In this document: positions 1 to 64,000 of the stretch, in pieces
Numbering within the stretch: the stretch's first letter is position 1
Layout of the letters: every line of letters starts with the position of its first letter
DNA from: a virus
Direction: 5' to 3' (one strand)
Length of the DNA stretch: 64,000 bases
Virus record (IMG/VR): IMGVR_UViG_3300043773_002546
Span: 96,001 to 160,000 of that record
Notes under the pieces: model-generated
Database searches by the model: none
What the model was told of the DNA's origin: nothing
The model's input: only the letters and a program-made list of their open reading frames with translations
Made by a program: the position numbers and the translations under genes

Positions 1-2
1 AC

Positions 3-422
3 CGGCATGACCCGATAAATAAAGAAGCCGACAAAGGGCGTTCGTTTTTGCTTCGGCTGCCCATCAATCAAATTTGGGCGCAGTTCTTGTACATACAGGA
101 CGTAGCGGCGCACACTGCCGCGGCGTGCCTGAACTGGCCGCTTGAGCGTTTGCTGGAAACATGCGGTGGCCCTGAAGAGTGGGCGAAGCACTCCGGGCGC
201 AAGCCAATCAAGCTCCATGTAAACGACATCTGGAACGGCCGCGAAAGTCAAGAACGACGGCCGGAAGATCCGACAGTAGAAGAGATCGAATCCCGTAAGC
301 GCGAAGTTCACGCGATGTGGGACAGCAATAACAGCAGCATGCGCGGCGGCGTGCCCAAGGAGCCGCAACGCGTAGAGGTCCGGGAATACGTCTACGACAA
401 CCGGAACGGCACTTTTACGTAA
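3..422 (+). CDS. hypothetical protein, 5' partial (frame open from window start)
   Basis: Frame of ORF 48..422 has no stop back to position 3; contains a DPTVEEIESRKREVHAMW motif. Confidence 0.7.
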   Translation, partial: RHDPINKEADKGRSFLLRLPINQIWAQFLYIQDVAAHTAAACLNWPLERLLETCGGPEEWAKHSGRKPIKLHVNDIWNGRESQERRPEDPTVEEIESRKREVHAMWDSNNSSMRGGVPKEPQRVEVREYVYDNRNGTFT

Positions 423-489
423 ACAGGGCGTTGCTGGGGGCAGCGCCTTGCAGGAGGGTTGATTTGTGTTCTTTCCAAGGAGGGGGGAG

Positions 490-768
490 ATGAGTCTGAT
501 TCTTGCGATTCTGTCGCTGCTTACGGCGCTGTTGCCAATTGCCGACAGGAGTATCCAAGGTTACCAGCACTACCAGCAAGGCAAGCAGGCCGCACCTGCC
601 GAAGCCGTGCGGGCAGCGCTTCAGCCGGTCGTACCGCCCGAGGCAGGCCAGGCCAATGTCGTGTTCTACAACGGTGAGTGGTGGAAATACGAGAATGGCG
701 CCTGGCTTGTCTGGCGGCCCAATCGGCAGTACATGGCCCAAGGAGGGGTTTCCAATGTTTCTCGTTAA
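490..768 (+). CDS. small secreted/membrane-anchored hypothetical protein
   Basis: SD AAGGAG 477-482, ATG 490, hydrophobic N-terminus MSLILAILSLLTALLP. Confidence 0.75.
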   Translation: MSLILAILSLLTALLPIADRSIQGYQHYQQGKQAAPAEAVRAALQPVVPPEAGQANVVFYNGEWWKYENGAWLVWRPNRQYMAQGGVSNVSR

Positions 769-952
769 GAACAGCATCGTGTGCGGAGCAGGCGCGATTG
801 GCGGCGTGTTCGGCTACGTCTCGGCACCAACCGAGCTGTGGGCGCTCGCCGCTGCTTTTGGCTGCATGCTGGCGTGTGCCAGCGTGGCCGACTTTTTGAC
901 GCTTCAGCTGGAGGAAGACGAGGATGAAGACGATACTCGCGAGTCAGTTTGA
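755..952 (+). CDS. small membrane protein (2 hydrophobic segments, acidic tail)
   Basis: SD AAGGAG 740-745, ATG 755, in frame with ORF 503..952. Confidence 0.7.
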   Translation: MFLVKNSIVCGAGAIGGVFGYVSAPTELWALAAAFGCMLACASVADFLTLQLEEDEDEDDTRESV

Positions 953-1313
953 GCGATGCAAAACGGCGCTGATTCGGCTCGAGAACTTGGTGCCCGAGGA
1001 CGCGACCGGTGAGACTACCGTGCCGATCGCCGTACACGAGATCGACGACTTGGACGTGTTTGTACAAAACGCCCAGCTCGAAATCGATTCGCGGCGGTCA
1101 ATGATTGACGAGACGGTCAAAGCTATCCGTGGCGGCGACGTCATGGTGACGCCCGAGGAGCTGCGTACGATATCGCTGGCGACGGCCTTTTTGAAGGACG
1201 CGCTGGACTACATCGACGCAGGAATGACATGCCGAGAGACGGTTCTGGACGCTCAGCGGCGTATTTTGCGGGCGCTCGAGTCCATCAACGCCAGGGACAC
1301 ATCTTGGCACTAG
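924..1313 (+). CDS. hypothetical protein
   Basis: ORF with typical codon usage, overlaps previous stop. Confidence 0.75.
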   Translation: MKTILASQFERCKTALIRLENLVPEDATGETTVPIAVHEIDDLDVFVQNAQLEIDSRRSMIDETVKAIRGGDVMVTPEELRTISLATAFLKDALDYIDAGMTCRETVLDAQRRILRALESINARDTSWH

Positions 1314-1326
1314 AAAGGAGTCGAGC

Positions 1327-1959
1327 ATGCAGGTTTATCAGGGCCGGTACCACCACTGGTTTCAACCGTATCGCTGGCTGAAAGACTGGGCGATGTGGTG
1401 GAACGGCGTTCACGGCGAAAAGGATAAGTTCGACCTTGGGCGTTACGAGGCTGTCGAAAAACGGATTCGTGACAATCGGTTTGCGCGTTGGCTGCGTGAC
1501 GTCGAACATTTCGTCGACGCGCGGCACACCCGCAAGATCAGGGTAAAGATCGACTACTGGGATGTGTGGGGCGCGGACCACACCTTGGCGGTGATCATCG
1601 TGCCGCTGCTCAAGCTCCTCAAGGAGAAAAAGCAGGGCTCACCGTTTGTCGATGATGACGACGTTCCCGAGCATCTCTGTTCGACGGCTTGCCCGCCGGT
1701 TGGAGAGTACGAGACCGACGCCAATCATCATGCGCGGTGGGAATGGGTTCTGGACGAAATGATCTGGGCGATGGAGCAGGTCGCAGACGAGTCGGGCGAC
1801 GACGAGTTCTTTGACCACAGCAACGTGAACGACTCCGACTCGTTCTCCGCCCAGGTCAAGCAAATGAAGTTTGACAAAAAGGGGTACGACAAGTACCAAC
1901 ACCGGGTCGCCCGCGGCCTGAAGTTGTTCGGTAAGTACTTCCGCGCGCTTTGGGATTGA
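1327..1959 (+). CDS. conserved phage hypothetical protein
   Basis: SD AAGGAG; motif KIDYWDVWGADHTLAVIIVPLLKLLK...VDDDDVPEHL recalled from myophage hypotheticals. Confidence 0.85.
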   Translation: MQVYQGRYHHWFQPYRWLKDWAMWWNGVHGEKDKFDLGRYEAVEKRIRDNRFARWLRDVEHFVDARHTRKIRVKIDYWDVWGADHTLAVIIVPLLKLLKEKKQGSPFVDDDDVPEHLCSTACPPVGEYETDANHHARWEWVLDEMIWAMEQVADESGDDEFFDHSNVNDSDSFSAQVKQMKFDKKGYDKYQHRVARGLKLFGKYFRALWD

Positions 1960-2001
1960 TGTTTAGGGCAGTTTCGGGTTAACGCCCAACCTGCCCGCCC
2001 T

Positions 2002-2072
2002 GGGACTGTAGCTCGACGGTCGAGCAGGGGACTTTTAATCCCTCGGTCTGGGTTCGATTCCCAGCGGTCCCA
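2002..2072 (+). tRNA. trnK: tRNA-Lys(UUU)
   Basis: GGGACTG/CGGTCCC acceptor, GCTC/GAGC D-stem, GGGGA-CTTTTAA-TCCCT anticodon arm, CTGGG-TTCGATT-CCCAG T-arm; CCA not encoded. Confidence 0.95.
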
Positions 2073-2115
2073 TGCCGTAATGGTTTACGGTTGTCCCTGT
2101 TTCAAGGAGGATTGT

Positions 2116-2418
2116 ATGAAGTACGTTCTGTTTGTTCTGCTCGCCCTGGTTGCCTGTGCCGCCCAAGCCCAGCAGCCTGTCCGGACCTACACCAGCATGC
2201 CCTGCAACGCCACTGCGCAAGGCGTTGCCGAGCTGTGCGCCCGCAATCGAGTGCTCAAGCACTGGGGCGGGAACCGAGGCTTGGAGGGCGTCGGGTCGGG
2301 CAGCACGCCGGAACAGGCGCTGCGCAACTGCTGCTACTCCAATAGCGGCAGGCAGGTGGTCGACCAGGGTGTCGCCTTTGGCGGCGGCCGGTGGTTCGCC
2401 TGCAAGCGTTATCGCTAG
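2116..2418 (+). CDS. secreted Cys-containing protein, CAP-like fragment
   Basis: SD AAGGAG 2104-2109; signal peptide MKYVLFVLLALVACAAQA; AQGVAE..HWGG..EGVG..CCY motif. Confidence 0.8.
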   Translation: MKYVLFVLLALVACAAQAQQPVRTYTSMPCNATAQGVAELCARNRVLKHWGGNRGLEGVGSGSTPEQALRNCCYSNSGRQVVDQGVAFGGGRWFACKRYR

Positions 2419-2431
2419 AATGCGTTTAACA

Positions 2432-2540
2432 CACCGGGCGCACCGCTCGCCGCAAGGCTGACGTGCATCAAGGCCCGGTTCGCAAACCCGCGGGGCGCCG
2501 TGCTGGGGAACCCGGTGCGAGCTCACTTCCGCGGGTCGTT
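2432..2540 (+). ncRNA. candidate structured non-coding RNA
   Basis: Intergenic; stems ACCGGGC/GCCCGGT, GCC-GCAA-GGC, ACCCGCGG/CCGCGGGT, CGTGCTGGG-GAA-CCCGGTGCG; followed by terminator. Confidence 0.35.
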
Positions 2541-2542
2541 TG

Positions 2543-2588
2543 GGGCGGGCGCTGGGGAAAACTTCCTGGCGCCCGCCCTTTTCTTTTC
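2543..2588 (+). terminator. intrinsic terminator
   Basis: GGGCGGGCGC(2543-2552)/GCGCCCGCCC(2569-2578) stem extended by wobble pairs, then TTTTCTTTT. Confidence 0.8.
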
Positions 2589-2603
2589 TCTGGAGCGCGC
2601 ACA

Positions 2604-2942
2604 ATGCGTTATGCCGACGCTCGGTGCACCTACACCGAGACCTACACGCCGGAGCACACCTACACGTTCACCGGCCCCTGTGCGATCACGGGCAAGCCCT
2701 ACAGCGTGACGGTGCCCGCCGCCGGTCTCTTTGCCTATCGCCAGGGCGCCTATATCCAAGACGCCTTTCCCGATCTGCCTGCGGGCGACCGGGAGTTTCT
2801 CATGTCGGGTATTTCTCCCGAGGCGTTTGATTCCATGTTCGGTAACCCTTTCGAGGACGACGACGATGGCGACGATGACGAAACTGGACCGGGAACAGGC
2901 GATACAGTTGGCGAAGACCACGCCGAGACCACTGGAACCTAG
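2604..2942 (+). CDS. conserved phage hypothetical protein
   Basis: SD GGAG, ATG 2604; motif GAYIQDAFPDL..GDREFLMSGI. Confidence 0.75.
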   Translation: MRYADARCTYTETYTPEHTYTFTGPCAITGKPYSVTVPAAGLFAYRQGAYIQDAFPDLPAGDREFLMSGISPEAFDSMFGNPFEDDDDGDDDETGPGTGDTVGEDHAETTGT

Positions 2943-3171
2943 GATCCCGACTGGTCCTCACGACTACGGTGACGAGCTGACCGTGGGCCTGCAGATGAAG
3001 CGCAACAGCTATAAGCTGGGCAACGGTATCGGCGAAGACGACTTCGGCATGTTCGTGGGCAAGACCGAGCAAGGCTACGCCATTCTGACGTGGGGACTGT
3101 TCTACAACCCCACGGGCGCCGAGGTGTTCTCGACGCTGGACGACATGAAGGCCGAGTGGAGGCTGGACTGA
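2875..3171 (+). CDS. hypothetical protein
   Basis: ATG 2875 in frame with ORF 2731..3171; stop overlaps next start. Confidence 0.65.
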   Translation: MTKLDREQAIQLAKTTPRPLEPRIPTGPHDYGDELTVGLQMKRNSYKLGNGIGEDDFGMFVGKTEQGYAILTWGLFYNPTGAEVFSTLDDMKAEWRLD

Positions 3172-3470
3172 TGCTTCTGGAAAACAGCAATCTGACGTTT
3201 GACGGCGAGTACGCGGAGATCCCCGACTATATGCGTGAGCCGCTGCTGGCTTACGTCAACACGGGGCGGAGCAGCCGGTTCGATTTCCTGCGCGCCGTGG
3301 TGAGCAATGACCTGTTCAACTCCGTGGGTCGCGCCGACAAGACAAACCTGGCCCTGCTTCCGCTCTACGTCCGCTGGCTCTACAACAGGGCGCCTATCGG
3401 TTGCTATGGTTCGCCGGAGGCCGTGGCGGCTTGGATCAAAAAGGGCGGCCTCGAGGGAGAACGCGCATGA
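3171..3470 (+). CDS. conserved phage hypothetical protein
   Basis: TGATG coupling; motif FLRAVVSNDL..RAD..N..LYNRAP..CYGSPEAV. Confidence 0.85.
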   Translation: MLLENSNLTFDGEYAEIPDYMREPLLAYVNTGRSSRFDFLRAVVSNDLFNSVGRADKTNLALLPLYVRWLYNRAPIGCYGSPEAVAAWIKKGGLEGERA

Positions 3471-3970
3471 AGCCCAAGTTTCAACACGACTGTGACTGCT
3501 GCACGTTCTATGGTCACCTCTACGACCACGACGTGTACCAGTGCGGCAAGAGCCTGATCGCCCGCCACGGCAACGAGGGCGGCGAATACGCCTCGTGGCC
3601 CAAGGCCGTGTTCATCGATGTGTTGGCCAGAGAAAGTTGGGCGGAGGACAAAGCCTCGCGGGCCATCGCAGCGGCGCTTTCCTGCCAGGCACTGGGCGAC
3701 ACTCCGCGCGAGCTGCAACGCTTTGAGAACATCGGCGAGGTCAAGAACGCTGTCTATAAAGTAAAGTGGGACATGCTCTTTGGGCCGGACAAACGGGACA
3801 TCGTGCCTGATCCCGGCTGGGGCCTGGAAGCCAACACGGCTTTCAACCACTTCTACATCGCCCGCTCGCTGCTCGAGCAGGCCGAGCATCACCTGGCCAT
3901 TGCCGATGCGCATGACCGGGTGTGCTGGCAGAAGTTCCGCGAGAAACAGGAGGCGCCCAGTGGACAGTAA
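3467..3970 (+). CDS. hypothetical protein with N-terminal HDCxxC motif
   Basis: ATGA overlap; MKPKFQHDCDCCTFYGH. Confidence 0.8.
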   Translation: MKPKFQHDCDCCTFYGHLYDHDVYQCGKSLIARHGNEGGEYASWPKAVFIDVLARESWAEDKASRAIAAALSCQALGDTPRELQRFENIGEVKNAVYKVKWDMLFGPDKRDIVPDPGWGLEANTAFNHFYIARSLLEQAEHHLAIADAHDRVCWQKFREKQEAPSGQ

Positions 3971-4313
3971 CACACGCTGGTTCATTGAGGCGCTGCGTGA
4001 TGCCTGTGATCACGCGCTGGAAGACGGCATGGTGGGCGACCAGATGGGGCACATCGAAAGCATTGAAGTAACCGATTCGGGCACTTCCCGTATCTGCGAA
4101 AACAGCGGGTTTGTGCACAGTACGCCCATCATGTTGAAAGTGACCTGCTTTGGCGCATACAGCCCGACTGAATGTCGGCGGGTGTATGAAAACCAAGGCG
4201 TTATTCAAGTGGCAGATATGGTCGCGCGCTTTTTGGCAGACCGCAGTATTGGTTTGAAAACAACTCTGGAGGACCTCAAATGTCCGCAGAACAAGGAGTC
4301 AGCGACTGGGTAG
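3960..4313 (+). CDS. hypothetical protein
   Basis: GTG 3960 in frame with ORF 3780..4313. Confidence 0.65.
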   Translation: MDSNTRWFIEALRDACDHALEDGMVGDQMGHIESIEVTDSGTSRICENSGFVHSTPIMLKVTCFGAYSPTECRRVYENQGVIQVADMVARFLADRSIGLKTTLEDLKCPQNKESATG

Positions 4314-4657
4314 ACATCATCGACCAGCACCACGACGAGCACGGAGGCGATGCGCCGCTCGTGCTGCAGCCGTCGGAGGTGCACCGGCTGCGCGAAGATC
4401 TCTGCAGTGCGTACTCGTCGCTCACGTTTCGTGAGCGGCAGCTGGTAGAGCTCAGCGCGTTTGTCAAGCGGTATGACGCCGCGCTGGATCGGACGATGGT
4501 GCTGGTGGAGAGCTACAAAAAGCTCACCGCTAAGACGGCGGATATCGCGCGGATAGCGATCAGCTCCCGCCAGGACGACGGCTATACGACGCGGCCGTAC
4601 TGTCCTGCAGACCGCCCGGGCGAAGAGACCCTGGCGGAGTTCTCGCGTCGGGCATAG
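4280..4657 (+). CDS. hypothetical protein (coiled-coil)
   Basis: ORF with typical codon usage. Confidence 0.75.
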   Translation: MSAEQGVSDWVDIIDQHHDEHGGDAPLVLQPSEVHRLREDLCSAYSSLTFRERQLVELSAFVKRYDAALDRTMVLVESYKKLTAKTADIARIAISSRQDDGYTTRPYCPADRPGEETLAEFSRRA

Positions 4658-4666
4658 GAGGAGCAC

Positions 4667-4897
4667 ATGCGGCTGATGATCTACGGCATCGGAGGCGAGT
4701 TCGCCGAGCAGCTCGTGGGCTGCGCGACGGACATCACCACGGCGCTGAACCTGCTCAAGCTTCTGCGCTTGAGCGGCGCCAGCGGTTGTTCTGTTCATGG
4801 CTCGTTGGGCTACGGCACGGAGCCGTTGTCCGGCGAGCTGGGGCTGGGCGCGCTCGAGAACATGCTTCTCGACGCGCGTTGGGCTCCGGCGTGTTAA
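4667..4897 (+). CDS. hypothetical protein
   Basis: SD AGGAGG upstream. Confidence 0.7.
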   Translation: MRLMIYGIGGEFAEQLVGCATDITTALNLLKLLRLSGASGCSVHGSLGYGTEPLSGELGLGALENMLLDARWAPAC

Positions 4898-4936
4898 TTG
4901 TGTCTCATTGATATCAAACCCAAGGAGGAAACATCC

Positions 4937-5191
4937 GTGGCCAAGATGACGCTTGAACGGGCCAGCGAACTGGTGTCGGCGCTGCGGGAAATGTGCCCGC
5001 CGCCCGACACCAAGGCTCCCGAGCTGTTCGACTATTTCGTCGAGGCGCTGAACATCAGCGACGACAAGCTCGAGCAGTTCGCGGTGCTGTGCGGTTTCCA
5101 GGTTGTCACCAACGTCGAGCTGATGTTTGTGCCCTGGGAAGAGATGGGGAAGATGCTCGATTGTCCACCTGAAGAAGGGAGTCAGCAGTGA
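4937..5191 (+). CDS. hypothetical protein
   Basis: SD AAGGAGG 4922-4928, GTG 4937. Confidence 0.75.
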   Translation: MAKMTLERASELVSALREMCPPPDTKAPELFDYFVEALNISDDKLEQFAVLCGFQVVTNVELMFVPWEEMGKMLDCPPEEGSQQ

Positions 5192-5559
5192 CCAAGATCG
5201 TGATCAACACGTGTTTCGGCGGGTTTGGGCTCTCGCAGGAGGCGCAGGCCAAGCTGCACGCGCTGGGCTCTGAGTACGTCCGGGAGCTGACGCCCCTGGA
5301 GCGCGAGGAGTCGGTTTTTCATGACGACGACCAGTTCCTGCTGGCCTACGAGATTCCGCGCCATGACCCGCTGTTTGTGCAGGTGGTCGAGGAGTTGGGC
5401 TCAAGGGCCAACGGGAATTGCGCCAAGCTGGCTGTGGTCGAGATTCCGGGAACGCTCTACCGGATCAATGAGTACGACGGCCGGGAAGGAGTCGAGACGC
5501 CCGAGAAGCTCAACTGGATCGACGCCACGCAGGCGCCGGTGCCGGTAGACTGGGCGTAA
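5188..5559 (+). CDS. conserved phage hypothetical protein
   Basis: Motifs KIVINTCFGGFGLS, RHDPLFVQVVEELG, VVEIP, EYDGRE typical of a widespread phage family. Confidence 0.9.
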   Translation: MTKIVINTCFGGFGLSQEAQAKLHALGSEYVRELTPLEREESVFHDDDQFLLAYEIPRHDPLFVQVVEELGSRANGNCAKLAVVEIPGTLYRINEYDGREGVETPEKLNWIDATQAPVPVDWA

Positions 5560-5567
5560 TGTTGTTA

Positions 5568-5639
5568 GGCCCCATCGTCTAATGGTTAGGACACCGCCCT
5601 TTCACGGCGGTAATCGGGGTTCGAATCTCCGTGGGGTCA
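5568..5639 (+). tRNA. trnE: tRNA-Glu(UUC)
   Basis: GGCCCCA/TGGGGTC acceptor, CCGCC-CTTTCAC-GGCGG anticodon arm, TTCGAAT T-loop; CCA not encoded. Confidence 0.95.
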
Positions 5640-5672
5640 CTGTCGTAATAACTTTCAATCGCAGGAAAACAC

Positions 5673-5975
5673 ATGACAGTACGTGAATTGATCGAGCAAT
5701 TGTCGTCGTTGGATCCTGACAGCGTTGTTTACGCCGCTGAACTTGTCCGCCACGAGCCGTATGACGACGAAGATTCTTTGTCGGCACATGGTTTTCGTTA
5801 TTCATACAACGCCAAAAATATTGTTTGTGTGCCCGGCAAGCAGGCTGCAATTATTGGGTGCCGTGCGCTTGTCGACCTTATGCCGTCGAGTGAAGAATTG
5901 GTGCAGCAGCAGGCATTTTTCGCCGCGCTTTCTGCTAATTATGCTGCAGAAAGCACACAAGCAGATCGGTATTGA
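5673..5975 (+). CDS. hypothetical protein (lower GC)
   Basis: MTVRELIEQLSSLDPDSVV start typical of small phage proteins. Confidence 0.75.
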   Translation: MTVRELIEQLSSLDPDSVVYAAELVRHEPYDDEDSLSAHGFRYSYNAKNIVCVPGKQAAIIGCRALVDLMPSSEELVQQQAFFAALSANYAAESTQADRY

Positions 5976-5986
5976 TTTAACCATAC

Positions 5987-6335
5987 GGGGGCGAAAAGGT
6001 ATCGACGGGATGAAGAAAGTTTGGACTGCATGCCGTGGTTGATCGGTTGGCCACGTTAAAAGCCGATTACGTTTCTAGCTGGCGCTTACGCTCCCGCTCT
6101 CGCTGCCTAGTTTCTAGGTTCGCGAGTGGGGCTGCATGGGCCTCATTGCCCAATCATGCCGTGTCGTTTCGTTAAACGACTGATCTCGCCCAGAGAGAAA
6201 GGGCACGATGGTGGTAGCCCACCTGACGCCGATAATCGGCTGGCTTTGCCTGTAGTGTGAGCAACAACAGGATACGCATGTAGACGTCCTTACCAGGCAC
6301 ATCTCCGGACCCGGGTTCGATTCCCGGCGCCTCCA
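5987..6335 (+). ncRNA. ssrA: tmRNA
   Basis: 5' GGGGGCGAAAAGGTATCGAC; 3' CCGGG-TTCGATT-CCCGG CGCCTCCA with G3.U70; pk1 (CGTGG/CCACG, ATCGGT/GCCGAT); tag ORF 6078-6110 AGAYAPALAA*. Confidence 0.95.
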
Positions 6336-6406
6336 TTTGTTAGTTAGTTGGTTGGCTGGCTTGCTGGTTGGGTAATTAGTTTTTCTTTTCCTCGAAGGAG
6401 CGACAT

Positions 6407-6859
6407 ATGGCTCGTGGTTATTGGCTCGATCGTGTCGGCGGGCTCATGTACGGCGACAAGATGTACGGTGACGCCGAGTTGACCAAGGCGCAGTACGACG
6501 CCCTGTTCGCGTATGCGCCCGAGCATCGCGCGCAGGCGTTGGCGCTGCTCGCGGTCCAGGCCGAGTACGAGGAGGTTTCCAAGGCGAACACGGAAGCTGT
6601 GATCGCCGAGGTGCTGGCGCACGACGTTGCCGACAAGGCCGCGTTCGCTGCCCAGGCTGTGTTCGACGAGCACCAGGCGGCCCTCAAGGAGAACCCCGAT
6701 ACGCCCATTCCGGCGATCGAGGAAGCTCTGAAGGCTGCCCAGGAGGCCCGTGCAGCGGCCGAGGCTGCCACCCAGGTGACCGCGCCGCTGCAGGAGAAGA
6801 TGGCAGCTCTGCGGACGCAGCTGGAGGCCATGCCGCCCCAGCGGTTCATCGCGGCCTAG
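6407..6859 (+). CDS. Ala-rich helical hypothetical protein
   Basis: SD AAGGAG 6395-6400; strong GC3 bias. Confidence 0.85.
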   Translation: MARGYWLDRVGGLMYGDKMYGDAELTKAQYDALFAYAPEHRAQALALLAVQAEYEEVSKANTEAVIAEVLAHDVADKAAFAAQAVFDEHQAALKENPDTPIPAIEEALKAAQEARAAAEAATQVTAPLQEKMAALRTQLEAMPPQRFIAA

Positions 6860-6883
6860 CGCTGCGGTCTCGCGCAGATCAGT

Positions 6884-6932
6884 AGCGTATGCCCCGGGGT
6901 GCCGCCCAAGCCCCCGGGGCATACGCTTTTTT
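6884..6932 (+). terminator. intrinsic terminator
   Basis: Perfect 16-bp stem AGCGTATGCCCCGGGG/CCCCGGGGCATACGCT followed by T-tract. Confidence 0.9.
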
Positions 6933-7095
6933 CTAGCTATCAGCCCCGACTGCTCTCGCCAGGGCAGTCACTTTCTCAATGATATCAATGCGCTAAATAC
7001 TCTCTCGTTTCCGGGCATATCCAGTGAGCACCTAGATAGCTATTTCCGCGCCATGTGGCCCGAAGCTGTTCTGTGCCTGTTCTGGAGGTTTTGCC

Positions 7096-7176
7096 ATGGA
7101 AACGATGTCAACAATCGTTGCGTGCGTTCTGTTCATCGCCGTGCTGTCGGTCTGGAGTCCGCTCTGGCGCTGGTAA
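7096..7176 (+). CDS. 26-aa hydrophobic peptide (not in ORF track)
   Basis: SD GGAGG 7084-7088; METMSTIVACVLFIAVLSVWSPLWRW*. Confidence 0.5.
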   Translation: METMSTIVACVLFIAVLSVWSPLWRW

Positions 7177-7194
7177 TCGGCGGCATGCTGGCTC

Positions 7195-7245
7195 AAAAGC
7201 GCGCACTAACCCGGGGCCCACAAACCCCGGGCCTCGCGCTTTTTC
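7195..7245. terminator. long hairpin, possibly bidirectional terminator
   Basis: AAAAGCGCG/CGCGCTTTT outer stem and CCCGGGG/CCCCGGG inner stem. Confidence 0.65.
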
Positions 7246-7335
7246 TTAGCTATCAGCGCTCATTACCTGTTAACACAAATAATGTCTGCTATATGCGGTC
7301 GTCTCCCGCCTAATACCGCATAGATCGGACCCACC

Positions 7336-7446
7336 ATGACACAACCTGTTAATGCCCAGCAAGCTGCCGCTCAAGTTCTTCAAGATAAAAAACTTGCTAT
7401 GTTTGTGCGCCGCCTTAAGAAACCACGGCCAGATAAATCGCGGTAG
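7336..7446 (+). CDS. 36-aa basic peptide (not in ORF track)
   Basis: MTQPVNAQQAAAQVLQDKKLAMFVRRLKKPRPDKSR*. Confidence 0.35.
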   Translation: MTQPVNAQQAAAQVLQDKKLAMFVRRLKKPRPDKSR

Positions 7447-7515
7447 CGTTGCGCTTCGGCGGGCGATTTGCGAAAATGCGCGTGTCATCTGGCGCCCTGA
7501 GCGAAGAGGCACGCC

Positions 7516-9354
7516 ATGCCATTTAAGTCTGAAAAGCAGCGCAGGTTTCTCTGGGCCGAGCACCCCGAAATCGCCAAGCGCTGGGCCCGCAAGTACCCCG
7601 AGAGCAACAAAGGTCTGCCTATGTACGCCGAGAGTCCTGATAGCAAAGAAAAAGCGGCAGCCTTGGCGGTACTTGGCGGCGCCCTGGCAAAACACGCTGT
7701 TACGTTAACAACGAACCCAGCATCATATGAATCTGTGATAAACGACGACGGAACTATCAAGAAATCTAATGATGGCCTGGTTCGCGTCGAGCTCCCGAAG
7801 ACCGAGGGACCCACTTACGCCGGGCAAGAACAGGAAGCAGGCAAGGAAACCAGCTGCAAAAAGGATCTGGCGCCCAATAGCGAGAAAGTCCTGGATCTTA
7901 ACAATCCCGTGGCGGCCAAGCTCGCCACCGTGCTCTCGCACGCCCTGCGCGAAAAGCTCGAGCGGGAAAACGCGCTGGTCGAGGGACGCGATCCGCTTCA
8001 TGTCCCGCGTAACATGGGCATTAAGAGGTATGCCGTTGCCCCGCAGTTACACCAACTTCCCATGGGAATGCAGCCCCAAGCGCCCGCTCCGGCGCAAAAC
8101 CAGCCCAGCAATGGTCCGGTCGGCGGCGGTAATAATCCCCAGGCAAATCCGATTCAGGCGTTCGGCCCCTTAAGCGCGTCCGGCCAACTTAATGGCAACG
8201 CAGCGTTCGGCGTCAAGAACTCGCCGGACAGCTCCAAGACGTCTGCGTTTAATCCGCTGCCTGCGCTGCAAAAAGGCGTGGCGCGCTACGGCGAATTACT
8301 GACGGGTTCAAAGATTCCTCAGCTGGCGGCTAAATCTCGCCTGTCAGCTGATCATCTGGGCTCATTGGCTGGGCAATCGCCGTGGAACATGATCACCAGC
8401 CGCGCGCGACAGGCGCTGGCCGATGTGGGCGTTAACGCCGCGCAGCAAACCGTGCACGGCGCTGTCGATCTGGCAAAAGAAAAGGCGCTGTCCCGAGCCA
8501 CGCAACTGGGTACTGGCGCAGCTGGACTGGCTGGCGCTGGCTTGCTGGCGCATAGAGCCATGAACGCCAAACAAGCGGCCGAGAGCGGCGCCTGGACTCG
8601 CGCCGAAGGCAAGAACCCCGACGGCGGCCTGAACGCCAAGGGTCGGGCGAGTCTCAAAGCCCAGGGGCACGACATCAAAGCGCCAGTCACAGAGAGTAAT
8701 CCCAGTGGCGAGCGGGCGCAGCGGCAGAACTCGTTCTGCTCGCGCATGTGCGGCATGAAGAAGCACGAGACGGGCGCCAAGACTAAATCAGACCCAGACT
8801 CGCGCATTAACAAGTCGCTGCGCAAGTGGAACTGCAAATGCTCGAGCGCCTACGAGTTTGGCGCGCTGGCGTCGCGAGTTGCGCTCAATGATATCAATGA
8901 GAAATCGGCGGCCCGGGGCGACATGTTTCAGAAGATGATTAACTCTGGCGCCCTGAACTTCGTTTCGGGGCTCAGCGGGCGCACTCCAGGGCGCGCGACA
9001 GCAGGCATGGGCACAGCTGGCATGTCGCACGCCGGAAACCAAGCCAAGATCGTCGCTGATTTCATGCGGCGTGCTCGCGGCATGGTCCGCCCAGCGCAGC
9101 CTGCTGCTGCTGCGGCGCTGCCCGTGGCGGCCGCCAGTCAAGCCGCCAGCCGCGTGAGCCCGGATCTTTTGGCGGGTCTCAAGCAATTTGGCGCGAACAT
9201 CCGCAAGTCCAACCGCGGCAAGTATCTGGAAGGCGTCATGGACCTCCCAATCATGAGCCCCAGAGTGCGCGAGCTATTTCACGGGGCGCCGCCGTCTGCG
9301 CCGTTTGGTGCGCTGCCTTCTTTGGCGGCCACGCTACGGGGTCTGCAGCCGTGA
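7516..9354 (+). CDS. modular putative internal virion (poly)protein
   Basis: N-terminal MPFKSEKQRRFLWAEHPEIAKRW module; WTRAEGKNPDGGLNAKGRAS...SFCSRM...RINKSLRKWNC module (DUF6321-like, from memory); several K-x-A boundaries. Confidence 0.8.
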   Translation: MPFKSEKQRRFLWAEHPEIAKRWARKYPESNKGLPMYAESPDSKEKAAALAVLGGALAKHAVTLTTNPASYESVINDDGTIKKSNDGLVRVELPKTEGPTYAGQEQEAGKETSCKKDLAPNSEKVLDLNNPVAAKLATVLSHALREKLERENALVEGRDPLHVPRNMGIKRYAVAPQLHQLPMGMQPQAPAPAQNQPSNGPVGGGNNPQANPIQAFGPLSASGQLNGNAAFGVKNSPDSSKTSAFNPLPALQKGVARYGELLTGSKIPQLAAKSRLSADHLGSLAGQSPWNMITSRARQALADVGVNAAQQTVHGAVDLAKEKALSRATQLGTGAAGLAGAGLLAHRAMNAKQAAESGAWTRAEGKNPDGGLNAKGRASLKAQGHDIKAPVTESNPSGERAQRQNSFCSRMCGMKKHETGAKTKSDPDSRINKSLRKWNCKCSSAYEFGALASRVALNDINEKSAARGDMFQKMINSGALNFVSGLSGRTPGRATAGMGTAGMSHAGNQAKIVADFMRRARGMVRPAQPAAAAALPVAAASQAASRVSPDLLAGLKQFGANIRKSNRGKYLEGVMDLPIMSPRVRELFHGAPPSAPFGALPSLAATLRGLQP

Positions 9355-9482
9355 GCCGCGTGCAGCTCTTAACCGTCCTAATCTTGTTTGTGGTTTTGAC
9401 ACTGGTGGGCTGTAACGTGGCGCGCGGCGCATTAGGTGGTTTGTTAACATTTTGCCACAATAAGTCCGGTTCTGCTTTATAG
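9351..9482 (+). CDS. 43-aa lipoprotein-like peptide, entericidin-like (not in ORF track)
   Basis: GTGA overlap; hydrophobic core then LVG-C NVARG lipobox. Confidence 0.45.
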   Translation: MSRVQLLTVLILFVVLTLVGCNVARGALGGLLTFCHNKSGSAL

Positions 9483-9549
9483 CGAGGCGCCGATATGCGT
9501 TGACCGGGGGACACACGCTTTTGATGCGCATGTGCGCAGGGAGGCAGTC

Positions 9550-10374
9550 ATGAACAAGCTTATTTCTTGGTTAGTGACTTTTTTTCTCTTTCTTTTTGCC
9601 AGTCTGGCCGCCGCAGGCACACGCGACCCCAACACGCCCGACGCCCAGTATCTCGAGTTTGGTAAGAAGTTTCCGTTTGTCGTGCGCATCTGCACGCACA
9701 GTGAGCACACCGACGCGCAGGGCAATAAATACACCGAGCACGCCTGCGCCAGCGCGGTTGTGATCCGGCCGCACTGGGTACTGACCGCGGCGCATGTCTT
9801 CTCAGACGCTGAACGAGCCACAGTCAGGACCGAAGACGGCACGAAGTTTCCCCTGGTCAAACTGATTCCGCACAAAGACTACAAGCCGGAAAGCGTCGGC
9901 TGGCACGATATCGCGCTGGGCCGGACTGCGGCGCCCATTGAGCTGGAGTTCTATCCCAAGCTCTACACGAAGACCGACGAGCTGAATCAGGCCTGCACGT
10001 TTGCGGGCTGGGGCCTGGCAGGGACGTTTCATACCGGCGGCACGCACAGCGATAACAAGCGCCGGGCGGGACACAACAAGATCGATAGTCTGTCAGACGC
10101 GGTGCTATTATGCACGCCTAGCCGGGGCGCGGAGCGCTTTCCGCTGGAGTTTATGATTACGCCGGGAGACTCTGGCGGCGGCATGTTTCTGGGCAACGAG
10201 CTAGCGGGCATTAACTCGTTTCTTTTGGCCAGCGACGGCAAGCCAAACGGGACCTACACGGACGAAACGGCGTTTACGCGTGTGAGTCTATACGCGGATT
10301 GGGTAGAATCTCAGATCGAGAAGTACGAACTCGCGCTTCAAGCCCGCGCCACCGAGGGCGCACAGCTCGAGTAG
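9550..10374 (+). CDS. secreted trypsin-like serine protease (S1)
   Basis: Signal peptide; catalytic motifs VLTAAH, DIAL, GDSGGG. Confidence 0.92.
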   Translation: MNKLISWLVTFFLFLFASLAAAGTRDPNTPDAQYLEFGKKFPFVVRICTHSEHTDAQGNKYTEHACASAVVIRPHWVLTAAHVFSDAERATVRTEDGTKFPLVKLIPHKDYKPESVGWHDIALGRTAAPIELEFYPKLYTKTDELNQACTFAGWGLAGTFHTGGTHSDNKRRAGHNKIDSLSDAVLLCTPSRGAERFPLEFMITPGDSGGGMFLGNELAGINSFLLASDGKPNGTYTDETAFTRVSLYADWVESQIEKYELALQARATEGAQLE

Positions 10375-10387
10375 CAGGACGCCCCGT

Positions 10388-10483
10388 ATGAAATCCATCA
10401 ACGCGTTTCTATTCACGATGATCGTCATGGCCACGGTGTTGGCAACGGGGCTCACGTGGTTTCTGTTGTATTTGCGGGGTTGA
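10388..10483 (+). CDS. 31-aa single-TM peptide (not in ORF track)
   Basis: MKSINAFLFTMIVMATVLATGLTWFLLYLRG*, fills the gap exactly between neighbours. Confidence 0.5.
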   Translation: MKSINAFLFTMIVMATVLATGLTWFLLYLRG

Positions 10484-12430
10484 GTGCGCATGCTTGATCC
10501 CATTCCCGCCTACTACGCGCAGAAGTTTGCGGCCGCGCAAAACGCCGACGTCAGTCTGCGCTTTCAGCCCGACTACACCCCAGAGCAGCTCGAGCGCCTG
10601 GGCGTGTACGACGCGCTGTACCGCGGTAAGAGCCCCAGACTCGCCAGCCTGGGCGAATGGAAGCCCGAATGGATCTCTGAGCATGATCCCAAGGGCTGGG
10701 CGCAGTGGTACAAGCGCTACGCCGCTGGCCGCCGAATCGAGGGCGAAGACGACCGGCAGATGAAGCGCTGGCTGAGCTTTAAATCACGCCACGGCGGGCC
10801 GTTTAGCAAGAACCCCACGCCGAGACGGGGCTGGGCGCTGCGCAACTGGGGCATTGATCCCAGCAAGCTGGTGCCAGACCGGGCGCAAGAGATCAACGAG
10901 CTGCTAGACGAGCATCAACGCAAGGCTATGCAAAAATACGTGCAGGAGAAAGTCAGCGAGCTCCTGCCCGAGATTCAGCTCCAAGAGCATCAGCAGCGCG
11001 TGGCTGATCGCGTAGCCGACGAAGACCCGCGCCTGCTGGTCTATCACGGCCTGGGCTCTGGTAAGTCTCTTTCAGCGCTCGCTGCTGCCGAAATGGCACG
11101 CAGAAATTCCGGGAGCCAATATGGCATAGTCGTTCCTGCAAGTTTGCGGGGCAACTTCCAGAAAGAAGTTAAGAAGTTCACCCGAAACTCCAATCCGGAG
11201 ATCATGAGTTACACGGGCTTAGCGCTCGGCAAGCGCTTTCAGCAGCCGCCAGAGACCGTGGTCATGGACGAGGCGCAAAGATTACGTAATCCTGGCGCCG
11301 CAGCAACGCAGGGAGCTGAGGAAATCGCGCGCCAGGCCAAACGGCTCGTGCTGCTGTCGGGCACGCCCATTACCAACTCGCCGACAGACCTCGCCTCATT
11401 GATGTCATTGCTCGATAACAAACCGATGTCGCCGCAGGACTTTGAGAAGCGCTACATTGGCTACAAGAAAAAGTTTCCCGGGTTTGTTAACTGGCTGCGC
11501 GGCGCCGAATGGGGCGAAGAGCCGTATGTCAAAAACGAGAAAGAGCTCCGCGAGAGACTCAAGGGCAAAGTTGACTATCAGCCCAGCAAGACTCCCCAGG
11601 GCGTGACTGTCAACGAAGAGACGGTGAAAGTTCCGCTGAGTTCTGAGCAAAGTAAAATTCAAAAAGCCATTCGCACGCAGATTCCGCCCGGCTTTCTCTG
11701 GAAACTAGATAAAGAGTTTCCGCTGTCGCGCGATGAGCTCAAGAAACTGAATTCTTTTCTTACGGGCCTGCGCCAAGTTTCGCTGTCCACGCAGCCGTTT
11801 CGCGTGGACAAAGATCCGCTCAAAGCTTTTGATCAGTCCAGCAAGCTTCGCGAGGCTATGAAGCGCCTGCGCGAAAACCTGGACGCGGATCCCCGTAAAA
11901 AAGCCATCATCTACTCGAACTTTATAGATTCGGGAATTCAGCCCTACGCCAAAGCCCTCGAGCGCGACAAGATTCCCTATGGCATCTTTCACGGCGGCGT
12001 GCCCGTCAAGGCCCGCCAAGAGGCCCTCAAGCAGTACAACGAGGGCAAGCTCCGCGCGCTCTTGCTGGGGCCCGCCGCCGCCGAGGGCATCTCCACGAAG
12101 GGTACGAGTTTAATTCAGCTCTTGGATCCCTACTGGCACGAGTCCCGAACGCAGCAGGCCCGCGGGCGTGGTTTGCGGTTTGATAGTCACGCGGGGCTGC
12201 CTGAAGAGCTCAAGAACGTTGCCGTGCAGCGCTTTCTCTCGGCTAGCGAGGAACCGGGCGTATTTAGCAAGTACGTGCTGGGCAAGCGCCGTCAGCGGAC
12301 CGGAGACGAAGTGTTGCAGCACCTCTCCAACGACAAAGAAAAGCTTAACGAGGCGTTCCGTAAGATTTTGCGCGAAGTTGGCTCAGAAAAACACAAGCCA
12401 ACGCCTGACGAAGAAAACACACCTCATTGA
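10484..12430 (+). CDS. SNF2/SF2 helicase-like ATPase with extra N-terminal domain
   Basis: HGLGSGKS (motif I), VPASL (Ia), MDEAQ (II), SGTP (III), QARGRGLRFDSH (VI); N-domain DPKGWAQWYKRY..DDRQMKRW. Confidence 0.9.
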   Translation: MRMLDPIPAYYAQKFAAAQNADVSLRFQPDYTPEQLERLGVYDALYRGKSPRLASLGEWKPEWISEHDPKGWAQWYKRYAAGRRIEGEDDRQMKRWLSFKSRHGGPFSKNPTPRRGWALRNWGIDPSKLVPDRAQEINELLDEHQRKAMQKYVQEKVSELLPEIQLQEHQQRVADRVADEDPRLLVYHGLGSGKSLSALAAAEMARRNSGSQYGIVVPASLRGNFQKEVKKFTRNSNPEIMSYTGLALGKRFQQPPETVVMDEAQRLRNPGAAATQGAEEIARQAKRLVLLSGTPITNSPTDLASLMSLLDNKPMSPQDFEKRYIGYKKKFPGFVNWLRGAEWGEEPYVKNEKELRERLKGKVDYQPSKTPQGVTVNEETVKVPLSSEQSKIQKAIRTQIPPGFLWKLDKEFPLSRDELKKLNSFLTGLRQVSLSTQPFRVDKDPLKAFDQSSKLREAMKRLRENLDADPRKKAIIYSNFIDSGIQPYAKALERDKIPYGIFHGGVPVKARQEALKQYNEGKLRALLLGPAAAEGISTKGTSLIQLLDPYWHESRTQQARGRGLRFDSHAGLPEELKNVAVQRFLSASEEPGVFSKYVLGKRRQRTGDEVLQHLSNDKEKLNEAFRKILREVGSEKHKPTPDEENTPH

Positions 12431-12440
12431 TATCAATGAG
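12423..12440. promoter_or_regulatory. 18-bp perfect palindrome CTCATTGATATCAATGAG, best copy of the recurrent TTGATATCAA motif
   Basis: Read directly; core copies also at 4908, 15260, 17591, 29661, 38417, 61973. Confidence 0.7.
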
Positions 12441-12528
12441 TTTTGCAGCCGTTTGCGCTACAATACGCTAAATGCGTACGCTAACAGCAAACGGCGCGTT
12501 GTTAATTTAATCGCGAGGTACAGCTCCT

Positions 12529-15500
12529 ATGCCCACGCCGATCACCCGCATCTTTCGTTTGATTCGTTTGCTTCGCGTCCGGCGTGACGCTGCCAATAGC
12601 ACCGATGGCGCGCCGACGAATCTGCGCCCCGGTGAGCTGGCGTTTGGCGACACGGAAAGCACGCTGTACCTCGGCAAGACCGACGGAACAGTGGCCGCGT
12701 TTGGCGAAGGCGGCGGTGGCGGCTCTGGCGCCACGGGGCCTACTGGCCCAGTGGGCACCAACGGCGCGACCGGGCCTACTGGCCCTCAAGCCGAGACGGG
12801 CGCAACTGGCGCGACCGGCCCTCAAGGCGAGACGGGTTCAATTGGCGCGACCGGACCCCAAGGCGAGACGGGTTCAATTGGCGCGACTGGACCCCAGGGC
12901 GAAACTGGTTTAACTGGCCCGGCGGGTTCCAGCGTGTACACCTGGCGCGGCGAGTGGGACAACACGACAAGCTATAACGCGAACGACGTCGTGTCTTACA
13001 ACGGCGCGAGCTACATCGCGACGACGTCCGCGAGTTCAGGCAGCGGCGACCCGGTGACGAACACAAGCGCCTGGCAGCTGCTGGCACAAGCGGGCGCTAC
13101 CGGCCCCAACGGCGCCACGGGCACGAGCTTTACGTGGCGCGGCGAATGGAGCTCAAGCGCCGAGTACTACGTTAACGACGTGGTGTACTACGGCGGCAGC
13201 GCCTGGATTGCGACGACCACGACGTCGAATCAGACTCCGGCTAACGTGCCCGGAGCTTCTTGGGCGCTGATGACGCAAACCACGGGCGACACCGGGCCGA
13301 CTGGTCCGACGGGCGAAACTGGTCCCACGGGCCCGACGAGCCTGGTCTGGCGCGGCGAGTGGAACAGCGGCACGCCGTACTATGCCAACGACGTGGTGTT
13401 TTATTCCGGCGCGTCGTATGTCGCCACAGACTACAACACGAGTTCCGCGCCGACGAGCGGCATGTACTGGAACGTGCTCGTGCAGACCAGCGGCGACACG
13501 GGACCGACGGGCGAAACCGGTCCGACAGGCGCAGGCTCGAACATGGTCGAAGCAGGCGCGGGCACTGGCAGTCTTGTCGGCCTGCCGTCGGCCAATAGCA
13601 ACAGCGCCAACGGAAATTACAGCGCCGTAGGCGGCGGTGCGAGCAACACAGCTGCAGTTAGTTATTCTGCTGTTTTTGGTGGCAGCGCTAACGTGGCCTC
13701 CGGCGACACGCACGCTGCTGTGTTTGCTGGTCAGTGGAACGCGGCGTTAGGTCCGGCTGCCGCGATTTGCGCTGGGTTTTCCAACACCGCCAGCGGTTCG
13801 TATAGCTTTATCGGCGCCGGGCAGTCTAACGTCGTCGACGGTAAATGGGGCGTCATCGGCGGCGGTTCGAGCAACAACGCGGGCGGCGGCATCGACAGTT
13901 GGAGCGCCACGGTTGGCGGCGGCAAGTTCAACACCGCGAGTAATACCTACAGCACGGTCAGTGGCGGCTATGGCAACGCCGCCAACGGGCAATACAGCGC
14001 CGTCAGCGGCGGCTTGCTCAATGCCGCCAGCGGTACGGCTAGCGCCGTCGGCGGCGGCCAGCGCAACACCGCCAGCGCCTACTACAGCGCCACGGTTGGC
14101 GGCGGCTATGGCAACACCGCTCTCGGCAACTACAGCGCCGTCGGCGGCGGCAAGAGCAACGCCGCCAACGGAAATTACAGCGCCGTGGGCGGCGGCTTTC
14201 AAAACGTCACCAGTAATTCCGCCTACAACACCGTGGGCGGTGGCGCAATCAACAACGCTACTGCGGAGGGCAGCACCGTAGCGGGCGGAGGATGGTACGA
14301 CTCCGACACAGCCGAGATCGTAGGCAACACAGCCGGTGGGGCCATCAGCAGCGTCGGCGGCGGCGCGCGCAATTTTGCACTGGGCCTGGCCAGCACTGTG
14401 AGCGGCGGCACGCGCAACACCGCCAGCGGCGACTACACTACCATCAGCGGCGGTAAGCTGAACGCGGCCTCGGGCACCGGCGCCACGGTCGCGGGCGGTG
14501 GTCGGTTTAATGCGAGCGGCCCTAATCCCGAAGGCAACACGGCTGCTGGCAATTACAGCTTTGTGGGCGGCGGCATCGGCAACATCGCCCACAACCCCTA
14601 CAGCACCGTGGGCGGGGGATACAAAAACGAAGCTGTGGGCGAGGAATCCACGGTATCTGGCGGCAGGTACAACGACGCAGGCGCGACGCAGAGCACTATA
14701 GCGGGCGGAGAAAGTAACGGGGCTAACGCCTATTGCAGTTCCGTGGGCGGCGGAAGTCAAAATTATGCTAATGGTTATTGTTCCGTCATCGGCGGCGGTA
14801 TCTTGAACAACGCTGGCGGCGACCACACCACCGTCGGCGGTGGCTACCAAAACACCGCCAGCGGCAATCGAAGCACTGTCGGCGGTGGCTCCCAAAACAC
14901 CGCCACCGGCCAATCCGCCACGGTTGGCGGCGGCTATAAAAACACCGCCAGCGGCTACTACAGCGCCGTCAGTGGCGGTCGGCAAAACACCGCCAGCGCC
15001 TACTACAGCGCCGTGGGCGGCGGCTATAAAAACACCGCCACCGCCCGCTATAGTTTCGCCAGCGGCAGCTATTCCGCCGTCGCGCACTATAGCGCGCAGG
15101 CGCACGCCGCGGGCCGTTTCGCGAGCTCTGGTGACGCGCAAAAACTCACGCTCGTAGCGCGCTGCGAAACTACCGACGCCACGGCAAATCAGGTGCTGTA
15201 TCTAGACGGCGCTGACGCAACCGCGCGGTTGGTGCTCCCCGCTAATACGACCTGGGTATTTGATATCAAACTCAGCGCAAGCAACGTCACGGACGGCGCT
15301 GGAGCGGGCTGGCACATTCGCGGTGTGATTCGGCGAAATGCCTCCAACAGCACCGTGCTTGTGGGCAGCAATATCGTCGAAGGTTGGACGGAGTCGGCTA
15401 TGAGCGGTGCGGCAGTAAGCGCTGTGGCTGACAATACAAACGAGGCGCTTGAGCTGCGCGTCACGGGTTTAGCCAGCAAAACAATTCGTTGGGTTGCCGT

Positions 15501-15537
15501 CGTTGAAGTAGCGCAGGTTTCGTTTGATCCGGCGTAA
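12529..15537 (+). CDS. tail fibre/adhesin: Mtd-N-like head, collagen repeats, three WRGEW carbohydrate-binding-like repeats, GGxxNxA repeats, C-terminal domain
   Basis: [15 protein letters not shown]; (GxT/GPQ)n; WRGEWxxxxxYxxNDVVxYxG x3; about 20 S/V-GGGxxNTA repeats. Confidence 0.85.
12810..12915 (+). repeat. 36-bp tandem repeat x3 (collagen [12 protein letters not shown])
   Basis: ggcgcgaccggccctcaaggcgagacgggttcaatt units. Confidence 0.85.
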
Positions 15538-15584
15538 CGCACGCGCACACAGGCACAGCTACACATTGCAATAGGAGCAGCAGC

Positions 15585-17570
15585 ATGTCGAACGAAATCA
15601 ATTTTGGCGGTAAGACGCTCAAAAACACTGGCCAAGTCGCACTGGGCAAGAACGGCACCGCGAGCTACTACGCCACGGTCAGCGGCGGGAGAAGCAACAC
15701 GGCTCTTGGACAGGGCGTGACAATCAGCGGCGGCCAATACAACCTCGGCACCAGTAGTAGCTATCAAGATGTAATCGGCGGCGGCAGCGGGAATCTATTG
15801 AACGACAGCTACGCCAGCGTAATTGGCGGTGGCATGACAAACACGGTTAGCGCTCAGCACACCGTAGTTGGCGGCGGCTACACCAACACCGCCAGTAATA
15901 ATCAAGCGACGGTCAGCGGCGGCAAATTTAACGCTGCTTCGGGTGTTGCGGCGACGGTCGGCGGCGGGAGAAACAACACCGCCAGCGGCTACACCAGCAC
16001 CGTTAGCGGCGGCGTTCAAAATACCGCTACCGGTCTCTGTAGTGTTATTGGTGGCGGCGGCGGAAGGTTAATTCCGGATACGATTCCGCCGGAGGGCAAC
16101 TTAGTTGGTTCCAGTACCGGGTCGGGCGCGGTTTTTAGCTTGGTTTTTCAATCCAACGGCCCGCCGACTGTAGATGGCCCCGAAACGTGGATTCTTTCCG
16201 AGGCTTCTATCACCGACGGCGGTACGGGCTACAATCAGTACGACTACCTCACTATTTCTCTGGGCGCGCCCACCGACGTCGAACTTAGTCCGGCGAGCGT
16301 AGAAGTGTCCGACGTCGATCCGGAAACCGGCGCAATTCTGTCCGTCTATGTGACCGATGGCGGCTTGTACTATCGCCCGGCCGGTACGTTTACGGCGTTT
16401 GGGCGCAATCATGCCAGCGCCGACCACAGCACCGTCGGCGGCGGCAAGAACAACACCGCCGGAGGTACTTGGTCTGATTGCGCCACAGTTTCTGGCGGCC
16501 AAGACAACACCAGCCTGAACCGCAGCTTTATCGGCGGCGGCTATAGCAACACCGCCTTCGGCGGCTACAACGCTATCGGCGGCGGTAATAATAACGTTTC
16601 TATGGGTAATTGGAGCGCAATCAGTGGTGGAAGTGAGAATACCACTGCTACGAACACGAATCGCGCCGCAATTGGTGGCGGGAGGGGGAACGTCGTCGAC
16701 AGAACCGGCGGCACCGTCAGTGGCGGCTACAGCAACAGCGCGCTGGGGCAGTACGCCGCGGTCGGCGGCGGATCGGGCAACACCGCCATCGGTAATTTCG
16801 TCCCAGCTGTCGGCGCTCCCGCCTACGCCACCATCAGCGGCGGCAAGGAAAACACCGCCAGCGGTTACGGCGGCGTCGTTGGCGGTGGTCGGGAAAACAA
16901 AGCCGCCGGTATTTACGCTACGATCGACGGCGGGAGAAACAACACGGCGAGCGCCAATTACACCACCATCGGCGGCGGCGGTGTAAACACCGCCGCCGGG
17001 GGCCACGATACAGTCAGCGGCGGGCAGCGGAACACCGCCAGCGGCAGCTATAGCGTCATCGGCGGCGGCAGGTTTAACACCGTCAGCGGCCTGTACAGCA
17101 CCGTCAGCGGCGGCCAACGCGCTCTGGCAGACCGCCGCGGCATGCGGGCGTACGGCGCTGGGCAATTTAGCACTACCGGCGACGCGCAGCAGGTTGACTT
17201 TATGCTGCGCAATAGTACGACCAATGCTACGCCCACCACGCTGTTTCTTAACGGAAGCTCCGACCGGTTGACCATTCCGTCTGGCAAGGCGCTTTTTGCC
17301 ACGGTGACCGTAGCAGGCATTATCAACGGCGGCAGCAAAGCGGCGCATTACAGCCGCAAAGTGGCGATTAAGAACGTCGGCGGGACTACTAGCTTGATTG
17401 GCTCCGTGATCACACTTGGCACCGACGTCGAGGACGACGCTGCCTATGACGTCACGATTACTGCCGACAACACCAACGACGCGCTGCAGATCAACGTCAC
17501 GGGCAAAGCTAGCGAAACCATTCGCTGGGTAGCGCACGTCCAGGGCATCGAAATCGCCTACGGTTCATAG
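15585..17570 (+). CDS. second tail fibre/adhesin, paralog of 12529..15537
   Basis: Same GGxxNTA repeats and homologous C-terminal domain (GDAQ...ALxxxVTG.AS.TIRWVA). Confidence 0.85.
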   Translation: MSNEINFGGKTLKNTGQVALGKNGTASYYATVSGGRSNTALGQGVTISGGQYNLGTSSSYQDVIGGGSGNLLNDSYASVIGGGMTNTVSAQHTVVGGGYTNTASNNQATVSGGKFNAASGVAATVGGGRNNTASGYTSTVSGGVQNTATGLCSVIGGGGGRLIPDTIPPEGNLVGSSTGSGAVFSLVFQSNGPPTVDGPETWILSEASITDGGTGYNQYDYLTISLGAPTDVELSPASVEVSDVDPETGAILSVYVTDGGLYYRPAGTFTAFGRNHASADHSTVGGGKNNTAGGTWSDCATVSGGQDNTSLNRSFIGGGYSNTAFGGYNAIGGGNNNVSMGNWSAISGGSENTTATNTNRAAIGGGRGNVVDRTGGTVSGGYSNSALGQYAAVGGGSGNTAIGNFVPAVGAPAYATISGGKENTASGYGGVVGGGRENKAAGIYATIDGGRNNTASANYTTIGGGGVNTAAGGHDTVSGGQRNTASGSYSVIGGGRFNTVSGLYSTVSGGQRALADRRGMRAYGAGQFSTTGDAQQVDFMLRNSTTNATPTTLFLNGSSDRLTIPSGKALFATVTVAGIINGGSKAAHYSRKVAIKNVGGTTSLIGSVITLGTDVEDDAAYDVTITADNTNDALQINVTGKASETIRWVAHVQGIEIAYGS

Positions 17571-17590
17571 CATAGCCAGGCCAGCCCGAT

Positions 17591-17635
17591 TTGATATCAA
17601 ACCCGCCTTGACAGGTTTTTGCGCCGCGCTATTCT
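17591..17635 (+). promoter_or_regulatory. sigma70-like promoter preceded by TTGATATCAA palindrome
   Basis: TTGACA 17608-17613, 16-bp spacer, TATTCT 17630-17635; palindrome 17591-17600. Confidence 0.6.
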
Positions 17636-17642
17636 CGTGAGC

Positions 17643-18446
17643 ATGAAAGCGCATTATTTCATTTCGGGTTTGCCCCGGTCTGGCTCCACGCTTCTGTGCA
17701 ACATCCTGGCGCAGAACCCGCGGTTTTTTGTGTCGCCCGCGACCTCGGGCTGTCACGACGTGCTGTTTAATATCCGGAATCAGTGGGACCGGCTGATCGA
17801 GCACCAGGCCGAAGGTATCAACTACGATCAGCTACGCGGCGTGATGCGCGCTGCGTTGGACGCCTATCACGTCACCGACAAGCCCGTGGTTATCGACAAA
17901 GGCCGCGGCTGGCTAAGTCTTGTCGAGATGCTGGAATTCATCAAAGGCGGGCCTGCCAAGATCATTGTTCCGGTACGGGACATCGCTGAGATTCTGGCCA
18001 GCTTCGAACAGCTCTGGCGAAAGTCCACCGGCATGACGCAGTGGGCTTTCGAGAGCGCGGATTACTTTAAGTCACAAACCATCGAGGGGCGCTGCGAGAT
18101 CTGGGCGGGTATGAGCCAGCCAGTTGGGCTGGCCTACAACCGCGTAAAAGACGCGCTCGCCCGCGGCCACGACAAAAGCATGCTGTTCATGGAAATGGAC
18201 GACCTGACGCGCGATCCCGCGCAGACTATGCGCCGGATCTACGAGTTTCTGGGTGAGCCGTCGTTTGAGCATAACTTTGCGAACGTGCAGCAGGTCACCA
18301 AGGAAGACGACGTCAACGTACATCGCATTCCCGGCCTGCACGCGATTCGGGGCGTTGTGGCGCCAGTGCCCAAGCGCGCATCGGAGATTCTCGGCCCAGA
18401 TTTAGTCCGCAAGTACGCGCATGCAGAGATTTGGCGGCGTTCTTAA
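17643..18446 (+). CDS. sulfotransferase family protein
   Basis: PAPS-binding motif ISGLPRSGSTLL; VRDIAEILAS. Confidence 0.9.
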   Translation: MKAHYFISGLPRSGSTLLCNILAQNPRFFVSPATSGCHDVLFNIRNQWDRLIEHQAEGINYDQLRGVMRAALDAYHVTDKPVVIDKGRGWLSLVEMLEFIKGGPAKIIVPVRDIAEILASFEQLWRKSTGMTQWAFESADYFKSQTIEGRCEIWAGMSQPVGLAYNRVKDALARGHDKSMLFMEMDDLTRDPAQTMRRIYEFLGEPSFEHNFANVQQVTKEDDVNVHRIPGLHAIRGVVAPVPKRASEILGPDLVRKYAHAEIWRRS

Positions 18447-18497
18447 AACGTCGTTATACTAAGTGTGTCACGTGCCCTTTTTTATGGAGTTTAACTC

Positions 18498-18866
18498 ATG
18501 AGTGTTTTGAATCCTCCGACGCAACCGGCTGTTCCCGCTGGCCAGGTCGTCGCCGAGCGGCTGAAGCAGCAAACCCGTCAGACGTTTCAGCAGCTTGTCA
18601 TGGCGTTTAACAATGGCGCCCGCTCGTTCTGGAATAACAACGACGCCACGCCTGCTGACATTGCTGCGGCCCTCGGCACCGACGCCAAGGAAGTTTTTGA
18701 GCTGCACGGCAAGATCGGCGCCCTGCTGGCGTCCGTGAATCCCGCGGCGATTGCTCCTGGTGTCTCTGCGGTGGGCGCGTTCACCTACAACGCCGACGGT
18801 ACGGTCACGGTCACCGGCCCCGCGCCCGAGCCCGCCCCCGAGCCCGCCCCGACGCCTGAAGCCTGA
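18498..18866 (+). CDS. hypothetical protein, fibre-associated
   Basis: SD GGAG; C-terminal PEPA repeats. Confidence 0.8.
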   Translation: MSVLNPPTQPAVPAGQVVAERLKQQTRQTFQQLVMAFNNGARSFWNNNDATPADIAAALGTDAKEVFELHGKIGALLASVNPAAIAPGVSAVGAFTYNADGTVTVTGPAPEPAPEPAPTPEA

Positions 18867-18903
18867 GTCGCTCAAAGATATCTATTCACGTAGGTATCGG
18901 TAT

Positions 18904-18976
18904 CCCGGAGTAGAGAAACCAGTATCTCGCCACGCTCATAACGTGGAGTTTGCGGGTGCGAGTCCCGTCTCCGGCA
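18904..18976 (+). tRNA. trnM: atypical tRNA-Met(CAU), partly initiator-like
   Basis: CCCGGAG/CTCCGGC acceptor with C1:C72 mismatch, GAGA/TCTC D-stem, CCACG-CTCATAA-CGTGG anticodon arm, GCGGG-TGCGAGT-CCCGT T-arm, A73. Confidence 0.75.
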
Positions 18977-19055
18977 CTTATTACCCCCCTAGTCGCTTCG
19001 GTGGCTAGGCCGCGAAGCCCAGTCAAGTTAAACTCTTGCCGGGCTTCTGCTATTT

Positions 19056-19988
19056 ATGCACCCGCGCAACTACGCCAACATTCAGCGCCGCCGGTATCTC
19101 GAACGCCAGCCCGCCGCGCAAAGTCTCGCGGGGCTGGAGGTGCTGCTTCATCTCGATTCGTTTTGCCTGGGCGACACGCTGTGCTTTGCGTCGTACCTGC
19201 CGGACTTCAAACACTACTATCAGCCCAGCAAGCTCTGGGTGACGACGTTCTGGCCGGAACTCTTTGGTATCTCCGACGAGTTCGACGTGCTCGACGCGGT
19301 AAGCCCAGACACGCTCGTGTGCGACAAGCTCGTTAGCTGCGGCTATCGCAAAGAAGACCTTCTGCACACCACCCGCGGCATGTTCTACGCCGCGCGGGCC
19401 TCGATGGGGCTGCCGGAGGCCCTGCCTGGCGCCGCGGTGCGGAGGCCGCTGACGCGCCCGGTGGCTGCCGTGCGGCAAACCAACAAGATCGTGCTGGCGC
19501 CGGAGAGTACAAAGTCCATTGCGCGCTGGGACTATCAGGGCGGTTGGGGTTGGCAAGCAGTTGTCGACGCGCTGGTGGCCCGCGGCTTCGAGGTGCACAA
19601 CATCTCGTATGAGACCGACCTGGGCCTGCGCAACGTGATTCCGCACCACGGGCACGACGATATCGCCGTCGTGCGCCAGCACATCGCCGAAGCGCGGCTG
19701 TTTCTGGGCTTGAGTTCAGGGCTCGCGTGGCTGGCCTGGGCTTACCACACGCCGGTGGTCATGGTGGCGGGGTTCACCAAGTTTTTTAACGAGTTTCCCT
19801 GCTACCGCGTTTGGAATCCGCACGCTTGCAACGGCTGTTTCAACGTGTTTCCCGACATTAAAAGTCCGTGTCCGCTGTTTGACAATACCGACCGTAAGCA
19901 CGAATGCCACCGCACGATTACGCCGGACATGGTGCTCGCGCAGGTCGATCGGGCGCTTGCAGATACGGCGACTCGCGCGCAGCATTAG
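19056..19988 (+). CDS. GT9-like glycosyltransferase, TibC/Aah protein O-heptosyltransferase-like
   Basis: LGDTL; ESTKSIARW..GWQAVVD; FLGLSSGLAWLAW; CNGC..CP..HEC cysteine cluster. Confidence 0.8.
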   Translation: MHPRNYANIQRRRYLERQPAAQSLAGLEVLLHLDSFCLGDTLCFASYLPDFKHYYQPSKLWVTTFWPELFGISDEFDVLDAVSPDTLVCDKLVSCGYRKEDLLHTTRGMFYAARASMGLPEALPGAAVRRPLTRPVAAVRQTNKIVLAPESTKSIARWDYQGGWGWQAVVDALVARGFEVHNISYETDLGLRNVIPHHGHDDIAVVRQHIAEARLFLGLSSGLAWLAWAYHTPVVMVAGFTKFFNEFPCYRVWNPHACNGCFNVFPDIKSPCPLFDNTDRKHECHRTITPDMVLAQVDRALADTATRAQH

Positions 19989-20038
19989 AAATCTCTTTCT
20001 CTCTCTCTCTCTTTTTCTTGCAAGGAAGGCAGAACGCT

Positions 20039-21418
20039 ATGTTCGTGACGACATGCACGCGGGACTATCTTGTGGGGCTTGAAGTTCTGCTGCAGAGCCT
20101 GGTGGACCACAACGAGTGGCTCGCGTCCGACGATATTCCGTTTGTCGTGCTCTCGAATGACCTGACGGCTGCTGATCTCACGGTAGCGCAAAAGATATAT
20201 CCACACGTGAAAATCCGTGGCTACGACGCTGAGAAGTACGCGCCGCTGGAGGAGCTCCGCCGCCAGGCCCAGGCTTTCGGTGATTACTCGAAATACGAAG
20301 TGTTCTCAGTGCCCGACGCCGAGCGCGTGGTCTTTCTGGACGTCGACATGCTGATTCGTGGCGATATCTCTGCGCTGCTGTACAACGAGCAGGACTTCGC
20401 CGCCGTGCGCGAGCTGTACATCGACCAGTTCAATACTGGCGTGATGGTCATCGGCAAAAAGTATCTCTCGCCCCGGGTCACCGCTGATTTGATTCGCCTG
20501 ACGCAGGTCTACGGCGTTACCGAGCATTTGGATCAAGACATCATCAATCACTATTTCGACGGGCAGGTGCACGAGCTGCCGCTGGCCTATAACTTTTTGA
20601 AGATCTATCACAAGCCCATTTTCCGCCGCGACGGCCTGGCCAAGTACGTGAAGATTCTGCACTACGTTGTCAAAAAGCCCTGGCAGCAAAAGTCCGCTGT
20701 AAATCTTGAAGAAGGCACACTTTGGCTCGAGCGCTACTGGTATGACGTGTACGCCAAGACGCTGCGCCTGCGTCACGACAGCGTAGCGCCCGCCGCAGCC
20801 GCCCAGGCTCCGGCGTCAGTTTTAATTCCAGTTCCAGTTCCAGTTCCAGTTCCAGCAGTCGCTGCCCCCAGCACGCTGCCGCCGCTACGCACCCGCGACG
20901 AGTTGGGCAGCTGGATGACGCAGATGGGCTACACGCTGGCTGCCGAAGTCGGCGTGCAGCGTGGCAATTTCTCGCGGCAGCTTTTGAGCACCTGGCCCGG
21001 CGAGCTCTTGATGATCGACGCCTGGGAGCGCCTGCCGGATTATCAAGACGTCTCGAACGTCTACAACGACGAGCATGCGCAGCTCATGGCGGTTGCGCAG
21101 CAGGTGGCGCAGGCGTTTGCGCCCCGCGGCGTGATTGTGAAGGCCAAGAGCCCCGAGTGCGCAGTCAGCTACGCCGACGGCTCGCTGGATCTGGTGTATC
21201 TCGACGCAAATCACAGTTACGAGGCTGTGCTGGCTGACATTCAAGCCTGGCTCCCCAAGCTCCGCCCAGGTGGCGCGCTTGCTGGCCACGATTACGTCGA
21301 CGGCGAACTGCCCCAAGGCCGATTTGGCGTAAAACGGGCTGTTAACGAGTTTTTTGGTCGAGCGCCCGACCTTGTAACAGAAGAAACCTGGGCCACGTGG
21401 CTGTATCTCGTGAAATAG
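20039..21418 (+). CDS. GT8 glycosyltransferase fused to class I SAM methyltransferase (Methyltransf_24-like)
   Basis: FLDVDML (DxD), FNTGVMV, LDQDIIN, KILHY..KKPW; then AEVGVQRG, LVYLDANHSYEAV, AGHDY. Confidence 0.9.
   Translation: MFVTTCTRDYLVGLEVLLQSLVDHNEWLASDDIPFVVLSNDLTAADLTVAQKIYPHVKIRGYDAEKYAPLEELRRQAQAFGDYSKYEVFSVPDAERVVFLDVDMLIRGDISALLYNEQDFAAVRELYIDQFNTGVMVIGKKYLSPRVTADLIRLTQVYGVTEHLDQDIINHYFDGQVHELPLAYNFLKIYHKPIFRRDGLAKYVKILHYVVKKPWQQKSAVNLEEGTLWLERYWYDVYAKTLRLRHDSVAPAAAAQAPASVLIPVPVPVPVPAVAAPSTLPPLRTRDELGSWMTQMGYTLAAEVGVQRGNFSRQLLSTWPGELLMIDAWERLPDYQDVSNVYNDEHAQLMAVAQQVAQAFAPRGVIVKAKSPECAVSYADGSLDLVYLDANHSYEAVLADIQAWLPKLRPGGALAGHDYVDGELPQGRFGVKRAVNEFFGRAPDLVTEETWATWLYLVK
20826..20855 (+). 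repeat. (TTCCAG)5 encoding a PV linker
   Basis: Read directly; lies between the GT8 and MTase domains. Confidence 0.9.
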
Positions 21419-21525
21419 TCTCTCGCACGCGAAAACCGCGTGATTTTAGCTGCCAGCCGCGTTTTGGCTGCGAGGTATACTTACAACCTGCGCGGCAAGG
21501 ACGCCGCGTGCCCGGGAGACAGAGC

Positions 21526-21885
21526 ATGGCGGCTCGCACGTTCAAACATTACCGGAAGCTCTTGCAGGTCCTGAAGCAGCACTGCGCCCCCGGCTACCCG
21601 ATTTCTGTGAAGCGGGTGAAAATTCCCAAGAAACTCGACGGGCGCTGCTGGAAAGACGGCCGAAAGTTTCTCATTCAGATCGACAAGGGCCTCGACGAGC
21701 ATCGGGCCATTGATGTGCTGCTGCACGAATGGGCGCACGCCCGGGCCTGGAATCACAGGCTCGATAATTGCTCCACGGACGACGAGTTTAACAAGCTCGC
21801 GCACGACGCCGCCTGGGGTGTGGCGTACGCCGAGGTGTACTGCGTCTACGAGCAGCAGTTCATTCCGGCGGCTGCGAGAATTTAA
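21526..21885 (+). CDS. small zincin/SprT-like metallopeptidase-fold protein
   Basis: VLLHEWAH (HExxH) and downstream H..AWG. Confidence 0.7.
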   Translation: MAARTFKHYRKLLQVLKQHCAPGYPISVKRVKIPKKLDGRCWKDGRKFLIQIDKGLDEHRAIDVLLHEWAHARAWNHRLDNCSTDDEFNKLAHDAAWGVAYAEVYCVYEQQFIPAAARI

Positions 21886-21929
21886 GCGCAATTTGATATC
21901 ATTGGTGGCTAGTCACCCGGAGCGTATTT

Positions 21930-22586
21930 ATGCGCAATCCCTACGAATTTGGCTATGCCGTTGGCCAGTACGAGAAGTCTGCCAGCCTGGGCGGTTTCGC
22001 GCAGGGTGCCTGGGACGTCGGCAAGTACATGATTCCCGGCGTGGGCACAGCGTACACCGCTAAAGACCTCTACGACTCTGTTCGGTCTGGCAATGTGCTT
22101 GGCACGCTCGGCAACACAGCGATGCTCGGCGTCTCGCTCATTCCTGGCGCCGGTGGTTTGCTCGGCGGCGCGGCGAAGGGCATGGGCAAAGGCCTGATGC
22201 GAGCTGGCGCGAGCATGGGCGGTAACCTCGCTGGGCGCGGCTTAATGTCGGCTGGTCGGGCAATGCGTGTGGCGCCTGTGGCAATGCGCGCCGCTGGCCG
22301 TGCCGCGCAGGGCATTGAGAGCGCTATGGCCAAGGGCGTCCAGAAAGTCGTGCCGGTTAACGCGGCCACAAAAAGCTGGACGCGCATGGCCGTGAACAAA
22401 GCTGTGCAGAATCCAATGCACACGGCGGCGTACACATTGCCAATGGCGGCCGGTGGCGGCCCAGCAAGTGCCGCGGCAGGCGCGGCTAACGCCGTTTCTG
22501 CTCCGCGTCGAGCACCGGCTCCGGCACCCGCACCTGCACCGGCGCCAATGCCGCGGGCGCAACCGATGGCCTACGCGGGCATGTAA
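21930..22586 (+). CDS. Gly/Ala/Met-rich putative internal virion protein
   Basis: N-terminus NPYEFG..EKSA; hydrophobic Gly-rich helix pair. Confidence 0.8.
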   Translation: MRNPYEFGYAVGQYEKSASLGGFAQGAWDVGKYMIPGVGTAYTAKDLYDSVRSGNVLGTLGNTAMLGVSLIPGAGGLLGGAAKGMGKGLMRAGASMGGNLAGRGLMSAGRAMRVAPVAMRAAGRAAQGIESAMAKGVQKVVPVNAATKSWTRMAVNKAVQNPMHTAAYTLPMAAGGGPASAAAGAANAVSAPRRAPAPAPAPAPAPMPRAQPMAYAGM

Positions 22587-22613
22587 CGCACAAAGATATC
22601 AATGGAGTTAAGC

Positions 22614-24083
22614 ATGCAACCCAAAGAATTTGGCCAGAAACTGCGCGCCGAGAAAGAAGCCAATTTGGCCGCGATGGCAAACACGGTGGGCCGCGGGCTG
22701 CGTGGCGCAGGCGCCATGACCGCAAAAGCTTATGGGGCGGCAAAGCCGATGCTTAACATGGCGGCCGGAAGCATGGCAAACAGTGCTGCTGGCGCGGTAG
22801 GCGGCGCCGCAGCGACCGCCGGACTGGGATACATGATGAACGGCGGGCGACCGCAAGCGGCTCCGTCAATTAACATTCACATGGGGGGCATGCCGAATGC
22901 GCCCCGCCCCTCCGCCGCCGCAGAAGTTCCGGCTGCGTTCACGGCGCTCAAGCAAGCGTCGTTTGCTGGCGCTCCGATGGGGCCCGGTCCCGGCGCTATG
23001 ACCGACGGACACATGAGCGGCACGAACCCCTTTGAGATGTTCACTGGTCCGACGCATCAGTTCAATCCTGCTGGCTCGATGTCGAACCCGGGAAACACGA
23101 TCGGCAATCTGTTGCCGTCGAGCGCGGCAAACCCCATTCATGACGTCAGTGGCGCGGGCCAGGGGCTTTCCCGGCTGCTCAAGCCCTCGAACATTTCGCC
23201 GTCGCCGTCGAGCGCGGCAGGGCAAGTTGGGCAGACGCTCGGCGGCGAGGTCAAGAACGTCGTCGGCGATATGCTGCGCGACGGTCTAGCTGGTCGCGGT
23301 GGCGCCACGAGCGCGCTGAAACACATGGGATCGATTAGGAACATCACGCAAACGTTGCAGCCATTTCAAGGAGTCGCACAAATGGGAATGAACGCACTGA
23401 GCAATATGCCGCTGAAGACAGCCAGCACGCGGCCGGTTGCCACCGCACTGGTCGCTATGGCCGTGAAGCGCGCGGCCGAGATGGAGAAAGACGCCGCCGG
23501 GCTCGGCGGGCTGCTTTCAGGTATCGGCAGTCTGGCCCGCACGGCGCCTGCGGCACTGGCTTCGGGCGCGAAGATGGTCGGTAACGCTGGAAAGTTTGTG
23601 AATACTGGCTCGAAAAACTTTTTGCGCGCGACCGGCAACGCACTCCAGGGCGGCGGCCAAGTTGGCCAGGCCGTAGGTGGCCTGGCTGGCCGCGTGGGTC
23701 GCTTCGGCCAGCAGATGGGCACGGGCATTATTGGCGCCGCGGAAAACATTCCGACGCGCATGCTCGGCACGAACATGGGCCGCCCGATTCGCGACGTGAC
23801 GCAGGCGGCAGGCCACGCCATGCGCGCGACTGGCTCCGCCATCGGCGGCACCGGCGGAGGCGTCGGTCTGGTCGGCAAGGGCATGAACGCGGCGGGCCAG
23901 GGCCTGAAGCGCGTCTCGCAGATGGGTTACGGCATTCCCACCGCCGCGGCGATTCCCGTCGCAGCGGGCGCGGCCATGGCAGCCAAGCCGTTCGTGCCCA
24001 ACGTCGGCCTGCAGAATCCCGTGGAAGCGTCGGCCAATGTAAACTTTCGCAATCCAATCACGTTGAATTGGGATAAGAAATAA
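22614..24083 (+). CDS. Gly/Ala/Met-rich putative internal virion (poly)protein
   Basis: PKEFG..EKEA; KQAS, KTAS, KDAA boundaries. Confidence 0.8.
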   Translation: MQPKEFGQKLRAEKEANLAAMANTVGRGLRGAGAMTAKAYGAAKPMLNMAAGSMANSAAGAVGGAAATAGLGYMMNGGRPQAAPSINIHMGGMPNAPRPSAAAEVPAAFTALKQASFAGAPMGPGPGAMTDGHMSGTNPFEMFTGPTHQFNPAGSMSNPGNTIGNLLPSSAANPIHDVSGAGQGLSRLLKPSNISPSPSSAAGQVGQTLGGEVKNVVGDMLRDGLAGRGGATSALKHMGSIRNITQTLQPFQGVAQMGMNALSNMPLKTASTRPVATALVAMAVKRAAEMEKDAAGLGGLLSGIGSLARTAPAALASGAKMVGNAGKFVNTGSKNFLRATGNALQGGGQVGQAVGGLAGRVGRFGQQMGTGIIGAAENIPTRMLGTNMGRPIRDVTQAAGHAMRATGSAIGGTGGGVGLVGKGMNAAGQGLKRVSQMGYGIPTAAAIPVAAGAAMAAKPFVPNVGLQNPVEASANVNFRNPITLNWDKK

Positions 24084-26197
24084 TGAGTCCGTTTCCGCCC
24101 GGCGGTTTGTTTGGCAAACCGTTGGTAAACGTACCCGTAGACTTGCTTTATACCCGGCGCAAGCTACTTGAAAAGATTATGCAAAACGTTGCAAACCGTA
24201 AAATCCAGAACGCTATTCAAGCTACAGGTGACAGAATGGCCGCAACTCCCGAACAGTTTGGCGCGAATCTTGCCAAGGGCATTTCGCAGATGGGCAAGAA
24301 GGCTGGCGTTGACTGGCGCGGCGCAATTCGCGGCGCAATGGAAGGGCACTACGGCAAAATGCTGGACGCGAGCGTGCCGAAGGCGCAAGGCATGTTTGAT
24401 CGGTATAAACAGCTGTTGACGTTTGACCGGTTTCGCCGCATGCAGCAGCACACATCTGACGCGATGAACACGCTCGGGAAGGTCAGAATGCCGTCGGAAG
24501 AGATTGCGCGTGTTCGGAATCAGCTTGACGACGTGGTGCAGCCCGAGTTTTTTAAATCGCTTGGCACTGCAGCTGGCACTGGTGTCGGCGCGTCGCTGGG
24601 CATTAGCGCTGGGGTTAATGCTTTGTCAGGCGGCGACAAGAAGGCCAACTCTAATCCCGCTGACGCTCACGGCTCGAGCTTTGTGCCCCTGATGGGCGGC
24701 GCGATCTCCGGTGCTGTAAAGCCTCATCCCAGCCGCGGCACGCTCACGAACGTGTTGGGCGAAGGCTTGGCTGGACTCAAAGGCGGCACGATTGGCTCGC
24801 TGCTTGGCGGCGGCGCTGGCGCTTTGACAGACCTGGCGACGAAGTTCAAGGGCCGCGGCGTGCCGACGCTGTTGGGTACGCTGTTGGGCGGCTCGCTGGG
24901 TACGCATGTCGGCTCGCAGCTGCACCGTGAGAGCATTCCGCTGAACGCCCGCGCGCTGGCTGAGCTGACTAACAAGAAGAGCGCGGCAGAAAAGACTGCT
25001 ATTATTGACGGCGCCCTAATTGGCGGCGCGTTGGGCGGAGCTTCGGCGCCTGAAGGAAATGTTTTACGTGGCGTTGGTCGCGGCATGGTCCGCGGTATTG
25101 GCACGGAACTTGGCGCTGTCGGCGGGGGTCTAGCTGGCGGCGCTGCTGGTGGCGCAGCTGGCGCTGCTGGTGGCGCTGGTCTCGGTGCGTTGACGGCGCT
25201 GTTGTCAAAAAATTACCGGAGCGAACTGGGCCGACTGGCTCTGGGCGGCGCGTTTATGGGCGGCAACGTTGGCGCCGGTCTGGGCGGCCTGGCGGGGCTG
25301 TATCACGGCGGCCGCGCTGGCTACAACGCAGCGGGCAAGTTCATGGGTCCGGCGAGCTACGCGAAGCAGTCTGCAGATAAGCGCGCCTCCCTGCCCGAGG
25401 GCGTATTTGCCGGTATGGGCGGCGCGATGAGCGGCGGCACAGCGGGTCTGGGCGTGGGCGCGCTGTACGGCCTGCTTTCAGGCGCACTACAAGCCCGCAA
25501 GGGCAAGAAATTGCGCGGCGCGGCCATGGGGGCTTTGCGCGGCGCTGGTGGCGGGGGTTTGATCGGCGCCGGTATCGGCGGCGGCCTGGGACTGGGTACG
25601 GGGCTCATGATGCCCAACGTGCTCACCGCAAACCCGATTACGCAGGCGGCCAATGCCGTGAGCATTGCCAGCAATCCTATTAGTCACGCCGCAAAAATGA
25701 CGCTTGGCGCCGCTGCTGGTGGTATCGGCGGCGGCTATCTGGGTAACAAAGCACGCAAGAGTCTCATCGGCGACAAGCCCGAAAGCGAAGACGAAGACGA
25801 GGGGCTTGAGACGGAAGACAAGACGGAGATGGATCCGGCGCTGAAAGCGGCCGGATTAGTTCCGTCTTTTCAGCAGGCCGCGCGAGAAGGGCTAGCGGGC
25901 ATGCGCGGCCGGTTCAAGATTCTTGAGAACATGCGCGGCGTGCGTGACCGGCTGCTTTCCGGCGACTTGTATCCAATGCCGCCGTTGGACAAACACCTTA
26001 ACATTGTCAACCGCGGCTCTAACCACGCGGCCGATATTGGCGCCAAATTGGAGCGCATGATGAAGCAAATGCGCGTTCCGACGGACAAAATTAAAGACAC
26101 GGTCGGTAACGCGGCGTTAGCGCGTTCGGGCATCCCGCCGATGAAGATGCCGCCTGAACAGTTGCGCGATCTTCGGATAGAAGCTCTTGGCCGTTAA
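24083..26197 (+). CDS. multi glycine-zipper putative internal virion (poly)protein (start may be 24179)
   Basis: Several GxxxGxxxG hydrophobic tracts separated by KKAN, KSAAEKTA, KQSADKRAS, KAAG. Confidence 0.8.
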   Translation: MSPFPPGGLFGKPLVNVPVDLLYTRRKLLEKIMQNVANRKIQNAIQATGDRMAATPEQFGANLAKGISQMGKKAGVDWRGAIRGAMEGHYGKMLDASVPKAQGMFDRYKQLLTFDRFRRMQQHTSDAMNTLGKVRMPSEEIARVRNQLDDVVQPEFFKSLGTAAGTGVGASLGISAGVNALSGGDKKANSNPADAHGSSFVPLMGGAISGAVKPHPSRGTLTNVLGEGLAGLKGGTIGSLLGGGAGALTDLATKFKGRGVPTLLGTLLGGSLGTHVGSQLHRESIPLNARALAELTNKKSAAEKTAIIDGALIGGALGGASAPEGNVLRGVGRGMVRGIGTELGAVGGGLAGGAAGGAAGAAGGAGLGALTALLSKNYRSELGRLALGGAFMGGNVGAGLGGLAGLYHGGRAGYNAAGKFMGPASYAKQSADKRASLPEGVFAGMGGAMSGGTAGLGVGALYGLLSGALQARKGKKLRGAAMGALRGAGGGGLIGAGIGGGLGLGTGLMMPNVLTANPITQAANAVSIASNPISHAAKMTLGAAAGGIGGGYLGNKARKSLIGDKPESEDEDEGLETEDKTEMDPALKAAGLVPSFQQAAREGLAGMRGRFKILENMRGVRDRLLSGDLYPMPPLDKHLNIVNRGSNHAADIGAKLERMMKQMRVPTDKIKDTVGNAALARSGIPPMKMPPEQLRDLRIEALGR

Positions 26198-26213
26198 CGC
26201 CCATTAATATCAA

Positions 26214-26435
26214 ATGGCCTGCCCCGTCTGTGAATCACCGACGATCGAGATTAGGGGCAAAGCCGTGTGCCCGTTCTGCCACGTCATCGTCGAGACGTGT
26301 TGCGAAGGCGGACGTTGTCAGTACAATTCTCCGAGTTCTGTAACTCAGACTCAGGAGGAGCGTACGCATGACGTGGGACGAGCTGATCACGGCGGTGGAG
26401 CAGTGGGCGGAAGCCCGGCAGATCATTCCCAATAG
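26214..26435 (+). CDS. small Cys-rich zinc-ribbon protein
   Basis: CPVC..CPFC..CCEGGRC. Confidence 0.6.
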   Translation: MACPVCESPTIEIRGKAVCPFCHVIVETCCEGGRCQYNSPSSVTQTQEERTHDVGRADHGGGAVGGSPADHSQ

Positions 26436-26682
26436 CACGCCCGAGGCGCAGCTACTCAAGTGCGTGAGCGAGCTGGGCGAACTGGCCGACGCGCGCCTCA
26501 AGCACGACATGCTCGAGATTGCTGACGGCATTGGCGACGTGCTAGTTACGCTGATTTTGTTTGCCAAGCTCAGCGACCTGAACATCCGGGGTTGCCTCGA
26601 GAGCGCCTACGACACGATCAAGGACCGCAAGGGCACGCTGATGCCTAACGGCGTGTTTGTGAAGGAGGAAAGTCATGCCTGA
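26368..26682 (+). CDS. mazG: MazG-like nucleotide pyrophosphohydrolase
   Basis: QLLKCVSELGELADA..IADGIGDVLVTL..AYDTIKDRKG. Confidence 0.88.
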   Translation: MTWDELITAVEQWAEARQIIPNSTPEAQLLKCVSELGELADARLKHDMLEIADGIGDVLVTLILFAKLSDLNIRGCLESAYDTIKDRKGTLMPNGVFVKEESHA

Positions 26683-27079
26683 ACCAGCCAAGCGTTTTAT
26701 TCTCAATGCCGAGCAGCGCACCTGGGTCGAGAAGTCCTGGGGCGGCGAGGACTGGATCTACAACGGGAGATATTGCGGCAAGAAGCTTCACGTCAAAAAG
26801 GGCAAAGCCTGCAGCTGGCACTATCACAAAGTCAAAGACGAGGTGATTTACTGCGAATCTGGCCGCGTAAAGTTCTCCTACGGCTGGGACGAGGACGACG
26901 CTACAGCCGCCGTAATTGAGCTGGGCCCGGACATGGCGTTTCACGTGCCGCCGGGAATGTGGCATCGGTTTGAGGGGGTTGAGAACACGGTTTTGCTAGA
27001 ATTTAGTACGCACCACAGCGACAAAGACGTCGTGCGCGCCGGGCAGGCGGAAACCCCAGACACAGAGGACGAGTCATGA
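26675..27079 (+). CDS. cupin (mannose-6-phosphate isomerase-like C-terminal domain)
   Basis: KSWGGE..YCGKKL..SWHYHKVKDE..HVPPGMWHRF. Confidence 0.85.
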   Translation: MPEPAKRFILNAEQRTWVEKSWGGEDWIYNGRYCGKKLHVKKGKACSWHYHKVKDEVIYCESGRVKFSYGWDEDDATAAVIELGPDMAFHVPPGMWHRFEGVENTVLLEFSTHHSDKDVVRAGQAETPDTEDES

Positions 27080-28725
27080 ACCAGTTCGAGAAAGAGGCGA
27101 TTAACCTCCGCGGTATTCTGGAGACGGCCGCGCGCGGTGCCAAGTCTGTCGGCAGCGGCCTGGCGAGCGTGCCGGGGCGTGTGGCTGGCGCTCCGGGCGC
27201 CACGGGCAGCTTTGTCTTGAACACAGCGCGCCGCGGCCTGAACAACGCGGGCGCGGTCGGCGAAGCAGTGCTCCGCGGTGCTGTCGAGAACATTCCCATG
27301 AACGCGCGCGTGGCTGGGCCGATTTTTCACGCTTCGCAATCGATGAAGAACGTTGGCACGCGCACCGTCGGCGCGCTGCAGCGTGGCGCTGAGAAGCTCA
27401 CTGGCATGGGCCACACTGGTAAGTTTAATCCGCTCAATGTGGCTGTTGGCGCTGGCACGCTCTATGGTGGCGCCAAGGCGCTTGGTGTTGGCGGCGGCGG
27501 CGCGGCGCAAGCTGCACCTGCCGCGGCTCCGTCTGCTTCGCCCGCGCAGCAGTTCGGCGCGCAGGCGGCCCAACAAGCGGGCATGGGCGGCTTCGGCGGA
27601 TTTAGCCAGAAGGCCAAGGAAATGTGGGGCGCGCTGCCCACCGAGGCTAAGTGGGCGCTTGGCGCTGGTGTGCCTATGGCGCTGGCGGGCGGCCTGATGG
27701 GCGGCAAGGGTGGCTTGGGCCTGGGCGCGCTTGGTTTGGGCGCAGCGGGCTTGGGCGCTGCGGCGGGCGGTCTGCTGGGTGACGATGCCCGGCGCATGGT
27801 CGGCAAGGGCATGTACAACGTGGGCAGTTTCTTTGGCGGCGGCGGCAACGACCCCGGCTCGCAGATCGAGATGCTCAAGAAGTTTAGTCCCGGCCTGGGC
27901 TCTACGCTGCTCATGGGCCGCGACCCCAATCTCAGCGCAGCGCAGGCGCAAAAGCAGTACGAGTTTCTCACGCAGAACAGCGACATGATCAAGGCCCTGC
28001 TGCCGTCGATGCAGCAGAAGGGCGCCAGCGCGCTGTACGATATGACGATTAAGGGCGCGCGCTGCTGGAAGGGTTACGAGCCAGTGCCGGGCAAAGCGCC
28101 CTACAGCGAAGACTCCTGCCGCCCCGCGGGCAGCAAGAAGAAGAAACCCGCCGCCAAGAAGCAGGCCGCCAGCACGGTGTTTAAGCTCACCGAGAAGAAA
28201 CCCGAAGAAGTTGTGAATGGCGACAAGCCTTCCACCGAGGCAAGCAAGGAAGTTTCGGTAACACGTAGTGAGCCCGCAAAGAAAGAAGACCTGCGGCCGG
28301 AAGGCGCGCTTGGCGAACTGGGCAAGGAAGCTGCGCGTGGCGACATGACGAAAAAATTGTTGTCGTATCTTGGGAACAATACGCCGTTCCAAATGCACAA
28401 TTTTCCAGTGCCGGGCAGAATGCGGCCGCCAACTGATTCTTTGATGGCAAAATATCTGCCCAAAGAAAAACAACCTATGCAACAACTTGGGCAAGACTTG
28501 TTGGTTAAAGCAAAATCGTTTTTGCCTACGTCGGGCGGTATGCCAGAAAGAGGCGGCGGCTACTTCGACAATAATCAAAAAGATCTGGCCGACACGTTAA
28601 AAGCATTGCGCACAACGTACGGTAAATTTCACGGTGACATGCGCAGCGCATTGCCAAAAATGGACCCGCCGCCGTCGGCAACCGCAAACGCTACGTGGTT
28701 GGGCGCAAAAAAGCTGGCGCCCTGA
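27076..28725 (+). CDS. modular putative internal virion (poly)protein
   Basis: FEKEA start; Gly-zipper tract; RCWKGYEPVPGKAPYSEDSC module; KEAARGDM boundary. Confidence 0.8.
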   Translation: MNQFEKEAINLRGILETAARGAKSVGSGLASVPGRVAGAPGATGSFVLNTARRGLNNAGAVGEAVLRGAVENIPMNARVAGPIFHASQSMKNVGTRTVGALQRGAEKLTGMGHTGKFNPLNVAVGAGTLYGGAKALGVGGGGAAQAAPAAAPSASPAQQFGAQAAQQAGMGGFGGFSQKAKEMWGALPTEAKWALGAGVPMALAGGLMGGKGGLGLGALGLGAAGLGAAAGGLLGDDARRMVGKGMYNVGSFFGGGGNDPGSQIEMLKKFSPGLGSTLLMGRDPNLSAAQAQKQYEFLTQNSDMIKALLPSMQQKGASALYDMTIKGARCWKGYEPVPGKAPYSEDSCRPAGSKKKKPAAKKQAASTVFKLTEKKPEEVVNGDKPSTEASKEVSVTRSEPAKKEDLRPEGALGELGKEAARGDMTKKLLSYLGNNTPFQMHNFPVPGRMRPPTDSLMAKYLPKEKQPMQQLGQDLLVKAKSFLPTSGGMPERGGGYFDNNQKDLADTLKALRTTYGKFHGDMRSALPKMDPPPSATANATWLGAKKLAP

Positions 28726-28741
28726 TGGCTAACGAAAAGTC

Positions 28742-28769
28742 TTGACCCGATAACAATACGCGCTACAGT
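28742..28769 (+). promoter_or_regulatory. sigma70-like promoter
   Basis: TTGACC-16 bp-TACAGT upstream of 28816. Confidence 0.45.
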
Positions 28770-28815
28770 ACTCCTCACGGTTGGGAATCACTCCCTCCGT
28801 GAGGAGTATTTTTTT
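28769..28815 (+). terminator. hairpin plus T-tract
   Basis: TACTCCTCACGG/CCGTGAGGAGTA 12-bp stem then TTTTTTT. Confidence 0.7.
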
Positions 28816-29463
28816 GTGATTGCCACGGACGCGCGATACGAAACAGTCACAGTTACGTTCACAGACGAAGAGCGAGAGCTTATTGCTCATCACGCCGAGC
28901 AGGCCACGCTGCCGGTCGGCCGGTCTAAGATCTTTTGCGGCGACCAGGAAAATCTCGACCGGCGCGAGTTTGAGCGCAACGAAAACCAGCACACCGGCAT
29001 GGCCTGTGAAGCGGCGTTCTACAAGTGGGCCGCGCCGCTGGGTTCGGGCGACTTCGCGGCTTTTTTGGCCAACCGTGAGCTGCGCAACTCCGACAAGTTC
29101 ACGGGCGACAAGGGCATAGACTGCGTTCTGCCCGAGAACCTGCGCGTGGACATTAAAGGCTCCGAGCCGCAGGCTGGCAAGAGCCTGGACGTGTACACGG
29201 CGCTGAACTTGCATTTGACGCACGAGCGCGACAAGTCCCTGGCAGAAATACAGGACATCGCCTACGTGTTTGCCGTGACGCAGCGAGAACTGTCTGCGCC
29301 GTGCCGGGCGCCGAAATTTGTAATTCTTTCAGGCTGGCTCTGGGGCCGCGAGCTGTATGGCCGTGAAGATAAGAAATCTTTAGCGGGCTGGTCGGCCAAA
29401 GGCTGGTCATTACACAGAATGCACGAGTTTCCGGGCGTTGCGCAACTTGCAAACTGCGCTTAA
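28816..29463 (+). CDS. hypothetical protein, possible PD-(D/E)XK nuclease fold
   Basis: GMACEAAF...DKGID...VDIKGS pattern; GTG start. Confidence 0.55.
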   Translation: MIATDARYETVTVTFTDEERELIAHHAEQATLPVGRSKIFCGDQENLDRREFERNENQHTGMACEAAFYKWAAPLGSGDFAAFLANRELRNSDKFTGDKGIDCVLPENLRVDIKGSEPQAGKSLDVYTALNLHLTHERDKSLAEIQDIAYVFAVTQRELSAPCRAPKFVILSGWLWGRELYGREDKKSLAGWSAKGWSLHRMHEFPGVAQLANCA

Positions 29464-29509
29464 AATCGCGGTCGCTGGCATTAATTATTCGCGCAGTCAC
29501 GGAGGACAC

Positions 29510-29791
29510 ATGCGGGAGAGACGCAGGGAGGCGGTTCGACACTGGCGCCGCTCGCTCCACGCGGATGCGCCGAGTCGTGAAAAGTACCTGCGGAAGCGCG
29601 CGGTCGCATCGCCCGCGCTTCGCACTCCATCGGACAGCCGGAGTGCCGGGATGCTGCGGTTTGATATCAAATCGCGCTTAACGCGGGTTGCTGGGTTTCC
29701 AACGCCGTCCGAGCGCCTCCTTCGCCCCAACGCAACACGAGCACAAGCAGAGCACGAGCGGCTCTGCTGCCCGCGCCCAGCCCGTTTTTGA
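29510..29791 (+). CDS. Arg-rich hypothetical protein
   Basis: SD GGAGG 29501-29505, ATG 29510. Confidence 0.5.
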   Translation: MRERRREAVRHWRRSLHADAPSREKYLRKRAVASPALRTPSDSRSAGMLRFDIKSRLTRVAGFPTPSERLLRPNATRAQAEHERLCCPRPARF

Positions 29792-29800
29792 GGAGATGAC

Positions 29801-30277
29801 ATGAAGCTCGACCAGTTTTTGGAATTCATGAACGAAGACTTGATGCGCGAATGGACGCATCTGAAGTTTTATCTATATCACGCTAGTGCCGTGACGGGCC
29901 TGCATGCCGAAGAGTTTCGCGAGTGGCTCACCGACTCAGCCAAGGGCGAAATGGAGCACGTGCAGCAGTTTCTGGACCGGTTGTTCGGGCTGGCGTACGC
30001 GCAGCCCGCGCAAAGCGCGCACAGCTTTCCGATGCTGTTCATGCCTGCCGATATTCTGGCCTACGCCGCCAAATTGGAAAACGAGGTAGTCACTAAATAC
30101 GCCGAGCGGCTGAAGCAGCTCGAGGAAATGGATCACCCCACAGCCGCCTACTTAAAAGTGTTCTACGAAGATCAGCTCCAGGACAGCTTCGAGGACTGCG
30201 AACGCATTCTGCGCATGCTCAGCGGAGAAGTCGGCCAGGCGCACATTCGACAGTACCGCTACATTCCCAAAGACTGA
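29801..30277 (+). CDS. ferritin-like (bacterioferritin/Dps-like) protein
   Basis: Four-helix pattern with E..H motifs (REWTH, EMEH, LENE, SFED). Confidence 0.75.
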   Translation: MKLDQFLEFMNEDLMREWTHLKFYLYHASAVTGLHAEEFREWLTDSAKGEMEHVQQFLDRLFGLAYAQPAQSAHSFPMLFMPADILAYAAKLENEVVTKYAERLKQLEEMDHPTAAYLKVFYEDQLQDSFEDCERILRMLSGEVGQAHIRQYRYIPKD

Positions 30278-30281
30278 CTTT

Positions 30282-30353
30282 TCCGCGGTAGCACAACGGT
30301 AGTGCGGCGCACTGTTAATGCGTAGGTTGCAAGTTCGAATCTTGCCCGCGGAG
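30282..30353 (+). tRNA. trnN: tRNA-Asn(GUU)
   Basis: TCCGCGG/CCGCGGA acceptor, GCGCA-CTGTTAA-TGCGT anticodon arm, TTCGAAT T-loop, G73. Confidence 0.95.
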
Positions 30354-30361
30354 TTTATGGC

Positions 30362-30946
30362 GTGAAAGACAAAATTTTAGCGCTGCGCGCCGCAGGCCGG
30401 ACGTACAACGAAATCGCCGCAGAATTAGGAGTATCAAAGGGCTCGATCAGCTATCACTGCGGCGAAGGGCAAAAGGACAAAACGCGACGACGCAGGATCG
30501 CAGCACGAAAAATGGCACACCCGCTGACGCGCAAGATCGAAAATTTCTGCCTAGATTTTCGCCGGTCGCGTACGACGCACAAACTTTTGTACCGCAAGAT
30601 GGTTTCGTTTTGTCGTGAAAAAACAGGGAAGTTCACAAGCGACATGGCAACCTTTACAATTCCGCAGCTGCTTGAAAAAATTGGCGACGACCCAAAATGC
30701 GCTTTGACCGGGCGCCCCGTTGATTTGCTGGACGCGTCGTCGTACGCGCTTGATCATGTTGTTCCCCGCGCAAAAGGCGGCGCCAACTCCCTCGACAACT
30801 GCCAGCTTGTGTGCAGCGCCGCAAACCAAGCAAAACACGATATGCTGCAGGACGAATTCGTCAAATTGTGCGAAGAGGTCGTAGCGCACGCGCAGCGGCA
30901 GAAATACCTGCCCCTGGAAGCATATACAGGCAAGTGTGGCACATGA
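30362..30946 (+). mobile_element. free-standing HNH endonuclease with N-terminal HTH
   Basis: RTYNEIAAELGVSKGSISYHC (HTH); LDHVVPRAKGGANSLDNCQLVCSAANQAK (HNH). Confidence 0.85.
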
Positions 30947-31425
30947 CGCATGATGCGGTTTATTTGCGCGAAGCGTGCCGCGTAGCTGCGCTGGAAAGCC
31001 AGGATCCGCGTACGCAAAACGGCGCCTTGCTGCGAGCGCGCAACGGTATTGTAATTACGGCGGCCAATCAACTGCCGTCGATTGTGCCCATTCGCGACCG
31101 GCTGCACACCGACGCCAAGTATGCCTACCTTGAGCACGCCGAGCGGCACGTGATTTACAAAGCCGCCCGCGCCGGAATCGCCACGCACGACGCCACGCTG
31201 TACTGCCCGTGGTTTGCCTGCGCTGACTGCGCCCGGGCGATCATTCTGGCGGGTATCTCTCGGGTGGTGGGCCACGCCAAGGCGCGGGCGCTTACGCCTG
31301 AGCGCTGGCAGGCCACAATCGCCACAGCCGACACCATGCTGCACGAGGTGGGCGTGGAGCTGCTGCTTTTGGACGAGTCGTTGGGCACAAGTTTTCTTTT
31401 CAACGGGCAGCTGCTGGAGCTGTGA
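30943..31425 (+). CDS. dCMP deaminase
   Basis: HAERHVI, PWFACADCARAI; ATGA overlap. Confidence 0.92.
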   Translation: MTHDAVYLREACRVAALESQDPRTQNGALLRARNGIVITAANQLPSIVPIRDRLHTDAKYAYLEHAERHVIYKAARAGIATHDATLYCPWFACADCARAIILAGISRVVGHAKARALTPERWQATIATADTMLHEVGVELLLLDESLGTSFLFNGQLLEL

Positions 31426-31447
31426 CCGGTAGGAAACAGGAAAGCAT

Positions 31448-31978
31448 ATGAAACGGCGAGATGATCTTGGTCCGTGGATGACGGATCGCGGCTACAAAAT
31501 CGCAGCGGAAATCGGCGTGTGGCGCGGAGAATTTTCTGCGCGTGTACTCAGCACGTGGGGCGGGCAGCTGCACATGGTCGACGCCTGGAGGCACCTGGAA
31601 AACTATCAGGACATGTGCAACTTACCGGACGCTGAACACGAAAAGTGTTTTCAGCGGGCGCTGTCTGTTGCCGAAGCGTTTACGCCCCGCGCCGTCGTAT
31701 TGCGCGAGCTTTCGCCGGTAGCGGCAAACAGTTTTTCGGACGGGTTCTTTGACCTGGTGTATCTGGACGCAAATCACAGCTACGAGGCTGTGATGGCGGA
31801 TCTGCGGGCCTGGACGGCAAAGGTCCGTGCTGGCGGCGTTGTGTGCGGACACGACTACCTGGACGGCGTGCGCAAAGAAGGCGTCTTTGGCGTCAAAACA
31901 GCTGTAAACGAGTTTTTTGGTCGTCCGCCCGAACTTGTGACTGAAGAGCAGTATCCGAGCTGGTTTTACACGCTGTGA
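31448..31978 (+). CDS. class I SAM methyltransferase, paralog of the C-domain of 20039..21418
   Basis: AEIGVWRG, LVYLDANHSYEAV, CGHDY. Confidence 0.9.
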   Translation: MKRRDDLGPWMTDRGYKIAAEIGVWRGEFSARVLSTWGGQLHMVDAWRHLENYQDMCNLPDAEHEKCFQRALSVAEAFTPRAVVLRELSPVAANSFSDGFFDLVYLDANHSYEAVMADLRAWTAKVRAGGVVCGHDYLDGVRKEGVFGVKTAVNEFFGRPPELVTEEQYPSWFYTL

Positions 31979-32490
31979 CGCCGTACCGTAAAACCACCAT
32001 CGCCATCGACTTTGACCGGACGTTTACCAGCGACGTCGACTTTTGGCGGCTGTTTATTCAGCAGGCGGTTAAACGGGGCCACAAAGTGCTCTGCGTCACC
32101 GGCCGGACCGACACGCCGTACAGTCGCGCGCAACTCTCCGGAATTTTCGGAGAGTTCACGTTTTCTCTCTTAACTTGTTGCATTTTTTGCAACCACTCGC
32201 CCAAGCGGCAGACAGCGCTGGCCGCGGGTCACGACATCGATATCTGGATTGACGACCTGCCAGAGGGCGTAGGCGCGGCAGACGCTGAGACATTTCGTAA
32301 ACTAGAGAAAACGCGGCCGGTGTGTGAGACATTAGATATCTTTGACAACGACGCCGTGCATCCGTTTACAATCTGGACGCCAGACTATGACGCTTACCTC
32401 GTTGGCCGTGGCCGCTGCTGCGTTTGTGGTGGGATACCTACTGGGAAGAATGGACACGCTTCTAGCGGCCCTGCGGGGCCAAGCGAGTAA
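31975..32490 (+). CDS. HAD-superfamily hydrolase
   Basis: IAIDFDRTF, VTGR, IWIDD. Confidence 0.85.
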   Translation: MTPYRKTTIAIDFDRTFTSDVDFWRLFIQQAVKRGHKVLCVTGRTDTPYSRAQLSGIFGEFTFSLLTCCIFCNHSPKRQTALAAGHDIDIWIDDLPEGVGAADAETFRKLEKTRPVCETLDIFDNDAVHPFTIWTPDYDAYLVGRGRCCVCGGIPTGKNGHASSGPAGPSE

Positions 32491-32698
32491 CGCGCCGCAG
32501 GGGTTTTTTGCTAAAACAAAGGGCCAGGAGCGCGCCCAGTTCGCCTCAGACATTGAAATTGATTCTCGCAAGATAGTGTCACAAATTGACACAAACGCGC
32601 TAAAAAACGTTACGCAAATCCAGCTTGGGAAGCAGGTCGTCGCTCAAGACGACATTCACGCGTCGGTTAACAAACTGGCGCAACTGAAAGGTAAGTAA
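32387..32698 (+). CDS. membrane-anchored protein upstream of the actin-like gene
   Basis: TM LAVAAAAFVVGYLLG; C-terminal SVNKLAQLKGK. Confidence 0.75.
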   Translation: MTLTSLAVAAAAFVVGYLLGRMDTLLAALRGQASNAPQGFFAKTKGQERAQFASDIEIDSRKIVSQIDTNALKNVTQIQLGKQVVAQDDIHASVNKLAQLKGK

Positions 32699-32699
32699 T

Positions 32700-32987
32700 A
32701 TGAACGCGTACGAGTTTGGCAGGCGCGTGGGCAACACGCTGTGCAAACAGGCGGCAAAGAGCGTGTTTAATTCGTCTGGAACTTATTCGGGCGGTGTGCA
32801 GACGCACGACGCGCAGGGAAACGCTTTGCAGTTGAATCCGGCCGCGCAGCAACGCGTTAACTCTATTAACAAGATTCGCGCAATGAACCGCGGCGAGGCG
32901 CCGGTGGGACCAGTTACAGCAACGCAGGCGCCGCCGTCCGCTGCGGGGCCGCAGGTAACTCGGACAAAATCGCGGTCAGCCTTTTAA
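32700..32987 (+). CDS. small protein with YEFG..KQAA N-terminal module
   Basis: MNAYEFGRRVGNTLCKQAA. Confidence 0.7.
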   Translation: MNAYEFGRRVGNTLCKQAAKSVFNSSGTYSGGVQTHDAQGNALQLNPAAQQRVNSINKIRAMNRGEAPVGPVTATQAPPSAAGPQVTRTKSRSAF

Positions 32988-33002
32988 TTTTTAGGAGCGC
33001 AC

Positions 33003-34007
33003 ATGGCAAAGGGACTCGACGTTGGTACTTCTTTTGTGGTTTTGGCCCGCGACGCCGAAGACGGTGCCGTGGCCTATAAGGACTTCCGGGACGCGTTTTA
33101 CACGATTAAACCCAGCAGCCCCGTGGCGCAGAAGATGATCGAAAAAGGCCTGACGGGCAAAACGTTCGTCAAGGACGCCGACGGAACGTTTATTCTCTTG
33201 GGCCAGGACGCCATCGAGAAAGCTGTGGAGCGCAATGACTCGGCCAAGCGCCCGATGCACCGCGGCGTGGTCAGTGCCAAGGAGAAGGACGCCAAGCGGA
33301 TTCTGGCCTACATTCTCAAGGAAGTCGCTGGGCAGGCCAGCGAGCCGGGCGAGAAGCTTGTATTTTGTATTCCTGCGCAGCCGGTAGACCAGGAAGACGA
33401 GGATTTCGACGTGGGTTATCACGAAGACGTCGTCAAGAGCATTTTGGCGGAGTGCGGCTACGAGGCCAGAGCCATTAACGAGGCCGAGGCGCTCTGTTAC
33501 TCAGAGCTCGAGCGCGACGACTACACCGGCGTGGCGCTGTCCTGTGGCGCCGGAATGGTCAACTGCTGCGTGATGCTTAACGGCGAGCCCACGGTCATGT
33601 TCAGCACCACCAAGTCGGGCGACTGGGTGGACCGCATGGCCGCTGTGGCAACTACCGAGCCGGACTCGGTAGTTCAAGTTGAGAAGGAGCACGGGGATTT
33701 CACCATTGGCCAGCCCACGGACAACGTGATTCTGGCAGCGGTCTCTAGCTACTACGAGCGCCTGATCGATTACACGACTAAGCAGCTTGCCGCAGCCATG
33801 ACCGGCCACAAGCTTCTGCCGAAGTTCAAGAGCCCGCTGCCGGTGGTCATTGCCGGTGGCACGAGCCAGGCCCGTGGTTTTGTGGAGCTGTTCCGCGCCA
33901 AGCTCGACGAGAACAGTTTTCCGCTGCCGGTTTCAGAAGTCCGGCATGCCAAAGACGCGCTGCACGCCGTGGCGCGTGGTTGTCTGGTCGCGGCCAAAGT
34001 TCTATGA
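33003..34007 (+). CDS. actin-fold ATPase (MreB/FtsA/ParM superfamily)
   Basis: GLDVGTS (phosphate 1), INEAEA (connect 1), SCGAGMVN (phosphate 2), VIAGGTS (adenosine). Confidence 0.88.
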   Translation: MAKGLDVGTSFVVLARDAEDGAVAYKDFRDAFYTIKPSSPVAQKMIEKGLTGKTFVKDADGTFILLGQDAIEKAVERNDSAKRPMHRGVVSAKEKDAKRILAYILKEVAGQASEPGEKLVFCIPAQPVDQEDEDFDVGYHEDVVKSILAECGYEARAINEAEALCYSELERDDYTGVALSCGAGMVNCCVMLNGEPTVMFSTTKSGDWVDRMAAVATTEPDSVVQVEKEHGDFTIGQPTDNVILAAVSSYYERLIDYTTKQLAAAMTGHKLLPKFKSPLPVVIAGGTSQARGFVELFRAKLDENSFPLPVSEVRHAKDALHAVARGCLVAAKVL

Positions 34008-34016
34008 GGTGCCGAC

Positions 34017-35312
34017 ATGCGCACCTGGGACTTTTTTGACACGCTCTTGGGGCGCGCCTGCGGGGAACCCTGGCGCGTGTTCGAGCTGATGGGCGGCGAG
34101 GAGTTTAAACTCGTTCGTCAGGAAGCGGAGCAGAAGAGCGACAAGACGTTTGCAGGGATTTACAAATCGCTGCAGAAGCTGACGCGCTGGTCGGACGAGA
34201 AGATCGCCGCCCTGGCCGCCGAGGAGCTGGAATGGGAGCGCAAGCTGGCTTTTCCCATCAGCGCAAACCTCTCTCAGGTCCGGCCTGACGACACGGTGAT
34301 CACTGACACCTACTTCGACGCCGCACAGATTCGCGCGCTAGGCGACGCAATCAACCTGCCACCGGTAAAGATTCACGCCAGTTACGGCGACAAGCACCAC
34401 GGGCGGATTTGGAAGCAGTTCAAGGACGCCAAGACGCCCGTGCACCTGCACACCGGCGACAACCAACACGCCGATTACACCATGGCCCGCCGTTACGGCA
34501 TTCCGGCTGTCTGGTACTCCGACGGCGATTACACGCCTTTCGAGAAAACTCTGCAGCGCGCCGGGTATTGGGACGTGGCTGGGCTGGCCCGCTGTGTGCG
34601 TCTGCAAAATCCCTATGACCCGCGCGACCTTCGCGCCGCTGCTTACCACAAGCAGGCTGCTTACAACATTCCGTTTCTGTTGTTGATCTCGGTCCGCTTG
34701 AAGCAGTACATGGATGCCAACGGCCGGGAGCACATTTACTTTGTAACCCGCGACATGGGCCTAGTTCATCGCGTGTTTCGGCATCTGTATCCCGAGGTAT
34801 CGGCTGAGACGTTTTACGCCAGTCGCCAGACGTACCTGCACGCTAGCGCCCGTTACCTGGACTACGCCCGTGCTTGCGCCGTCAAACCTAAAGCGTTGTT
34901 TGTAGATCTGCAGGGCACCGGCAAGAGCGCGCTGGCGTTTCAGGACAAGCACGGAATCGCCATGGAGTACCTGTTCTGCGCCGCGCCCGTTAAGCTCCAG
35001 CCCATACTGCCGGTGCTCTATCGCATCAAAAGCTACGGCACCGAATTGGAGGTGTTTAACTATGCCACTCAGGGGCGCGTGCTGGACGTGAACGCCGGGC
35101 AGCCGGTGCGCGATAAGCTTGAATATGACGTGACGCTCGTCGAGGCCGCGCACCGGGCCGTGGACTGCCTGCTCAAACACGTCTTTCGCGTGCCAAAGGC
35201 GCCTACGGAAGAAATTATGCAGCAGGTGTTTCAGCAGAACCGTAACGCCCTGCGCGCTCTGGTGCAGCAGCACGTCGTCGACCACAAAAAGACTACGCCC
35301 GATGCCGCCTGA
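34017..35312 (+). CDS. HAD-like hydrolase, glycan-pathway associated type
   Basis: WDFFDTLLGR, ITDTY, HTGDN..AD; RDMGLV; FVDLQGTGKS. Confidence 0.8.
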   Translation: MRTWDFFDTLLGRACGEPWRVFELMGGEEFKLVRQEAEQKSDKTFAGIYKSLQKLTRWSDEKIAALAAEELEWERKLAFPISANLSQVRPDDTVITDTYFDAAQIRALGDAINLPPVKIHASYGDKHHGRIWKQFKDAKTPVHLHTGDNQHADYTMARRYGIPAVWYSDGDYTPFEKTLQRAGYWDVAGLARCVRLQNPYDPRDLRAAAYHKQAAYNIPFLLLISVRLKQYMDANGREHIYFVTRDMGLVHRVFRHLYPEVSAETFYASRQTYLHASARYLDYARACAVKPKALFVDLQGTGKSALAFQDKHGIAMEYLFCAAPVKLQPILPVLYRIKSYGTELEVFNYATQGRVLDVNAGQPVRDKLEYDVTLVEAAHRAVDCLLKHVFRVPKAPTEEIMQQVFQQNRNALRALVQQHVVDHKKTTPDAA

Positions 35313-35931
35313 CAACTGGCGCGAGATTCCGGCGTTTGTGATCAATCTTGACCGGCGGCAAGACCGCTGGGCGCAGGCGCAGCAGGAGTTTGCGCGCTTT
35401 GGCTGGCCAGTCATGCGTTATTCCGCTGTGGAGGCGCAGCCGGGCTGGAAAGGCTGTCTCGCCAGTCACCGCGAGGTTTGGCAATACGCCGTGATTATGC
35501 ACTTGCCGGTTGTAGCGGTGTTTGAGGACGATGTGGTATTTCCAAATGATTTCATTGATATCTTTGACGCGGCGTTAAAAGAGCTGCCTGCTGACTGGGC
35601 GTTCTGGCAGCTGCACAGTTCGCGCGCAAAGTACCGACCGCAGGGGCGTTACATCGCGCAGCTGCTTTCTCGCGGCTGGGGTACGCACGGGTATCTTGTG
35701 ACCAACGAGGGCTGCCAGCAGCTTTTGGCGCTTGCTGAAAATAAAGCTGACAGCCTGGTCACTGCGGATTTTATTCGCGCAGGAGGCAAACCTTACGGTG
35801 TTTTGCCGTCCCACACGCTCTGTTTTCAGCGCGGCGAAGACTCCGATATCGCTGAAACCGCCCAAACAACGTTTTGGCGCCAACAACGCGCTGCGCATGC
35901 CGCCAGGTTTTCCGGTAGCGCAAAAACTTAA
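35302..35931 (+). CDS. glycosyltransferase family 25
   Basis: FVINLDRRQDRW, GCLASH, VFEDD, WGTHGY. Confidence 0.88.
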   Translation: MPPDNWREIPAFVINLDRRQDRWAQAQQEFARFGWPVMRYSAVEAQPGWKGCLASHREVWQYAVIMHLPVVAVFEDDVVFPNDFIDIFDAALKELPADWAFWQLHSSRAKYRPQGRYIAQLLSRGWGTHGYLVTNEGCQQLLALAENKADSLVTADFIRAGGKPYGVLPSHTLCFQRGEDSDIAETAQTTFWRQQRAAHAARFSGSAKT

Positions 35932-36279
35932 AACGCGTTATCTATTATGGCAGTTCTTTGACAACTCGTTTTGTGCCAGCGTTGGAAAACGCGATAATTG
36001 AGTCTTGCGCAGGTTACTGCGCTTGAAGCCGCAGGTTAGTCGTGGTGGTCGACTGGTTAGGTGTTAGCGCCCCAAACAGGGATGTGACGGGCGTTAACGT
36101 GTTCCGTGGTCAGATTAAGTCGTGAGCACGGTTGGCGGGCGGTGAATACCACACGGGGCAAATTACGCCTTTGAAAGTCATCGCGGAGCTTTAGTTCGCT
36201 AAAGCCGGACCTGTGGACAGGGGATCCCAGGAGCTTGCGGAATGCAGATAGGTTTACAGACGCGGCAGGAGCTGGCGAA

Positions 36280-36618
36280 ATGCTTGCAGACGCTAATCAT
36301 CCATTTTGGGTGTTTCTCAGCGCTTTTGGCGTGTCTTCGTTTGCCGGTTTGGCCACGTATCTTCGTTTTTCTCGTAAAATGACGCGGCTTGGCCTTTTTA
36401 GCGCCCTGTTAAATGCCGGGTGCATGGGGCTGGCAATTTCGTTGATTTGGTATCAGCATTATCGGAAAACCGAGAACGTGTATGGTCTAATTGGGATCTG
36501 CGTCCTGGCAGGAATGGGCGGCTCGACCATCACCGACATTCTTTGGTCGGTTTTGTCGGGCGCCGGTATCAAGGTCACGATCACTCACGAGGAAGACAGG
36601 AGTAAACGAGATGGTTGA
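36280..36618 (+). CDS. holin-like 3-TM protein
   Basis: SD AGGAG 36267-36271; three hydrophobic segments; LAGMGG; charged C-tail. Confidence 0.65.
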   Translation: MLADANHPFWVFLSAFGVSSFAGLATYLRFSRKMTRLGLFSALLNAGCMGLAISLIWYQHYRKTENVYGLIGICVLAGMGGSTITDILWSVLSGAGIKVTITHEEDRSKRDG

Positions 36619-36766
36619 CCGTCAACTTCGTCACACCTTGAGCGCCGCCGCCTGGGTCGGCGTGTTTTTTTGCGCGTTGGGCCTGCTTGCCTCGGCTACG
36701 GCCGTCGCCAGTCTTACCCACGCTCAATCGGCTCACGCCGCCCCGGTTGAGGTCTCTCGGCCATGA
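36611..36766 (+). CDS. small membrane protein
   Basis: ATG 36611; TM segment; ATGA overlap with next gene. Confidence 0.6.
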   Translation: MVDRQLRHTLSAAAWVGVFFCALGLLASATAVASLTHAQSAHAAPVEVSRP

Positions 36767-36975
36767 GTGTTCGTGCTTTTTTAGATCAGCAAAATAGCGC
36801 GCGCAGGTGGGCAACGCTGTGGGCAGTTTTGGCCACAATGTGTTGCGCCATTGCTCTGTGGCATTACGCAATTGCGCTTGCGACGCGCATTGAAGAACAG
36901 CGCACGCTTTTCAATTACACCTCCGACCGCACTGATTCGAATACGCTGCCTGCTGTTGTCAATACAAAATACTGA
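36763..36975 (+). CDS. small membrane protein
   Basis: TM WATLWAVLATMCCAIALW. Confidence 0.6.
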   Translation: MSVRAFLDQQNSARRWATLWAVLATMCCAIALWHYAIALATRIEEQRTLFNYTSDRTDSNTLPAVVNTKY

Positions 36976-36986
36976 ACGAGGCGGCT

Positions 36987-38105
36987 ATGGACAGTTTTTC
37001 TATTCTTGACCCGTTGGCGTGGCAGCCTGAATACCTGCAGCTGCATCCGGCGTACGCTGCCGGAAACGCCGCGGCGTGGCTCTCGAAAGCCGGATCCGCG
37101 GGCGGAACGAATCACTATCTTTCCGGCCGCCTATACGTTTCCAAAAGCGGCTGGCTGCTTCTTTCGGTGCCCAACGCTCTGGTGCGCGGCGTATTTGACG
37201 CTATGACCGCCCCTGGCGCTGAACTGCCGCTGGCAGGCACCATGAACGTTCCCGACGTTAAACCTGATTTGCTTAACGCGCACATCTCGGTGATGACGGC
37301 CGAAGAGGTTTCAGCCATTGGCGCCGACAAGATCAACGAGCGCGGGCATCACTTTCGCTACGCGCTGGGCCCGGTCAAAGAGATCACGCCCAAAAGCATC
37401 GCCGGTATCAGCCGCGTGTGGGCTATTCAGGTTGCCAGCCCCGAGCTGGCCGCGCTGCGCAAGAGCTACGGCCTGACGCCACTGCTGCACGGCGACCACC
37501 AGTTTCACATCACGGTCGCTGTCCGCCGCGCCAAGGTGCTGGGCAATAATGCCGTCAGCAAATTTGATACAGCGCCAAGCCGCGGCGAGTTAAAAGCGGC
37601 TGAAGTCAAAGACGTTCCTCACGGCGGCCAGGCCGACCACGCGCCCGACAAAAAGTTCAACGCGGAGACCCTTGCAGAGGGAGTCAAACATGAGCACGAG
37701 CACACCGACGATGGTCAAGTCGCCAAAGAAATTGCCAAGGATCATCTGCAAGAAGACCCGGCCTACTACAAAAAAGTCGAGCAAATAGAGAAGCAGTCGG
37801 CCAACCCGTATATGCAGCAGCTCAAGCGGATGTACATGTCCCACGAGCCGATTCCCTATGACAGCAACAAACCGGTCTTTGAGAACATCAGAAATCAGCT
37901 TGCCGAAGTAAAGCGTCGCGGGGACTTTATGCTTCGCGCCGAGCGGAACCAAATGCTCTACCGGTCGCAACTCGACCCGCACTACCGCAATCAGTTGGCG
38001 CTGATGGCTTACCAGGGCCGCTACCCGCAGCCCGATCGTCTGACGCGGTCTATCGAGCGGCACGGCGACGAAATCCTAAACATGTTTTCTAAAGCGAGAA
38101 AATAA
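36987..38105 (+). CDS. 2H phosphoesterase domain + DUF5661-like module + C-terminal module
   Basis: HISV (37281) and HITV (37506); GVKHEHEHTDD..AKEIAKDHLQEDPAYY. Confidence 0.75.
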   Translation: MDSFSILDPLAWQPEYLQLHPAYAAGNAAAWLSKAGSAGGTNHYLSGRLYVSKSGWLLLSVPNALVRGVFDAMTAPGAELPLAGTMNVPDVKPDLLNAHISVMTAEEVSAIGADKINERGHHFRYALGPVKEITPKSIAGISRVWAIQVASPELAALRKSYGLTPLLHGDHQFHITVAVRRAKVLGNNAVSKFDTAPSRGELKAAEVKDVPHGGQADHAPDKKFNAETLAEGVKHEHEHTDDGQVAKEIAKDHLQEDPAYYKKVEQIEKQSANPYMQQLKRMYMSHEPIPYDSNKPVFENIRNQLAEVKRRGDFMLRAERNQMLYRSQLDPHYRNQLALMAYQGRYPQPDRLTRSIERHGDEILNMFSKARK

Positions 38106-38107
38106 CC

Positions 38108-38413
38108 ATGAGCGACGAAATCGGCCCCGCCGAGGGCTGGCGCAGCGGCATCTGGCCGCGGCCAAAACCCAAGCCAACACCGGCGCCTGAGCCGGGTCCA
38201 GCGCCTGCGCCAGCACCGGACGGCGGCGACGGTAAAGCTCCCGCGGCGATTGCGCGCGCCTGGTGGATTTTGCGAAACACCGATCTGCGGTCGCTGCGGG
38301 CTGTATTTACATTTGTGCCGCTGACGGTGTTTTTTGCTGTCAGCGGTCTTGTGGTCTGGACGCTTTTGACTTTGCGCGCATTAATCTGGCTTGTAAAAGC
38401 AATTGTTAACTAA
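38108..38413 (+). CDS. Pro-rich membrane protein
   Basis: PAP linker plus long C-terminal hydrophobic region. Confidence 0.7.
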   Translation: MSDEIGPAEGWRSGIWPRPKPKPTPAPEPGPAPAPAPDGGDGKAPAAIARAWWILRNTDLRSLRAVFTFVPLTVFFAVSGLVVWTLLTLRALIWLVKAIVN

Positions 38414-38459
38414 TGATTGATATCAATGTGCGGCGTAACTTTACCGAGCGGGAAAGTTC

Positions 38460-39482
38460 GTGATGTTTGACCTCCTAAAATGGCAAAATGTTCCCGAGCG
38501 GGTAAGCACGCTGTTGGCGACAGCCGAGCAGGTGCGGTCTGCCCATTTCAAAGCTGCCAGCGCCGCGGGAATTCTGCCGCTGAGCCTGGTGACCTGGGAG
38601 CCGGAAAACGGCGGCATCTCGGTTTACACGCCGCACAAACTGGCAGAGAAGACAGCCGACGCCTATGTGGCGGCCTTCCACTACCCGACTGAATCAATCA
38701 TTCTTCGCGAGTTTGCCAATCAGCAGCCGGACTGGACGAAAGAAATCGGCGTCAAACGCGGGGCCGCTATTCCGGGCGTGAAGCATCTCTTTGAGGGCGG
38801 CAACGCGCTGCTACTTGGTCCGACACCTTTGTCCAACGGCATTGTTTCAGCGTTGATGCTTGGCGGCCTGGGCTACGGTGTTGGGACCGCGGCCGAGCAC
38901 TTGTTCCCCGCGCGTTACATGCAGCGCGGTAAACTCCGCCGCACCTTGGGCATTGCTGGCGCGCTGGGCGGAGCTGGCCTGGGCGCCGCAAACGCTTACG
39001 CCAACAGCCGCGCCATGGACTCGAGCTTTCTCGAGGGCCTGATCACTAATAACAAGACGCTTCCTCCGTATCTTAAAGAGTACGAGAAGCAGAGCGCCTT
39101 TGGCTCTTTTACACACCCCGACGGCACGGGACTGTGGGCGCCAAGCGTGCCGGTTCCGCAGTTTAATTCAATGGTCTGGAACGACGTTAACAAGGGGCGG
39201 TACAGCCCCTATGGCGGCCACACGTCGCCGTCAATCGGCGCGGCGACCACGGGTTTCATGAGCGGACTAGCGACGCAAAACCGCAGCCCAATCATTTCTC
39301 CTGCGACAGTTATTAACGGCATTGCTTCGGCTGGGGTGGGGCTGGCAACGGCCAACATCGCGGGCCGAGCGCTTTCAGCGCTGGCGGGTCTAACCCCCGA
39401 AGCCCAAAACAAACTCCAGGACATGGGGCTTTACGGCGGCATGCTCCACGCGATTGTGCCGTCGATGTTCGGCGGGCGGTAG
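38460..39482 (+). CDS. Gly-rich hydrophobic putative virion protein
   Basis: Gly-zipper helices; KAAS, KTAD, KQSAFG. Confidence 0.75.
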   Translation: MMFDLLKWQNVPERVSTLLATAEQVRSAHFKAASAAGILPLSLVTWEPENGGISVYTPHKLAEKTADAYVAAFHYPTESIILREFANQQPDWTKEIGVKRGAAIPGVKHLFEGGNALLLGPTPLSNGIVSALMLGGLGYGVGTAAEHLFPARYMQRGKLRRTLGIAGALGGAGLGAANAYANSRAMDSSFLEGLITNNKTLPPYLKEYEKQSAFGSFTHPDGTGLWAPSVPVPQFNSMVWNDVNKGRYSPYGGHTSPSIGAATTGFMSGLATQNRSPIISPATVINGIASAGVGLATANIAGRALSALAGLTPEAQNKLQDMGLYGGMLHAIVPSMFGGR

Positions 39483-39543
39483 ATTGCGCAAAATGCGGGG
39501 ACATGACACAATTGACTGAGCCAAACCGGCAGGAGGTGCTTTT

Positions 39544-39912
39544 ATGGCGATGAAGAAAAGTGCGCAGACTGTGCGCGAAGAATTGCGTGTTCTTAACGCT
39601 GCCGCGGATGACGTGGCCAGCAGCAATATGAACGAGTGGCTGACGCCTGAATTTTGGGCCACGGCCGCAACGGTCGTCACCAACATGGTGGCGGTTGGTG
39701 TGCTTCTTGGCTGGGTTCGGGCGTCCGAGGCGGAAACGCTTACCACGGTCCTCACGGGCCTGGTCAGCGCTACCAGCGCCATCGTGACCAACGGCCTGGT
39801 GATCTGGAAGTTTATCGCGTCCCGGACCGCGGTGAAGGAATCGATGATCGACGCCCGCTTCCGCTACATGGAAGCGATCGCGGTTGAAAAAATTCGCGCC
39901 GAGAAAGAATGA
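39544..39912 (+). CDS. membrane protein (2 TM)
   Basis: SD AGGAGG; hydrophobic helices. Confidence 0.8.
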   Translation: MAMKKSAQTVREELRVLNAAADDVASSNMNEWLTPEFWATAATVVTNMVAVGVLLGWVRASEAETLTTVLTGLVSATSAIVTNGLVIWKFIASRTAVKESMIDARFRYMEAIAVEKIRAEKE

Positions 39913-40322
39913 GCGTGAACACGGACGATCTTCAGCATCGGATCGAATCGTCTGCGGCCTTGAAGCGCGCGGCCGGGCAACTTCGCGATGAGGTGGCTTT
40001 CCGCGCCGACAAGTCCGTGGAATTCGATCCGATGCTGATTATTATGATTGTTTCAATCATCGTGCAGCTCATTATTCACTGCCGTGAAACCAATACCAGC
40101 GACGAGGTGCGGCAGAACATCCGCGACCTCCGCGCGCTGCCGGTTAGGCGTTTGCTCCGCCTGCGGCGTAAACTAAATACGTTGTGGCGCGAGAAGTGTC
40201 GGGGCTCGGAGGTCCAGCCGGACAACCCGCTTCTGGCCGCCGTCTACGAACTCTCGGAAACCGCCGACGACGCGGCGATTGATGAAATCATGCGGCTCGC
40301 GGAGAACTCCGGCGCCGCCTAA
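39909..40322 (+). CDS. hypothetical protein with central TM
   Basis: DPMLIIMIVSIIVQLIIHC. Confidence 0.8.
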   Translation: MSVNTDDLQHRIESSAALKRAAGQLRDEVAFRADKSVEFDPMLIIMIVSIIVQLIIHCRETNTSDEVRQNIRDLRALPVRRLLRLRRKLNTLWREKCRGSEVQPDNPLLAAVYELSETADDAAIDEIMRLAENSGAA

Positions 40323-40350
40323 CAATATTACTCGCAAGGATGCGAACTAT

Positions 40351-41163
40351 ATGGCACGGACGCCACCCGCACAGCATGTCTTGCCGACGTCGGAAATTCT
40401 GCGAAAGCTACACGGCTTTGGCTACTTCGGCGACAAGACCTGGGCTCAGGTTCGCAACATCAAAGGCACCGAGCTGACGAAAGCTATTCGTGAGTACCAG
40501 CGCTTTCACGGCTTAGATCCCAACGGCCAAGTGAATCCGCAGACGGCGCACGTCTTAGAGCGCCGCCGCTGCGGTTTGCCGGATTTCAACTTTTCGGCGG
40601 GCGACCGGGTCTGCAAGTGGCCCCATCGCGACATCAAGTACTACGCCGACATCAAGCTGCCCGGAATCAGCGACGAGCAGGCCAAGCAAGCCTACGACAT
40701 CGCTTTTGCCCAATGGGCGGCCGTGTGCAACATTGAGCCCGTGCCGGTGGACTCGCACACCAAGGCGAACATCTACGCGCGCAGCGGCGTGGGTAAGAAA
40801 AACGGCTTAGACAATCGCGGCGGCACGCTTGCTTGGAGCGAGTTGCCCTGCGACGTGCACGAAAACATTCAGCTCGATCAGATGTACGACGAGGCGGAAG
40901 CGTGGAGCTTTAATATGGCCGTCGCCGTAATCTGCCACGAGGTCGGGCACGCGCTGGGGCTGCCGCATTTGGCCAACGGCAATCTTATGGCGCCCTACTA
41001 CGACCCGAACGTTACCGCGCCCCAGGAAGGCGACATCCGGGAAATTGTGGATCTTTACGGCAAGCGCAAAAAGCCGTATTCGTCGATGAAAGACTCGTCG
41101 GTGCATCTGGGCGGCACGCTTATTATCAACGGCAAACCGTACGTGCTCGTTCCGAAAACCTGA
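40351..41163 (+). CDS. matrixin-like M10 metallopeptidase with PG-binding-like prodomain
   Basis: AIREYQRFHGL..GQ; cysteine switch RRCGLPD; HEVGHALGLPH; Met-turn LMAPYY. Confidence 0.9.
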   Translation: MARTPPAQHVLPTSEILRKLHGFGYFGDKTWAQVRNIKGTELTKAIREYQRFHGLDPNGQVNPQTAHVLERRRCGLPDFNFSAGDRVCKWPHRDIKYYADIKLPGISDEQAKQAYDIAFAQWAAVCNIEPVPVDSHTKANIYARSGVGKKNGLDNRGGTLAWSELPCDVHENIQLDQMYDEAEAWSFNMAVAVICHEVGHALGLPHLANGNLMAPYYDPNVTAPQEGDIREIVDLYGKRKKPYSSMKDSSVHLGGTLIINGKPYVLVPKT

Positions 41164-41211
41164 CGTTTGCTATAATCGCCGAAAACGGCCCTTTCGAGGC
41201 ATGGAGGCGAT

Positions 41212-41499
41212 ATGACTACGTTTCAGTTAACGGCGTTGTTGCTGTTTGGCGCGACCTTGGCGGCCACGAAGCGCCTAGAGTTGACCAGCTTTGTCAACGG
41301 GCTGCTGGCAAAGCTTCGCCCCGGTGTAAAGCCTGTTCCGGCGCCTGATGCGACGGACCACGCACAGGAACTGGTGAGCGATTTGGTGCAGGTCGCCGCG
41401 CTGCGAGACCGGTTGGAGGCCGACGGGTGCAAGGACGGCGCCGAGGCCTGCACAGTGCTGTTGCGCATCCTGGTGGAATACCGTCCGAACAAGGGCTGA
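41212..41499 (+). CDS. membrane-anchored hypothetical protein
   Basis: SD GGAGG; N-terminal hydrophobic. Confidence 0.75.
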   Translation: MTTFQLTALLLFGATLAATKRLELTSFVNGLLAKLRPGVKPVPAPDATDHAQELVSDLVQVAALRDRLEADGCKDGAEACTVLLRILVEYRPNKG

Positions 41500-41503
41500 A
41501 ACC

Positions 41504-41989
41504 ATGAAGAATATCTATGTGCTCGCCGCAGGCGCGCTGTTGCTTTTTGCGCTGTTGTTTCCCAACGGCGTCAAGCTCCCGACTCCGCCCGTCACGCCCG
41601 TCACGCCCGTCACGCCCGTCACGCCCGTCGTGCCGGACGATAAACCCACGGTGCCGCCGGACGCGACGATTGTTGCCCTGTTGGTCGCGGCATCTCCGGC
41701 TGATAAGGCGCACGTCGCAGGGATCTACACGGGCCTGGGCGACGTCGTTACCCGCGACGCCGGAAAGCTTATTAAGACGACAGAGCAGTGGTCGCTCTTG
41801 CAGGCAAACGCTTTGACATTGGCGGTGGACGGCACGAAGCTCAAGGGCAAGTACCCGGGGTTGGACGCCGCCATCGAGTCTGTTTTCGAGGGCAAGCTTG
41901 GCAAAGACAAAGAAGTCGTCCTGGCCGACGAGGCGACCCGCGCCAAGATCCTCGAAGCGTGTGGCGTGATTGTGAGCAGCGTCCGGTAA
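41504..41989 (+). CDS. secreted/anchored protein with PVT linker
   Basis: Signal/anchor followed by (PVT)4. Confidence 0.8.
   Translation: MKNIYVLAAGALLLFALLFPNGVKLPTPPVTPVTPVTPVTPVVPDDKPTVPPDATIVALLVAASPADKAHVAGIYTGLGDVVTRDAGKLIKTTEQWSLLQANALTLAVDGTKLKGKYPGLDAAIESVFEGKLGKDKEVVLADEATRAKILEACGVIVSSVR
41588..41629 (+). repeat. (CCCGTCACG)4 tandem repeat
   Basis: Read directly. Confidence 0.9.
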
Positions 41990-42014
41990 TTTAATTAACA
42001 ACCGGGGTGTTAAA

Positions 42015-42461
42015 ATGGACCCTACCTTGGTTGTGATTTTTTTGTTGTATCTGCTGGCCATTGTGGCCGCGATCGCCTTTACTCAACCTGTTGTTGTTGT
42101 TGTTCCTAAACCTCTGCGCTTCGGCGCCCTGCAAATCAGGAGAAATGTTATGGCAGACGTTTTGACTTACAAGATAACCGCCGCTCCCGCGGTCGACGGC
42201 GACGTTGTAACCCGCGAATTGCGGCTGGTTATCAACGACGCTGAGCCGGTGCTTCGCGAATTCGGCCCAGCCGAGACTGATCTCGGCACGGTCGATGTGC
42301 CCCAGGATTCCAACGTGGTGCTGAAGCTGGTGGACGTAGACGACGCTGGCAACCGCTCCGAGCCCGCTGTAGTTGAGTTCTTGGCGACTGACACCCTCCC
42401 GCCGCAACAGCCGGGCCTGGGCGTCGAACTGGTCGCCGAAAAGCCGGAGGCTGATGCTTGA
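42015..42461 (+). CDS. membrane-anchored beta-rich protein
   Basis: TM N-terminus; DVDDAGNRSEP fibronectin-like end. Confidence 0.75.
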   Translation: MDPTLVVIFLLYLLAIVAAIAFTQPVVVVVPKPLRFGALQIRRNVMADVLTYKITAAPAVDGDVVTRELRLVINDAEPVLREFGPAETDLGTVDVPQDSNVVLKLVDVDDAGNRSEPAVVEFLATDTLPPQQPGLGVELVAEKPEADA

Positions 42462-42538
42462 GTTACTCCTGTTGGTAAAGGCGTGCGCGGCGGGCAGAAA
42501 TAAGCCGCCGCGCCCGCCGCCAACCTTACGAGGACGCC

Positions 42539-43564
42539 ATGGCAGACGAAAAGTTTTTTGAATCGCCGTTCGACATCGTCAAGGCTTACGAGACTGGCTT
42601 TGTCGGCGCCTACAAAGACGCCGTTGCCGAAGCCCGGCTGAAAGACGAGATCCGCGCGCAGGGCGGCATTCCCGAAGGCGCTATGGCTTGTTCGCAGTTT
42701 GGCCTGGAAGAAACCGGCAAGGACAAGCTGTCGTTGCCGGTCATGGAAGTTCTTAACCTCTATCCTGATTGTCTTCCTGGTGGCGCCCAGGGCCGTGGCG
42801 ATTGCGTAAGCTGGAATGCGCGCAACGGCGGCCTGATCACCATGTGCTGCGATATCGCGAGCAACGCGCCCGACGAGGTTAGCGGCAAGCTTGAAGGCGC
42901 TCCCGAGATCAGCGACGAGGCGCGGCTTAACGGCGTGCTTTCAACCGAGGCGATCTATAACTGGCGCCGCCACGGCGGCGACGGCTGGAACTCCGCCGAA
43001 GCCGTTGAAGTCATGATGCGGGACTCCGGCCTTTGGCTGCGAAAAAAGTACGACGAAATTCAGGTCGACTTCACGCGATACTCGGCGCGCAATGCCGGAA
43101 TCTATGGCAGCCGTACGCCGCCCAACACGTGGCGGGCAATTGGCGCTGAGCACCTGGTACGCACAGCCACGGAGCTCTCGAGCTTCGAAGAAGTTCGCGA
43201 CATGTTGGCTAACGGTTATGGCATTCTCACCGATGGCAGCGAGAGCTGGAGTGACCAGCGCGATGCCAACGGCGTGTCAAAACGCACTGCAAAGGGCTGG
43301 GCGCACGCTATGGGCCTGGGTGGCGCTGACGATCGGCCCGAGATTAAGAAACTTTACGGCGAGCCGCTGGTGTTGGTCCTGCAAAGCTGGGGCGAGTGGA
43401 ATGACGGACCGCGGACTATTTACGGCACGAACATTCTGATTCCCGTGGGCGCTTTCTGGTCGCGCTGGTCCGACTTCAAACGGCGTTACATGGTCGCGGT
43501 CTCCGGCGTAAACGGCTGGCCGCGAAAGAAGCTCGCCAGTTACGGCGCTCTGGGCAACATCTGA
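42539..43564 (+). CDS. papain-like (C1) cysteine peptidase
   Basis: QGRGDCVSW, WAHAM, QSWG. Confidence 0.8.
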   Translation: MADEKFFESPFDIVKAYETGFVGAYKDAVAEARLKDEIRAQGGIPEGAMACSQFGLEETGKDKLSLPVMEVLNLYPDCLPGGAQGRGDCVSWNARNGGLITMCCDIASNAPDEVSGKLEGAPEISDEARLNGVLSTEAIYNWRRHGGDGWNSAEAVEVMMRDSGLWLRKKYDEIQVDFTRYSARNAGIYGSRTPPNTWRAIGAEHLVRTATELSSFEEVRDMLANGYGILTDGSESWSDQRDANGVSKRTAKGWAHAMGLGGADDRPEIKKLYGEPLVLVLQSWGEWNDGPRTIYGTNILIPVGAFWSRWSDFKRRYMVAVSGVNGWPRKKLASYGALGNI

Positions 43565-43573
43565 AGGTGAATC

Positions 43574-43999
43574 ATGTTTGACATTCTGCGCGCGTGGGTT
43601 CTGTGGATCTTGTTATTGATTTCTCCGCAGCCGCAAAAGCACCTGGAGGTGCAAGATGCGCGACCAAACCAAACGTACTATGTCGGCCTGGTCGCAGCTG
43701 AGGCTGCTTATGCTACTTTGCTCCCTGGCACGCCCGACCAGCCAAAACCTGCTCCAGCGCCCGGTCCCGTCGACCCTGCCAACTGCCCCACCTGCAAAGG
43801 ACTAGGTAAGGTTCCCACGGGCGATTCCAATCATCCGTGGACGAAATGCCCAACCTGTAAAGGCGGCACCGGCGCGACAGCCGCTATTGCCGTACCGACT
43901 GCCGACCCCCAGTGCGCAACTGGCAACTGCCCGGTACAATCGCCTCCCGTTGCGGCGCCACAGTCTGTGCCGCCCGCTCACGTCATTCGGAGGCGTTAA
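43574..43999 (+). CDS. secreted protein with CxxCxGxG...CxxCxG zinc finger
   Basis: CPTCKGLG..CPTCKGG; N-terminal hydrophobic. Confidence 0.75.
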   Translation: MFDILRAWVLWILLLISPQPQKHLEVQDARPNQTYYVGLVAAEAAYATLLPGTPDQPKPAPAPGPVDPANCPTCKGLGKVPTGDSNHPWTKCPTCKGGTGATAAIAVPTADPQCATGNCPVQSPPVAAPQSVPPAHVIRRR

Positions 44000-44000
44000 C

Positions 44001-44492
44001 ATGCCGGTCGAGAATAACACGGGTAAGTGCTACAGCTATCGGGATTTGAAGTTCTACGCCAAGAACGGATTTGTCTGTCTTCACGACGAGGAGGACGGCG
44101 CGTTCTTTGTGCTCACCCGCAAGGAGTTTCTTGAGCGGGCAAAAGCACTTTCTGACGAGGCCCAGCGGTTGCGTAAGATCGCCGCGGAGAACCCGGGGCG
44201 CCCCTGGGTAGCGGCCGACCGTCTCGATCTGCAGAACGCGATTGATGACATGGTCGCGTGCACCCGTGAGGCCAAAGAGCAGGGCGACCGCAACGACCCG
44301 AAGGTCGCCGAGTGGTTTGCTCGTCACCGGCCGCATGCCCGCAGCCGCGTCTCCATGGCATCGGCGGCGAACTTTACTACGGCCAAGCCAAGTGCTTTGC
44401 CGCTGGGACAGAATACCGGCAAGCAGGTCACGCCGGACTTCAGTGTTGGCCTGAACAACCCCAAGAAACTTATTCTGCCGGGAGACTTCTGA
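44001..44492 (+). CDS. hypothetical protein
   Basis: SD GGAGG, ATG 44001. Confidence 0.8.
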   Translation: MPVENNTGKCYSYRDLKFYAKNGFVCLHDEEDGAFFVLTRKEFLERAKALSDEAQRLRKIAAENPGRPWVAADRLDLQNAIDDMVACTREAKEQGDRNDPKVAEWFARHRPHARSRVSMASAANFTTAKPSALPLGQNTGKQVTPDFSVGLNNPKKLILPGDF

Positions 44493-44493
44493 A

Positions 44494-44847
44494 ATGGCCG
44501 ACACCGAGAAAGACGCATTTAAATTAGGTTTCCTGGCGCGCTGCGCCGAGGAGGGGCTTACGGGTGACGCGCTGGACGCGCGCATCAAGAGCGCCGAAGT
44601 TCTCGTAAAAACTGGTTGGGATCTGATCCCGTCGGAGGGCCGTTACGCTGCGGGCCTGGCTGCCGGTCTGCCGATCGCTGCTGGTGTTCTCGGCGGCGGG
44701 GCTCTGGGTTACGGTTTGGCCAAGATGCAGGAGCCACCGCTGGACGAGGACGAGATCAAAGCTAACGAGATCGCCACGACCTATCGTGTGCTAGCCCAGC
44801 GGGCCAAGGCACGAAAGAAGTTGCGGCAGTACCGTCCCGGCTCGTAA
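44494..44847 (+). CDS. putative virion protein with AFKLGF..KSA..KTG module and Gly-zipper
   Basis: Motifs read in translation. Confidence 0.75.
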   Translation: MADTEKDAFKLGFLARCAEEGLTGDALDARIKSAEVLVKTGWDLIPSEGRYAAGLAAGLPIAAGVLGGGALGYGLAKMQEPPLDEDEIKANEIATTYRVLAQRAKARKKLRQYRPGS

Positions 44848-44871
44848 TCCCATAGTTGGCAAGGAGGCCAC

Positions 44872-45228
44872 GTGAGTCTGCGCAAATTTCACAGCGAAAT
44901 GGGCGGCGCCCAGCACGGCGGTGCCCGGCTGAGCTGGCCCGGCACGCCCGAGGGTTTTCCGGTCATTAACCGATCGGAGCACGCGGACCTCAAGCAGGAA
45001 GAGACCGAAAACCTCGACCTGCGGATGGATTACAAGTCCAAAATGTTCGAGCTGTGGGACGCGGCGCAGAAGGCAGAATTCGACGACATAAATGATAAGA
45101 TAGTCAACGGTTGGTACCTGTTGCAGAAGCGCAGCGACAACTGGGACGCAGAAAACAAACATTATCGCGTATGGCTGGAGTGGTGCCAGATTTACGGCAT
45201 GATTCCGCCTTCGAGGGCGCAACGATGA
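44872..45228 (+). CDS. hypothetical protein
   Basis: SD AAGGAGG, GTG 44872. Confidence 0.8.
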   Translation: MSLRKFHSEMGGAQHGGARLSWPGTPEGFPVINRSEHADLKQEETENLDLRMDYKSKMFELWDAAQKAEFDDINDKIVNGWYLLQKRSDNWDAENKHYRVWLEWCQIYGMIPPSRAQR

Positions 45229-46151
45229 GCACAAAACAAGCGGGCATCGGTGATTTTCTGTTTCCCGGAGTTTTCGGCCCGGATAACCATCCGGCCATGC
45301 AAGCCGCCGCCGAAGCACGAGAAAAGCTTAAGCAGCAGACAGAAAGCGCCCTGACAAGCCACTACGGCCAGAACATGCGTCAAATGCTCGGCTACGGCCT
45401 GGCGGGCGGCGCTGGCGCCACGGCGCTGTACCATGCCTTGCGCGCCCTGAGAAAGCCCAAGAAGAGCGAGACGAAGTACGACGAGATGAACTCTGGCGCT
45501 CCAGTGATGGCTAAGGAAGCCCTCAGCCTGGACGAAATGCTGGGAAAGCTCGTGCCTACGACCATGACCGGTCTGCCTAGTGGCGATGGTGCCGGTAACG
45601 GCGGCGCCCCGGCGGCGCCAGGACTTCCGGCGGACCCGCACATGTACCGTCCGACGTGGGCTGCACTGGCCGCGCTGGGCGCTGGCGGCTTAGGGCTCTA
45701 TGGCGGCAATAAGGCTGTCGGCGCGCTGGTCAACCGTAATAAGAAAAAAGATAGTCAGGCGGAAATCGACGAGGCCCGCAAAGCCTATTACGACGCCTTG
45801 CTGGGCGGCGATAAGAAAGCTGCTGCGCTAGACGACGTGTACGCTGCTTGGCAAGAGAAGCATGCCAACCCGCTGACGACTGTCCGCGACGCCTTTAACT
45901 CGACCGCCGATTTCTTTGGTAGGACAGTTCCTCAAAGCGCGCACGCCCTGGCGCTGCTTGGCGCTTTGGGCGGCGGGGCGTACAGCGCCAAAAAGATGTA
46001 CGACTGGACCAAGTCCCGCAGCGAGGGCGAGAATCTCCGCAAAGCCCAGGCATCTAAGGCGCGGATGAAGGGCTTGCCAACGACGTGGGTGGATCCTGAA
46101 GAGCTGACGCGGATTAAAGAACTCGCGGCGCAAGCTGACAATGAGCAGTAA
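45225..46151 (+). CDS. putative virion protein with three hydrophobic Gly-rich helices
   Basis: KQAG, KEAL, KKAAA, KHAN boundaries. Confidence 0.75.
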   Translation: MSTKQAGIGDFLFPGVFGPDNHPAMQAAAEAREKLKQQTESALTSHYGQNMRQMLGYGLAGGAGATALYHALRALRKPKKSETKYDEMNSGAPVMAKEALSLDEMLGKLVPTTMTGLPSGDGAGNGGAPAAPGLPADPHMYRPTWAALAALGAGGLGLYGGNKAVGALVNRNKKKDSQAEIDEARKAYYDALLGGDKKAAALDDVYAAWQEKHANPLTTVRDAFNSTADFFGRTVPQSAHALALLGALGGGAYSAKKMYDWTKSRSEGENLRKAQASKARMKGLPTTWVDPEELTRIKELAAQADNEQ

Positions 46152-46153
46152 CA

Positions 46154-49100
46154 ATGCCAGATCCGATCAATCTAGCGCCCGCTCAGCCTCCGCAGCGCGC
46201 ATTCGGCGACGTTAACGCACTGCGCAATAATATCTTTGAGCGGTCGTTACAACACGCCTCGACGCTCGAGCCTATCAAGAATGACCTGTACACGCTCCAG
46301 CTGAGCGACGTGCAGTACAAGGGCCCGGAGCGCTACACGAAGGCCGACCAGAAGAAAGCCGTGCTCACTCGCGGCTCGTTGGCCCGCAAGCTTGTGGGCA
46401 CCTGGAACCTCGTTGACAACAAGACCGGCCAGCAGGTTGCCCAGCGTCAGCAGACGATCGCTAGCGTGCCATACCTGACCGACAGCGGCACGTTTGTGAA
46501 CAAGGGCGTGGAGTACACCCTGGCGCACCAGATGCGGCTGCGGCCCGGCGTGTTCACCCGCGAGAAAGACAACGGCGAGCTAGAGGCGCATGTTAACGTG
46601 CTGCCCGGCAAGGGCCGCATGCACCGGTACTTCCTCGACCCGAAGACGGGCGTGATGAAGATCAACATTGGCCAAGCGCAGATTCCGCTTATGCCGCTCT
46701 TAAAAACGCTGGGCGTTAGCGAGGGCGATATTCGCAAGTCGTGGGGTAACGAGCTGACGGCCGTGAACATGCAGCAGGGCGACGCGGGCACGCTCGACAA
46801 GCTTTATCAGCGCCTGGTGTACAAGCAAGAGCCTGGCAGCGACGCCTTGGCCAAGCAGAAGGCCATCGCCGCTGAGTTCGCCAAGATTGAGCTGGACCCC
46901 GAGGTTACCAAGCGGACTCTCGGCCAGCCCTACACCCGCATGACGCCCGAGGTCATTCTGGCGACGACAAAAAAGCTCATTGCGCTAAACCGCAAGGAAA
47001 CCGACCCGGACGATCGCGATTCGCTGGCTTACCAGTCGGTCGTTGGCCCCGAGGACCTGCTCTCGGAGCGCTTTACCAAGGACAAGGCCACGCTGCGTCA
47101 GCTGCTCTGGAAAGCCACGGCCAAGAAAAGCCTCGACCATATTCCTACGGGCGTGTTCAACAAAGCGCTCAACGCCGCGCTGATCGGCTCCGGGTTGGGC
47201 AGCTCACTCGAGGAGATTAACCCCGCAGAGATCTTCGACCATCAGACCCGCGTGACGCGACTTGGCGAGGGCGGCATCGGCTCGCTCGACGCCGTGCCCC
47301 AGGAATCCCGCAGCGTGCAGCCAAGCCACTTGGGTTTTGTGGATTTTCTGCGGACTCCCGAGTCTGGCAAAGTCGGCGTCGACATGCGTTTTAGCCGCGG
47401 CGCCATGAAGGGCAGAGACGGCAAGATTTACACGCCAGTAGTGAACATGCAAACCGGCGCTACGGAGTACAAGACGCCCCAAGAACTGGCGGATACGCCG
47501 TTGGCTTTTCCTGGCGAAGAGAAGAGCAAGCTCCCGATGGTTGCGGCGCTGGTGGGCGGCAAGATGAAGTACGTCCCCCGTGAAGAAGCGCAGTTCTCGC
47601 TGCCGCACATGGACAACTCTTTTTCGGCGCTCTCGAATATGGTCCCCATGAAGAGCATGATGAAGGGACACCGAGTGATCATGGGCAGCCGCATGTTCAC
47701 GCAGGCACTGCCGCTGGTGGACGCCGAGGCGCCGCTGGTGCAGTCCGCCCGGGCCGACAACCCCGGTGAAAGCCACGAGGACGAGATGGGCGGCAAACTC
47801 GGCGCCGTCCGTGCCGACGTTCACGGCCAGGTGGTCTCTGTCTCGTCTGATGAGATCGTCGTTCGCGACCGTGACGGCAATAAGAAAAGCATCGAACTCT
47901 ACAACGACATGCCGTTTAACCGGAAGACTTTCTGGACGCAGAAGCCCACGGTTCAACCCGGCGATACGATCAAGCCCGGCCAGCTGCTCGCGCATTCCAA
48001 CTTCACTGATAAGCAAGGAACAGCGGCGCTGGGCAAGAATCTCCGTGTGGCGTATGTGCCCTTCCGCGGCAAGAACTACGAAGACGCCGTGGTCATCAGT
48101 GAGTCAGCAGCCAAGCGCCTCACGAGCGAGCACATGTACCAGCACGAGGCCGAATGGGACGACCAGACCCACGTCGGCAAGAAGGCGTTTCTGTCTTTGT
48201 TTCCGGGCGAGTACGACAAGAAGGCGCTCGCCAACTTCGACGACAAGGGCGCCATCCAGAAGGGCACGGTCGTGAACTATGGCGACCCGCTTGTGCTCCA
48301 GGCCAAGGCGAAAGAGACAACTTACGGCAAGGTTCATCGCGGCCGCGCCGGAAACTTCACCAACGAGACACTCACCTGGGAGCACCACACGCCGGGCGTC
48401 GTGACCGACGTCGAACACACCGACAAGGGCGTCAGCGTTGTAGTCAAAAGCCAGGCGCAGATGGAGGTCGGCGACAAGCTCACCGGTCGCTTCGGCGACA
48501 AGGGCGTTGTGGCCGACGTGATTCCGGACCACCAGATGCCCCAGGACAAAGACGGCAATCCGTACGAGGTCCTCGTCTCGCCGCTGGGCCTAATCTCCCG
48601 CGTGAACCCCTCGCAGGTCATCGAAGCCGCGCTGGGCAAAGTCGCTGCGAAGACCGGCCAGCCCTTCAAGCTCAAGGACTTCGATGACGAGAACGACCTG
48701 ATTGAGATGGCGCAGCGGGAGCTGGCTAAGCACGGGTTGAGCGATACCGAGGACCTCACCGACCCGGAGACCGGGCGAAAGATCAAAGGCGTGCTCACCG
48801 GCAGCCGCTTCTTTATGAAGCTCCATCACACGGCCGAGGGCAAAGGGCAGGGCCGCGCGATGGGCAGCTATACCGCCGAGGGCACTCCGGCCAAGGGCGG
48901 CAGTGAAGGCGCCAAGCGCGTCGGCATGCTCGACCTGGGCGCGCTTTTGTCCCACGGCGCCGGAAAGGTCATCCGCGACGCCAAAATGGTCCGCGGCCAG
49001 GCTAACCCCGAGTACTGGTCGCAGTTCATGGCCGGGTATACCCCGCCGCTGCCAAAAGTCCCGCACGTCTACGAGAAGTTTGTCGGGCAGCTCAAAGCTT

Positions 49101-50527
49101 CTGGCATTAACGCTGTCCGCAGCGGGACGCGCACGAACATCATGGCGTTAACCGACAAGGACGTCGAGCAACTGGCCGGAGACCGCGAGATCACCAGCTC
49201 CGACACGGTCGACTGGAAGGGCAAGCTCAAGCCGATTAAGGGCGGACTGTTTGACGAGACGCTCACCGGCGGCCACATGGGCAACCGCTGGAGCAAGATT
49301 ACGCTTCACGAACCGATGCCCAACCCGGTCATGGAAGAGCCCATCCGCCGCACCCTGGGCCTGACCGAGAAAAAGTTTCGCGCCGTGCTGTCCGGGACTG
49401 ACACGCTGCGCGACAAGACCGGCCCGCAGGCAATCGCCGAGGCCCTTGGTGCGATTAGCTTGCCCAAGGCAATCGAGCAGTGCCGCGAGGACATCAAGTC
49501 GGGCCGCAAGACCCTTCGCGACGCCGCAGTGCGCCGCTTGGGGTACTTAAAGTCCGCCGAGGCCGCGGGCGTGCATCCCAAAGACTGGATGCTCACTAAG
49601 ATGCCGGTTTTGCCGCCGATGTTTCGCCCCGTCTCGACGATGGGCGCCAAAAAGCTGCCCTTGGTAGCCGACGCAAATTACCTTTACAAAGAGCTCCTCG
49701 ACAGCAACAACGCGCTCAAAGACGCTTCCGGCGCGTTGGCCGAGTACAGCGACGAGCGGCTAGGACTTTACGATGCCATGAAAGGCGTGACCGGGCTGGG
49801 CAGTCCCACGCAGCCGAAGAATCAGGAACGGCAGGTAAAGGGCTTCCTGCAGCACGTTTTTGGCTCAAGCCCGAAGTACGGCACCGTACAGCGCAAGCTG
49901 CTTTCTACGACCGTGGACCTGGTCGGCCGCGCGGTAATTACTCCTAACCCGGACTTGGACATGGATGAGGTCGCTTTGCCCGAGGACAAAGCCTGGGAGG
50001 TGTACAAGCCCTTCGTTGTCCGCGGGCTAGTCAGGCGCGGAATGCCGCGCATGCAGGCCCTGGACGCCGTCGAGCAGCGCAACAAGGCCGCCGCTGCTGA
50101 ACTTCAGGGCCAGATGAGTTCTCGGCCAATCGTTATTAACCGTGCGCCCGTGCTGCATCGATACGGTATGATGGCGTTTTATCCAAAGCTCACCAAAAAC
50201 AAGGTTATGGAGGTCAATCCGGTCATTACCAAGGGCTTTAACGCCGACTTCGACGGAGACGCGATGCAGTATCACGTTCCCAGCACAGAGGACGCCGCCA
50301 AGGAAGCCGTGGAAAAAATGCTGCCCAGCAAAAACTTGTTCGCGGCCGCCAGCTTCAAAGCGCACTACGTGCCGCAGGCGGATTTCCAGACAGGCGTTTA
50401 CTTGGCATCTAGCCGGATTGACAAGAAAGCCAAGCCGCGTATTTTTCGTACCAAGCAGGAAGCCCTACACGCCTATCGCCGCGGCGAGATCGACGTCGAC
50501 ACCCCGGTAAATATTGTCGAGAGTTAA
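46154..50527 (+). CDS. rpoBC: DNA-directed RNA polymerase, beta subunit fused to N-terminal half of beta'
   Basis: beta motifs RTPESGKVG, MGSRMFTQALP, NYEDAVVISE, GDKLTGRFGDKG, FMKLHH; beta' motifs VLPPMFRP, VDLVGRAVI, NRAPVLHR, catalytic NADFDGD (50240-50260). Confidence 0.97.
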   Translation: MPDPINLAPAQPPQRAFGDVNALRNNIFERSLQHASTLEPIKNDLYTLQLSDVQYKGPERYTKADQKKAVLTRGSLARKLVGTWNLVDNKTGQQVAQRQQTIASVPYLTDSGTFVNKGVEYTLAHQMRLRPGVFTREKDNGELEAHVNVLPGKGRMHRYFLDPKTGVMKINIGQAQIPLMPLLKTLGVSEGDIRKSWGNELTAVNMQQGDAGTLDKLYQRLVYKQEPGSDALAKQKAIAAEFAKIELDPEVTKRTLGQPYTRMTPEVILATTKKLIALNRKETDPDDRDSLAYQSVVGPEDLLSERFTKDKATLRQLLWKATAKKSLDHIPTGVFNKALNAALIGSGLGSSLEEINPAEIFDHQTRVTRLGEGGIGSLDAVPQESRSVQPSHLGFVDFLRTPESGKVGVDMRFSRGAMKGRDGKIYTPVVNMQTGATEYKTPQELADTPLAFPGEEKSKLPMVAALVGGKMKYVPREEAQFSLPHMDNSFSALSNMVPMKSMMKGHRVIMGSRMFTQALPLVDAEAPLVQSARADNPGESHEDEMGGKLGAVRADVHGQVVSVSSDEIVVRDRDGNKKSIELYNDMPFNRKTFWTQKPTVQPGDTIKPGQLLAHSNFTDKQGTAALGKNLRVAYVPFRGKNYEDAVVISESAAKRLTSEHMYQHEAEWDDQTHVGKKAFLSLFPGEYDKKALANFDDKGAIQKGTVVNYGDPLVLQAKAKETTYGKVHRGRAGNFTNETLTWEHHTPGVVTDVEHTDKGVSVVVKSQAQMEVGDKLTGRFGDKGVVADVIPDHQMPQDKDGNPYEVLVSPLGLISRVNPSQVIEAALGKVAAKTGQPFKLKDFDDENDLIEMAQRELAKHGLSDTEDLTDPETGRKIKGVLTGSRFFMKLHHTAEGKGQGRAMGSYTAEGTPAKGGSEGAKRVGMLDLGALLSHGAGKVIRDAKMVRGQANPEYWSQFMAGYTPPLPKVPHVYEKFVGQLKASGINAVRSGTRTNIMALTDKDVEQLAGDREITSSDTVDWKGKLKPIKGGLFDETLTGGHMGNRWSKITLHEPMPNPVMEEPIRRTLGLTEKKFRAVLSGTDTLRDKTGPQAIAEALGAISLPKAIEQCREDIKSGRKTLRDAAVRRLGYLKSAEAAGVHPKDWMLTKMPVLPPMFRPVSTMGAKKLPLVADANYLYKELLDSNNALKDASGALAEYSDERLGLYDAMKGVTGLGSPTQPKNQERQVKGFLQHVFGSSPKYGTVQRKLLSTTVDLVGRAVITPNPDLDMDEVALPEDKAWEVYKPFVVRGLVRRGMPRMQALDAVEQRNKAAAAELQGQMSSRPIVINRAPVLHRYGMMAFYPKLTKNKVMEVNPVITKGFNADFDGDAMQYHVPSTEDAAKEAVEKMLPSKNLFAAASFKAHYVPQADFQTGVYLASSRIDKKAKPRIFRTKQEALHAYRRGEIDVDTPVNIVES

Positions 50528-50541
50528 ACACGGAGGTTTAC

Positions 50542-51273
50542 ATGTTCACGGTTAATCCCGAACTGATTTCGCTCGCCCGCATGCGGTTCGAAAAGTCGGC
50601 CGTTGTGCCCCCGGGCGGCGGCGACCCGGCCATGATGGGCGGCGGCGCACCTCCGATGGACCCGGCGGCTATGGGCATGCAACAGCCTGCCGCCCCGGTT
50701 GACCCGGCTCAGGCGGCTATGGGCGCCGCTCCTCCTGCTGACCCCTCTCAGGATCCAACCGGCGCGATGGCCGCCGCAGCCCCGCCAGCACCGGCCCCGA
50801 TGCCTCCGGCGACGCCCACCGCCGCCGCTCCTGGCCAGCAGAAGCTCAAACCCGAGCAGATGATGCAGATGCTCGACTACCGGCTTTACAACATGCAGCA
50901 GCAACTCACGGCGATCATGAACGCCATGGGCGTGCAGGTCCCGCCGGAATCGCTCGTGCTACCCCCGGGCACGACCGGCGCGCCCCCGGCTGAGACGGCG
51001 CTGCCCGGCGGCCCGATGGCGCCGCCCCCGCCGCAGCAGGACCCGAACGCCCCGAGCGGCCCGCAACCTCCGGGCGGCCCGCTCCCTCCCGGCGGCCCGA
51101 TGGATCCCAGCCAGATGCCCATGGACCCTAACGCGCCGAAGCAGGCCAACTGGTGGGATGTGGGGCGCCCCGTGGACAAGGCCGTGCACAGCAACCCCGA
51201 CGCCCCGACGGACCTGCAGACCAAAGCGGCTGCAATCGCCGCGCTGTGTCGGAGCATGACGCGTGCGCGTTAA
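50542..51273 (+). CDS. Pro/Met/Gly-rich low-complexity protein between the RNAP genes
   Basis: Hairpin SD; EKSA and KQAN sites; short central helix. Confidence 0.8.
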   Translation: MFTVNPELISLARMRFEKSAVVPPGGGDPAMMGGGAPPMDPAAMGMQQPAAPVDPAQAAMGAAPPADPSQDPTGAMAAAAPPAPAPMPPATPTAAAPGQQKLKPEQMMQMLDYRLYNMQQQLTAIMNAMGVQVPPESLVLPPGTTGAPPAETALPGGPMAPPPPQQDPNAPSGPQPPGGPLPPGGPMDPSQMPMDPNAPKQANWWDVGRPVDKAVHSNPDAPTDLQTKAAAIAALCRSMTRAR

Positions 51274-51511
51274 ATTAACTCACAACCTGCAGCCTCACGA
51301 ACAGTCGGCTCAGTCGATCATTCTGTATGACGATCTGGGAAATCCGATTTTCGTGGCCATGCAGCTTGATGAGTCGATTATCTACGCCGACGCCGGAGAG
51401 CCTGATTTTCACGCTATGCTTCGCGCCTTGGGCGTGAACAAAACAGTCATCGTCAACGAGATCACGCCAAAGCCCGTCAAGAACATGCTGTGGACGCCGG
51501 GAAATGCTTAA
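51263..51511 (+). CDS. small hypothetical protein coupled to the beta'-C gene
   Basis: Overlaps both neighbours. Confidence 0.75.
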   Translation: MRVKLTHNLQPHEQSAQSIILYDDLGNPIFVAMQLDESIIYADAGEPDFHAMLRALGVNKTVIVNEITPKPVKNMLWTPGNA

Positions 51512-53408
51512 AACCACGCTTGGTCAAGTACTTTTAAACGAAACGCTTCCGGAAGATCTCCGGGACTACAATCGCGTTTTGACTAAAAAAGACATGGCCA
51601 AGCTGGCTACGGACCTAGCCGAGAAGCACCCGGACAAGTACCGCCAGGTCATGAAGCGGCTGCACGACATCGGCCATGAAGCGGCTTACACCACCAATGG
51701 CCTTTCCTTCGGTCTCAAAGATATCAAACCGACGTTAGCAGCCCGCACCGCCCAGTTGCGCGTACACAAAGCGCTGCAGGGAATTCTCGCCGATAAAGGC
51801 ATCGACGAAAAAGCCCGCACTTTGAAGATCCTTAAGCTGGCCTCCGAGGCGCAAAAGTCTCTCGTCGAGGACGTCTACAAAGAGGCCGAGAGCGCCGACA
51901 ACCCGCTGGCGCATCAGGTTCGCGGCGTTTCGCGCGGCAACAAGTACAGTTTGAATTCTCTGATCGGCGCCGACATGCAGTACGTCGACCATAAGAACGA
52001 CCCGATTCCGATTCCTGTAATGCGTGGCTACGGCCAAGGCCTGCGCCCTGTGGAGTACTTCGCCGGGGCCTTCGGCACCCGCAAGGGCGTCATGGACCTG
52101 AAGACAGCAACTGCCGATGCCGGTTTCTTCGGCAAGCAGCTGGCGCAGATGACGCACAGACTTTTAGTGACCGACGACGACGACAAGGACGAAGAGCGCA
52201 ACGCCACCGCCCACGACCGCGGCTTTCCAAGCGACGTGGACGACCCAGATAACGAGGGCGCGTTCTTGGCGCGGCCCGTCGGCCCATACAAGCGCAACAC
52301 TCTTTTGACGCCGAAGATTCTCCGCGAGCTCAAGGAACAGGGCGTCAAAGACATCCTGGTACGCAGCCCAACCGTGGGCGGCCCAGAGGACGGCGGCGTG
52401 TACGCTAGGGACGTTGGCTACAGGGAAAAGGGCAAGCTCCCGCCCGTAGGCGACTACGTGGGCATCGCCGCGGCTCAGGCACTTTCGGAACCGGTGACGC
52501 AGGCGCAGATTAGCTCCAAACATTCCGGCGGCGTGGGCGGCGCAGGTTCAATCTCTGGCTTCAAGGCTATTAACGCTTTGGCGCAGGTCCCCAAAAAATA
52601 CCCCGGCGGCGCTGCGCACGCCCAGATTGACGGCACGGTTCAAGAGGTGCGCCCCGCGCCCCAGGGCGGCTTTTACGTGCAGATCGACGGGCAGGAGCAC
52701 TATGTCCCCACAGACCGCGAGGTCTCGGTCAAAAAGGGCCAGACCCTCGAGGCAGGAGACACGATTTCCAGCGGCATGCCCAACCCCGGCGAAATCGTCC
52801 GCCACAAGGGCATCGGCGAAGGGCGCAGGTATTTCGTTCAGGCCATGCGTCAAGTGCTGCAAAACTCTGGCGTGTCGCCACATCGCCGTAACATCGAACT
52901 TCTCTCGCGCGGATTGGTAAATCATGTTCGCATGACCGACGAGCACGGCGACTATGCGCCGGACGACATCGTGCCCTACTCGATGATCGAACGGAGTTGG
53001 ACGCCGCGGTCGGGCAGCGTGACCGGCGCGCCGAAAAGCCTTTCTGGGCATTATCTAGAGCGCCCCGTACTGCACTACTCAGTTGGTACAAAAATCGGTA
53101 AGGGCGTGCTTGCGAACCTGGAAAAATACGGCATCAACAATGTCGAGGCCCACAAAGAGCCGCCGCCGTTTCAGCCGGAAATGGTTCGCGGCATGGCAAA
53201 TATCTCTAACGACCCCGACTGGATGACCCGCATGCTCGGCTCGTACCAGCAGAAGGGCCTGTTAAACAGCGTACACCGCGGCCTATCCAGCGATACATCC
53301 GGATCGAGTTTCGTTCCCGCGCTGGCCCGCGGCGAAACATTCGGTGTTTCCGGCGCCACGAGCGGATGGCAGCCGCAGAACGATTTAGGTAGGATGAAAG
53401 GGCCCTAA
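51504..53408 (+). CDS. rpoC: RNA polymerase beta' C-terminal half
   Basis: KTTLGQ; bridge helix EYFAGAFGTRKGVMDLKTATADAGFFGKQL; trigger loop AAQALSEPVTQAQISSKHSGG; RRNIELL. Confidence 0.93.
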   Translation: MLKTTLGQVLLNETLPEDLRDYNRVLTKKDMAKLATDLAEKHPDKYRQVMKRLHDIGHEAAYTTNGLSFGLKDIKPTLAARTAQLRVHKALQGILADKGIDEKARTLKILKLASEAQKSLVEDVYKEAESADNPLAHQVRGVSRGNKYSLNSLIGADMQYVDHKNDPIPIPVMRGYGQGLRPVEYFAGAFGTRKGVMDLKTATADAGFFGKQLAQMTHRLLVTDDDDKDEERNATAHDRGFPSDVDDPDNEGAFLARPVGPYKRNTLLTPKILRELKEQGVKDILVRSPTVGGPEDGGVYARDVGYREKGKLPPVGDYVGIAAAQALSEPVTQAQISSKHSGGVGGAGSISGFKAINALAQVPKKYPGGAAHAQIDGTVQEVRPAPQGGFYVQIDGQEHYVPTDREVSVKKGQTLEAGDTISSGMPNPGEIVRHKGIGEGRRYFVQAMRQVLQNSGVSPHRRNIELLSRGLVNHVRMTDEHGDYAPDDIVPYSMIERSWTPRSGSVTGAPKSLSGHYLERPVLHYSVGTKIGKGVLANLEKYGINNVEAHKEPPPFQPEMVRGMANISNDPDWMTRMLGSYQQKGLLNSVHRGLSSDTSGSSFVPALARGETFGVSGATSGWQPQNDLGRMKGP

Positions 53409-53462
53409 GACGCTAAATTAGTGTCCAGATCTGGTTAATTTGCTCGCCGCACGGAGGTGGCT

Positions 53463-55844
53463 GTGTACAACCGCAAGAATTCTCAGCCTGAGTGGAAGCA
53501 CTGGCTCAAGGTTGCTCGTTCCCACGACCGCAGCCGTACCAAGCAAGCCGATATTGGCGGCAGCGGTGACAGCGCCTCGTTTGAGCAGGCGTTTTCAAAC
53601 CTGGCGCACGCTTACCTCCGCGACAGCGCCCCCAAGCTGCTGGACCATGAAATCGGTTTCCAGCTTTTGGACCGCAATAACGAGAACACTAAGGCAGTGG
53701 GCGTTTTTGCGTTTAAGGTCGGTTCCCAGTGGCTGTATGCCCCGGTGTTCTTCCTTAACGGTGAGCTCAAGGGCCACGAACTCCTGTACATCAAGAACCA
53801 GGACATGTTCGTGCCGTTGAAGGAAAACTGGGTTAACTACCTGATTAACCGCAAACCCAACATCCTGGGCAGCGGCGTTGATCGAAATCTGGGCGCGCGC
53901 GGTCAGCGACAGCCTGACTTTACGCAGCTTTCGCGCAGCCCGGCCAAGTTTGGTTCGGCGCAGCCGACTCTCAAGGAAATGATGACGGCCGCGATGGGCG
54001 CGTTTGCCAAGACGGCCACAATGAACACCGCCGCCGCGTTTGCTGACATGGGCAAGTCGCTTGACCTGGGTAAGTTCCTTAAGGAAGCCCGGCTTGAGAC
54101 AATTAACATGCTGGTGAACACGTTCAAGCACGCTCCGGCCCTGGCCAAGGCGTTTGACGAGTTCCACGGACTGGACACGGTTAAGGAAGCTATCGCGCTG
54201 GCTAAGGCCCGCGCGGCGCAGCCGAAGATCGCTAGCGTGCTGGAAAGCGCGCCAAACAAGTCCGAGGCGACCAAGAGCCTGAAGGTGATCACGCTGGACG
54301 TGACCCTGCAGACCAAGCTGCCGCCCGAGACCACCGAAGAAGATCAGGAAAAGCTGCTGCGCGACGGCGTGCTGATCCTCGACCAGCGCGACCGCGACAA
54401 CGTGTCTATTCCCTACAACATCCAGGTCGAGAAGAAGCTTTTCAACCCGACCTGCTCCGGCCTGTACGACATTATTGTCAAGCCCAACAGCGTGGAGCGC
54501 GTCTACATCGCCGTGTTTCCGGTGGGCCCGGCCAAGCGCAGCGATTTCGTCACGGTGGTGCGCACCGAAGGCAAGCCGACGTGGGTCAACACCCGCGCCG
54601 ACCGCGTCTTCTGCCTGGCGCACGTCGACGGAAAGGATTACGACGCGTGGTTTAACGGCCTGCCCGACGCCGACAGCGCCAGCAAGTCTGGCCGCTACAT
54701 GGCGGTCGGCAAGAACGGCGACGCCACGGTTCCCTTCCGCGTCATCCGCGAATTGGGCAGTACGGAGTTCAGCGGCACGAGCTATGAAGTCCACATGGAG
54801 GACCATTCGAAGTTTCCTCCCAAGGGCCACATCTCGCCCTGCTGCTACAGCGACCCGCTGAATTACGACAAATACCGCGACGGCGAGCGAATTCATCTCA
54901 AGGGTAAGAAGGGCAGCCAGCTCCGTGCGAGCATGGGCGACATCTTCGTTCCCGAGAGTTTCAAGCTGCTTAAATGCGCCCCGGGCGAAGACGACGTACC
55001 GGCCAGCGAGCTGGGCAACGGCCCGGCCTGCGGCTGTGGCGAGAGCGAAGACCCGCCGCTGCTCCCCGGCACTCTGGCCGACGCGCAGCTTGAGATCATG
55101 GGCAAGACGGCAGCGTTGGAGGTATACCACAACGGCACCGAGGTGGTAATCAACAAGGCAGCGGCTATGACGCCAATCAAGGCGCTGGTCACGCTTGTCG
55201 AGCATCACGGCCTGCGTGAAGACGCCGCCCGCGAGATCCTCAAAACAGCGGCTGCCAAGCGGAAGTACAGCGGTCGGATTAAGTACGCCAATCCGTACGG
55301 CTCGCCGATGATGATTAATGACGCGCCCGGCGCCCCGACTGATCCGGGCCCGGTAATGGGCGGCGAGACGATTATGGGCTCCAGCGTCCCGACGCAGCTG
55401 GGCATCGACATGGCTATGCCGGTTTCCGGCATGAGCGCGTCTCAAACGGACCGGCAGATCTACAACCCCAACACGCAGCTGGACAACAAGGCTATCCAGC
55501 AGGTGATGGAGGCCTCGCAAACGGGCCAGAAGGAAGTCTTCGACACGGCGATGATTGGCAGCATGCTGCGCGCTGTTCGCGACGACTCGATGGTCGACCG
55601 TTATATGGGCGAGCTCACCAAGGGCCTCGACAAGCTCGGCCGAATTTTGTTTATGTTCTACTGGCACGGCGATCGCTTCGCCGACCGTTACGGCAAAGCC
55701 GACATGCCGGAGCTAGAGGATTCGCTGCGCAACGCCTTCGAGATGTTGGGCGACGTCATCCTCTTCCTTAAGCAGAAGACCATCGAGCCGTATCCGGAAG
55801 AAGCCGGTGCCGACATTGATCTCAGCAACGTCGCAAACGCATAG
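53463..55844 (+). CDS. large putative head/virion protein
   Basis: GTG 53463 after hairpin SD (track start 53457); KQAD, KTAT, KTAA, KYAN sites. Confidence 0.8.
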   Translation: MYNRKNSQPEWKHWLKVARSHDRSRTKQADIGGSGDSASFEQAFSNLAHAYLRDSAPKLLDHEIGFQLLDRNNENTKAVGVFAFKVGSQWLYAPVFFLNGELKGHELLYIKNQDMFVPLKENWVNYLINRKPNILGSGVDRNLGARGQRQPDFTQLSRSPAKFGSAQPTLKEMMTAAMGAFAKTATMNTAAAFADMGKSLDLGKFLKEARLETINMLVNTFKHAPALAKAFDEFHGLDTVKEAIALAKARAAQPKIASVLESAPNKSEATKSLKVITLDVTLQTKLPPETTEEDQEKLLRDGVLILDQRDRDNVSIPYNIQVEKKLFNPTCSGLYDIIVKPNSVERVYIAVFPVGPAKRSDFVTVVRTEGKPTWVNTRADRVFCLAHVDGKDYDAWFNGLPDADSASKSGRYMAVGKNGDATVPFRVIRELGSTEFSGTSYEVHMEDHSKFPPKGHISPCCYSDPLNYDKYRDGERIHLKGKKGSQLRASMGDIFVPESFKLLKCAPGEDDVPASELGNGPACGCGESEDPPLLPGTLADAQLEIMGKTAALEVYHNGTEVVINKAAAMTPIKALVTLVEHHGLREDAAREILKTAAAKRKYSGRIKYANPYGSPMMINDAPGAPTDPGPVMGGETIMGSSVPTQLGIDMAMPVSGMSASQTDRQIYNPNTQLDNKAIQQVMEASQTGQKEVFDTAMIGSMLRAVRDDSMVDRYMGELTKGLDKLGRILFMFYWHGDRFADRYGKADMPELEDSLRNAFEMLGDVILFLKQKTIEPYPEEAGADIDLSNVANA

Positions 55845-55851
55845 GTGAAAC

Positions 55852-56271
55852 ATGGCTAGTACGATTTGGTCCGGTACGAAAACGTTTTCGGCGACCGGCG
55901 GCGAAGAGAGCGTCGTCTCTGTGCCGATGCCGCATCGCGGCATTCTGCGCGGTTATTCGCTTGTCCAGCTGACTGGCGGAGACGACGGCTTTACGGCCGA
56001 TCTGTACACGAGCAATCAGGAGACGGCGCCAAACTCCACGCTGCCTACGGAAGCGTTTCACTTGCTCAGTCTGTCGGACGTCGCCGACACGATTGTCGAC
56101 CCGGACGTCGTGGCAATCGCTGAAAATAACAACGTGAACGTGGCTTACCTTAACCGCGACGGCACGCCCAGCAATCCTCAGCGTTTTCTTTACCTTTGGA
56201 TTACTGCCGACGGCACCGGCGCAAAGAACTTCGCGCTCACTGTAACCGTTGAAACCCCGATGCTTCGGTAA
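55852..56271 (+). CDS. small beta-rich putative structural protein
   Basis: SD AGGTG; composition. Confidence 0.75.
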   Translation: MASTIWSGTKTFSATGGEESVVSVPMPHRGILRGYSLVQLTGGDDGFTADLYTSNQETAPNSTLPTEAFHLLSLSDVADTIVDPDVVAIAENNNVNVAYLNRDGTPSNPQRFLYLWITADGTGAKNFALTVTVETPMLR

Positions 56272-56295
56272 GTCGCCACATACTGGGGAAACAGC

Positions 56296-57219
56296 ATGAG
56301 TGTTTCTAGCAATCTGCAGACACAGCCGTCGTGGCTCGATACGTTTCCCGATGAGGACGTAGCGTTTGGCTTTGACTCTACCGGCATGTGGTTTTCCGGC
56401 AACGCCAGCAGCGCGCCGTACCCCATTCGCACGAACTACGACATTGATGGCGAGACGACTGTCGTAGTCGTTTACACGTTTGTGTACACAGACGTAGATG
56501 AAGACTGCCCTGACCACGGCATTTGTTTTTTCAAAGCCGACGTTGAGCCGTACTGGAGTTGGGGCGACGACACTTCACGTATTGCCGTTCAGTACGACTG
56601 CGGCGACCCAGAAATTGAAGGACAAAACGAAAACAACGTTGGTTCAGAATATAATCTGACGGTTGGCGATACGTACACAGCGCGAGTGACCTATAACCCC
56701 GTCGCGGAAACCATTACGCACGAATTGTTCGATGGTAATACCGTAGACGCCACTCTTGTCGACACGATTACGCTTACAAACGAGGTTCTTCCGGCTGGCG
56801 CCTACCGCATTGGCTTTCACGCCGACCTCGATACCGAGACGAGCGAGAAGGCTTATTTCACGTACCTCGAAATCAGCGAAGGTCCGGCTGAGGCTATTAC
56901 CCGGGTATTCCGGGTTATGCACTTCCCGCGCCGCCGCCGCCCGGCGGAAAATGACACCGACGGCGCGCCGACAATTGTACCGCCAGGCGAGCTGTTGTAC
57001 GGCAGTAACGAGAACAAACTTTACTTTGGTAACGACGATGGCTCGGTCACCGCGATCACGAGCGGCGACGAGGGCGGCGGCGCAAACAACTACGTAGAGA
57101 GTGATGTAACCGGCATCACTGGCGCGGTTGCCATCACAAATATCGTCAGCATGACGCAGGCCGCTTACGACGCGTTGGCGACCAAAGACGCCTCGACGCT
57201 GTACATCATTAACGGGTAA
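56296..57219 (+). CDS. acidic beta-rich protein with Mtd-N-like segment and fibre-type C-terminus
   Basis: DTDGAPT..PGELLYG..LYFG; MTQAAYDALATKDASTLYII. Confidence 0.75.
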   Translation: MSVSSNLQTQPSWLDTFPDEDVAFGFDSTGMWFSGNASSAPYPIRTNYDIDGETTVVVVYTFVYTDVDEDCPDHGICFFKADVEPYWSWGDDTSRIAVQYDCGDPEIEGQNENNVGSEYNLTVGDTYTARVTYNPVAETITHELFDGNTVDATLVDTITLTNEVLPAGAYRIGFHADLDTETSEKAYFTYLEISEGPAEAITRVFRVMHFPRRRRPAENDTDGAPTIVPPGELLYGSNENKLYFGNDDGSVTAITSGDEGGGANNYVESDVTGITGAVAITNIVSMTQAAYDALATKDASTLYIING

Positions 57220-57224
57220 GTGTT

Positions 57225-57893
57225 ATGCCCGTCACAGTAAACAGCGACATATTTTTGAGCGCAGCCAACATAACGGCGCTCAAAGTCGGCTACGGCAACG
57301 TCTCCAAAGCGTTTCTGGGCGAGACGTTGGTATTTGAAACAGACTTCGGTAGTTCTGGTTTTCAGTGGATGACAATGACTTCTATTACGGAAGCCACGGC
57401 GGCCGGAATCGGGCAAAACAATATCACAGTCGCGATTACCCAGAGCGGCGGCGGCATGTTTTTGCATAACGGCGCGGTTGCAGCCACACTGTTCCCGCCA
57501 GAATACGGCGTGCCGACCAGCGGTAATCAAATCGCAAATACACAGGCTGGAGTATTTACTGCTGTATTTAGCAGTCCTGTTACAGATGCCTTGGTTGCCT
57601 TTGCGAGTGTTGGTCAGGCTGGTGGCGCCGTTCCAGTGCTAGTGCTTGACGAAAATGGCAATCCGAAACCGTTCACGGTAATTTGGGATTCAACATCCAC
57701 TGTGCCTAACACGCAAACAACATATCAAAATCCGGTCGGCGCTGGACCGGAATTCCAGTACACGCAGTTCACTGGCGAAGAAGGCTTTAACATCATTCGC
57801 ATCGACGGCACAATGAGTAGCGTGACGTTTAACTACGGCGCTGACGAATATTACTGCACAGTTTGTTTCGGGTTTGTGGATCAAAATGCTTAA
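57225..57893 (+). CDS. putative structural/fibre-associated protein (lower GC)
   Basis: ITALKVGYGNVSKAFLGETLVF N-terminus typical of small fibre proteins. Confidence 0.75.
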   Translation: MPVTVNSDIFLSAANITALKVGYGNVSKAFLGETLVFETDFGSSGFQWMTMTSITEATAAGIGQNNITVAITQSGGGMFLHNGAVAATLFPPEYGVPTSGNQIANTQAGVFTAVFSSPVTDALVAFASVGQAGGAVPVLVLDENGNPKPFTVIWDSTSTVPNTQTTYQNPVGAGPEFQYTQFTGEEGFNIIRIDGTMSSVTFNYGADEYYCTVCFGFVDQNA

Positions 57894-58815
57894 CGCTATT
57901 CGGGACAACCCCCGCCGGGCTCCGCACTGGCGGTGGCTCCGTGCCGTGCAAATTGACAGCGGCGGGCCAAGGCCGAGCCGCGCAATCGACGGTGAAGCGG
58001 GTTTTGAGTGGATCCGACGGTCCTCGCGGCTCAAGCGGCGCTACGATCAGGCCGCCAATAATCCCGACGCTTTGTACCGGCTCATCCAATACGACCGGGA
58101 GCTGTTCTGGGCCCATAACATGTGGCTAGACGACAAGGCGCCTATGCGCTACGCCGTTGAAGCCCGCATCCTAGCAGGCGAGAGCGACGAACAAATAGCC
58201 GGGCGTATCGGCACCGACGCGGGGGTCATCCGGGCCTACGCCGAAGTATTTTTTGAAGTTCGCGCACTGATGGACAACTGGGACTACATCGTCAACGTGA
58301 TTATGGCCGACGCGGTCAGCCGCGGCGTAGCCGAGCGGCAGTACGATCTGCTGTGGAAGATGTTCGCTTTCTATGGCGGCAGCCACGTTCTGGACGCCGT
58401 GATTAGCCGTTTCACGATTCTTCCCAAGCCGGAACGCGCCGACGGCGTGGCTGGATTTTTTCAAGATTTCGCCGTTAATACGATGAAACACAAGGCGGCC
58501 GTCGCGGCGTTGACGGTGCCGGTGAACACCCACACCCAGCTGCCGATCATCGAATCGTTCGTCAAATACACAGAAATCGAAAAAACTAGCGAAAATGCCG
58601 TACAGGCACACGCTACAATTATTGACAATATCGGCGCGATGATGTCGGCGTTGCCCTTCAAAATCGGGACAAAACTGGATTCAGCAGCCGATAAAATGTT
58701 ACCCTTTGATAACGGCGCGGCAGAATTGCGCAACGATGAGATGATGATTGTGGCCGCAGGCGGTAAGCTTGCGCAGCACACCGTTATCGAAGACCTGCGG
58801 TTCCCGGAGAAGTAG
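57886..58815 (+). CDS. hypothetical protein
   Basis: ATG 57886 in frame with 57874..58815. Confidence 0.8.
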   Translation: MLNAIRDNPRRAPHWRWLRAVQIDSGGPRPSRAIDGEAGFEWIRRSSRLKRRYDQAANNPDALYRLIQYDRELFWAHNMWLDDKAPMRYAVEARILAGESDEQIAGRIGTDAGVIRAYAEVFFEVRALMDNWDYIVNVIMADAVSRGVAERQYDLLWKMFAFYGGSHVLDAVISRFTILPKPERADGVAGFFQDFAVNTMKHKAAVAALTVPVNTHTQLPIIESFVKYTEIEKTSENAVQAHATIIDNIGAMMSALPFKIGTKLDSAADKMLPFDNGAAELRNDEMMIVAAGGKLAQHTVIEDLRFPEK

Positions 58816-58817
58816 CC

Positions 58818-60185
58818 ATGCAGCCACTGAGCAAAGAAGCCGAACAAAAGCTGATCGGCGCCATCGAGCGCGCCGCGGGATACGTAAACGACGGCATGGC
58901 GCCCAACGACGCAATCGTTAAAAGCGCCAGCGAGTCGCATATCCCCGCCGGACACCTAAACCTTATGGTGCACGCCTACAACACAGGCCGGACTACGAAA
59001 CAGCGCGAGCAGGGCGAGGGGACGTTGGAAAAAGCCGCTGACTTTCAGCTGGCCGACGCTAACACAGTCCACGCCCGGTTGTTTCCCAAGGACGTGAAGA
59101 CCGCTGCCCAGATCGAGCGGGCTCATGTCGTTTCCACCGACTATGCCGTCTCTCCGACGGGCATGCTGCAGCGTCGCAAGGCCGCTATGGCCAAGGAAGC
59201 TGCTGCGGCTGTTGCATTGCCGGAGAAGACGTGGGCCCCTCCGCCGCGCGACGAGCAGGCTGCAGCCCGGAAGGCTGCCAGTGCCAAACGCGCGGCAGAG
59301 TTGGCCGCCGAAGAGGTCCGCCGCCAGTCGACCGTGGCGCACGCCAAGGCCGCCGCCGCGATGGAGGAGCTGCACGAGTACTTCCGCCACCCCGGCAACG
59401 TGAGCTTTCAGGACGCCGTGCGCGAGACCGAGCTGCGACTTGGCGCTGATGGCGTTAACGTGCTGAAGAAGCTCGCCGCGGTGTACCCCCTTCTGGAAAA
59501 GCAATCTGCGACGAAAGCGCTTTTCATGGGCGACTGCGCTCCGGTTACGCTGGTGACCAGAGTATTGGCCGCGATTGAAACTTACAACGACGCCCGGCAA
59601 AAAGTGGCTAGCGCGGCTGTTAAACAGTCCGCATTTGGAAAGAAAGAAGCGCCAGAAATTCTTACCGGCTCGATTCTTTACAACCCGGCCGACGAACCCC
59701 TCACCCTGAAAGGCGCCGCGGACGATAACAAGTCGGGCGGTGGGGCGGGTAGCGGTTTTTTCGGCGGACTGACAGCGACTCCCAAACTCATTGGCCAGAC
59801 GCTGTCAGGTGTGATGCCCTTCGCAAAACCGAAAGAACCGGGTGACTTTAAGGCCGACGCGTTCAAGAAGCTGACGGATCCGGCGCACGAAAACGAGTTG
59901 CGAAACATTCGTTCCCAGGGCGCGCTGCACGACCTGATTGTTAACGACCCGATTATCTCCGGTCACGATCCGCAGGAAGTTGCGATGGCTTTTAACGAGC
60001 TGGCCGACTTGTCGCCAAACTTTGTCGATTCGCCTGCCATGATGCAGGCCCTGCTGCGCAAGCGTCTCGAGGCTGGGCAGTTGGCGGACTTCGACATCAA
60101 GCAGCTCGCAGACATCGAGAAGGCCAGGGCAGACGCTGACAAAGCGCGCACTGAAACGCTTGTGGCGCAAAAAGAACTCATCTGA
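58818..60185 (+). CDS. Ala-rich helical putative head protein
   Basis: KEAA, KQSA x2, KGAA sites. Confidence 0.8.
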   Translation: MQPLSKEAEQKLIGAIERAAGYVNDGMAPNDAIVKSASESHIPAGHLNLMVHAYNTGRTTKQREQGEGTLEKAADFQLADANTVHARLFPKDVKTAAQIERAHVVSTDYAVSPTGMLQRRKAAMAKEAAAAVALPEKTWAPPPRDEQAAARKAASAKRAAELAAEEVRRQSTVAHAKAAAAMEELHEYFRHPGNVSFQDAVRETELRLGADGVNVLKKLAAVYPLLEKQSATKALFMGDCAPVTLVTRVLAAIETYNDARQKVASAAVKQSAFGKKEAPEILTGSILYNPADEPLTLKGAADDNKSGGGAGSGFFGGLTATPKLIGQTLSGVMPFAKPKEPGDFKADAFKKLTDPAHENELRNIRSQGALHDLIVNDPIISGHDPQEVAMAFNELADLSPNFVDSPAMMQALLRKRLEAGQLADFDIKQLADIEKARADADKARTETLVAQKELI

Positions 60186-60202
60186 CATCGAAGGACGAAG
60201 GC

Positions 60203-61153
60203 ATGGACGCCGAACGTTACGCCGATATCTTTGCGCGCGCTGCCACAACCGGCAACCGCGCCGAGCTGGTCAAGGTCGCCAGCGCGTTCACCAAAACCGC
60301 CTTGGGGATGGAAGATCTCAAAGGCGCATTGGGTAACCCAGCAGTTCAGAACGCCCTGATTGGCGCAGGCGTCGGCGGCTTGTTCGGCGCCGCGACCGGC
60401 AAGAAGAAGCTGCGTAGTGCTTTGGGCTACGGTCTCTTGGGCGGCCTGGGCGGTTTGGGCGTCAGCGCCCTGACCGGCAAAGGGAAACCCGAAGTTCCAG
60501 CAGGGCTGTCGTCCGCGGAACGCGGCGCGATCGCTACCGGCACAGGCAACCCCGTCGCCGCTACCGCTACCGGCGCTGGCATCGGCGGCGCGGCTGGATA
60601 TGCCGCGGGTGGCGCCGTAGGCGATCAGATGGCCAAGCGTGAGAACCAGCTCAGCCGCTTTATGGACGCCGGAGGCAAAGACAAGCACCGCTTTGCCAAA
60701 CCGCTGCAGCGCCTCGAAAAGTTTGGCCCAGGCGGCGAGTCGGCGGTCGCCGATTTTAAGCTCGACTCGCGTACGGCACCGTTTCAAAACAATCGTTTCC
60801 GTCTAGCGGGCCTAGACACCGGCAACGTCGGAGATGAAGCAGGCCGCGCAATCGACACAGTCTCGGACGTAATGAAAAAAGACCGGCTGTCTTACCTCCC
60901 TTGGCGCCGCACCAAACAGCTCGACGCCCTGACCAAGGTCATTCAGGCTGAGGGAAACGCCGCCACGCGCATCAATCCAAAAGCGCTGGCCAGCGCCTTG
61001 GACGAGCTGCCCGCAAAGGCCACGAGTCGGATGCCGCGATACGGCCGCGGAGCCGGTGCGCTGCTGGGCATTCTGCTTGGCGGCATAGGCGGCGCCCGGG
61101 CTAATCGATCGGCTGTACTTAATGCGCAGCAGCAGGCTGCAGGAGCCCAATAA
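60203..61153 (+). CDS. multi glycine-zipper putative virion protein
   Basis: KVAS/KTA N-terminus; three GxxxG tracts. Confidence 0.8.
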   Translation: MDAERYADIFARAATTGNRAELVKVASAFTKTALGMEDLKGALGNPAVQNALIGAGVGGLFGAATGKKKLRSALGYGLLGGLGGLGVSALTGKGKPEVPAGLSSAERGAIATGTGNPVAATATGAGIGGAAGYAAGGAVGDQMAKRENQLSRFMDAGGKDKHRFAKPLQRLEKFGPGGESAVADFKLDSRTAPFQNNRFRLAGLDTGNVGDEAGRAIDTVSDVMKKDRLSYLPWRRTKQLDALTKVIQAEGNAATRINPKALASALDELPAKATSRMPRYGRGAGALLGILLGGIGGARANRSAVLNAQQQAAGAQ

Positions 61154-62625
61154 TGAGCATGATCAAAGTGATCTCTCCCGGTGCGCAGGACTTTAGCGAG
61201 CCGGTCGCGTCGCTCATCAAGATTTCCAGCCGGGGGCTTTTGGGCCAGGACAAGGCGGACCTTGTGAAGCGCGCTGGCGCCGAGTTCGCTGAGAAGCTCA
61301 TGCGGATCAAGTTTGCCAAAGACGAGATCCCTGTGCACATGATTGCCATCGGCGCCACAGAGGACTACGGCCCGAACCGCAACGCGGACGGTTTTACGCG
61401 CGATTGCTGCAAGAGCCACCACCACACGTTCGAGAAATACGCACGTTTCTACCGTGACCACGCCAACAAGAACCCGGCCAAGAGTTACGGTATCGTGAAG
61501 GCCAGCGCCTATCACGAGCCCATGAAGCGCATCGAGCTGATTGTGGCTCTGAACGGCTCGAAAGAGGCCGCCGATCGCAACGGCGGTTTAATTGCCGACA
61601 AGGAGATGGAGAAGCTGGCCCAGGGCGACGATATCGGCGTCTCGATGGCCTGCAAGATCCCCTTCGACGTCTGCTCCGGCTGCGGCAACAAAGCCCGCAC
61701 CCGCGCTGAGTACTGCGACTCGCCGGACAACGGTGGCATGTGCAAGGCAGGCGGGCTCAAGCGCAACCTTGGCCGCGTGCTAGCTGACGGGCATATCCTT
61801 CACGCCGACAACCCGAACCCGACCTTCTTCGATATCTCTCACGTGTTCCGCCCGGCGGACCGTATCGCCTACATCTTTGGCAAGGTGGCAGAATTGCAAA
61901 AGGCCGCCTCGGCGGGTTGCATTTCCGGGGCCGAACTCGCCGAGCAGATGGGCGTCACGGCGCCGCTAGGGTTTGATATCAATGGGGGATTAACAACTAA
62001 AATCGCTGCCCAGCTTGTGGCGCTGGAGAAATTAGCAGCCGCCGAGGCTACCTGCGCTGCTGCCAACCCAGTCGGTTGGACCCAGGCGAGCCTGGCGGCC
62101 AACCCGGCCGTGCAGCCGCCTGCGGATTTCACTCCGGTTGAAAACGTCAAGCTCGCTGAGGTCGTCCGCGGCCTTGTCGAGGCAGGCGTGGTTCTGCCGC
62201 TGCGGGATTTCCTGGCACTGACTGTAAAGAGCGCTTCCCAAGAACTGGTCGACTCGGTGCGCGCTGCGTTACCAGGAGTTTTTGGCAAGCTGGCCGCCGC
62301 GCCTGACCTTGTTACGGTTTTGGAAAACAATCCCTACGACGCTGCGGGCAGCGCGTCTGTTAAGATTAAGCTGTGGGCGGAGAAGCTGGCGGCAACGCAC
62401 AGCCTGCTCCCCCACGATGTTGAAAAACGAGCTTATTTAGCTGCGCTTCGCAACGCTGTTCCGGCAGCGCCAACTTGTGAAAAACGGGCAAGCACCGGCG
62501 CGGCCGAGGCTCTTGCGCGTCATTACGCTTTGTATAAGATCGCTTCCTTCTCGTCCCTGGGCGAGAAAAATCAAAATTGCTGGTTGACAGCAAACCAATG
62601 TGTTTTGCAGAATTATGTCACATGA
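61153..62625 (+). CDS. probable prohead maturation protease (HK97/assemblin-like fold) with Zn-finger insert and C-terminal extension
   Basis: NRNADGF, RDH, VSMAC..DVCSGCGN..YC, FFDISHVFRPAD; directly precedes a scaffold-like ORF. Confidence 0.7.
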   Translation: MSMIKVISPGAQDFSEPVASLIKISSRGLLGQDKADLVKRAGAEFAEKLMRIKFAKDEIPVHMIAIGATEDYGPNRNADGFTRDCCKSHHHTFEKYARFYRDHANKNPAKSYGIVKASAYHEPMKRIELIVALNGSKEAADRNGGLIADKEMEKLAQGDDIGVSMACKIPFDVCSGCGNKARTRAEYCDSPDNGGMCKAGGLKRNLGRVLADGHILHADNPNPTFFDISHVFRPADRIAYIFGKVAELQKAASAGCISGAELAEQMGVTAPLGFDINGGLTTKIAAQLVALEKLAAAEATCAAANPVGWTQASLAANPAVQPPADFTPVENVKLAEVVRGLVEAGVVLPLRDFLALTVKSASQELVDSVRAALPGVFGKLAAAPDLVTVLENNPYDAAGSASVKIKLWAEKLAATHSLLPHDVEKRAYLAALRNAVPAAPTCEKRASTGAAEALARHYALYKIASFSSLGEKNQNCWLTANQCVLQNYVT

Positions 62626-62664
62626 ACAGACCGCGCTGACGCGTGGGGTCTAAAGGAGTAAATC

Positions 62665-64000
62665 ATGGCACGGACGCAACGATCTCTGTTTGCACAGCTC
62701 AACGCGCTGGCTGAGGAAATTTCACAGGGGTCTGTGAAGGCCGCCGCGCACAAGAAAGCCGAAGGCCCCACCCCCTCTGATCCGGGCGGATACGATGGCG
62801 CTTCTTCGCACCCCACCGCTAACGTTGACAACAACGTGCAGAAGGCGGAGACCGGTGCCCGCGCCAGCGAGTACGAGACGGATATCAAGAAGCAGCAGGG
62901 CGCGCTGGCCGTCGACAACACCCCCGAGATGAGCCAGGAAGGCCGTCAGGACGAGGTGCAGTTGAACATTGGCACCAGCGCCAAGGCCACGGGCGAAGAT
63001 CCTTCGACCGAGCACGACTACAAGGGCGACAAGGACGACCCGGGCACTGCGCATCCCGCCAAGACCAACGACGGCGAGAAGTACAGCTCGGTGACGTTCA
63101 AGGAAGCCCGCGACAACGCCGCGTCGCTCGGTAACGAGATTCTTGCGAACCTTATCAACTTCGGTACCGGCAAGCTCGAGGCCGAAAAGGCCGCTGAGAT
63201 GCCCGCCGCTCTTGCTAAGGCGCTTCACGAAAAAAAAGAATCTCCCGCTGAAGAAAAAAGCGAGCACGACAGCGGCAAGCTGAAGGGCGACCAGCACAAG
63301 CTGGACACCGATAACGACGGCAAGATCGAGGGCTCTGACCTTGCGGCGCTCCGCGCCGGTAAGGAAGCCGCGTTCAAGGCCGGTTATGAGCTCGCTGCGG
63401 CGCTCGGCATGGACAAGGCAGCCGCTGAGGCTTCTGTCCGCGACGTCTGCGCTAACACGATTCGCGAAGCCGACGAAATGGCCGACCTGTTCCTGGGTTT
63501 CGTCACTGCAAAGCAGGCCGAAGACGACACGGCCGAAGCGGCCGCCGAGGGCGAAGATCACTCCGCCCCGGGTGACGCTGACAGCGGCGCGTCTGACGCC
63601 GGTGCTTCGGCTCCCGCTGGCCTTGAGGCCATGATGGCGGGTGGCGACGGCCCGGACGCTGGTCCCATGGGCGCCGAAGGCGCTCCGATGGGCGGCGCGG
63701 GCGGCGCTCCGTCAGAAGACGAGGCTGTTCAAGAACTGGCGATGGCGCTGGAAGAGCTCGGCATCCCGCCGGAAGCTCTTCTGGAAGCTGCGCAAGGCGG
63801 CGGTGCTGGCCCCGAGGCTGGTGCTGCCCCCGAGGCCGCCATGGCCGGTGCCGAACCCGCCCCGAAGATGGCCGCTGCGAATGACCTCTACGCCATTGGC
63901 GCCGAGGTGATCCGTTTCAAGCGCGCCGGAAAGTTTCAGGTGAAGGAGGCCCGCACCAAGCGGTCCCGCCAGCTTCGTGACATCATGAAGCAGCACGTCC
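62665..64000 (+). CDS. acidic scaffold-like head protein, 3' partial (missing from ORF track)
   Basis: SD AAGGAG, ATG 62665, open to window end; MARTQRSLFAQLNALAEE..; KLKGDQHKLDTDNDGKIEGSDL EF-hand-like module; many K-x-A. Confidence 0.75.
   Translation, partial: MARTQRSLFAQLNALAEEISQGSVKAAAHKKAEGPTPSDPGGYDGASSHPTANVDNNVQKAETGARASEYETDIKKQQGALAVDNTPEMSQEGRQDEVQLNIGTSAKATGEDPSTEHDYKGDKDDPGTAHPAKTNDGEKYSSVTFKEARDNAASLGNEILANLINFGTGKLEAEKAAEMPAALAKALHEKKESPAEEKSEHDSGKLKGDQHKLDTDNDGKIEGSDLAALRAGKEAAFKAGYELAAALGMDKAAAEASVRDVCANTIREADEMADLFLGFVTAKQAEDDTAEAAAEGEDHSAPGDADSGASDAGASAPAGLEAMMAGGDGPDAGPMGAEGAPMGGAGGAPSEDEAVQELAMALEELGIPPEALLEAAQGGGAGPEAGAAPEAAMAGAEPAPKMAAANDLYAIGAEVIRFKRAGKFQVKEARTKRSRQLRDIMKQHV

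Follow-up and report, generated by a model that had tools for sequence, protein, structure and literature searches.

A Lys-x-Ala motif and a portable N-terminal leader as the probable cutting and head-loading code of a phage capsid protease

The DNA considered here is a stretch of 64,000 nucleotides (hereafter the window; positions 96,001 to 160,000 of IMG/VR record IMGVR_UViG_3300043773_002546) from an uncultured phage of 197 kb, whose whole genome holds 240 ORFs. A first-pass annotation made from the letters of the window had pointed to a short motif, Lys-x-Ala (K-x-A), and to a Y/F-E-F-G leader in a series of otherwise unrelated ORFs, which are named below by their start coordinates. When the coordinates were re-translated, all of the motifs and leaders that it quoted were found in their ORFs; three of its start positions, 22614, 45225, and 53463, lie inside the reading frames called here as 22602, 45111, and 53457, respectively. 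The predicted protease, the scaffold-like proteins, and the head proteins with sites near the N-terminus are listed first.

50542..51273, plus strand: protein of Pro/Ala/Met-rich composition whose leader, MFTVNPEL…FEKSA (50542-50601), has 20 residues
53457..55844, plus strand: head protein of 795 aa, homologue of the Arash virion protein gp218, in which aa 28-31 (53538-53549) read T-K-x-A and K-I-A-S follows at aa 257
58818..60185, plus strand: all-helical scaffold-like protein of 455 aa with 13 K-x-A, nine of them K-x-A-[AS]
60203..61153, plus strand: glycine-zipper protein of 316 aa with three N-proximal K-x-A (K24, K31, K40)
61153..62625, plus strand: predicted prohead protease (490 aa), recognized by fold and motifs, with a C-terminal domain that is helical and scaffold-like
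61855..61914, plus strand: interdomain linker ADRIAYIFGKVAELQKAASA of 61153 with K250-A-A-S (61900-61911), a candidate self-release site
62665..64000, plus strand: acidic scaffold-like protein of 451 aa with 10 K-x-A, ending at 64020 outside the window

ORF 61153 consists of a protease domain (aa 1-234) and a C-terminal domain (aa 255-490), with 16 K-x-A in total. The proposal that it encodes the head protease was borne out by its predicted structure (AF2 pLDDT 89), which is that of a prohead protease of the T4 gp21/assemblin fold, related to MEROPS S77/S80/S21: Foldseek gave a match probability of 1.0, and VIA aligned 151/165 residues to T4 gp21 (5jbl_A; Z 11.9, rmsd 3.4), well above the next unrelated rows. 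The VZV protease came next (Z 6.4), and the proteases of HCMV (Z 4.7) and KSHV were also listed. With hhalign, no significant global alignment between 61153 and gp21 was found. Compared by eye, the motifs N75-R-N77, D-H103, and G-V-S164 follow the T4 order N-R-N, N-H85, and G-V-S140, and N75-R-N77, H103, and S164 are invariant among 77 protease representatives. Homologues in Gordonia phages are annotated as capsid maturation proteases. It should also be mentioned that inteins occupy conserved motifs of 61153 homologues. The gene is flanked by three all-helical ORFs, 58818, 62665, and 64040, in an arrangement that is syntenic in 39 relatives.

In the 77 protease representatives (~40% identity), K-x-A occurs 3.6-4.4 times as often as expected. 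The linker, residues 235-254, is the sole segment of the 61153 model with a pLDDT below 50; 15 relatives have K250, A251, and A252 without exception, and a K-x-A lies within a few residues of this site in 75/76 protease representatives. The folded protease domain itself contains several conserved K-x-A (KRAG, KYAR), which may be structural.

Across the 16 cited ORFs, K-x-A occurs 94 times against 62.9±7.2 expected, and K-x-A-[AS] occurs 46 times against about 13.3-13.5±3.5 (z≈9), an excess that is unchanged when residues are shuffled inside blocks of 10, 20, or 40 (z 9.0-9.6). The signal is specific to the order of the residues: in the same ORFs the same-composition controls [AS]-A-x-K, [AS]-K-x-A, K-A-[AS], K-x-x-A-[AS], R-x-A-[AS] (6 against 10.4 expected), E-x-A-[AS], and A-x-K are all at expectation. 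The remaining ORFs of the window show no excess of K-x-A (53 against 53.3 expected). The first-pass annotation had named a lack of enrichment over a composition-matched background as a refutation, and this enrichment was found. Because that choice of ORFs carries a selection bias, all 240 ORFs of the genome were ranked. ORFs 61153 (9 against 1.2, P 4e-6) and 58818 (9 against 1.3, P 1e-5) came first and second, and after them 22602, 64040, 53457, 27076, and 62665, of which 64040 begins just beyond the end of the window. The ORFs had been picked for showing the motif, and Ala is abundant at 60% GC; an artefact of Ala- or Lys-rich proteins chosen by eye is nevertheless very improbable, and a compositional origin was rejected on the ranking, the shuffles and permuted motifs, the site-specific conservation, and the repetition of the signal in a relative of 49% GC and in the cultured Salmonella phage Arash.

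This repetition came from a scan of gapped residue pairs. K-x-A is the top gap-1 pair in the protease-near ORFs of L037 (z 5.2, GC 49%), L039 (z 4.7), and L040 (z 6.1) and in Arash gp218-225 (z 5.5), that is, in four divergent lineages. As a positive control, the same scan of T4 gp67/68/21/22 returned I-x-E and L-x-E as the top pairs; I/L-x-E is the experimentally known P3-x-P1 motif of T4 gp21. Across ~35 related phages, conservation is 0.9-1.0 at the K and at the A of the motif, and x and the flanking residues are variable (for 58818, 62665, 64040, and 61153, x 0.06-0.5 and flanks 0.3-0.7). In the pooled data, conservation is 0.68 against 0.59 for K in K-x-A (P 0.005) and 0.72 against 0.56 for A (P 8e-6). 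Since some of the sites are inherited from a common ancestor, the counts over orthologues given here are not independent. Judged from these sequences, K-x-A behaves like a short linear motif that travels with one protease family over deep divergence, at GC contents of 49-64% and in Arash.

The raw excess of K-x-A sits mostly in 58818-64100 (48 against 23.4). In 58818, K in K-x-A is conserved at 0.76 against 0.51 for other K, and the lysines K35, K72, K94, K228, and K298 show no variation. Two of these, K94 and K298, belong to disordered segments, and K298 immediately precedes a hypervariable spacer. ORF 62665, which carries KEA-AFKAGYELAAALGMD-KAA at 63361-63423, has conservation values of 0.97 against 0.71 for K, 0.92 against 0.58 for A, and 0.57 for x, and four of its K-x-A-[AS] sites are retained in 35-37 of 37 orthologues. 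K-x-A is entirely absent from the likely capsid protein candidates. It had been proposed that the motif-bearing genes are polyproteins that release cargo domains. The proteins richest in K-x-A (58818, the C-terminal half of 61153, 62665, and 64040) are all-helical and scaffold-like, and they are more likely a degraded scaffold than cargo-releasing polyproteins.

Many of the sites in 58818 and in the C-domain of 61153 fall inside predicted helices, and most of the numerical excess comes from four neighbouring scaffold-like genes. Both facts would suit a reading in which K-x-A is a structural or binding motif of helical scaffold repeats, for example one that caps helices or contacts the capsid shell, and in which the junctions arise by descent and by recombination at leader DNA. 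However, a packing motif does not usually leave x and the flanks free to vary, as they are here; sites also lie in disordered linkers (61153 residues 235-254; 58818 K94 and K298); the T4 motif of identical signature is a proven cleavage motif; and K-x-A stays with one protease family in genomes of 49-64% GC and in Arash.

Three other head-region ORFs have conserved sites near the N-terminus. EKVA and TKQA of 60203, whose glycine-zipper Pfam matches are weak, are retained in 6/6 alignable orthologues and the remainder diverges. In 53457, which is only weakly similar to Arash gp218, TKxA is present in nearly all orthologues and KIAS in 31/36 (flank identity 0.45). The leader and K-S-A of 50542 are found in 14/14 aligned orthologues, and an indel-rich low-complexity stretch begins a few residues later. 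Over the head and cargo regions, 21/36 ORFs have a K-x-A within the first 47 residues (9.6±2.6 expected), as against 0/25 in the tail region (3.6 expected).

Three further ORFs had been cited.

38460..39482, plus strand: protein of 340 aa in which only K31-A-A is partly conserved (5/8 relatives)
44494..44847, plus strand: protein of 117 aa starting MADTEKDA-FKLGF, with a K-x-A before the FKLGF helix
45111..46151, plus strand: membrane-like protein (cited from 45225, MSTKQA) whose K-x-A sites are not conserved

The cited list holds for most of its members and fails for 45111, whose N-terminus cannot be aligned among relatives (conservation 0.40 against 0.29) and for whose K-x-A sites nothing in alignment or conservation among relatives points to a function. 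The membership of 38460 is doubtful, since it has a single partly conserved site (K in K-x-A 0.38 conserved against 0.41 for other K). In 44494, (E/D)K(D/E)A-FKLGF is kept in 7/8 relatives and a second K-x-A is not conserved. FKLGF and the FKAGY of 62665 had been counted among the leaders; both come after a K-x-A and not before it, and so they are not the same leader as YEFG.

In the block 21930-32987, the K-x-A count is barely above chance (29 against 23.2), and the signal is positional: it lies at the ends of leaders and at the junctions of modules. The leader-bearing ORFs are as follows.

21930..22586, plus strand: protein rich in Gly and Ala, headed by the leader MRNPYEFGYAVGQYEKSA (21930-21983)
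22614..24083, plus strand: fusion protein (ORF 22602) with the leader MQPKEFGQKLRAEKEA (22614-22661) and an internal junction KRAAEMEKDAA (23466-23498)
32700..32987, plus strand: protein of 95 aa with the leader MNAYEFGRRVGNTLCKQA (32700-32753)

The leader has the consensus M-x-[A/P]-[Y/F]-E-F-G-x7-K-x-A, in its full form M-x-[A/P]-[Y/F]-E-F-G-x-x-[V/I]-G-x-x-E-K-x-A, and is 17-18 residues long. About 22 ORFs in 14 genomes carry it at the N-terminus, on bodies from at least six families without mutual BLAST similarity, and the claim that it is common to otherwise unrelated ORFs was thereby confirmed. The orthologues of 21930 in G001 and G002 have the same leader, and the body of 32700 is unrelated to those of the other leader-bearing proteins. 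K15-x-A17 is present in 13/14 leaders with the seven-residue spacer (the exception has Ser in place of Ala), and conservation collapses at position 18, right behind the Ala. The source genome has three copies of the pattern [YFML][EQ]FG-x0-14-K-x-A, where 0.2 would be expected; in three relatives there are 10, where the expectation is 0.35. By its sequence, the leader appears to be a portable N-terminal tag, which, by analogy, most likely acts like the capsid-targeting sequence of T4.

The same elements recur inside multi-domain proteins.

7516..9354, plus strand: polyvalent-type protein of 612 aa with a DUF3008-like N-terminus, K46-A-A (7651-7659), K352-Q-A (8569-8577), DUF6321 (8608-8829), SAYEFG…EKSA (8845-8910), and an ARGDM module
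24083..26197, plus strand: glycine-zipper-rich protein of 704 aa, conserved only in a 74-residue N-terminus ending PEQFG…GKKA (24083-24304)
27076..28725, plus strand: modular protein of 549 aa with MNQFEKEA as a truncated leader, a small module with Cys between KGA and KPAAKKQAA (28051-28170), and KEA-ARGDM later
36987..38105, plus strand: 2H-SAK phosphoesterase and DUF5661 protein with a single K-x-A, K203-A-A205 (37593-37601), between both Pfam domains

Of 21 homology breakpoints, nine fall within seven residues of a K-x-A against 2.6 expected (P about 5e-4), so that K-x-A does mark module edges, as had been noticed by eye. Residues 290-490 of 22602 align to ORFs of 193-210 aa (G001_23637, G002_24739, and G003_26402), which begin MTPFEFG…EKSA and whose leader K-x-A aligns with the internal EKDAA of 22602; in other words, the module after KRAAEMEKDAA is a stand-alone leader-bearing ORF in relatives. 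The homology of 24083 to its relatives ends at residues 75-76, directly behind K72-K-A74. Orthologues of 27076 start MNAYEFGQHIGGHEKEA and have SALEFG(M)K[AV]A in front of their Cys module, and HSPs end at 353 and 367. In 7516, the HSP ends at 46, 353/359, and 467 fall on K-x-A, and the protein matches DUF6321 in Pfam (E 4.5e-18) as well as several PHROGs. The Pfam domains of 36987 lie at 97-182 and 227-269, and the K and A between them are 100% conserved; the homologues in L041 and L043 have an extra module of ~170 residues at this point, flanked by KAA and KDA, and that in G004 has a SET-like module after KKA. Homologues of 7516, 27076, and 36987 range from 346 to 1057 aa through the gain or loss of modules. 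Conserved leader DNA could act as a recombination joint, as the structural reading would have it; against this reading, K-x-A also ends leaders and parts unrelated Pfam domains (2H-SAK from DUF5661, DUF6321, and the SET-like module in G004), and we consider it quite unlikely.

A different question is on which side of the motif a cut would fall. Two further peptidases are encoded in the window.

9532..10374, plus strand: trypsin-like S1 protease with a signal peptide (Pfam Trypsin, E 7e-20)
40279..41163, plus strand: PG_binding_1 and M10 metallopeptidase (Pfam, 2e-16 and 2e-8), probably a cell-wall enzyme and a weak rival protease

A cut behind Lys (K|x-A) could be made by 9532, a clear trypsin-family enzyme, or by 61153 itself with an HK97-like specificity for Lys at P1: HK97 gp4, which belongs distantly to this fold class, has its cut behind Lys103, and HK97-type relatives of the fold cut behind Lys, so that such a cut is possible. 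Trypsins cut after Lys or Arg, and their pockets usually accept Arg, but R-x-A-[AS] is not enriched. Moreover, 9532 has a signal peptide and is missing from the complete genomes of G004, G005, and Arash, all of which have the K-x-A excess. The variable position in the motifs of T4 and SPN3US is P2, between P3 and P1, and exactly this P3-x-P1 shape comes out of the T4 control; the strong preference for a small residue right behind the Ala suits a P1' position. A cut behind Lys is thus unlikely.

We propose instead, with a probability of roughly two-thirds and by reasoning from the sequences, that K-x-A and the YEFG leader form the cutting and head-loading code of the T4/herpes-type capsid protease 61153. 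Inside the assembled prohead, the enzyme would recognize Lys (P3), x (P2), and Ala (P1), with a small P1' residue, mostly Ala or Ser, and the putative cut would probably fall behind the Ala. The protease would release itself at K250-A-A|S in its linker, and the scaffold proteins 58818, the C-domain of 61153, 62665, and 64040 would be chopped to peptides that exit the head. Short N-terminal propeptides would be trimmed from the head proteins 50542, 53457, and 60203. The leader would bring unrelated proteins, Gly/Ala-rich and other, into the scaffold core and then be clipped off, as a whole from 21930, 22614, and 32700 and in its truncated form from 27076, and the modules of the shuffled polyvalent proteins 7516, 22602, 24083, 27076, and 36987 would be separated by 61153. 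If this is true, Lys-x-Ala is a new cutting rule, a variation on the maturation and capsid-targeting scheme of T4 and phiKZ.

Among known systems, T4 shares with the source phage the fold of its protease (Z 11.9) and, as read by eye, the motif order NRN…His…GVSer, a three-residue motif of P3-x-P1 type that saturates the scaffold genes beside the protease (gp22, gp67, and gp68 of the core), and a short N-terminal leader on unrelated proteins (IPI-III, Alt) with the motif at its end. The T4 motif is (Leu/Ile)-x-Glu instead of Lys-x-Ala, and its leader is the 10-residue MKTYQEFIAE and not the 17-18-residue M-x-[A/P]-[Y/F]-E-F-G…E-K-x-A. Two parts of 61153 set it apart from gp21, a 4-Cys insert behind the predicted catalytic Ser and a helical C-domain of 235 residues, and unlike in T4, the likely capsid protein candidates lack K-x-A. 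A second comparison is with phiKZ gp175 and SPN3US gp245 (A/S/G-x-Glu; inner-body and ejection proteins), whose phages, like presumably the source phage, are large myoviruses that package a multisubunit RNA polymerase along with numerous further proteins. SPN3US gp245 cuts behind A-x-E with Ser at P1' and yields N-terminal propeptides, and in these phages, too, many head proteins have such propeptides with several copies of the motif, Ser being favoured at P1' (PMC10052503). In the source phage P1 would be Ala, and P3, which is small in phiKZ and SPN3US, would be Lys; beyond the fold, the sequences show no similarity, and some of the predicted substrates, unlike those of phiKZ and SPN3US, are shuffled multi-domain proteins with internal sites. 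In 2017, Iyer et al. described polyvalent proteins of phages and conjugative elements and proposed embedded metallopeptidase (MPTase) domains as their processors (PMC5512222). ORFs 7516 (DUF6321) and 36987 (2H-SAK and DUF5661) and the G004 homologue of the latter (2H, SET-like module, and more) resemble these in being multi-domain, rapidly shuffled, and of a type for which packaging and delivery are predicted, but they have the head-protease motif between their modules, and no MPTase or other peptidase domain was found in 7516, 22602, 24083, 27076, or 36987 in Pfam and PHROGs. The herpesvirus assemblins (pUL26/UL80a) are fold relatives of 61153 (VZV Z 6.4, HCMV 4.7) without detectable sequence similarity, in eukaryotic viruses; in the source phage, by contrast with them, the scaffold is spread over several extra genes. 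Assemblin has Val or Leu at P3 where the source phage has Lys. Nevertheless, herpes proteases free themselves from a C-terminal scaffold by cutting YLQA|T and VQA|S, in an architecture of N-terminal protease, linker with a self-release site, and C-terminal scaffold (PMC4498786) to which 61153 with its candidate site corresponds, and the putative cut of 61153 between Ala and Ser/Ala likewise resembles the assemblin sites Y-L/V-x-Ala|Ser/Thr and V-x-Ala|Ser.

Every motif that the first-pass annotation quoted is present in the sequence at the ORFs to which it was assigned, and these motifs share the short pattern Lys-x-Ala (K.A), which the annotation had taken for a cleavage signal of a head protease. 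In its 16 cited ORFs (ORFs are named by their start coordinates), K.A occurs 94 times against 62.9±7.2 expected, and K.A[AS], in which Ala or Ser follows, 46 times against 13.3±3.5. The excess is unchanged when shuffling is confined to blocks of 10, 20, or 40 residues (z 9.0-9.6), and the same-composition controls ([AS]A.K, [AS]K.A, KA[AS], K..A[AS], A.K, R.A[AS], and E.A[AS]) are all at expectation, so the excess depends on residue order and cannot be put down to stretches rich in Ala and Lys. The comparison with a composition-matched background that the annotation had proposed gave an order-specific excess in the cited ORFs and none in the other window ORFs (53 K.A against 53.3 expected). 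Chance is ruled out as the source of the excess, as is a composition artefact, on the basis of the block shuffles, the permuted controls, and the low-GC relatives.

Because the cited ORFs had been picked by eye, all 240 ORFs of the genome were ranked. The first is 61153, the prohead protease with a helical scaffold-like C-domain (9 against 1.2, P 4e-6), and the second is its helical scaffold-like neighbor 58818 (9 against 1.3, P 1e-5), followed by 22602 (which contains the cited start 22614), 64040 (a scaffold-like ORF just outside the window), 53457 (containing 53463), 27076, and the scaffold-like 62665. By region, 58818-64100 (48 against 23.4) and 53457 account for the numerical K.A excess; the 21930-32987 block has about as many sites as chance would give (29 against 23.2), and what stands out there is their placement. 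K.A is found within the first 47 residues of 21 of the 36 ORFs in the head and cargo regions (9.6±2.6 expected) and of none of the 25 tail-region ORFs (3.6 expected), and the conserved structural ORFs 55852, 57225, 64509, 66964, 69394, and 70808 have no K.A anywhere.

The annotation's view of 61153 as a head protease is supported by a fold match to T4 gp21 and, by eye, by short motifs. Its AlphaFold model (mean pLDDT 89, from a 77-sequence alignment) consists of an α/β domain (residues 1-234), one disordered segment (235-254), and the helical C-domain. In Foldseek, three T4 gp21 chains are the only confident matches (prob 1.0), and in an all-against-all structural search the top match is 5jbl_A (Z 11.9, 151 of 165 residues), followed by the proteases of VZV (Z 6.4), HCMV (4.7), and KSHV (3.6). 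The residues invariant in 77 representatives include N75-R-N77, H103, S164, and four Cys, and by eye the motifs correspond to N-R-N, N-H85, and G-V-S140 of T4 in identical order. At the sequence level, 61153 has no match in the PDB or Pfam, and hhalign against T4 gp21 gives no significant alignment, only a chance hexapeptide (SSRGL at 24-29 against T4 139-144); the relationship is visible only through the fold and the short motifs. The disordered linker holds K250-A-A-S, which is invariant in close relatives, and K.A is found at the linker position in 75 of 76 protease representatives. Further features of the protease and of the scaffold-like 62665 are as follows.

61672-61746 (aa 174-197 of 61153): four-Cys zinc-ribbon-like insert (C174, C177, C188, C197) straight after the putative catalytic Ser164, invariant in the 77 representatives, with no counterpart in T4 gp21
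63300-63340 (about aa 212-225 of 62665): DTDNDGKIEGSDL, an EF-hand-like calcium-binding loop (DxDxDG) in appearance, just upstream of KEA-AFKAGY...KAA

Inteins (Hint plus LAGLIDADG) interrupt many 61153 homologues, close to the NRN motif and to the putative catalytic Ser. Intein-bearing homologues such as P0007, P0010, and P0039 are 750-1300 aa long with one or two inteins, at about residue 72 (the NRN motif) and about residues 165-185 (the catalytic Ser/Cys cluster). Inteins at such positions are typical of essential active sites.

The window spans bases 96,001-160,000 of an uncultured phage genome that is 197,309 bp long with about 60% GC and is transcribed almost entirely from the plus strand; among cultured phages, Salmonella phage Arash and Vibrio phages D69, D181, and D148 are closest to it. 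The window encodes a split multisubunit RNA polymerase (ORFs 46154 and 51504, PHROGs), a homologue of which ranks first in abundance among the proteins detected in Arash virion preparations (PMC10585845). For the surroundings of the protease gene, IMG/VR contains 39 related loci, of which most share 62-72% identity and three share 30-43%, and a search of 1.84 billion representatives places the protease family in 2,618 clusters at 50% identity. The search for a major capsid protein in this phage gave no match: the annotated capsid protein of Arash, gp226, which has LVKEA|G (the bar marks the predicted cut) at residues 25-29, finds nothing in this genome by BLAST, and 64509, 66964, and 53457 have no matches in PHROGs, Pfam, or Atlas. 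Two other genes deserve mention, and the leader-bearing ORFs described below have genes for a methyltransferase (31448) and a GT25 glycosyltransferase (35302) scattered between them.

33003-34007, plus strand, 334 aa: actin-fold protein encoded by the phage, an actin homologue of the type of archaeal volactin (Pfam Volactin, PF25216, over the full length, E 6e-64); 76-91% identity among relatives, the most conserved gene of the region
29801-30277, plus strand: ferritin-like protein among the late genes (Pfam Ferritin, E 1e-10)

When all 400 residue pairs with a gap of 1 were scanned without bias in ORFs near the protease gene, K.A was the top pair in four divergent lineages.

Lineages in which K.A is the top gap-1 pair near the protease gene
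Locus L037: 43% protease identity, 49% GC; z 5.2
Locus L039: 41% protease identity; z 4.7
Locus L040: 30% protease identity, 64% GC; z 6.1
Arash gp218-gp225: 38% protease identity; 44 against 19.7, z 5.5

The Arash sites resemble [LMIV]-x-K-x-A-[S/A/G/E], and across the 77 protease representatives (about 40% identity) K.A is 3.6-4.4 times as frequent as expected. As a positive control, the same scan of T4 gp67, gp68, gp21, and gp22 gave I.E (z 3.8) and L.E (z 3.4) as its top two pairs. These are the experimentally established cleavage motif of gp21, in P3-x-P1 form, which means that the gap-1 scan can recover a true prohead-protease code; by analogy with T4, Lys would be P3 and Ala P1.

Two other peptidases of the window were considered. 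A trypsin-like enzyme could cut after Lys, and such a gene lies beside the polyvalent protein 7516.

9532-10374, plus strand: trypsin-family serine protease

Its product has an N-terminal signal peptide, however, and Arg does not replace Lys in the motif, R.A[AS] being at expectation. The gene is found only in the closest relatives (G001-G003), whereas the related genomes G004 and G005 and phage Arash lack it yet keep the K.A excess, which rules it out as the conserved partner of K-x-A. The M10 peptidase 40279, with its peptidoglycan-binding domain, more probably acts in lysis or entry.

When about 35 orthologues are aligned, K.A sites in 58818, 62665, 64040, and 61153 typically show a K and an A conserved at 0.9-1.0; the residue between them (0.06-0.5) and the flanking positions (0.3-0.7) vary. 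In all alignable ORFs pooled, conservation is 0.68 for K in K.A against 0.59 for other K (P 0.005), and 0.72 for A against 0.56 for other A (P 8e-6). Conserved N-proximal sites are found in 50542 (leader ...FEKSA), 53457 (TKxA), 60203 (EKVA, TKQA), and 44494 (EKDA). The K.A site of 45111 (containing the cited 45225) is not conserved, and 38460 retains one partly conserved site and no other. For the in-helix sites, a purely structural role of K-x-A in the helical scaffold repeats is a possible explanation. It leaves without explanation the leader ends, the junctions of unrelated domains, and the sites in disordered linkers; in 58818, K94 lies in a disordered loop and K298-x-A directly precedes a hypervariable, indel-rich spacer.

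The leaders are N-terminal pieces ending in K-x-A. ORFs 21930, 22614, and 32700 start with M-x-(x)-[A/P]-[Y/K]-E-F-G...K-x-A, the aromatic Tyr being Lys in 22614; 27076 has a shortened leader, MNQFEKEA, and its orthologue starts MNAYEFGQHIGGHEKEA; and 7516 has an internal copy straight after its DUF6321 domain. About 20 more ORFs with such starts are present in the syntenic region of 13 related genomes, with the consensus M-[N/T/Q]-[P/A]-[Y/F]-E-F-G-[Y/Q/F]-x-[V/I]-G-x-x-E-K-x-A, in which K15 and A17 are essentially invariant and from position 18 of which conservation drops away. Without the leader, the bodies sort into six or more families that show no similarity to one another. A shorter junction form, S-A-[L/M/F]-E-F-G-x0-3-K-x-A, stands ahead of a small Cys module in 27076-family proteins and closes the DUF6321 proteins. 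The leader thus behaves as a portable tag like the T4 capsid-targeting sequence and probably shares its function. FKLGF (44494) and FKAGY (62665), which had been counted as the same leader, are not, because K.A comes before the motif in both.

Five proteins (7516, 22602, 24083, 27076, and 36987) have homologues that vary greatly in length and composition. Relatives of 24083 and 27076 were reached through syntenic regions, since divergence is too fast for peptide patterns to find them. Of the 21 internal homology breakpoints in these five proteins, nine are no more than 7 residues from K.A, where 2.6 would be expected (P about 5e-4). In 36987, a single, fully conserved K203-A-A separates the Pfam domains 2H-SAK and DUF5661, and at this point two related loci (L041 and L043) have an extra module of about 170 residues flanked by KAA and KDA; in the G004 homologue, a SET-like module follows KKA. 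In three relatives, the C-terminal 200 residues of 22602 exist as a separate ORF with a leader, the E-K-S-A-A of which aligns with the internal E-K-D-A-A of 22602, and the homology of 24083 to its relatives ends at K72-K-A74. The five fit the concept of polyvalent proteins (PMC5512222), but without an embedded peptidase. Other features of this group are listed here.

8899-8922 (in 7516) and 28324-28347 (in 27076): K-[S/E]-A-A-R-G-D-M directly after K.A, hence one downstream module start reused in two different proteins
G004_26442_29615 (upstream region of genome G004, assembled from loci L058-L060): 36987 homologue of 1057 aa from a distant relative, with a SET-domain-like module (...GKGIFATKKF...YCNHSDEPNA...VNYHD) after the 2H phosphoesterase, a Cys-rich module, and K.A before the start of each module
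24083-28725 (ORFs 24083 and 27076) and 22602-24083: G...G, in strong excess across the cited ORFs (149 against 95.6)

From their sequence, the long glycine-zipper stretches of 22602, 24083, and 27076 suggest membrane-active ejection proteins.

We consider, with a probability of roughly two in three, that K-x-A is the code of the head protease. The interpretation in the first-pass annotation stands in part: the gp21-fold protease, the leader tag, and the junctions at K.A are supported, and the FKLGF/FKAGY leaders and 45111 are not. Belief and doubt are evenly matched for a wider picture, in which a very large, mostly uncultured clade of myoviruses of about 180-210 kb that packages a multisubunit RNA polymerase would use a Lys-x-Ala|small protease together with a 17-residue YEFG capsid address. 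Its head protease, of the T4/herpes fold, would have a previously undescribed Lys-x-Ala|small specificity, and a P1-Ala/P1'-Ser rule would be common to it and herpesviruses; the portable leader would be the capsid address; and the sequence alone would list the head-loaded proteins and the cut points of shuffled effector polyproteins that yield separately injected enzymes. Literature searches found no description of the Lys-x-Ala motif, and the Arash virion proteome (PMC10585845), with coverage percentages and 116 'structural' proteins only, is uninformative on cleavage. If true, the packaged, probably injected, proteome of a widespread, almost unstudied phage clade could be predicted from cut sites and leader, including enzyme modules (the 2H phosphoesterase and DUF6321, for example), and the leader could act as a packaging tag for putting foreign proteins into capsids. 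The cultured relatives Arash and D69 make the hypothesis directly testable.

The layout of 61153 (protease, site-bearing linker, helical domain) mirrors the order of herpesvirus pUL26, the release and maturation sites of which are YLQA|T and VQA|S (PMC4498786), and the likeness to herpesvirus assemblin extends to the putative Ala|Ser cut and to the fusion of protease and scaffold. If true, these likenesses bear on the shared ancestry of capsid maturation in tailed phages and herpesviruses, and Lys-x-Ala would be a third specificity class of the gp21/assemblin fold, beside aliphatic-x-Glu and small-x-Glu. The proposed system would work like that of T4, with gp21, a capsid-targeting sequence, and a scaffold core, and like that of phiKZ/SPN3US, with A-x-E|S cleavage and N-terminal propeptides (PMC10052503); it would differ from both in its motif, in its leader, and in the internal sites of its shuffled multi-domain proteins.

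What the first reader, a model, noticed from the sequence alone, without database searches (positions are those of the whole stretch)
46154..53408. RNA polymerase re-partitioned as a beta+beta'-N fusion and a separate beta'-C gene
Seen: the beta C-terminus (PHVYEKFVGQLKASGINAVR, ~49120) runs straight into the beta' N-terminus (TNIMALT..KPIKGGLFDE) and on to NADFDGD. The chain ends after EALHAYRRGEIDVDTPV, and the rest begins at 51504 (KTTLGQ). Known: rpoBC fusions exist (Helicobacter, Wolbachia) and cyanobacteria split beta' just after the TTxGR motif. Here the split falls just before TTxG and is combined with the fusion, putting both catalytic double-psi barrels on one chain and the bridge helix/trigger loop on another. 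Beta is also much shorter than cellular RpoB. No alpha or sigma is visible in the window. Location within head genes suggests a virion RNAP (inference).
Basis: partly seen in the sequence, partly recalled or inferred. Interest (0 to 1): 0.8.

Follow-up and report, generated by a model that had tools for sequence, protein, structure and literature searches.

The report
Two-chain fused-and-split phage RNA polymerase
An uncultured 197-kb lake phage encodes its only RNA polymerase as two oddly cut chains (all of beta joined to the front 40% of beta-prime, the rest of beta-prime separate); hundreds of related phages, including cultured Salmonella and Vibrio phages, share this layout, yet I found no paper that describes it, and the enzyme probably travels in the virus particle with the phage's own sigma factor.

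Summary
ORF 46154-50527 (1457 aa) is a complete beta joined, with no linker, to beta-prime residues ~15-568 (E. coli numbering). ORF 51504-53408 (634 aa) is the rest of beta-prime. Both catalytic barrels lie on chain 1; the bridge helix and trigger loop lie on chain 2.

The two genes are not adjacent. Two conserved small ORFs lie between them.

It is not an artefact. An independent lake metagenome bridges the junction with no differences. All 56 IMG/VR loci and all 150 best 50%-identity cluster representatives keep the same fusion and the same chain end. Salmonella phage Arash and Vibrio phage D69 (31-33% identity) are joined and cut at the same alignment columns.

The genome has one RNAP set, one sigma-70-family gene and no detectable alpha or omega. 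The enzyme has lost the first beta-prime zinc site and every Cys of the second, and has one Cys in 2091 residues. The sigma and an SNF2 helicase have none.

Arash's homologues are among the most abundant proteins in virion mass spectrometry. The best reading is a virion-delivered, sigma-dependent, two-chain core.

The layout is standard for a large clade, but the papers I searched do not describe it. This scan has already found the same layout in related genomes.

The parts
46154..50527 (+). Fusion gene, 1457 aa: complete beta (residues 1-987) joined to the N-terminal ~40% of beta-prime (residues 988-1457)
   Evidence: Intact in 56 loci and in 150 cluster representatives. An independent contig bridges the junction.
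48470..48508 (+). Beta active-site motif GDKLTGRFGDKGV (beta DPBB; E. coli GDKMAGRHGNKGV)
48305..48352 (+). Segment aligned to the beta flap tip (E. coli ~897-912), the docking site of sigma region 4 in bacteria
   Evidence: Alignment; the function is inferred
49088..49153 (+). Fusion junction: ..QLKASGINA (end of beta) followed directly by VRSGTRTNIMALT (beta-prime ~residue 15); no linker
49241..49291 (+). Place where the beta-prime zinc-binding domain (E. coli 68-99) is missing; a short Cys-free loop stands there
49667..49789 (+). Beta-prime clamp helices (coiled coil), the main sigma region 2 docking site in bacteria
   Evidence: Alignment; the function is inferred
50240..50260 (+). NADFDGD, the Mg-binding catalytic loop (beta-prime DPBB)
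50542..51273 (+). Conserved 243-aa Pro/Ala/Met/Gly-rich ORF between the two RNAP genes; function unknown
   Evidence: Kept at 34-74% identity in nearly all related loci that extend past the fusion gene. No Pfam or PHROG hit.
51263..51511 (+). Conserved 82-aa ORF whose end overlaps the beta'C start by 8 nt; function unknown
   Evidence: No family or Atlas hit.
51504..53408 (+). Beta'C gene, 634 aa: beta-prime from the TTxG motif to the end
52047..52157 (+). Bridge helix
52467..52532 (+). First arm of the trigger loop (AAAQALSEPVTQ..KHSGG); no SI3 insertion
10484..12430 (+). Possible accessory: SNF2-type helicase, Cys-free, homologous to Arash gp217, which follows beta'C in Arash and was found in its virion
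   Evidence: Association with the RNAP is inferred only.

Best explanation
The two genes encode the catalytic core of the phage's own bacterial-type RNA polymerase, cut into two chains in a non-canonical way. Chain 1 carries all of beta plus the beta-prime clamp, clamp helices and Mg-binding barrel. Chain 2 carries the beta-prime bridge helix, trigger loop, jaw and C-terminal conserved region. Shown: homology, intact catalytic motifs, the exact junction and cut, their conservation across a very large phage clade, a single RNAP set in the genome, and a sigma-70-family gene in the same genome. Inferred: (1) the two chains assemble into one core, with the covalent beta-beta'N link replacing part of the assembly role of the alpha dimer, for which no gene is found; (2) the core uses the phage sigma (regions 2-4), since the clamp helices and flap are kept; (3) core, sigma and probably the SNF2 helicase are packed in the virion and delivered with the DNA to start transcription without host RNAP. 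As the only RNAP encoded, the same enzyme would also be made anew for later genes. The loss of the first zinc site, of every Cys of the second, and of almost all other Cys fits a protein that must survive outside the cell and pass through the tail.
For: Homology and motifs. Same junction and same cut in Arash and D69 at 31-33% identity. All 150 best 50%-cluster representatives (46-62% identity) span the junction, and the alignment runs to the chain end in all except intein-interrupted or truncated entries. More than 120 closer clusters are ~1457-1480 aa and come from ~200-kb contigs. The cassette is conserved in the IMG/VR loci that extend past the fusion gene. An independent contig bridges the junction and no indels were seen. 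Only one Rpb2_6 and one Rpb1_2 locus in the genome. Sigma at G000:182099-182914 has Sigma70_r3 at 37.8 bits (cut-off 25.3), matches SigA chains across regions 2.4-4, is homologous to Arash gp10, and its homologues sit on contigs of the same lengths as those carrying the RNAP. In Arash virion MS, gp206 gave 3516 spectra (the highest count), gp216 1210, sigma gp10 467 and helicase gp217 1148: (PMC10585845). One Cys in 2091 RNAP residues, none in the sigma or SNF2 helicase, against 1.22% in long ORFs of the genome; 8 relatives have zero Cys in the fusion chain.
Against: There are no virion or expression data for this phage. The Arash particle list holds 116 proteins, among them ribonucleotide reductases and a dNMP kinase, so carry-over from lysate is possible. 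Alpha and omega were sought only at Pfam sensitivity, so a divergent analogue or use of host alpha is not excluded. That the sigma binds this core and not host RNAP is untested. In this genome the genes are far from the portal gene. I found no clear promoter motif.
Confidence: 0.7

Rival explanations
1. A real two-chain RNAP, but not packaged. Host RNAP transcribes the phage's early genes, and this enzyme is made after infection to transcribe middle and late genes.
For: The Arash 'structural proteome' includes obvious metabolic enzymes, so abundant intracellular proteins may contaminate it. In this genome the RNAP genes are 56 kb from the portal gene. Many phage sigmas redirect host RNAP (PMC7824862).
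Against: gp206 has the highest spectral count of all Arash particle proteins, and sigma and helicase are found with it. In Arash and D69 the fusion gene directly follows the portal gene. The RNAP, sigma and helicase share the near-absence of Cys.
Confidence: 0.2
2. A hybrid enzyme: the two phage chains need the host alpha dimer (and perhaps omega) to assemble, so the fusion does not replace the assembly platform.
For: No phage alpha or omega was found. All cellular RNAPs use an alpha-like platform (PMC7598289).
Against: The phiKZ and AR9 phage RNAPs work without alpha or omega. A virion enzyme would have to pack host alpha as well. Neither point was tested here.
Confidence: 0.25
3. The two ORFs are joined after transcription or translation (intron splicing or split-intein trans-splicing) into one full beta-beta-prime chain, as in Helicobacter.
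For: The gene family is full of inteins, and D181 has a group I intron in the fusion gene.
Against: No Rfam intron in 45000-54500. Both chain ends align to beta-prime with no spare residues for intein halves. Two conserved protein-coding ORFs fill the gap. In Arash the genes are 4.8 kb apart with opposite-strand genes between them, and MS gave separate protein entries.
Confidence: 0.02
4. An assembly or sequencing artefact, or a decaying pseudogene copy of a bacterial rpoBC operon.
For: None found.
Against: Independent contigs match. Hundreds of conserved homologues keep intact motifs, and the RNAP genes are the best-conserved genes of the locus (72-84% identity against 28-74% for neighbours).
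Confidence: 0.01

Closest known systems
Salmonella phage Arash gp206 (1525 aa) + gp216 (606 aa), and Vibrio phages D69/D148/D181 (OQ632216, OZ195729; PMC10585845)
   Same: Homologous at 31-33% identity over 97-98% of the fusion. Same beta/beta'N junction, same cut column, same loss of the beta-prime zinc-binding domain. A sigma gp10 homologue and an SNF2 helicase homologue are also shared.
   Different: Arash and D69 keep the four Cys of the second beta-prime zinc site; here they are gone. Their portal gene directly precedes the fusion gene; here it does not. Different genes lie between the two RNAP genes. The paper calls the proteins beta and beta-prime and does not mention the fusion.
Helicobacter and Wolbachia RpoBC fusion
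   Same: The beta C-terminus is joined head-to-tail to the beta-prime N-terminus in one chain.
   Different: There the whole of beta-prime is in the fusion (~2900 aa) and the enzyme has alpha and omega. Here the chain stops after the catalytic barrel.
Cyanobacterial and plastid split beta-prime (gamma/RpoC1 + RpoC2)
   Same: Beta-prime is cut after the Mg-binding barrel and before the bridge helix.
   Different: The cut is ~65 residues further downstream in cyanobacteria: gamma has 626 aa and the alignment ends at ~556. Beta is a separate chain there. RpoC2 carries a large SI3, which is absent here.
phiKZ/AR9-type jumbo-phage multisubunit RNAPs (PMC7598289, PMC7824862)
   Same: Phage-encoded beta/beta-prime homologues; beta-prime cut after the DPBB; no alpha or omega; one form is packed in the virion.
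   Different: Those phages also split beta into 2-3 chains, have two enzyme sets and no sequence-recognisable sigma-70. Here beta is whole and fused, there is one set, and a sigma-70-family gene is present.
Phage RNAPs with separate full-length beta and beta-prime (mReC contigs, PMC7481178; Rhizobium phage RHph_Y65, Vibrio phage Va2)
   Same: Bacterial-type phage RNAPs that align readily with cellular enzymes.
   Different: Beta-prime is one unsplit gene there (1127 and 1192 aa). The rows of the mReC table that I read list distinct beta and beta-prime genes.

Membership tests
Bacterial-type multisubunit RNAP core (beta/beta-prime) | Beta DPBB with the two conserved Lys (GDK..GRxGxKG) | tested here: met
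   GDKLTGRFGDKGV at residues 773-785; Rpb2_6 E 1e-52
Bacterial-type multisubunit RNAP core (beta/beta-prime) | Beta-prime NADFDGD Mg-binding loop | tested here: met
   Residues 1363-1369
Bacterial-type multisubunit RNAP core (beta/beta-prime) | Bridge helix and trigger loop | tested here: met
   Beta'C residues 182-218 and 322-343 align to E. coli 769-805 and 921-942
Bacterial-type multisubunit RNAP core (beta/beta-prime) | Alpha dimer and omega encoded | tested here: not met
   PF01000, PF01193 and PF01192 have no match at E<=0.1 in the 197-kb genome, while the controls match. This is Pfam sensitivity only; host subunits are not excluded.
Bacterial-type multisubunit RNAP core (beta/beta-prime) | Two beta-prime zinc sites | tested here: not met
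   E. coli 68-99 is deleted; no Cys at the 814/888/895/898 equivalents; one Cys in 2091 residues
Sigma-70-dependent holoenzyme | Sigma-70-family factor present, with clamp helices and flap retained | tested here: inconclusive
   The sigma gene is present and the docking segments align. Binding was not shown.
Helicobacter-type RpoBC fusion | Beta joined to the whole of beta-prime in one chain | tested here: not met
   The chain stops at E. coli beta-prime ~568
Cyanobacterial/plastid split beta-prime | Cut at the gamma/beta-prime boundary, with beta separate | tested here: not met
   The cut lies ~65 residues upstream of the cyanobacterial one, and beta is fused
phiKZ/AR9-type phage RNAP | Split beta, two enzyme sets, no sigma-70 homologue | tested here: not met
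   Beta is whole; one set; sigma is present
Arash-type phage RNAP (gp206/gp216 layout) | Beta+beta'N fusion and a separate beta'C, cut before TTxG | tested here: met
   Same alignment columns for the junction and the cut; 98% coverage at 33% identity
Virion-packaged RNAP | Protein present in purified particles | not testable with these tools
   Only by homology to Arash MS and by the Cys-free signature

The most novel reading that the evidence does not exclude
This is a fourth architectural class of phage multisubunit RNAP: a minimal, zinc-free, nearly Cys-free two-chain core. The covalent beta-beta'N link stands in for the alpha-dimer assembly platform. The core works with a phage sigma-70-type factor and is packed as a holoenzyme, perhaps with an SNF2 ATPase, in the virion. 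The class is widespread in ~200-kb phages of lakes, seawater and enteric bacteria, and it has gone unrecognised because annotation calls the chains 'beta' and 'beta-prime'.
Probability: 0.45. Interest if true: 0.75.

Novelty: new variant of a known kind. Interest (0 to 1): 0.6.

Why it matters
All cellular RNAPs build beta and beta-prime on an alpha-like platform. Natural re-partitions show which covalent links and subunits can be dispensed with: Helicobacter fuses the two, cyanobacteria split beta-prime, phiKZ shatters both.

Here one enzyme combines a fusion and a split and apparently has no alpha or omega. It keeps recognisable sigma docking elements and a sigma-70-type factor.

If it is active as two chains plus sigma, it would be the simplest sigma-dependent multisubunit RNAP known. 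That would make it a compact model for assembly, for promoter recognition, and for how a ~230-kDa enzyme is packed in a capsid and delivered.

Cultured relatives exist (Arash on Salmonella Typhimurium, D69 on Vibrio), so the question can be tested directly. The clade is large: at least 150 clusters at 50% identity. Its RNAP genes are also a hot spot for inteins and introns.

Tried and rejected
1. Complex prediction of the sigma with the beta'N part (residues 1010-1457) gave 'no answer': score 0.58, but one control scored 0.44. It counts neither for nor against binding.

2. The look-up of sequencing runs listed no RNA holder, so there is no expression evidence either way.

3. PHROGs on 20 neighbouring proteins gave almost nothing. 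The protein Atlas gave no usable hit for the 795-aa downstream protein or the 82-aa ORF.

4. I considered the 346-aa ORF just upstream (45111-46151) as a hidden alpha. It is fast-evolving, Gly/Ala-rich with hydrophobic stretches, and has no family. I dropped the idea.

5. I considered the 82-aa ORF that overlaps the beta'C start as an omega-like subunit. It has no homologue next to beta'C in Arash or D69, and in L043 it stays with the Pro/Ala-rich ORF rather than with beta'C. I make no such claim.

6. Window ORF 30362-30946 gave a weak Sigma70_r4 hit but is an HNH endonuclease with an HTH, not a sigma.

7. Intron or split-intein joining of the two genes is rejected.

8. A crude 8-mer enrichment in intergenic DNA gave no clear promoter motif.

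9. The mReC contigs of PMC7481178 have separate beta and beta-prime genes in the table rows I read.

10. Eight literature searches found no description of this layout, in phages or as an rpoB-rpoC1 fusion in plastids. This covers only the open-access library held here.

11. No phylogeny against bacterial RNAPs was built.
Full report
WHAT IS THERE

The window is bases 96001-160000 of a 197,309-bp IMG/VR virus record that CheckV rates 96% complete. Almost all its genes are on the + strand.

ORF 46154-50527 encodes 1457 aa and ORF 51504-53408 encodes 634 aa. Pfam places a beta domain (Rpb2_6, residues 554-907, E 1e-52) and a beta-prime domain (Rpb1_2, residues 1323-1387, E 4e-25) in the first protein. 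It places Rpb1_5 in the second.

Against solved structures, residues ~21-1008 of the first protein align to whole bacterial beta chains and residues 1062-1454 to beta-prime. The second protein aligns to M. smegmatis beta-prime 664-1184.

EXACT ANATOMY

I aligned the two phage chains, and those of Salmonella phage Arash and Vibrio phage D69, with E. coli RpoB+RpoC.

- Junction. The beta part ends ..QLKASGINA (residue 987), matching the last residues of E. coli beta. The next residue already matches beta-prime ~15, so there is no linker.
- Chain 1 contents. It holds the beta active-site motif (GDKLTGRFGDKGV, residues 773-785), a segment aligned to the flap tip, the beta-prime clamp helices (1172-1212) and NADFDGD (1363-1369).
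- The cut. Chain 1 stops at E. coli beta-prime ~568. Chain 2 begins at ~569 (KTTLGQ = DTTVGR).
- Chain 2 contents. It holds the bridge helix (182-218), the trigger loop (322-343) and, by eye, the C-terminal conserved region.
- Missing parts. Beta SI1 and SI2, beta-prime SI3 and the beta-prime zinc-binding domain (E. coli 68-99) are absent. All four Cys of the second zinc site are also gone.
- Identity to E. coli is 25-27%.

The cyanobacterial gamma subunit (626 aa) aligns only to its residue ~556 at the end of the phage chain. The cyanobacterial cut therefore lies ~65 residues further on. The phage cut is close to the cyanobacterial and phiKZ cut but is not the same one.

IS IT REAL?

Yes, on four lines of evidence.

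- Independent assemblies. Lake and freshwater metagenomes from other samples and studies hold the stretch. One contig of 1600 nt covers 48656-50255 without a single difference. Other contigs cover the stop of chain 1 and the start of chain 2. No indel was seen in four runs.
- Close homologues. The word-indexed protein search found more than 120 clusters at 75-95% identity. All are ~1457-1480 aa with both Pfam domains, many from ~200-kb contigs.
- Related loci. None of the 56 IMG/VR loci (54-84% identity) has a stop or frameshift at the beta/beta-prime junction; six carry only an in-frame insertion elsewhere in the gene. Nearly every locus that extends past the fusion gene keeps the order fusion, Pro/Ala-rich ORF, ~80-aa ORF, beta'C.
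- Distant homologues. An exhaustive HMMER search with residues 801-1457 returned 150 best representatives of 50%-identity clusters (46-62% identity). Every one spans the junction. The alignment runs to the chain end in all but entries that are interrupted by inserts or truncated.

Arash gp206/gp216 and D69 0261/0264 (31-33% identity) are joined and cut at the same alignment columns. The layout is therefore ancestral to a large and diverse phage clade.

THE GAP BETWEEN THE TWO GENES

The two genes are 976 nt apart. The gap holds a 243-aa Pro/Ala/Met/Gly-rich ORF and an 82-aa ORF whose end overlaps the beta'C start by 8 nt. Both are conserved in the close clade, and neither matches any family.

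Rfam finds no intron in 45000-54500. The chain ends leave no room for split-intein halves. The two chains are therefore separate gene products.

THE REST OF THE ENZYME

- The genome has one Rpb2_6 locus and one Rpb1_2 locus. This is the only recognisable RNAP.
- Pfam models for alpha (PF01000, PF01193) and omega (PF01192) find nothing, while the controls match.
- A 271-aa sigma-70-family protein lies at G000:182099-182914, 36 kb past the RNAP. Its Sigma70_r3 score is 37.8 bits against a cut-off of 25.3, and r4 is just below cut-off. phmmer matches SigA chains from region 2.4 to region 4. It is homologous to Arash gp10.
- Homologues of this sigma (61-88% identity) occur on contigs of the same lengths as those carrying the RNAP.
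- Other genes shared with Arash are the terminase, the portal (56 kb upstream of the RNAP), the capsid protein (~12 kb downstream), a gp222-like structural protein (61153-62625) and an SNF2-type helicase (10484-12430). In Arash the helicase directly follows beta'C.

VIRION OR NOT?

The Arash paper (PMC10585845) reports these spectral counts in particle MS:

| Arash protein | Spectra |
|---|---|
| gp206 (fusion chain) | 3516, the highest of all proteins |
| gp216 (beta'C) | 1210 |
| sigma gp10 | 467 |
| helicase gp217 | 1148 |

That list holds 116 proteins, including ribonucleotide reductases, so carry-over cannot be excluded.

A lead from earlier notes of this scan gave independent support from this genome, and I tested it here. 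The two RNAP chains have one Cys in 2091 residues. The sigma and the SNF2 helicase have none. Eight relatives have none in the fusion chain. Long ORFs of the genome average 1.22% Cys.

Arash and D69 keep the four Cys of the second zinc site, so that site's loss is specific to the lake clade.

A Cys-free, zinc-free enzyme fits a protein stored in a particle and passed through the tail. This is inference.

MECHANISM, WITH ODDS

I hold as shown that this is a functional-looking two-chain RNAP core. The further steps are inferred:

| Inferred step | Odds |
|---|---|
| Uses the phage sigma | ~0.6 |
| Is delivered in the virion | ~0.6 |
| Assembles without alpha, the covalent link standing in for it | ~0.5 |

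Rivals are a non-virion enzyme (0.2), a hybrid with host alpha (0.25), joining by splicing (0.02) and an artefact (0.01).

COMPARISON WITH WHAT IS KNOWN

- Helicobacter-type fusions hold the whole of beta-prime.
- Cyanobacteria and plastids cut beta-prime ~65 residues later and keep beta separate.
- phiKZ and AR9 enzymes also split beta, come in two sets and lack a recognisable sigma (PMC7598289, PMC7824862, PMC13282480).
- mReC contigs, Rhizobium phage RHph_Y65 and Vibrio phage Va2 have separate, unsplit beta and beta-prime.

None of these papers, nor the Arash paper, describes a beta+beta'N fusion with a separate beta'C. Eight full-text searches found none. I therefore class it as a new variant of a known kind: standard in its clade, present in public cultured phages, but not recognised in the literature I could search.

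This scan has already reported the same layout in related genomes. Those notes agree with mine, and I did not count them as evidence.

SIDE OBSERVATIONS

The gene family is crowded with mobile elements: inteins, including some inside the catalytic loop with odd junction residues, and a group I intron in D181.

Noticed in passing
Relatives: L035-L037, L039, L051, L062 (insert at residue ~403 of the fusion, equivalent to window ~47360); P0127, P0164: The RNAP fusion gene is a hot spot for inteins. Of the 150 cluster representatives, 116 are longer than 1600 aa. Pfam finds Intein_splicing, LAGLIDADG_3, Hint_2 and Hom_end in P0127 and P0164. Six IMG/VR loci carry a ~345-aa in-frame insert in the beta motif RTPE|SGKVG. 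It starts with Cys, ends ..CGN followed by Ser, and has a LAGLIDADG-like motif.
   Followed up: partly
Distant representatives P0158, P0161, P0168, P0169, P0186 (equivalent to window 50240-50260): Inserts of 280-490 aa sit inside the catalytic NADFDGD loop, with junctions ADFDGN|C...NGL..(W/F/Y)D|T. The residue before the insert (N) and the last insert residue (D) look swapped relative to a canonical intein (D|C...HN|T). Standard splicing would leave DFDGN without the third Asp. Unexplained.
   Followed up: partly
L074:4931-5211 (Vibrio phage D181; also D148): The fusion gene is interrupted after ~515 codons by a group I intron (Rfam RF00028, 100.7 bits) that carries a homing endonuclease gene. 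The record annotates the exons as separate hypothetical proteins.
   Followed up: yes
window 10484-12430 (+): A Cys-free SNF2-type helicase (Helicase_C, SNF2-rel_dom) homologous to Arash gp217. In Arash that gene directly follows beta'C and the protein is abundant in virion MS. It is a candidate RapA-like partner of the RNAP.
   Followed up: partly
window 50542-51273 and 51263-51511 (+): Two ORFs always lie between the two RNAP genes in the lake clade: a Pro/Ala/Met/Gly-rich, probably disordered 243-aa protein and an ~80-aa protein. Neither has a family. Whether they have anything to do with the enzyme is unknown.
   Followed up: partly
window 21930-24083, 36987-39482, 45111-46151, 57874-58815, 60203-61153 (+): Many long ORFs of the window have no Cys at all, like the RNAP, the sigma and the helicase, while other long ORFs of the genome reach 3-6% Cys. 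This may mark the set of virion or ejected proteins.
   Followed up: partly
window 30362-30946 (+): An HNH endonuclease with an N-terminal helix-turn-helix (Pfam HNH E 3e-08), probably a free-standing homing endonuclease.
   Followed up: partly
L001 and L002 (Arash gp216, D69 0264) compared with window 51504-53408: Arash and D69 keep the four Cys of the second beta-prime zinc site (C232, C284, C291, C294). The lake-phage clade has lost all four.
   Followed up: yes
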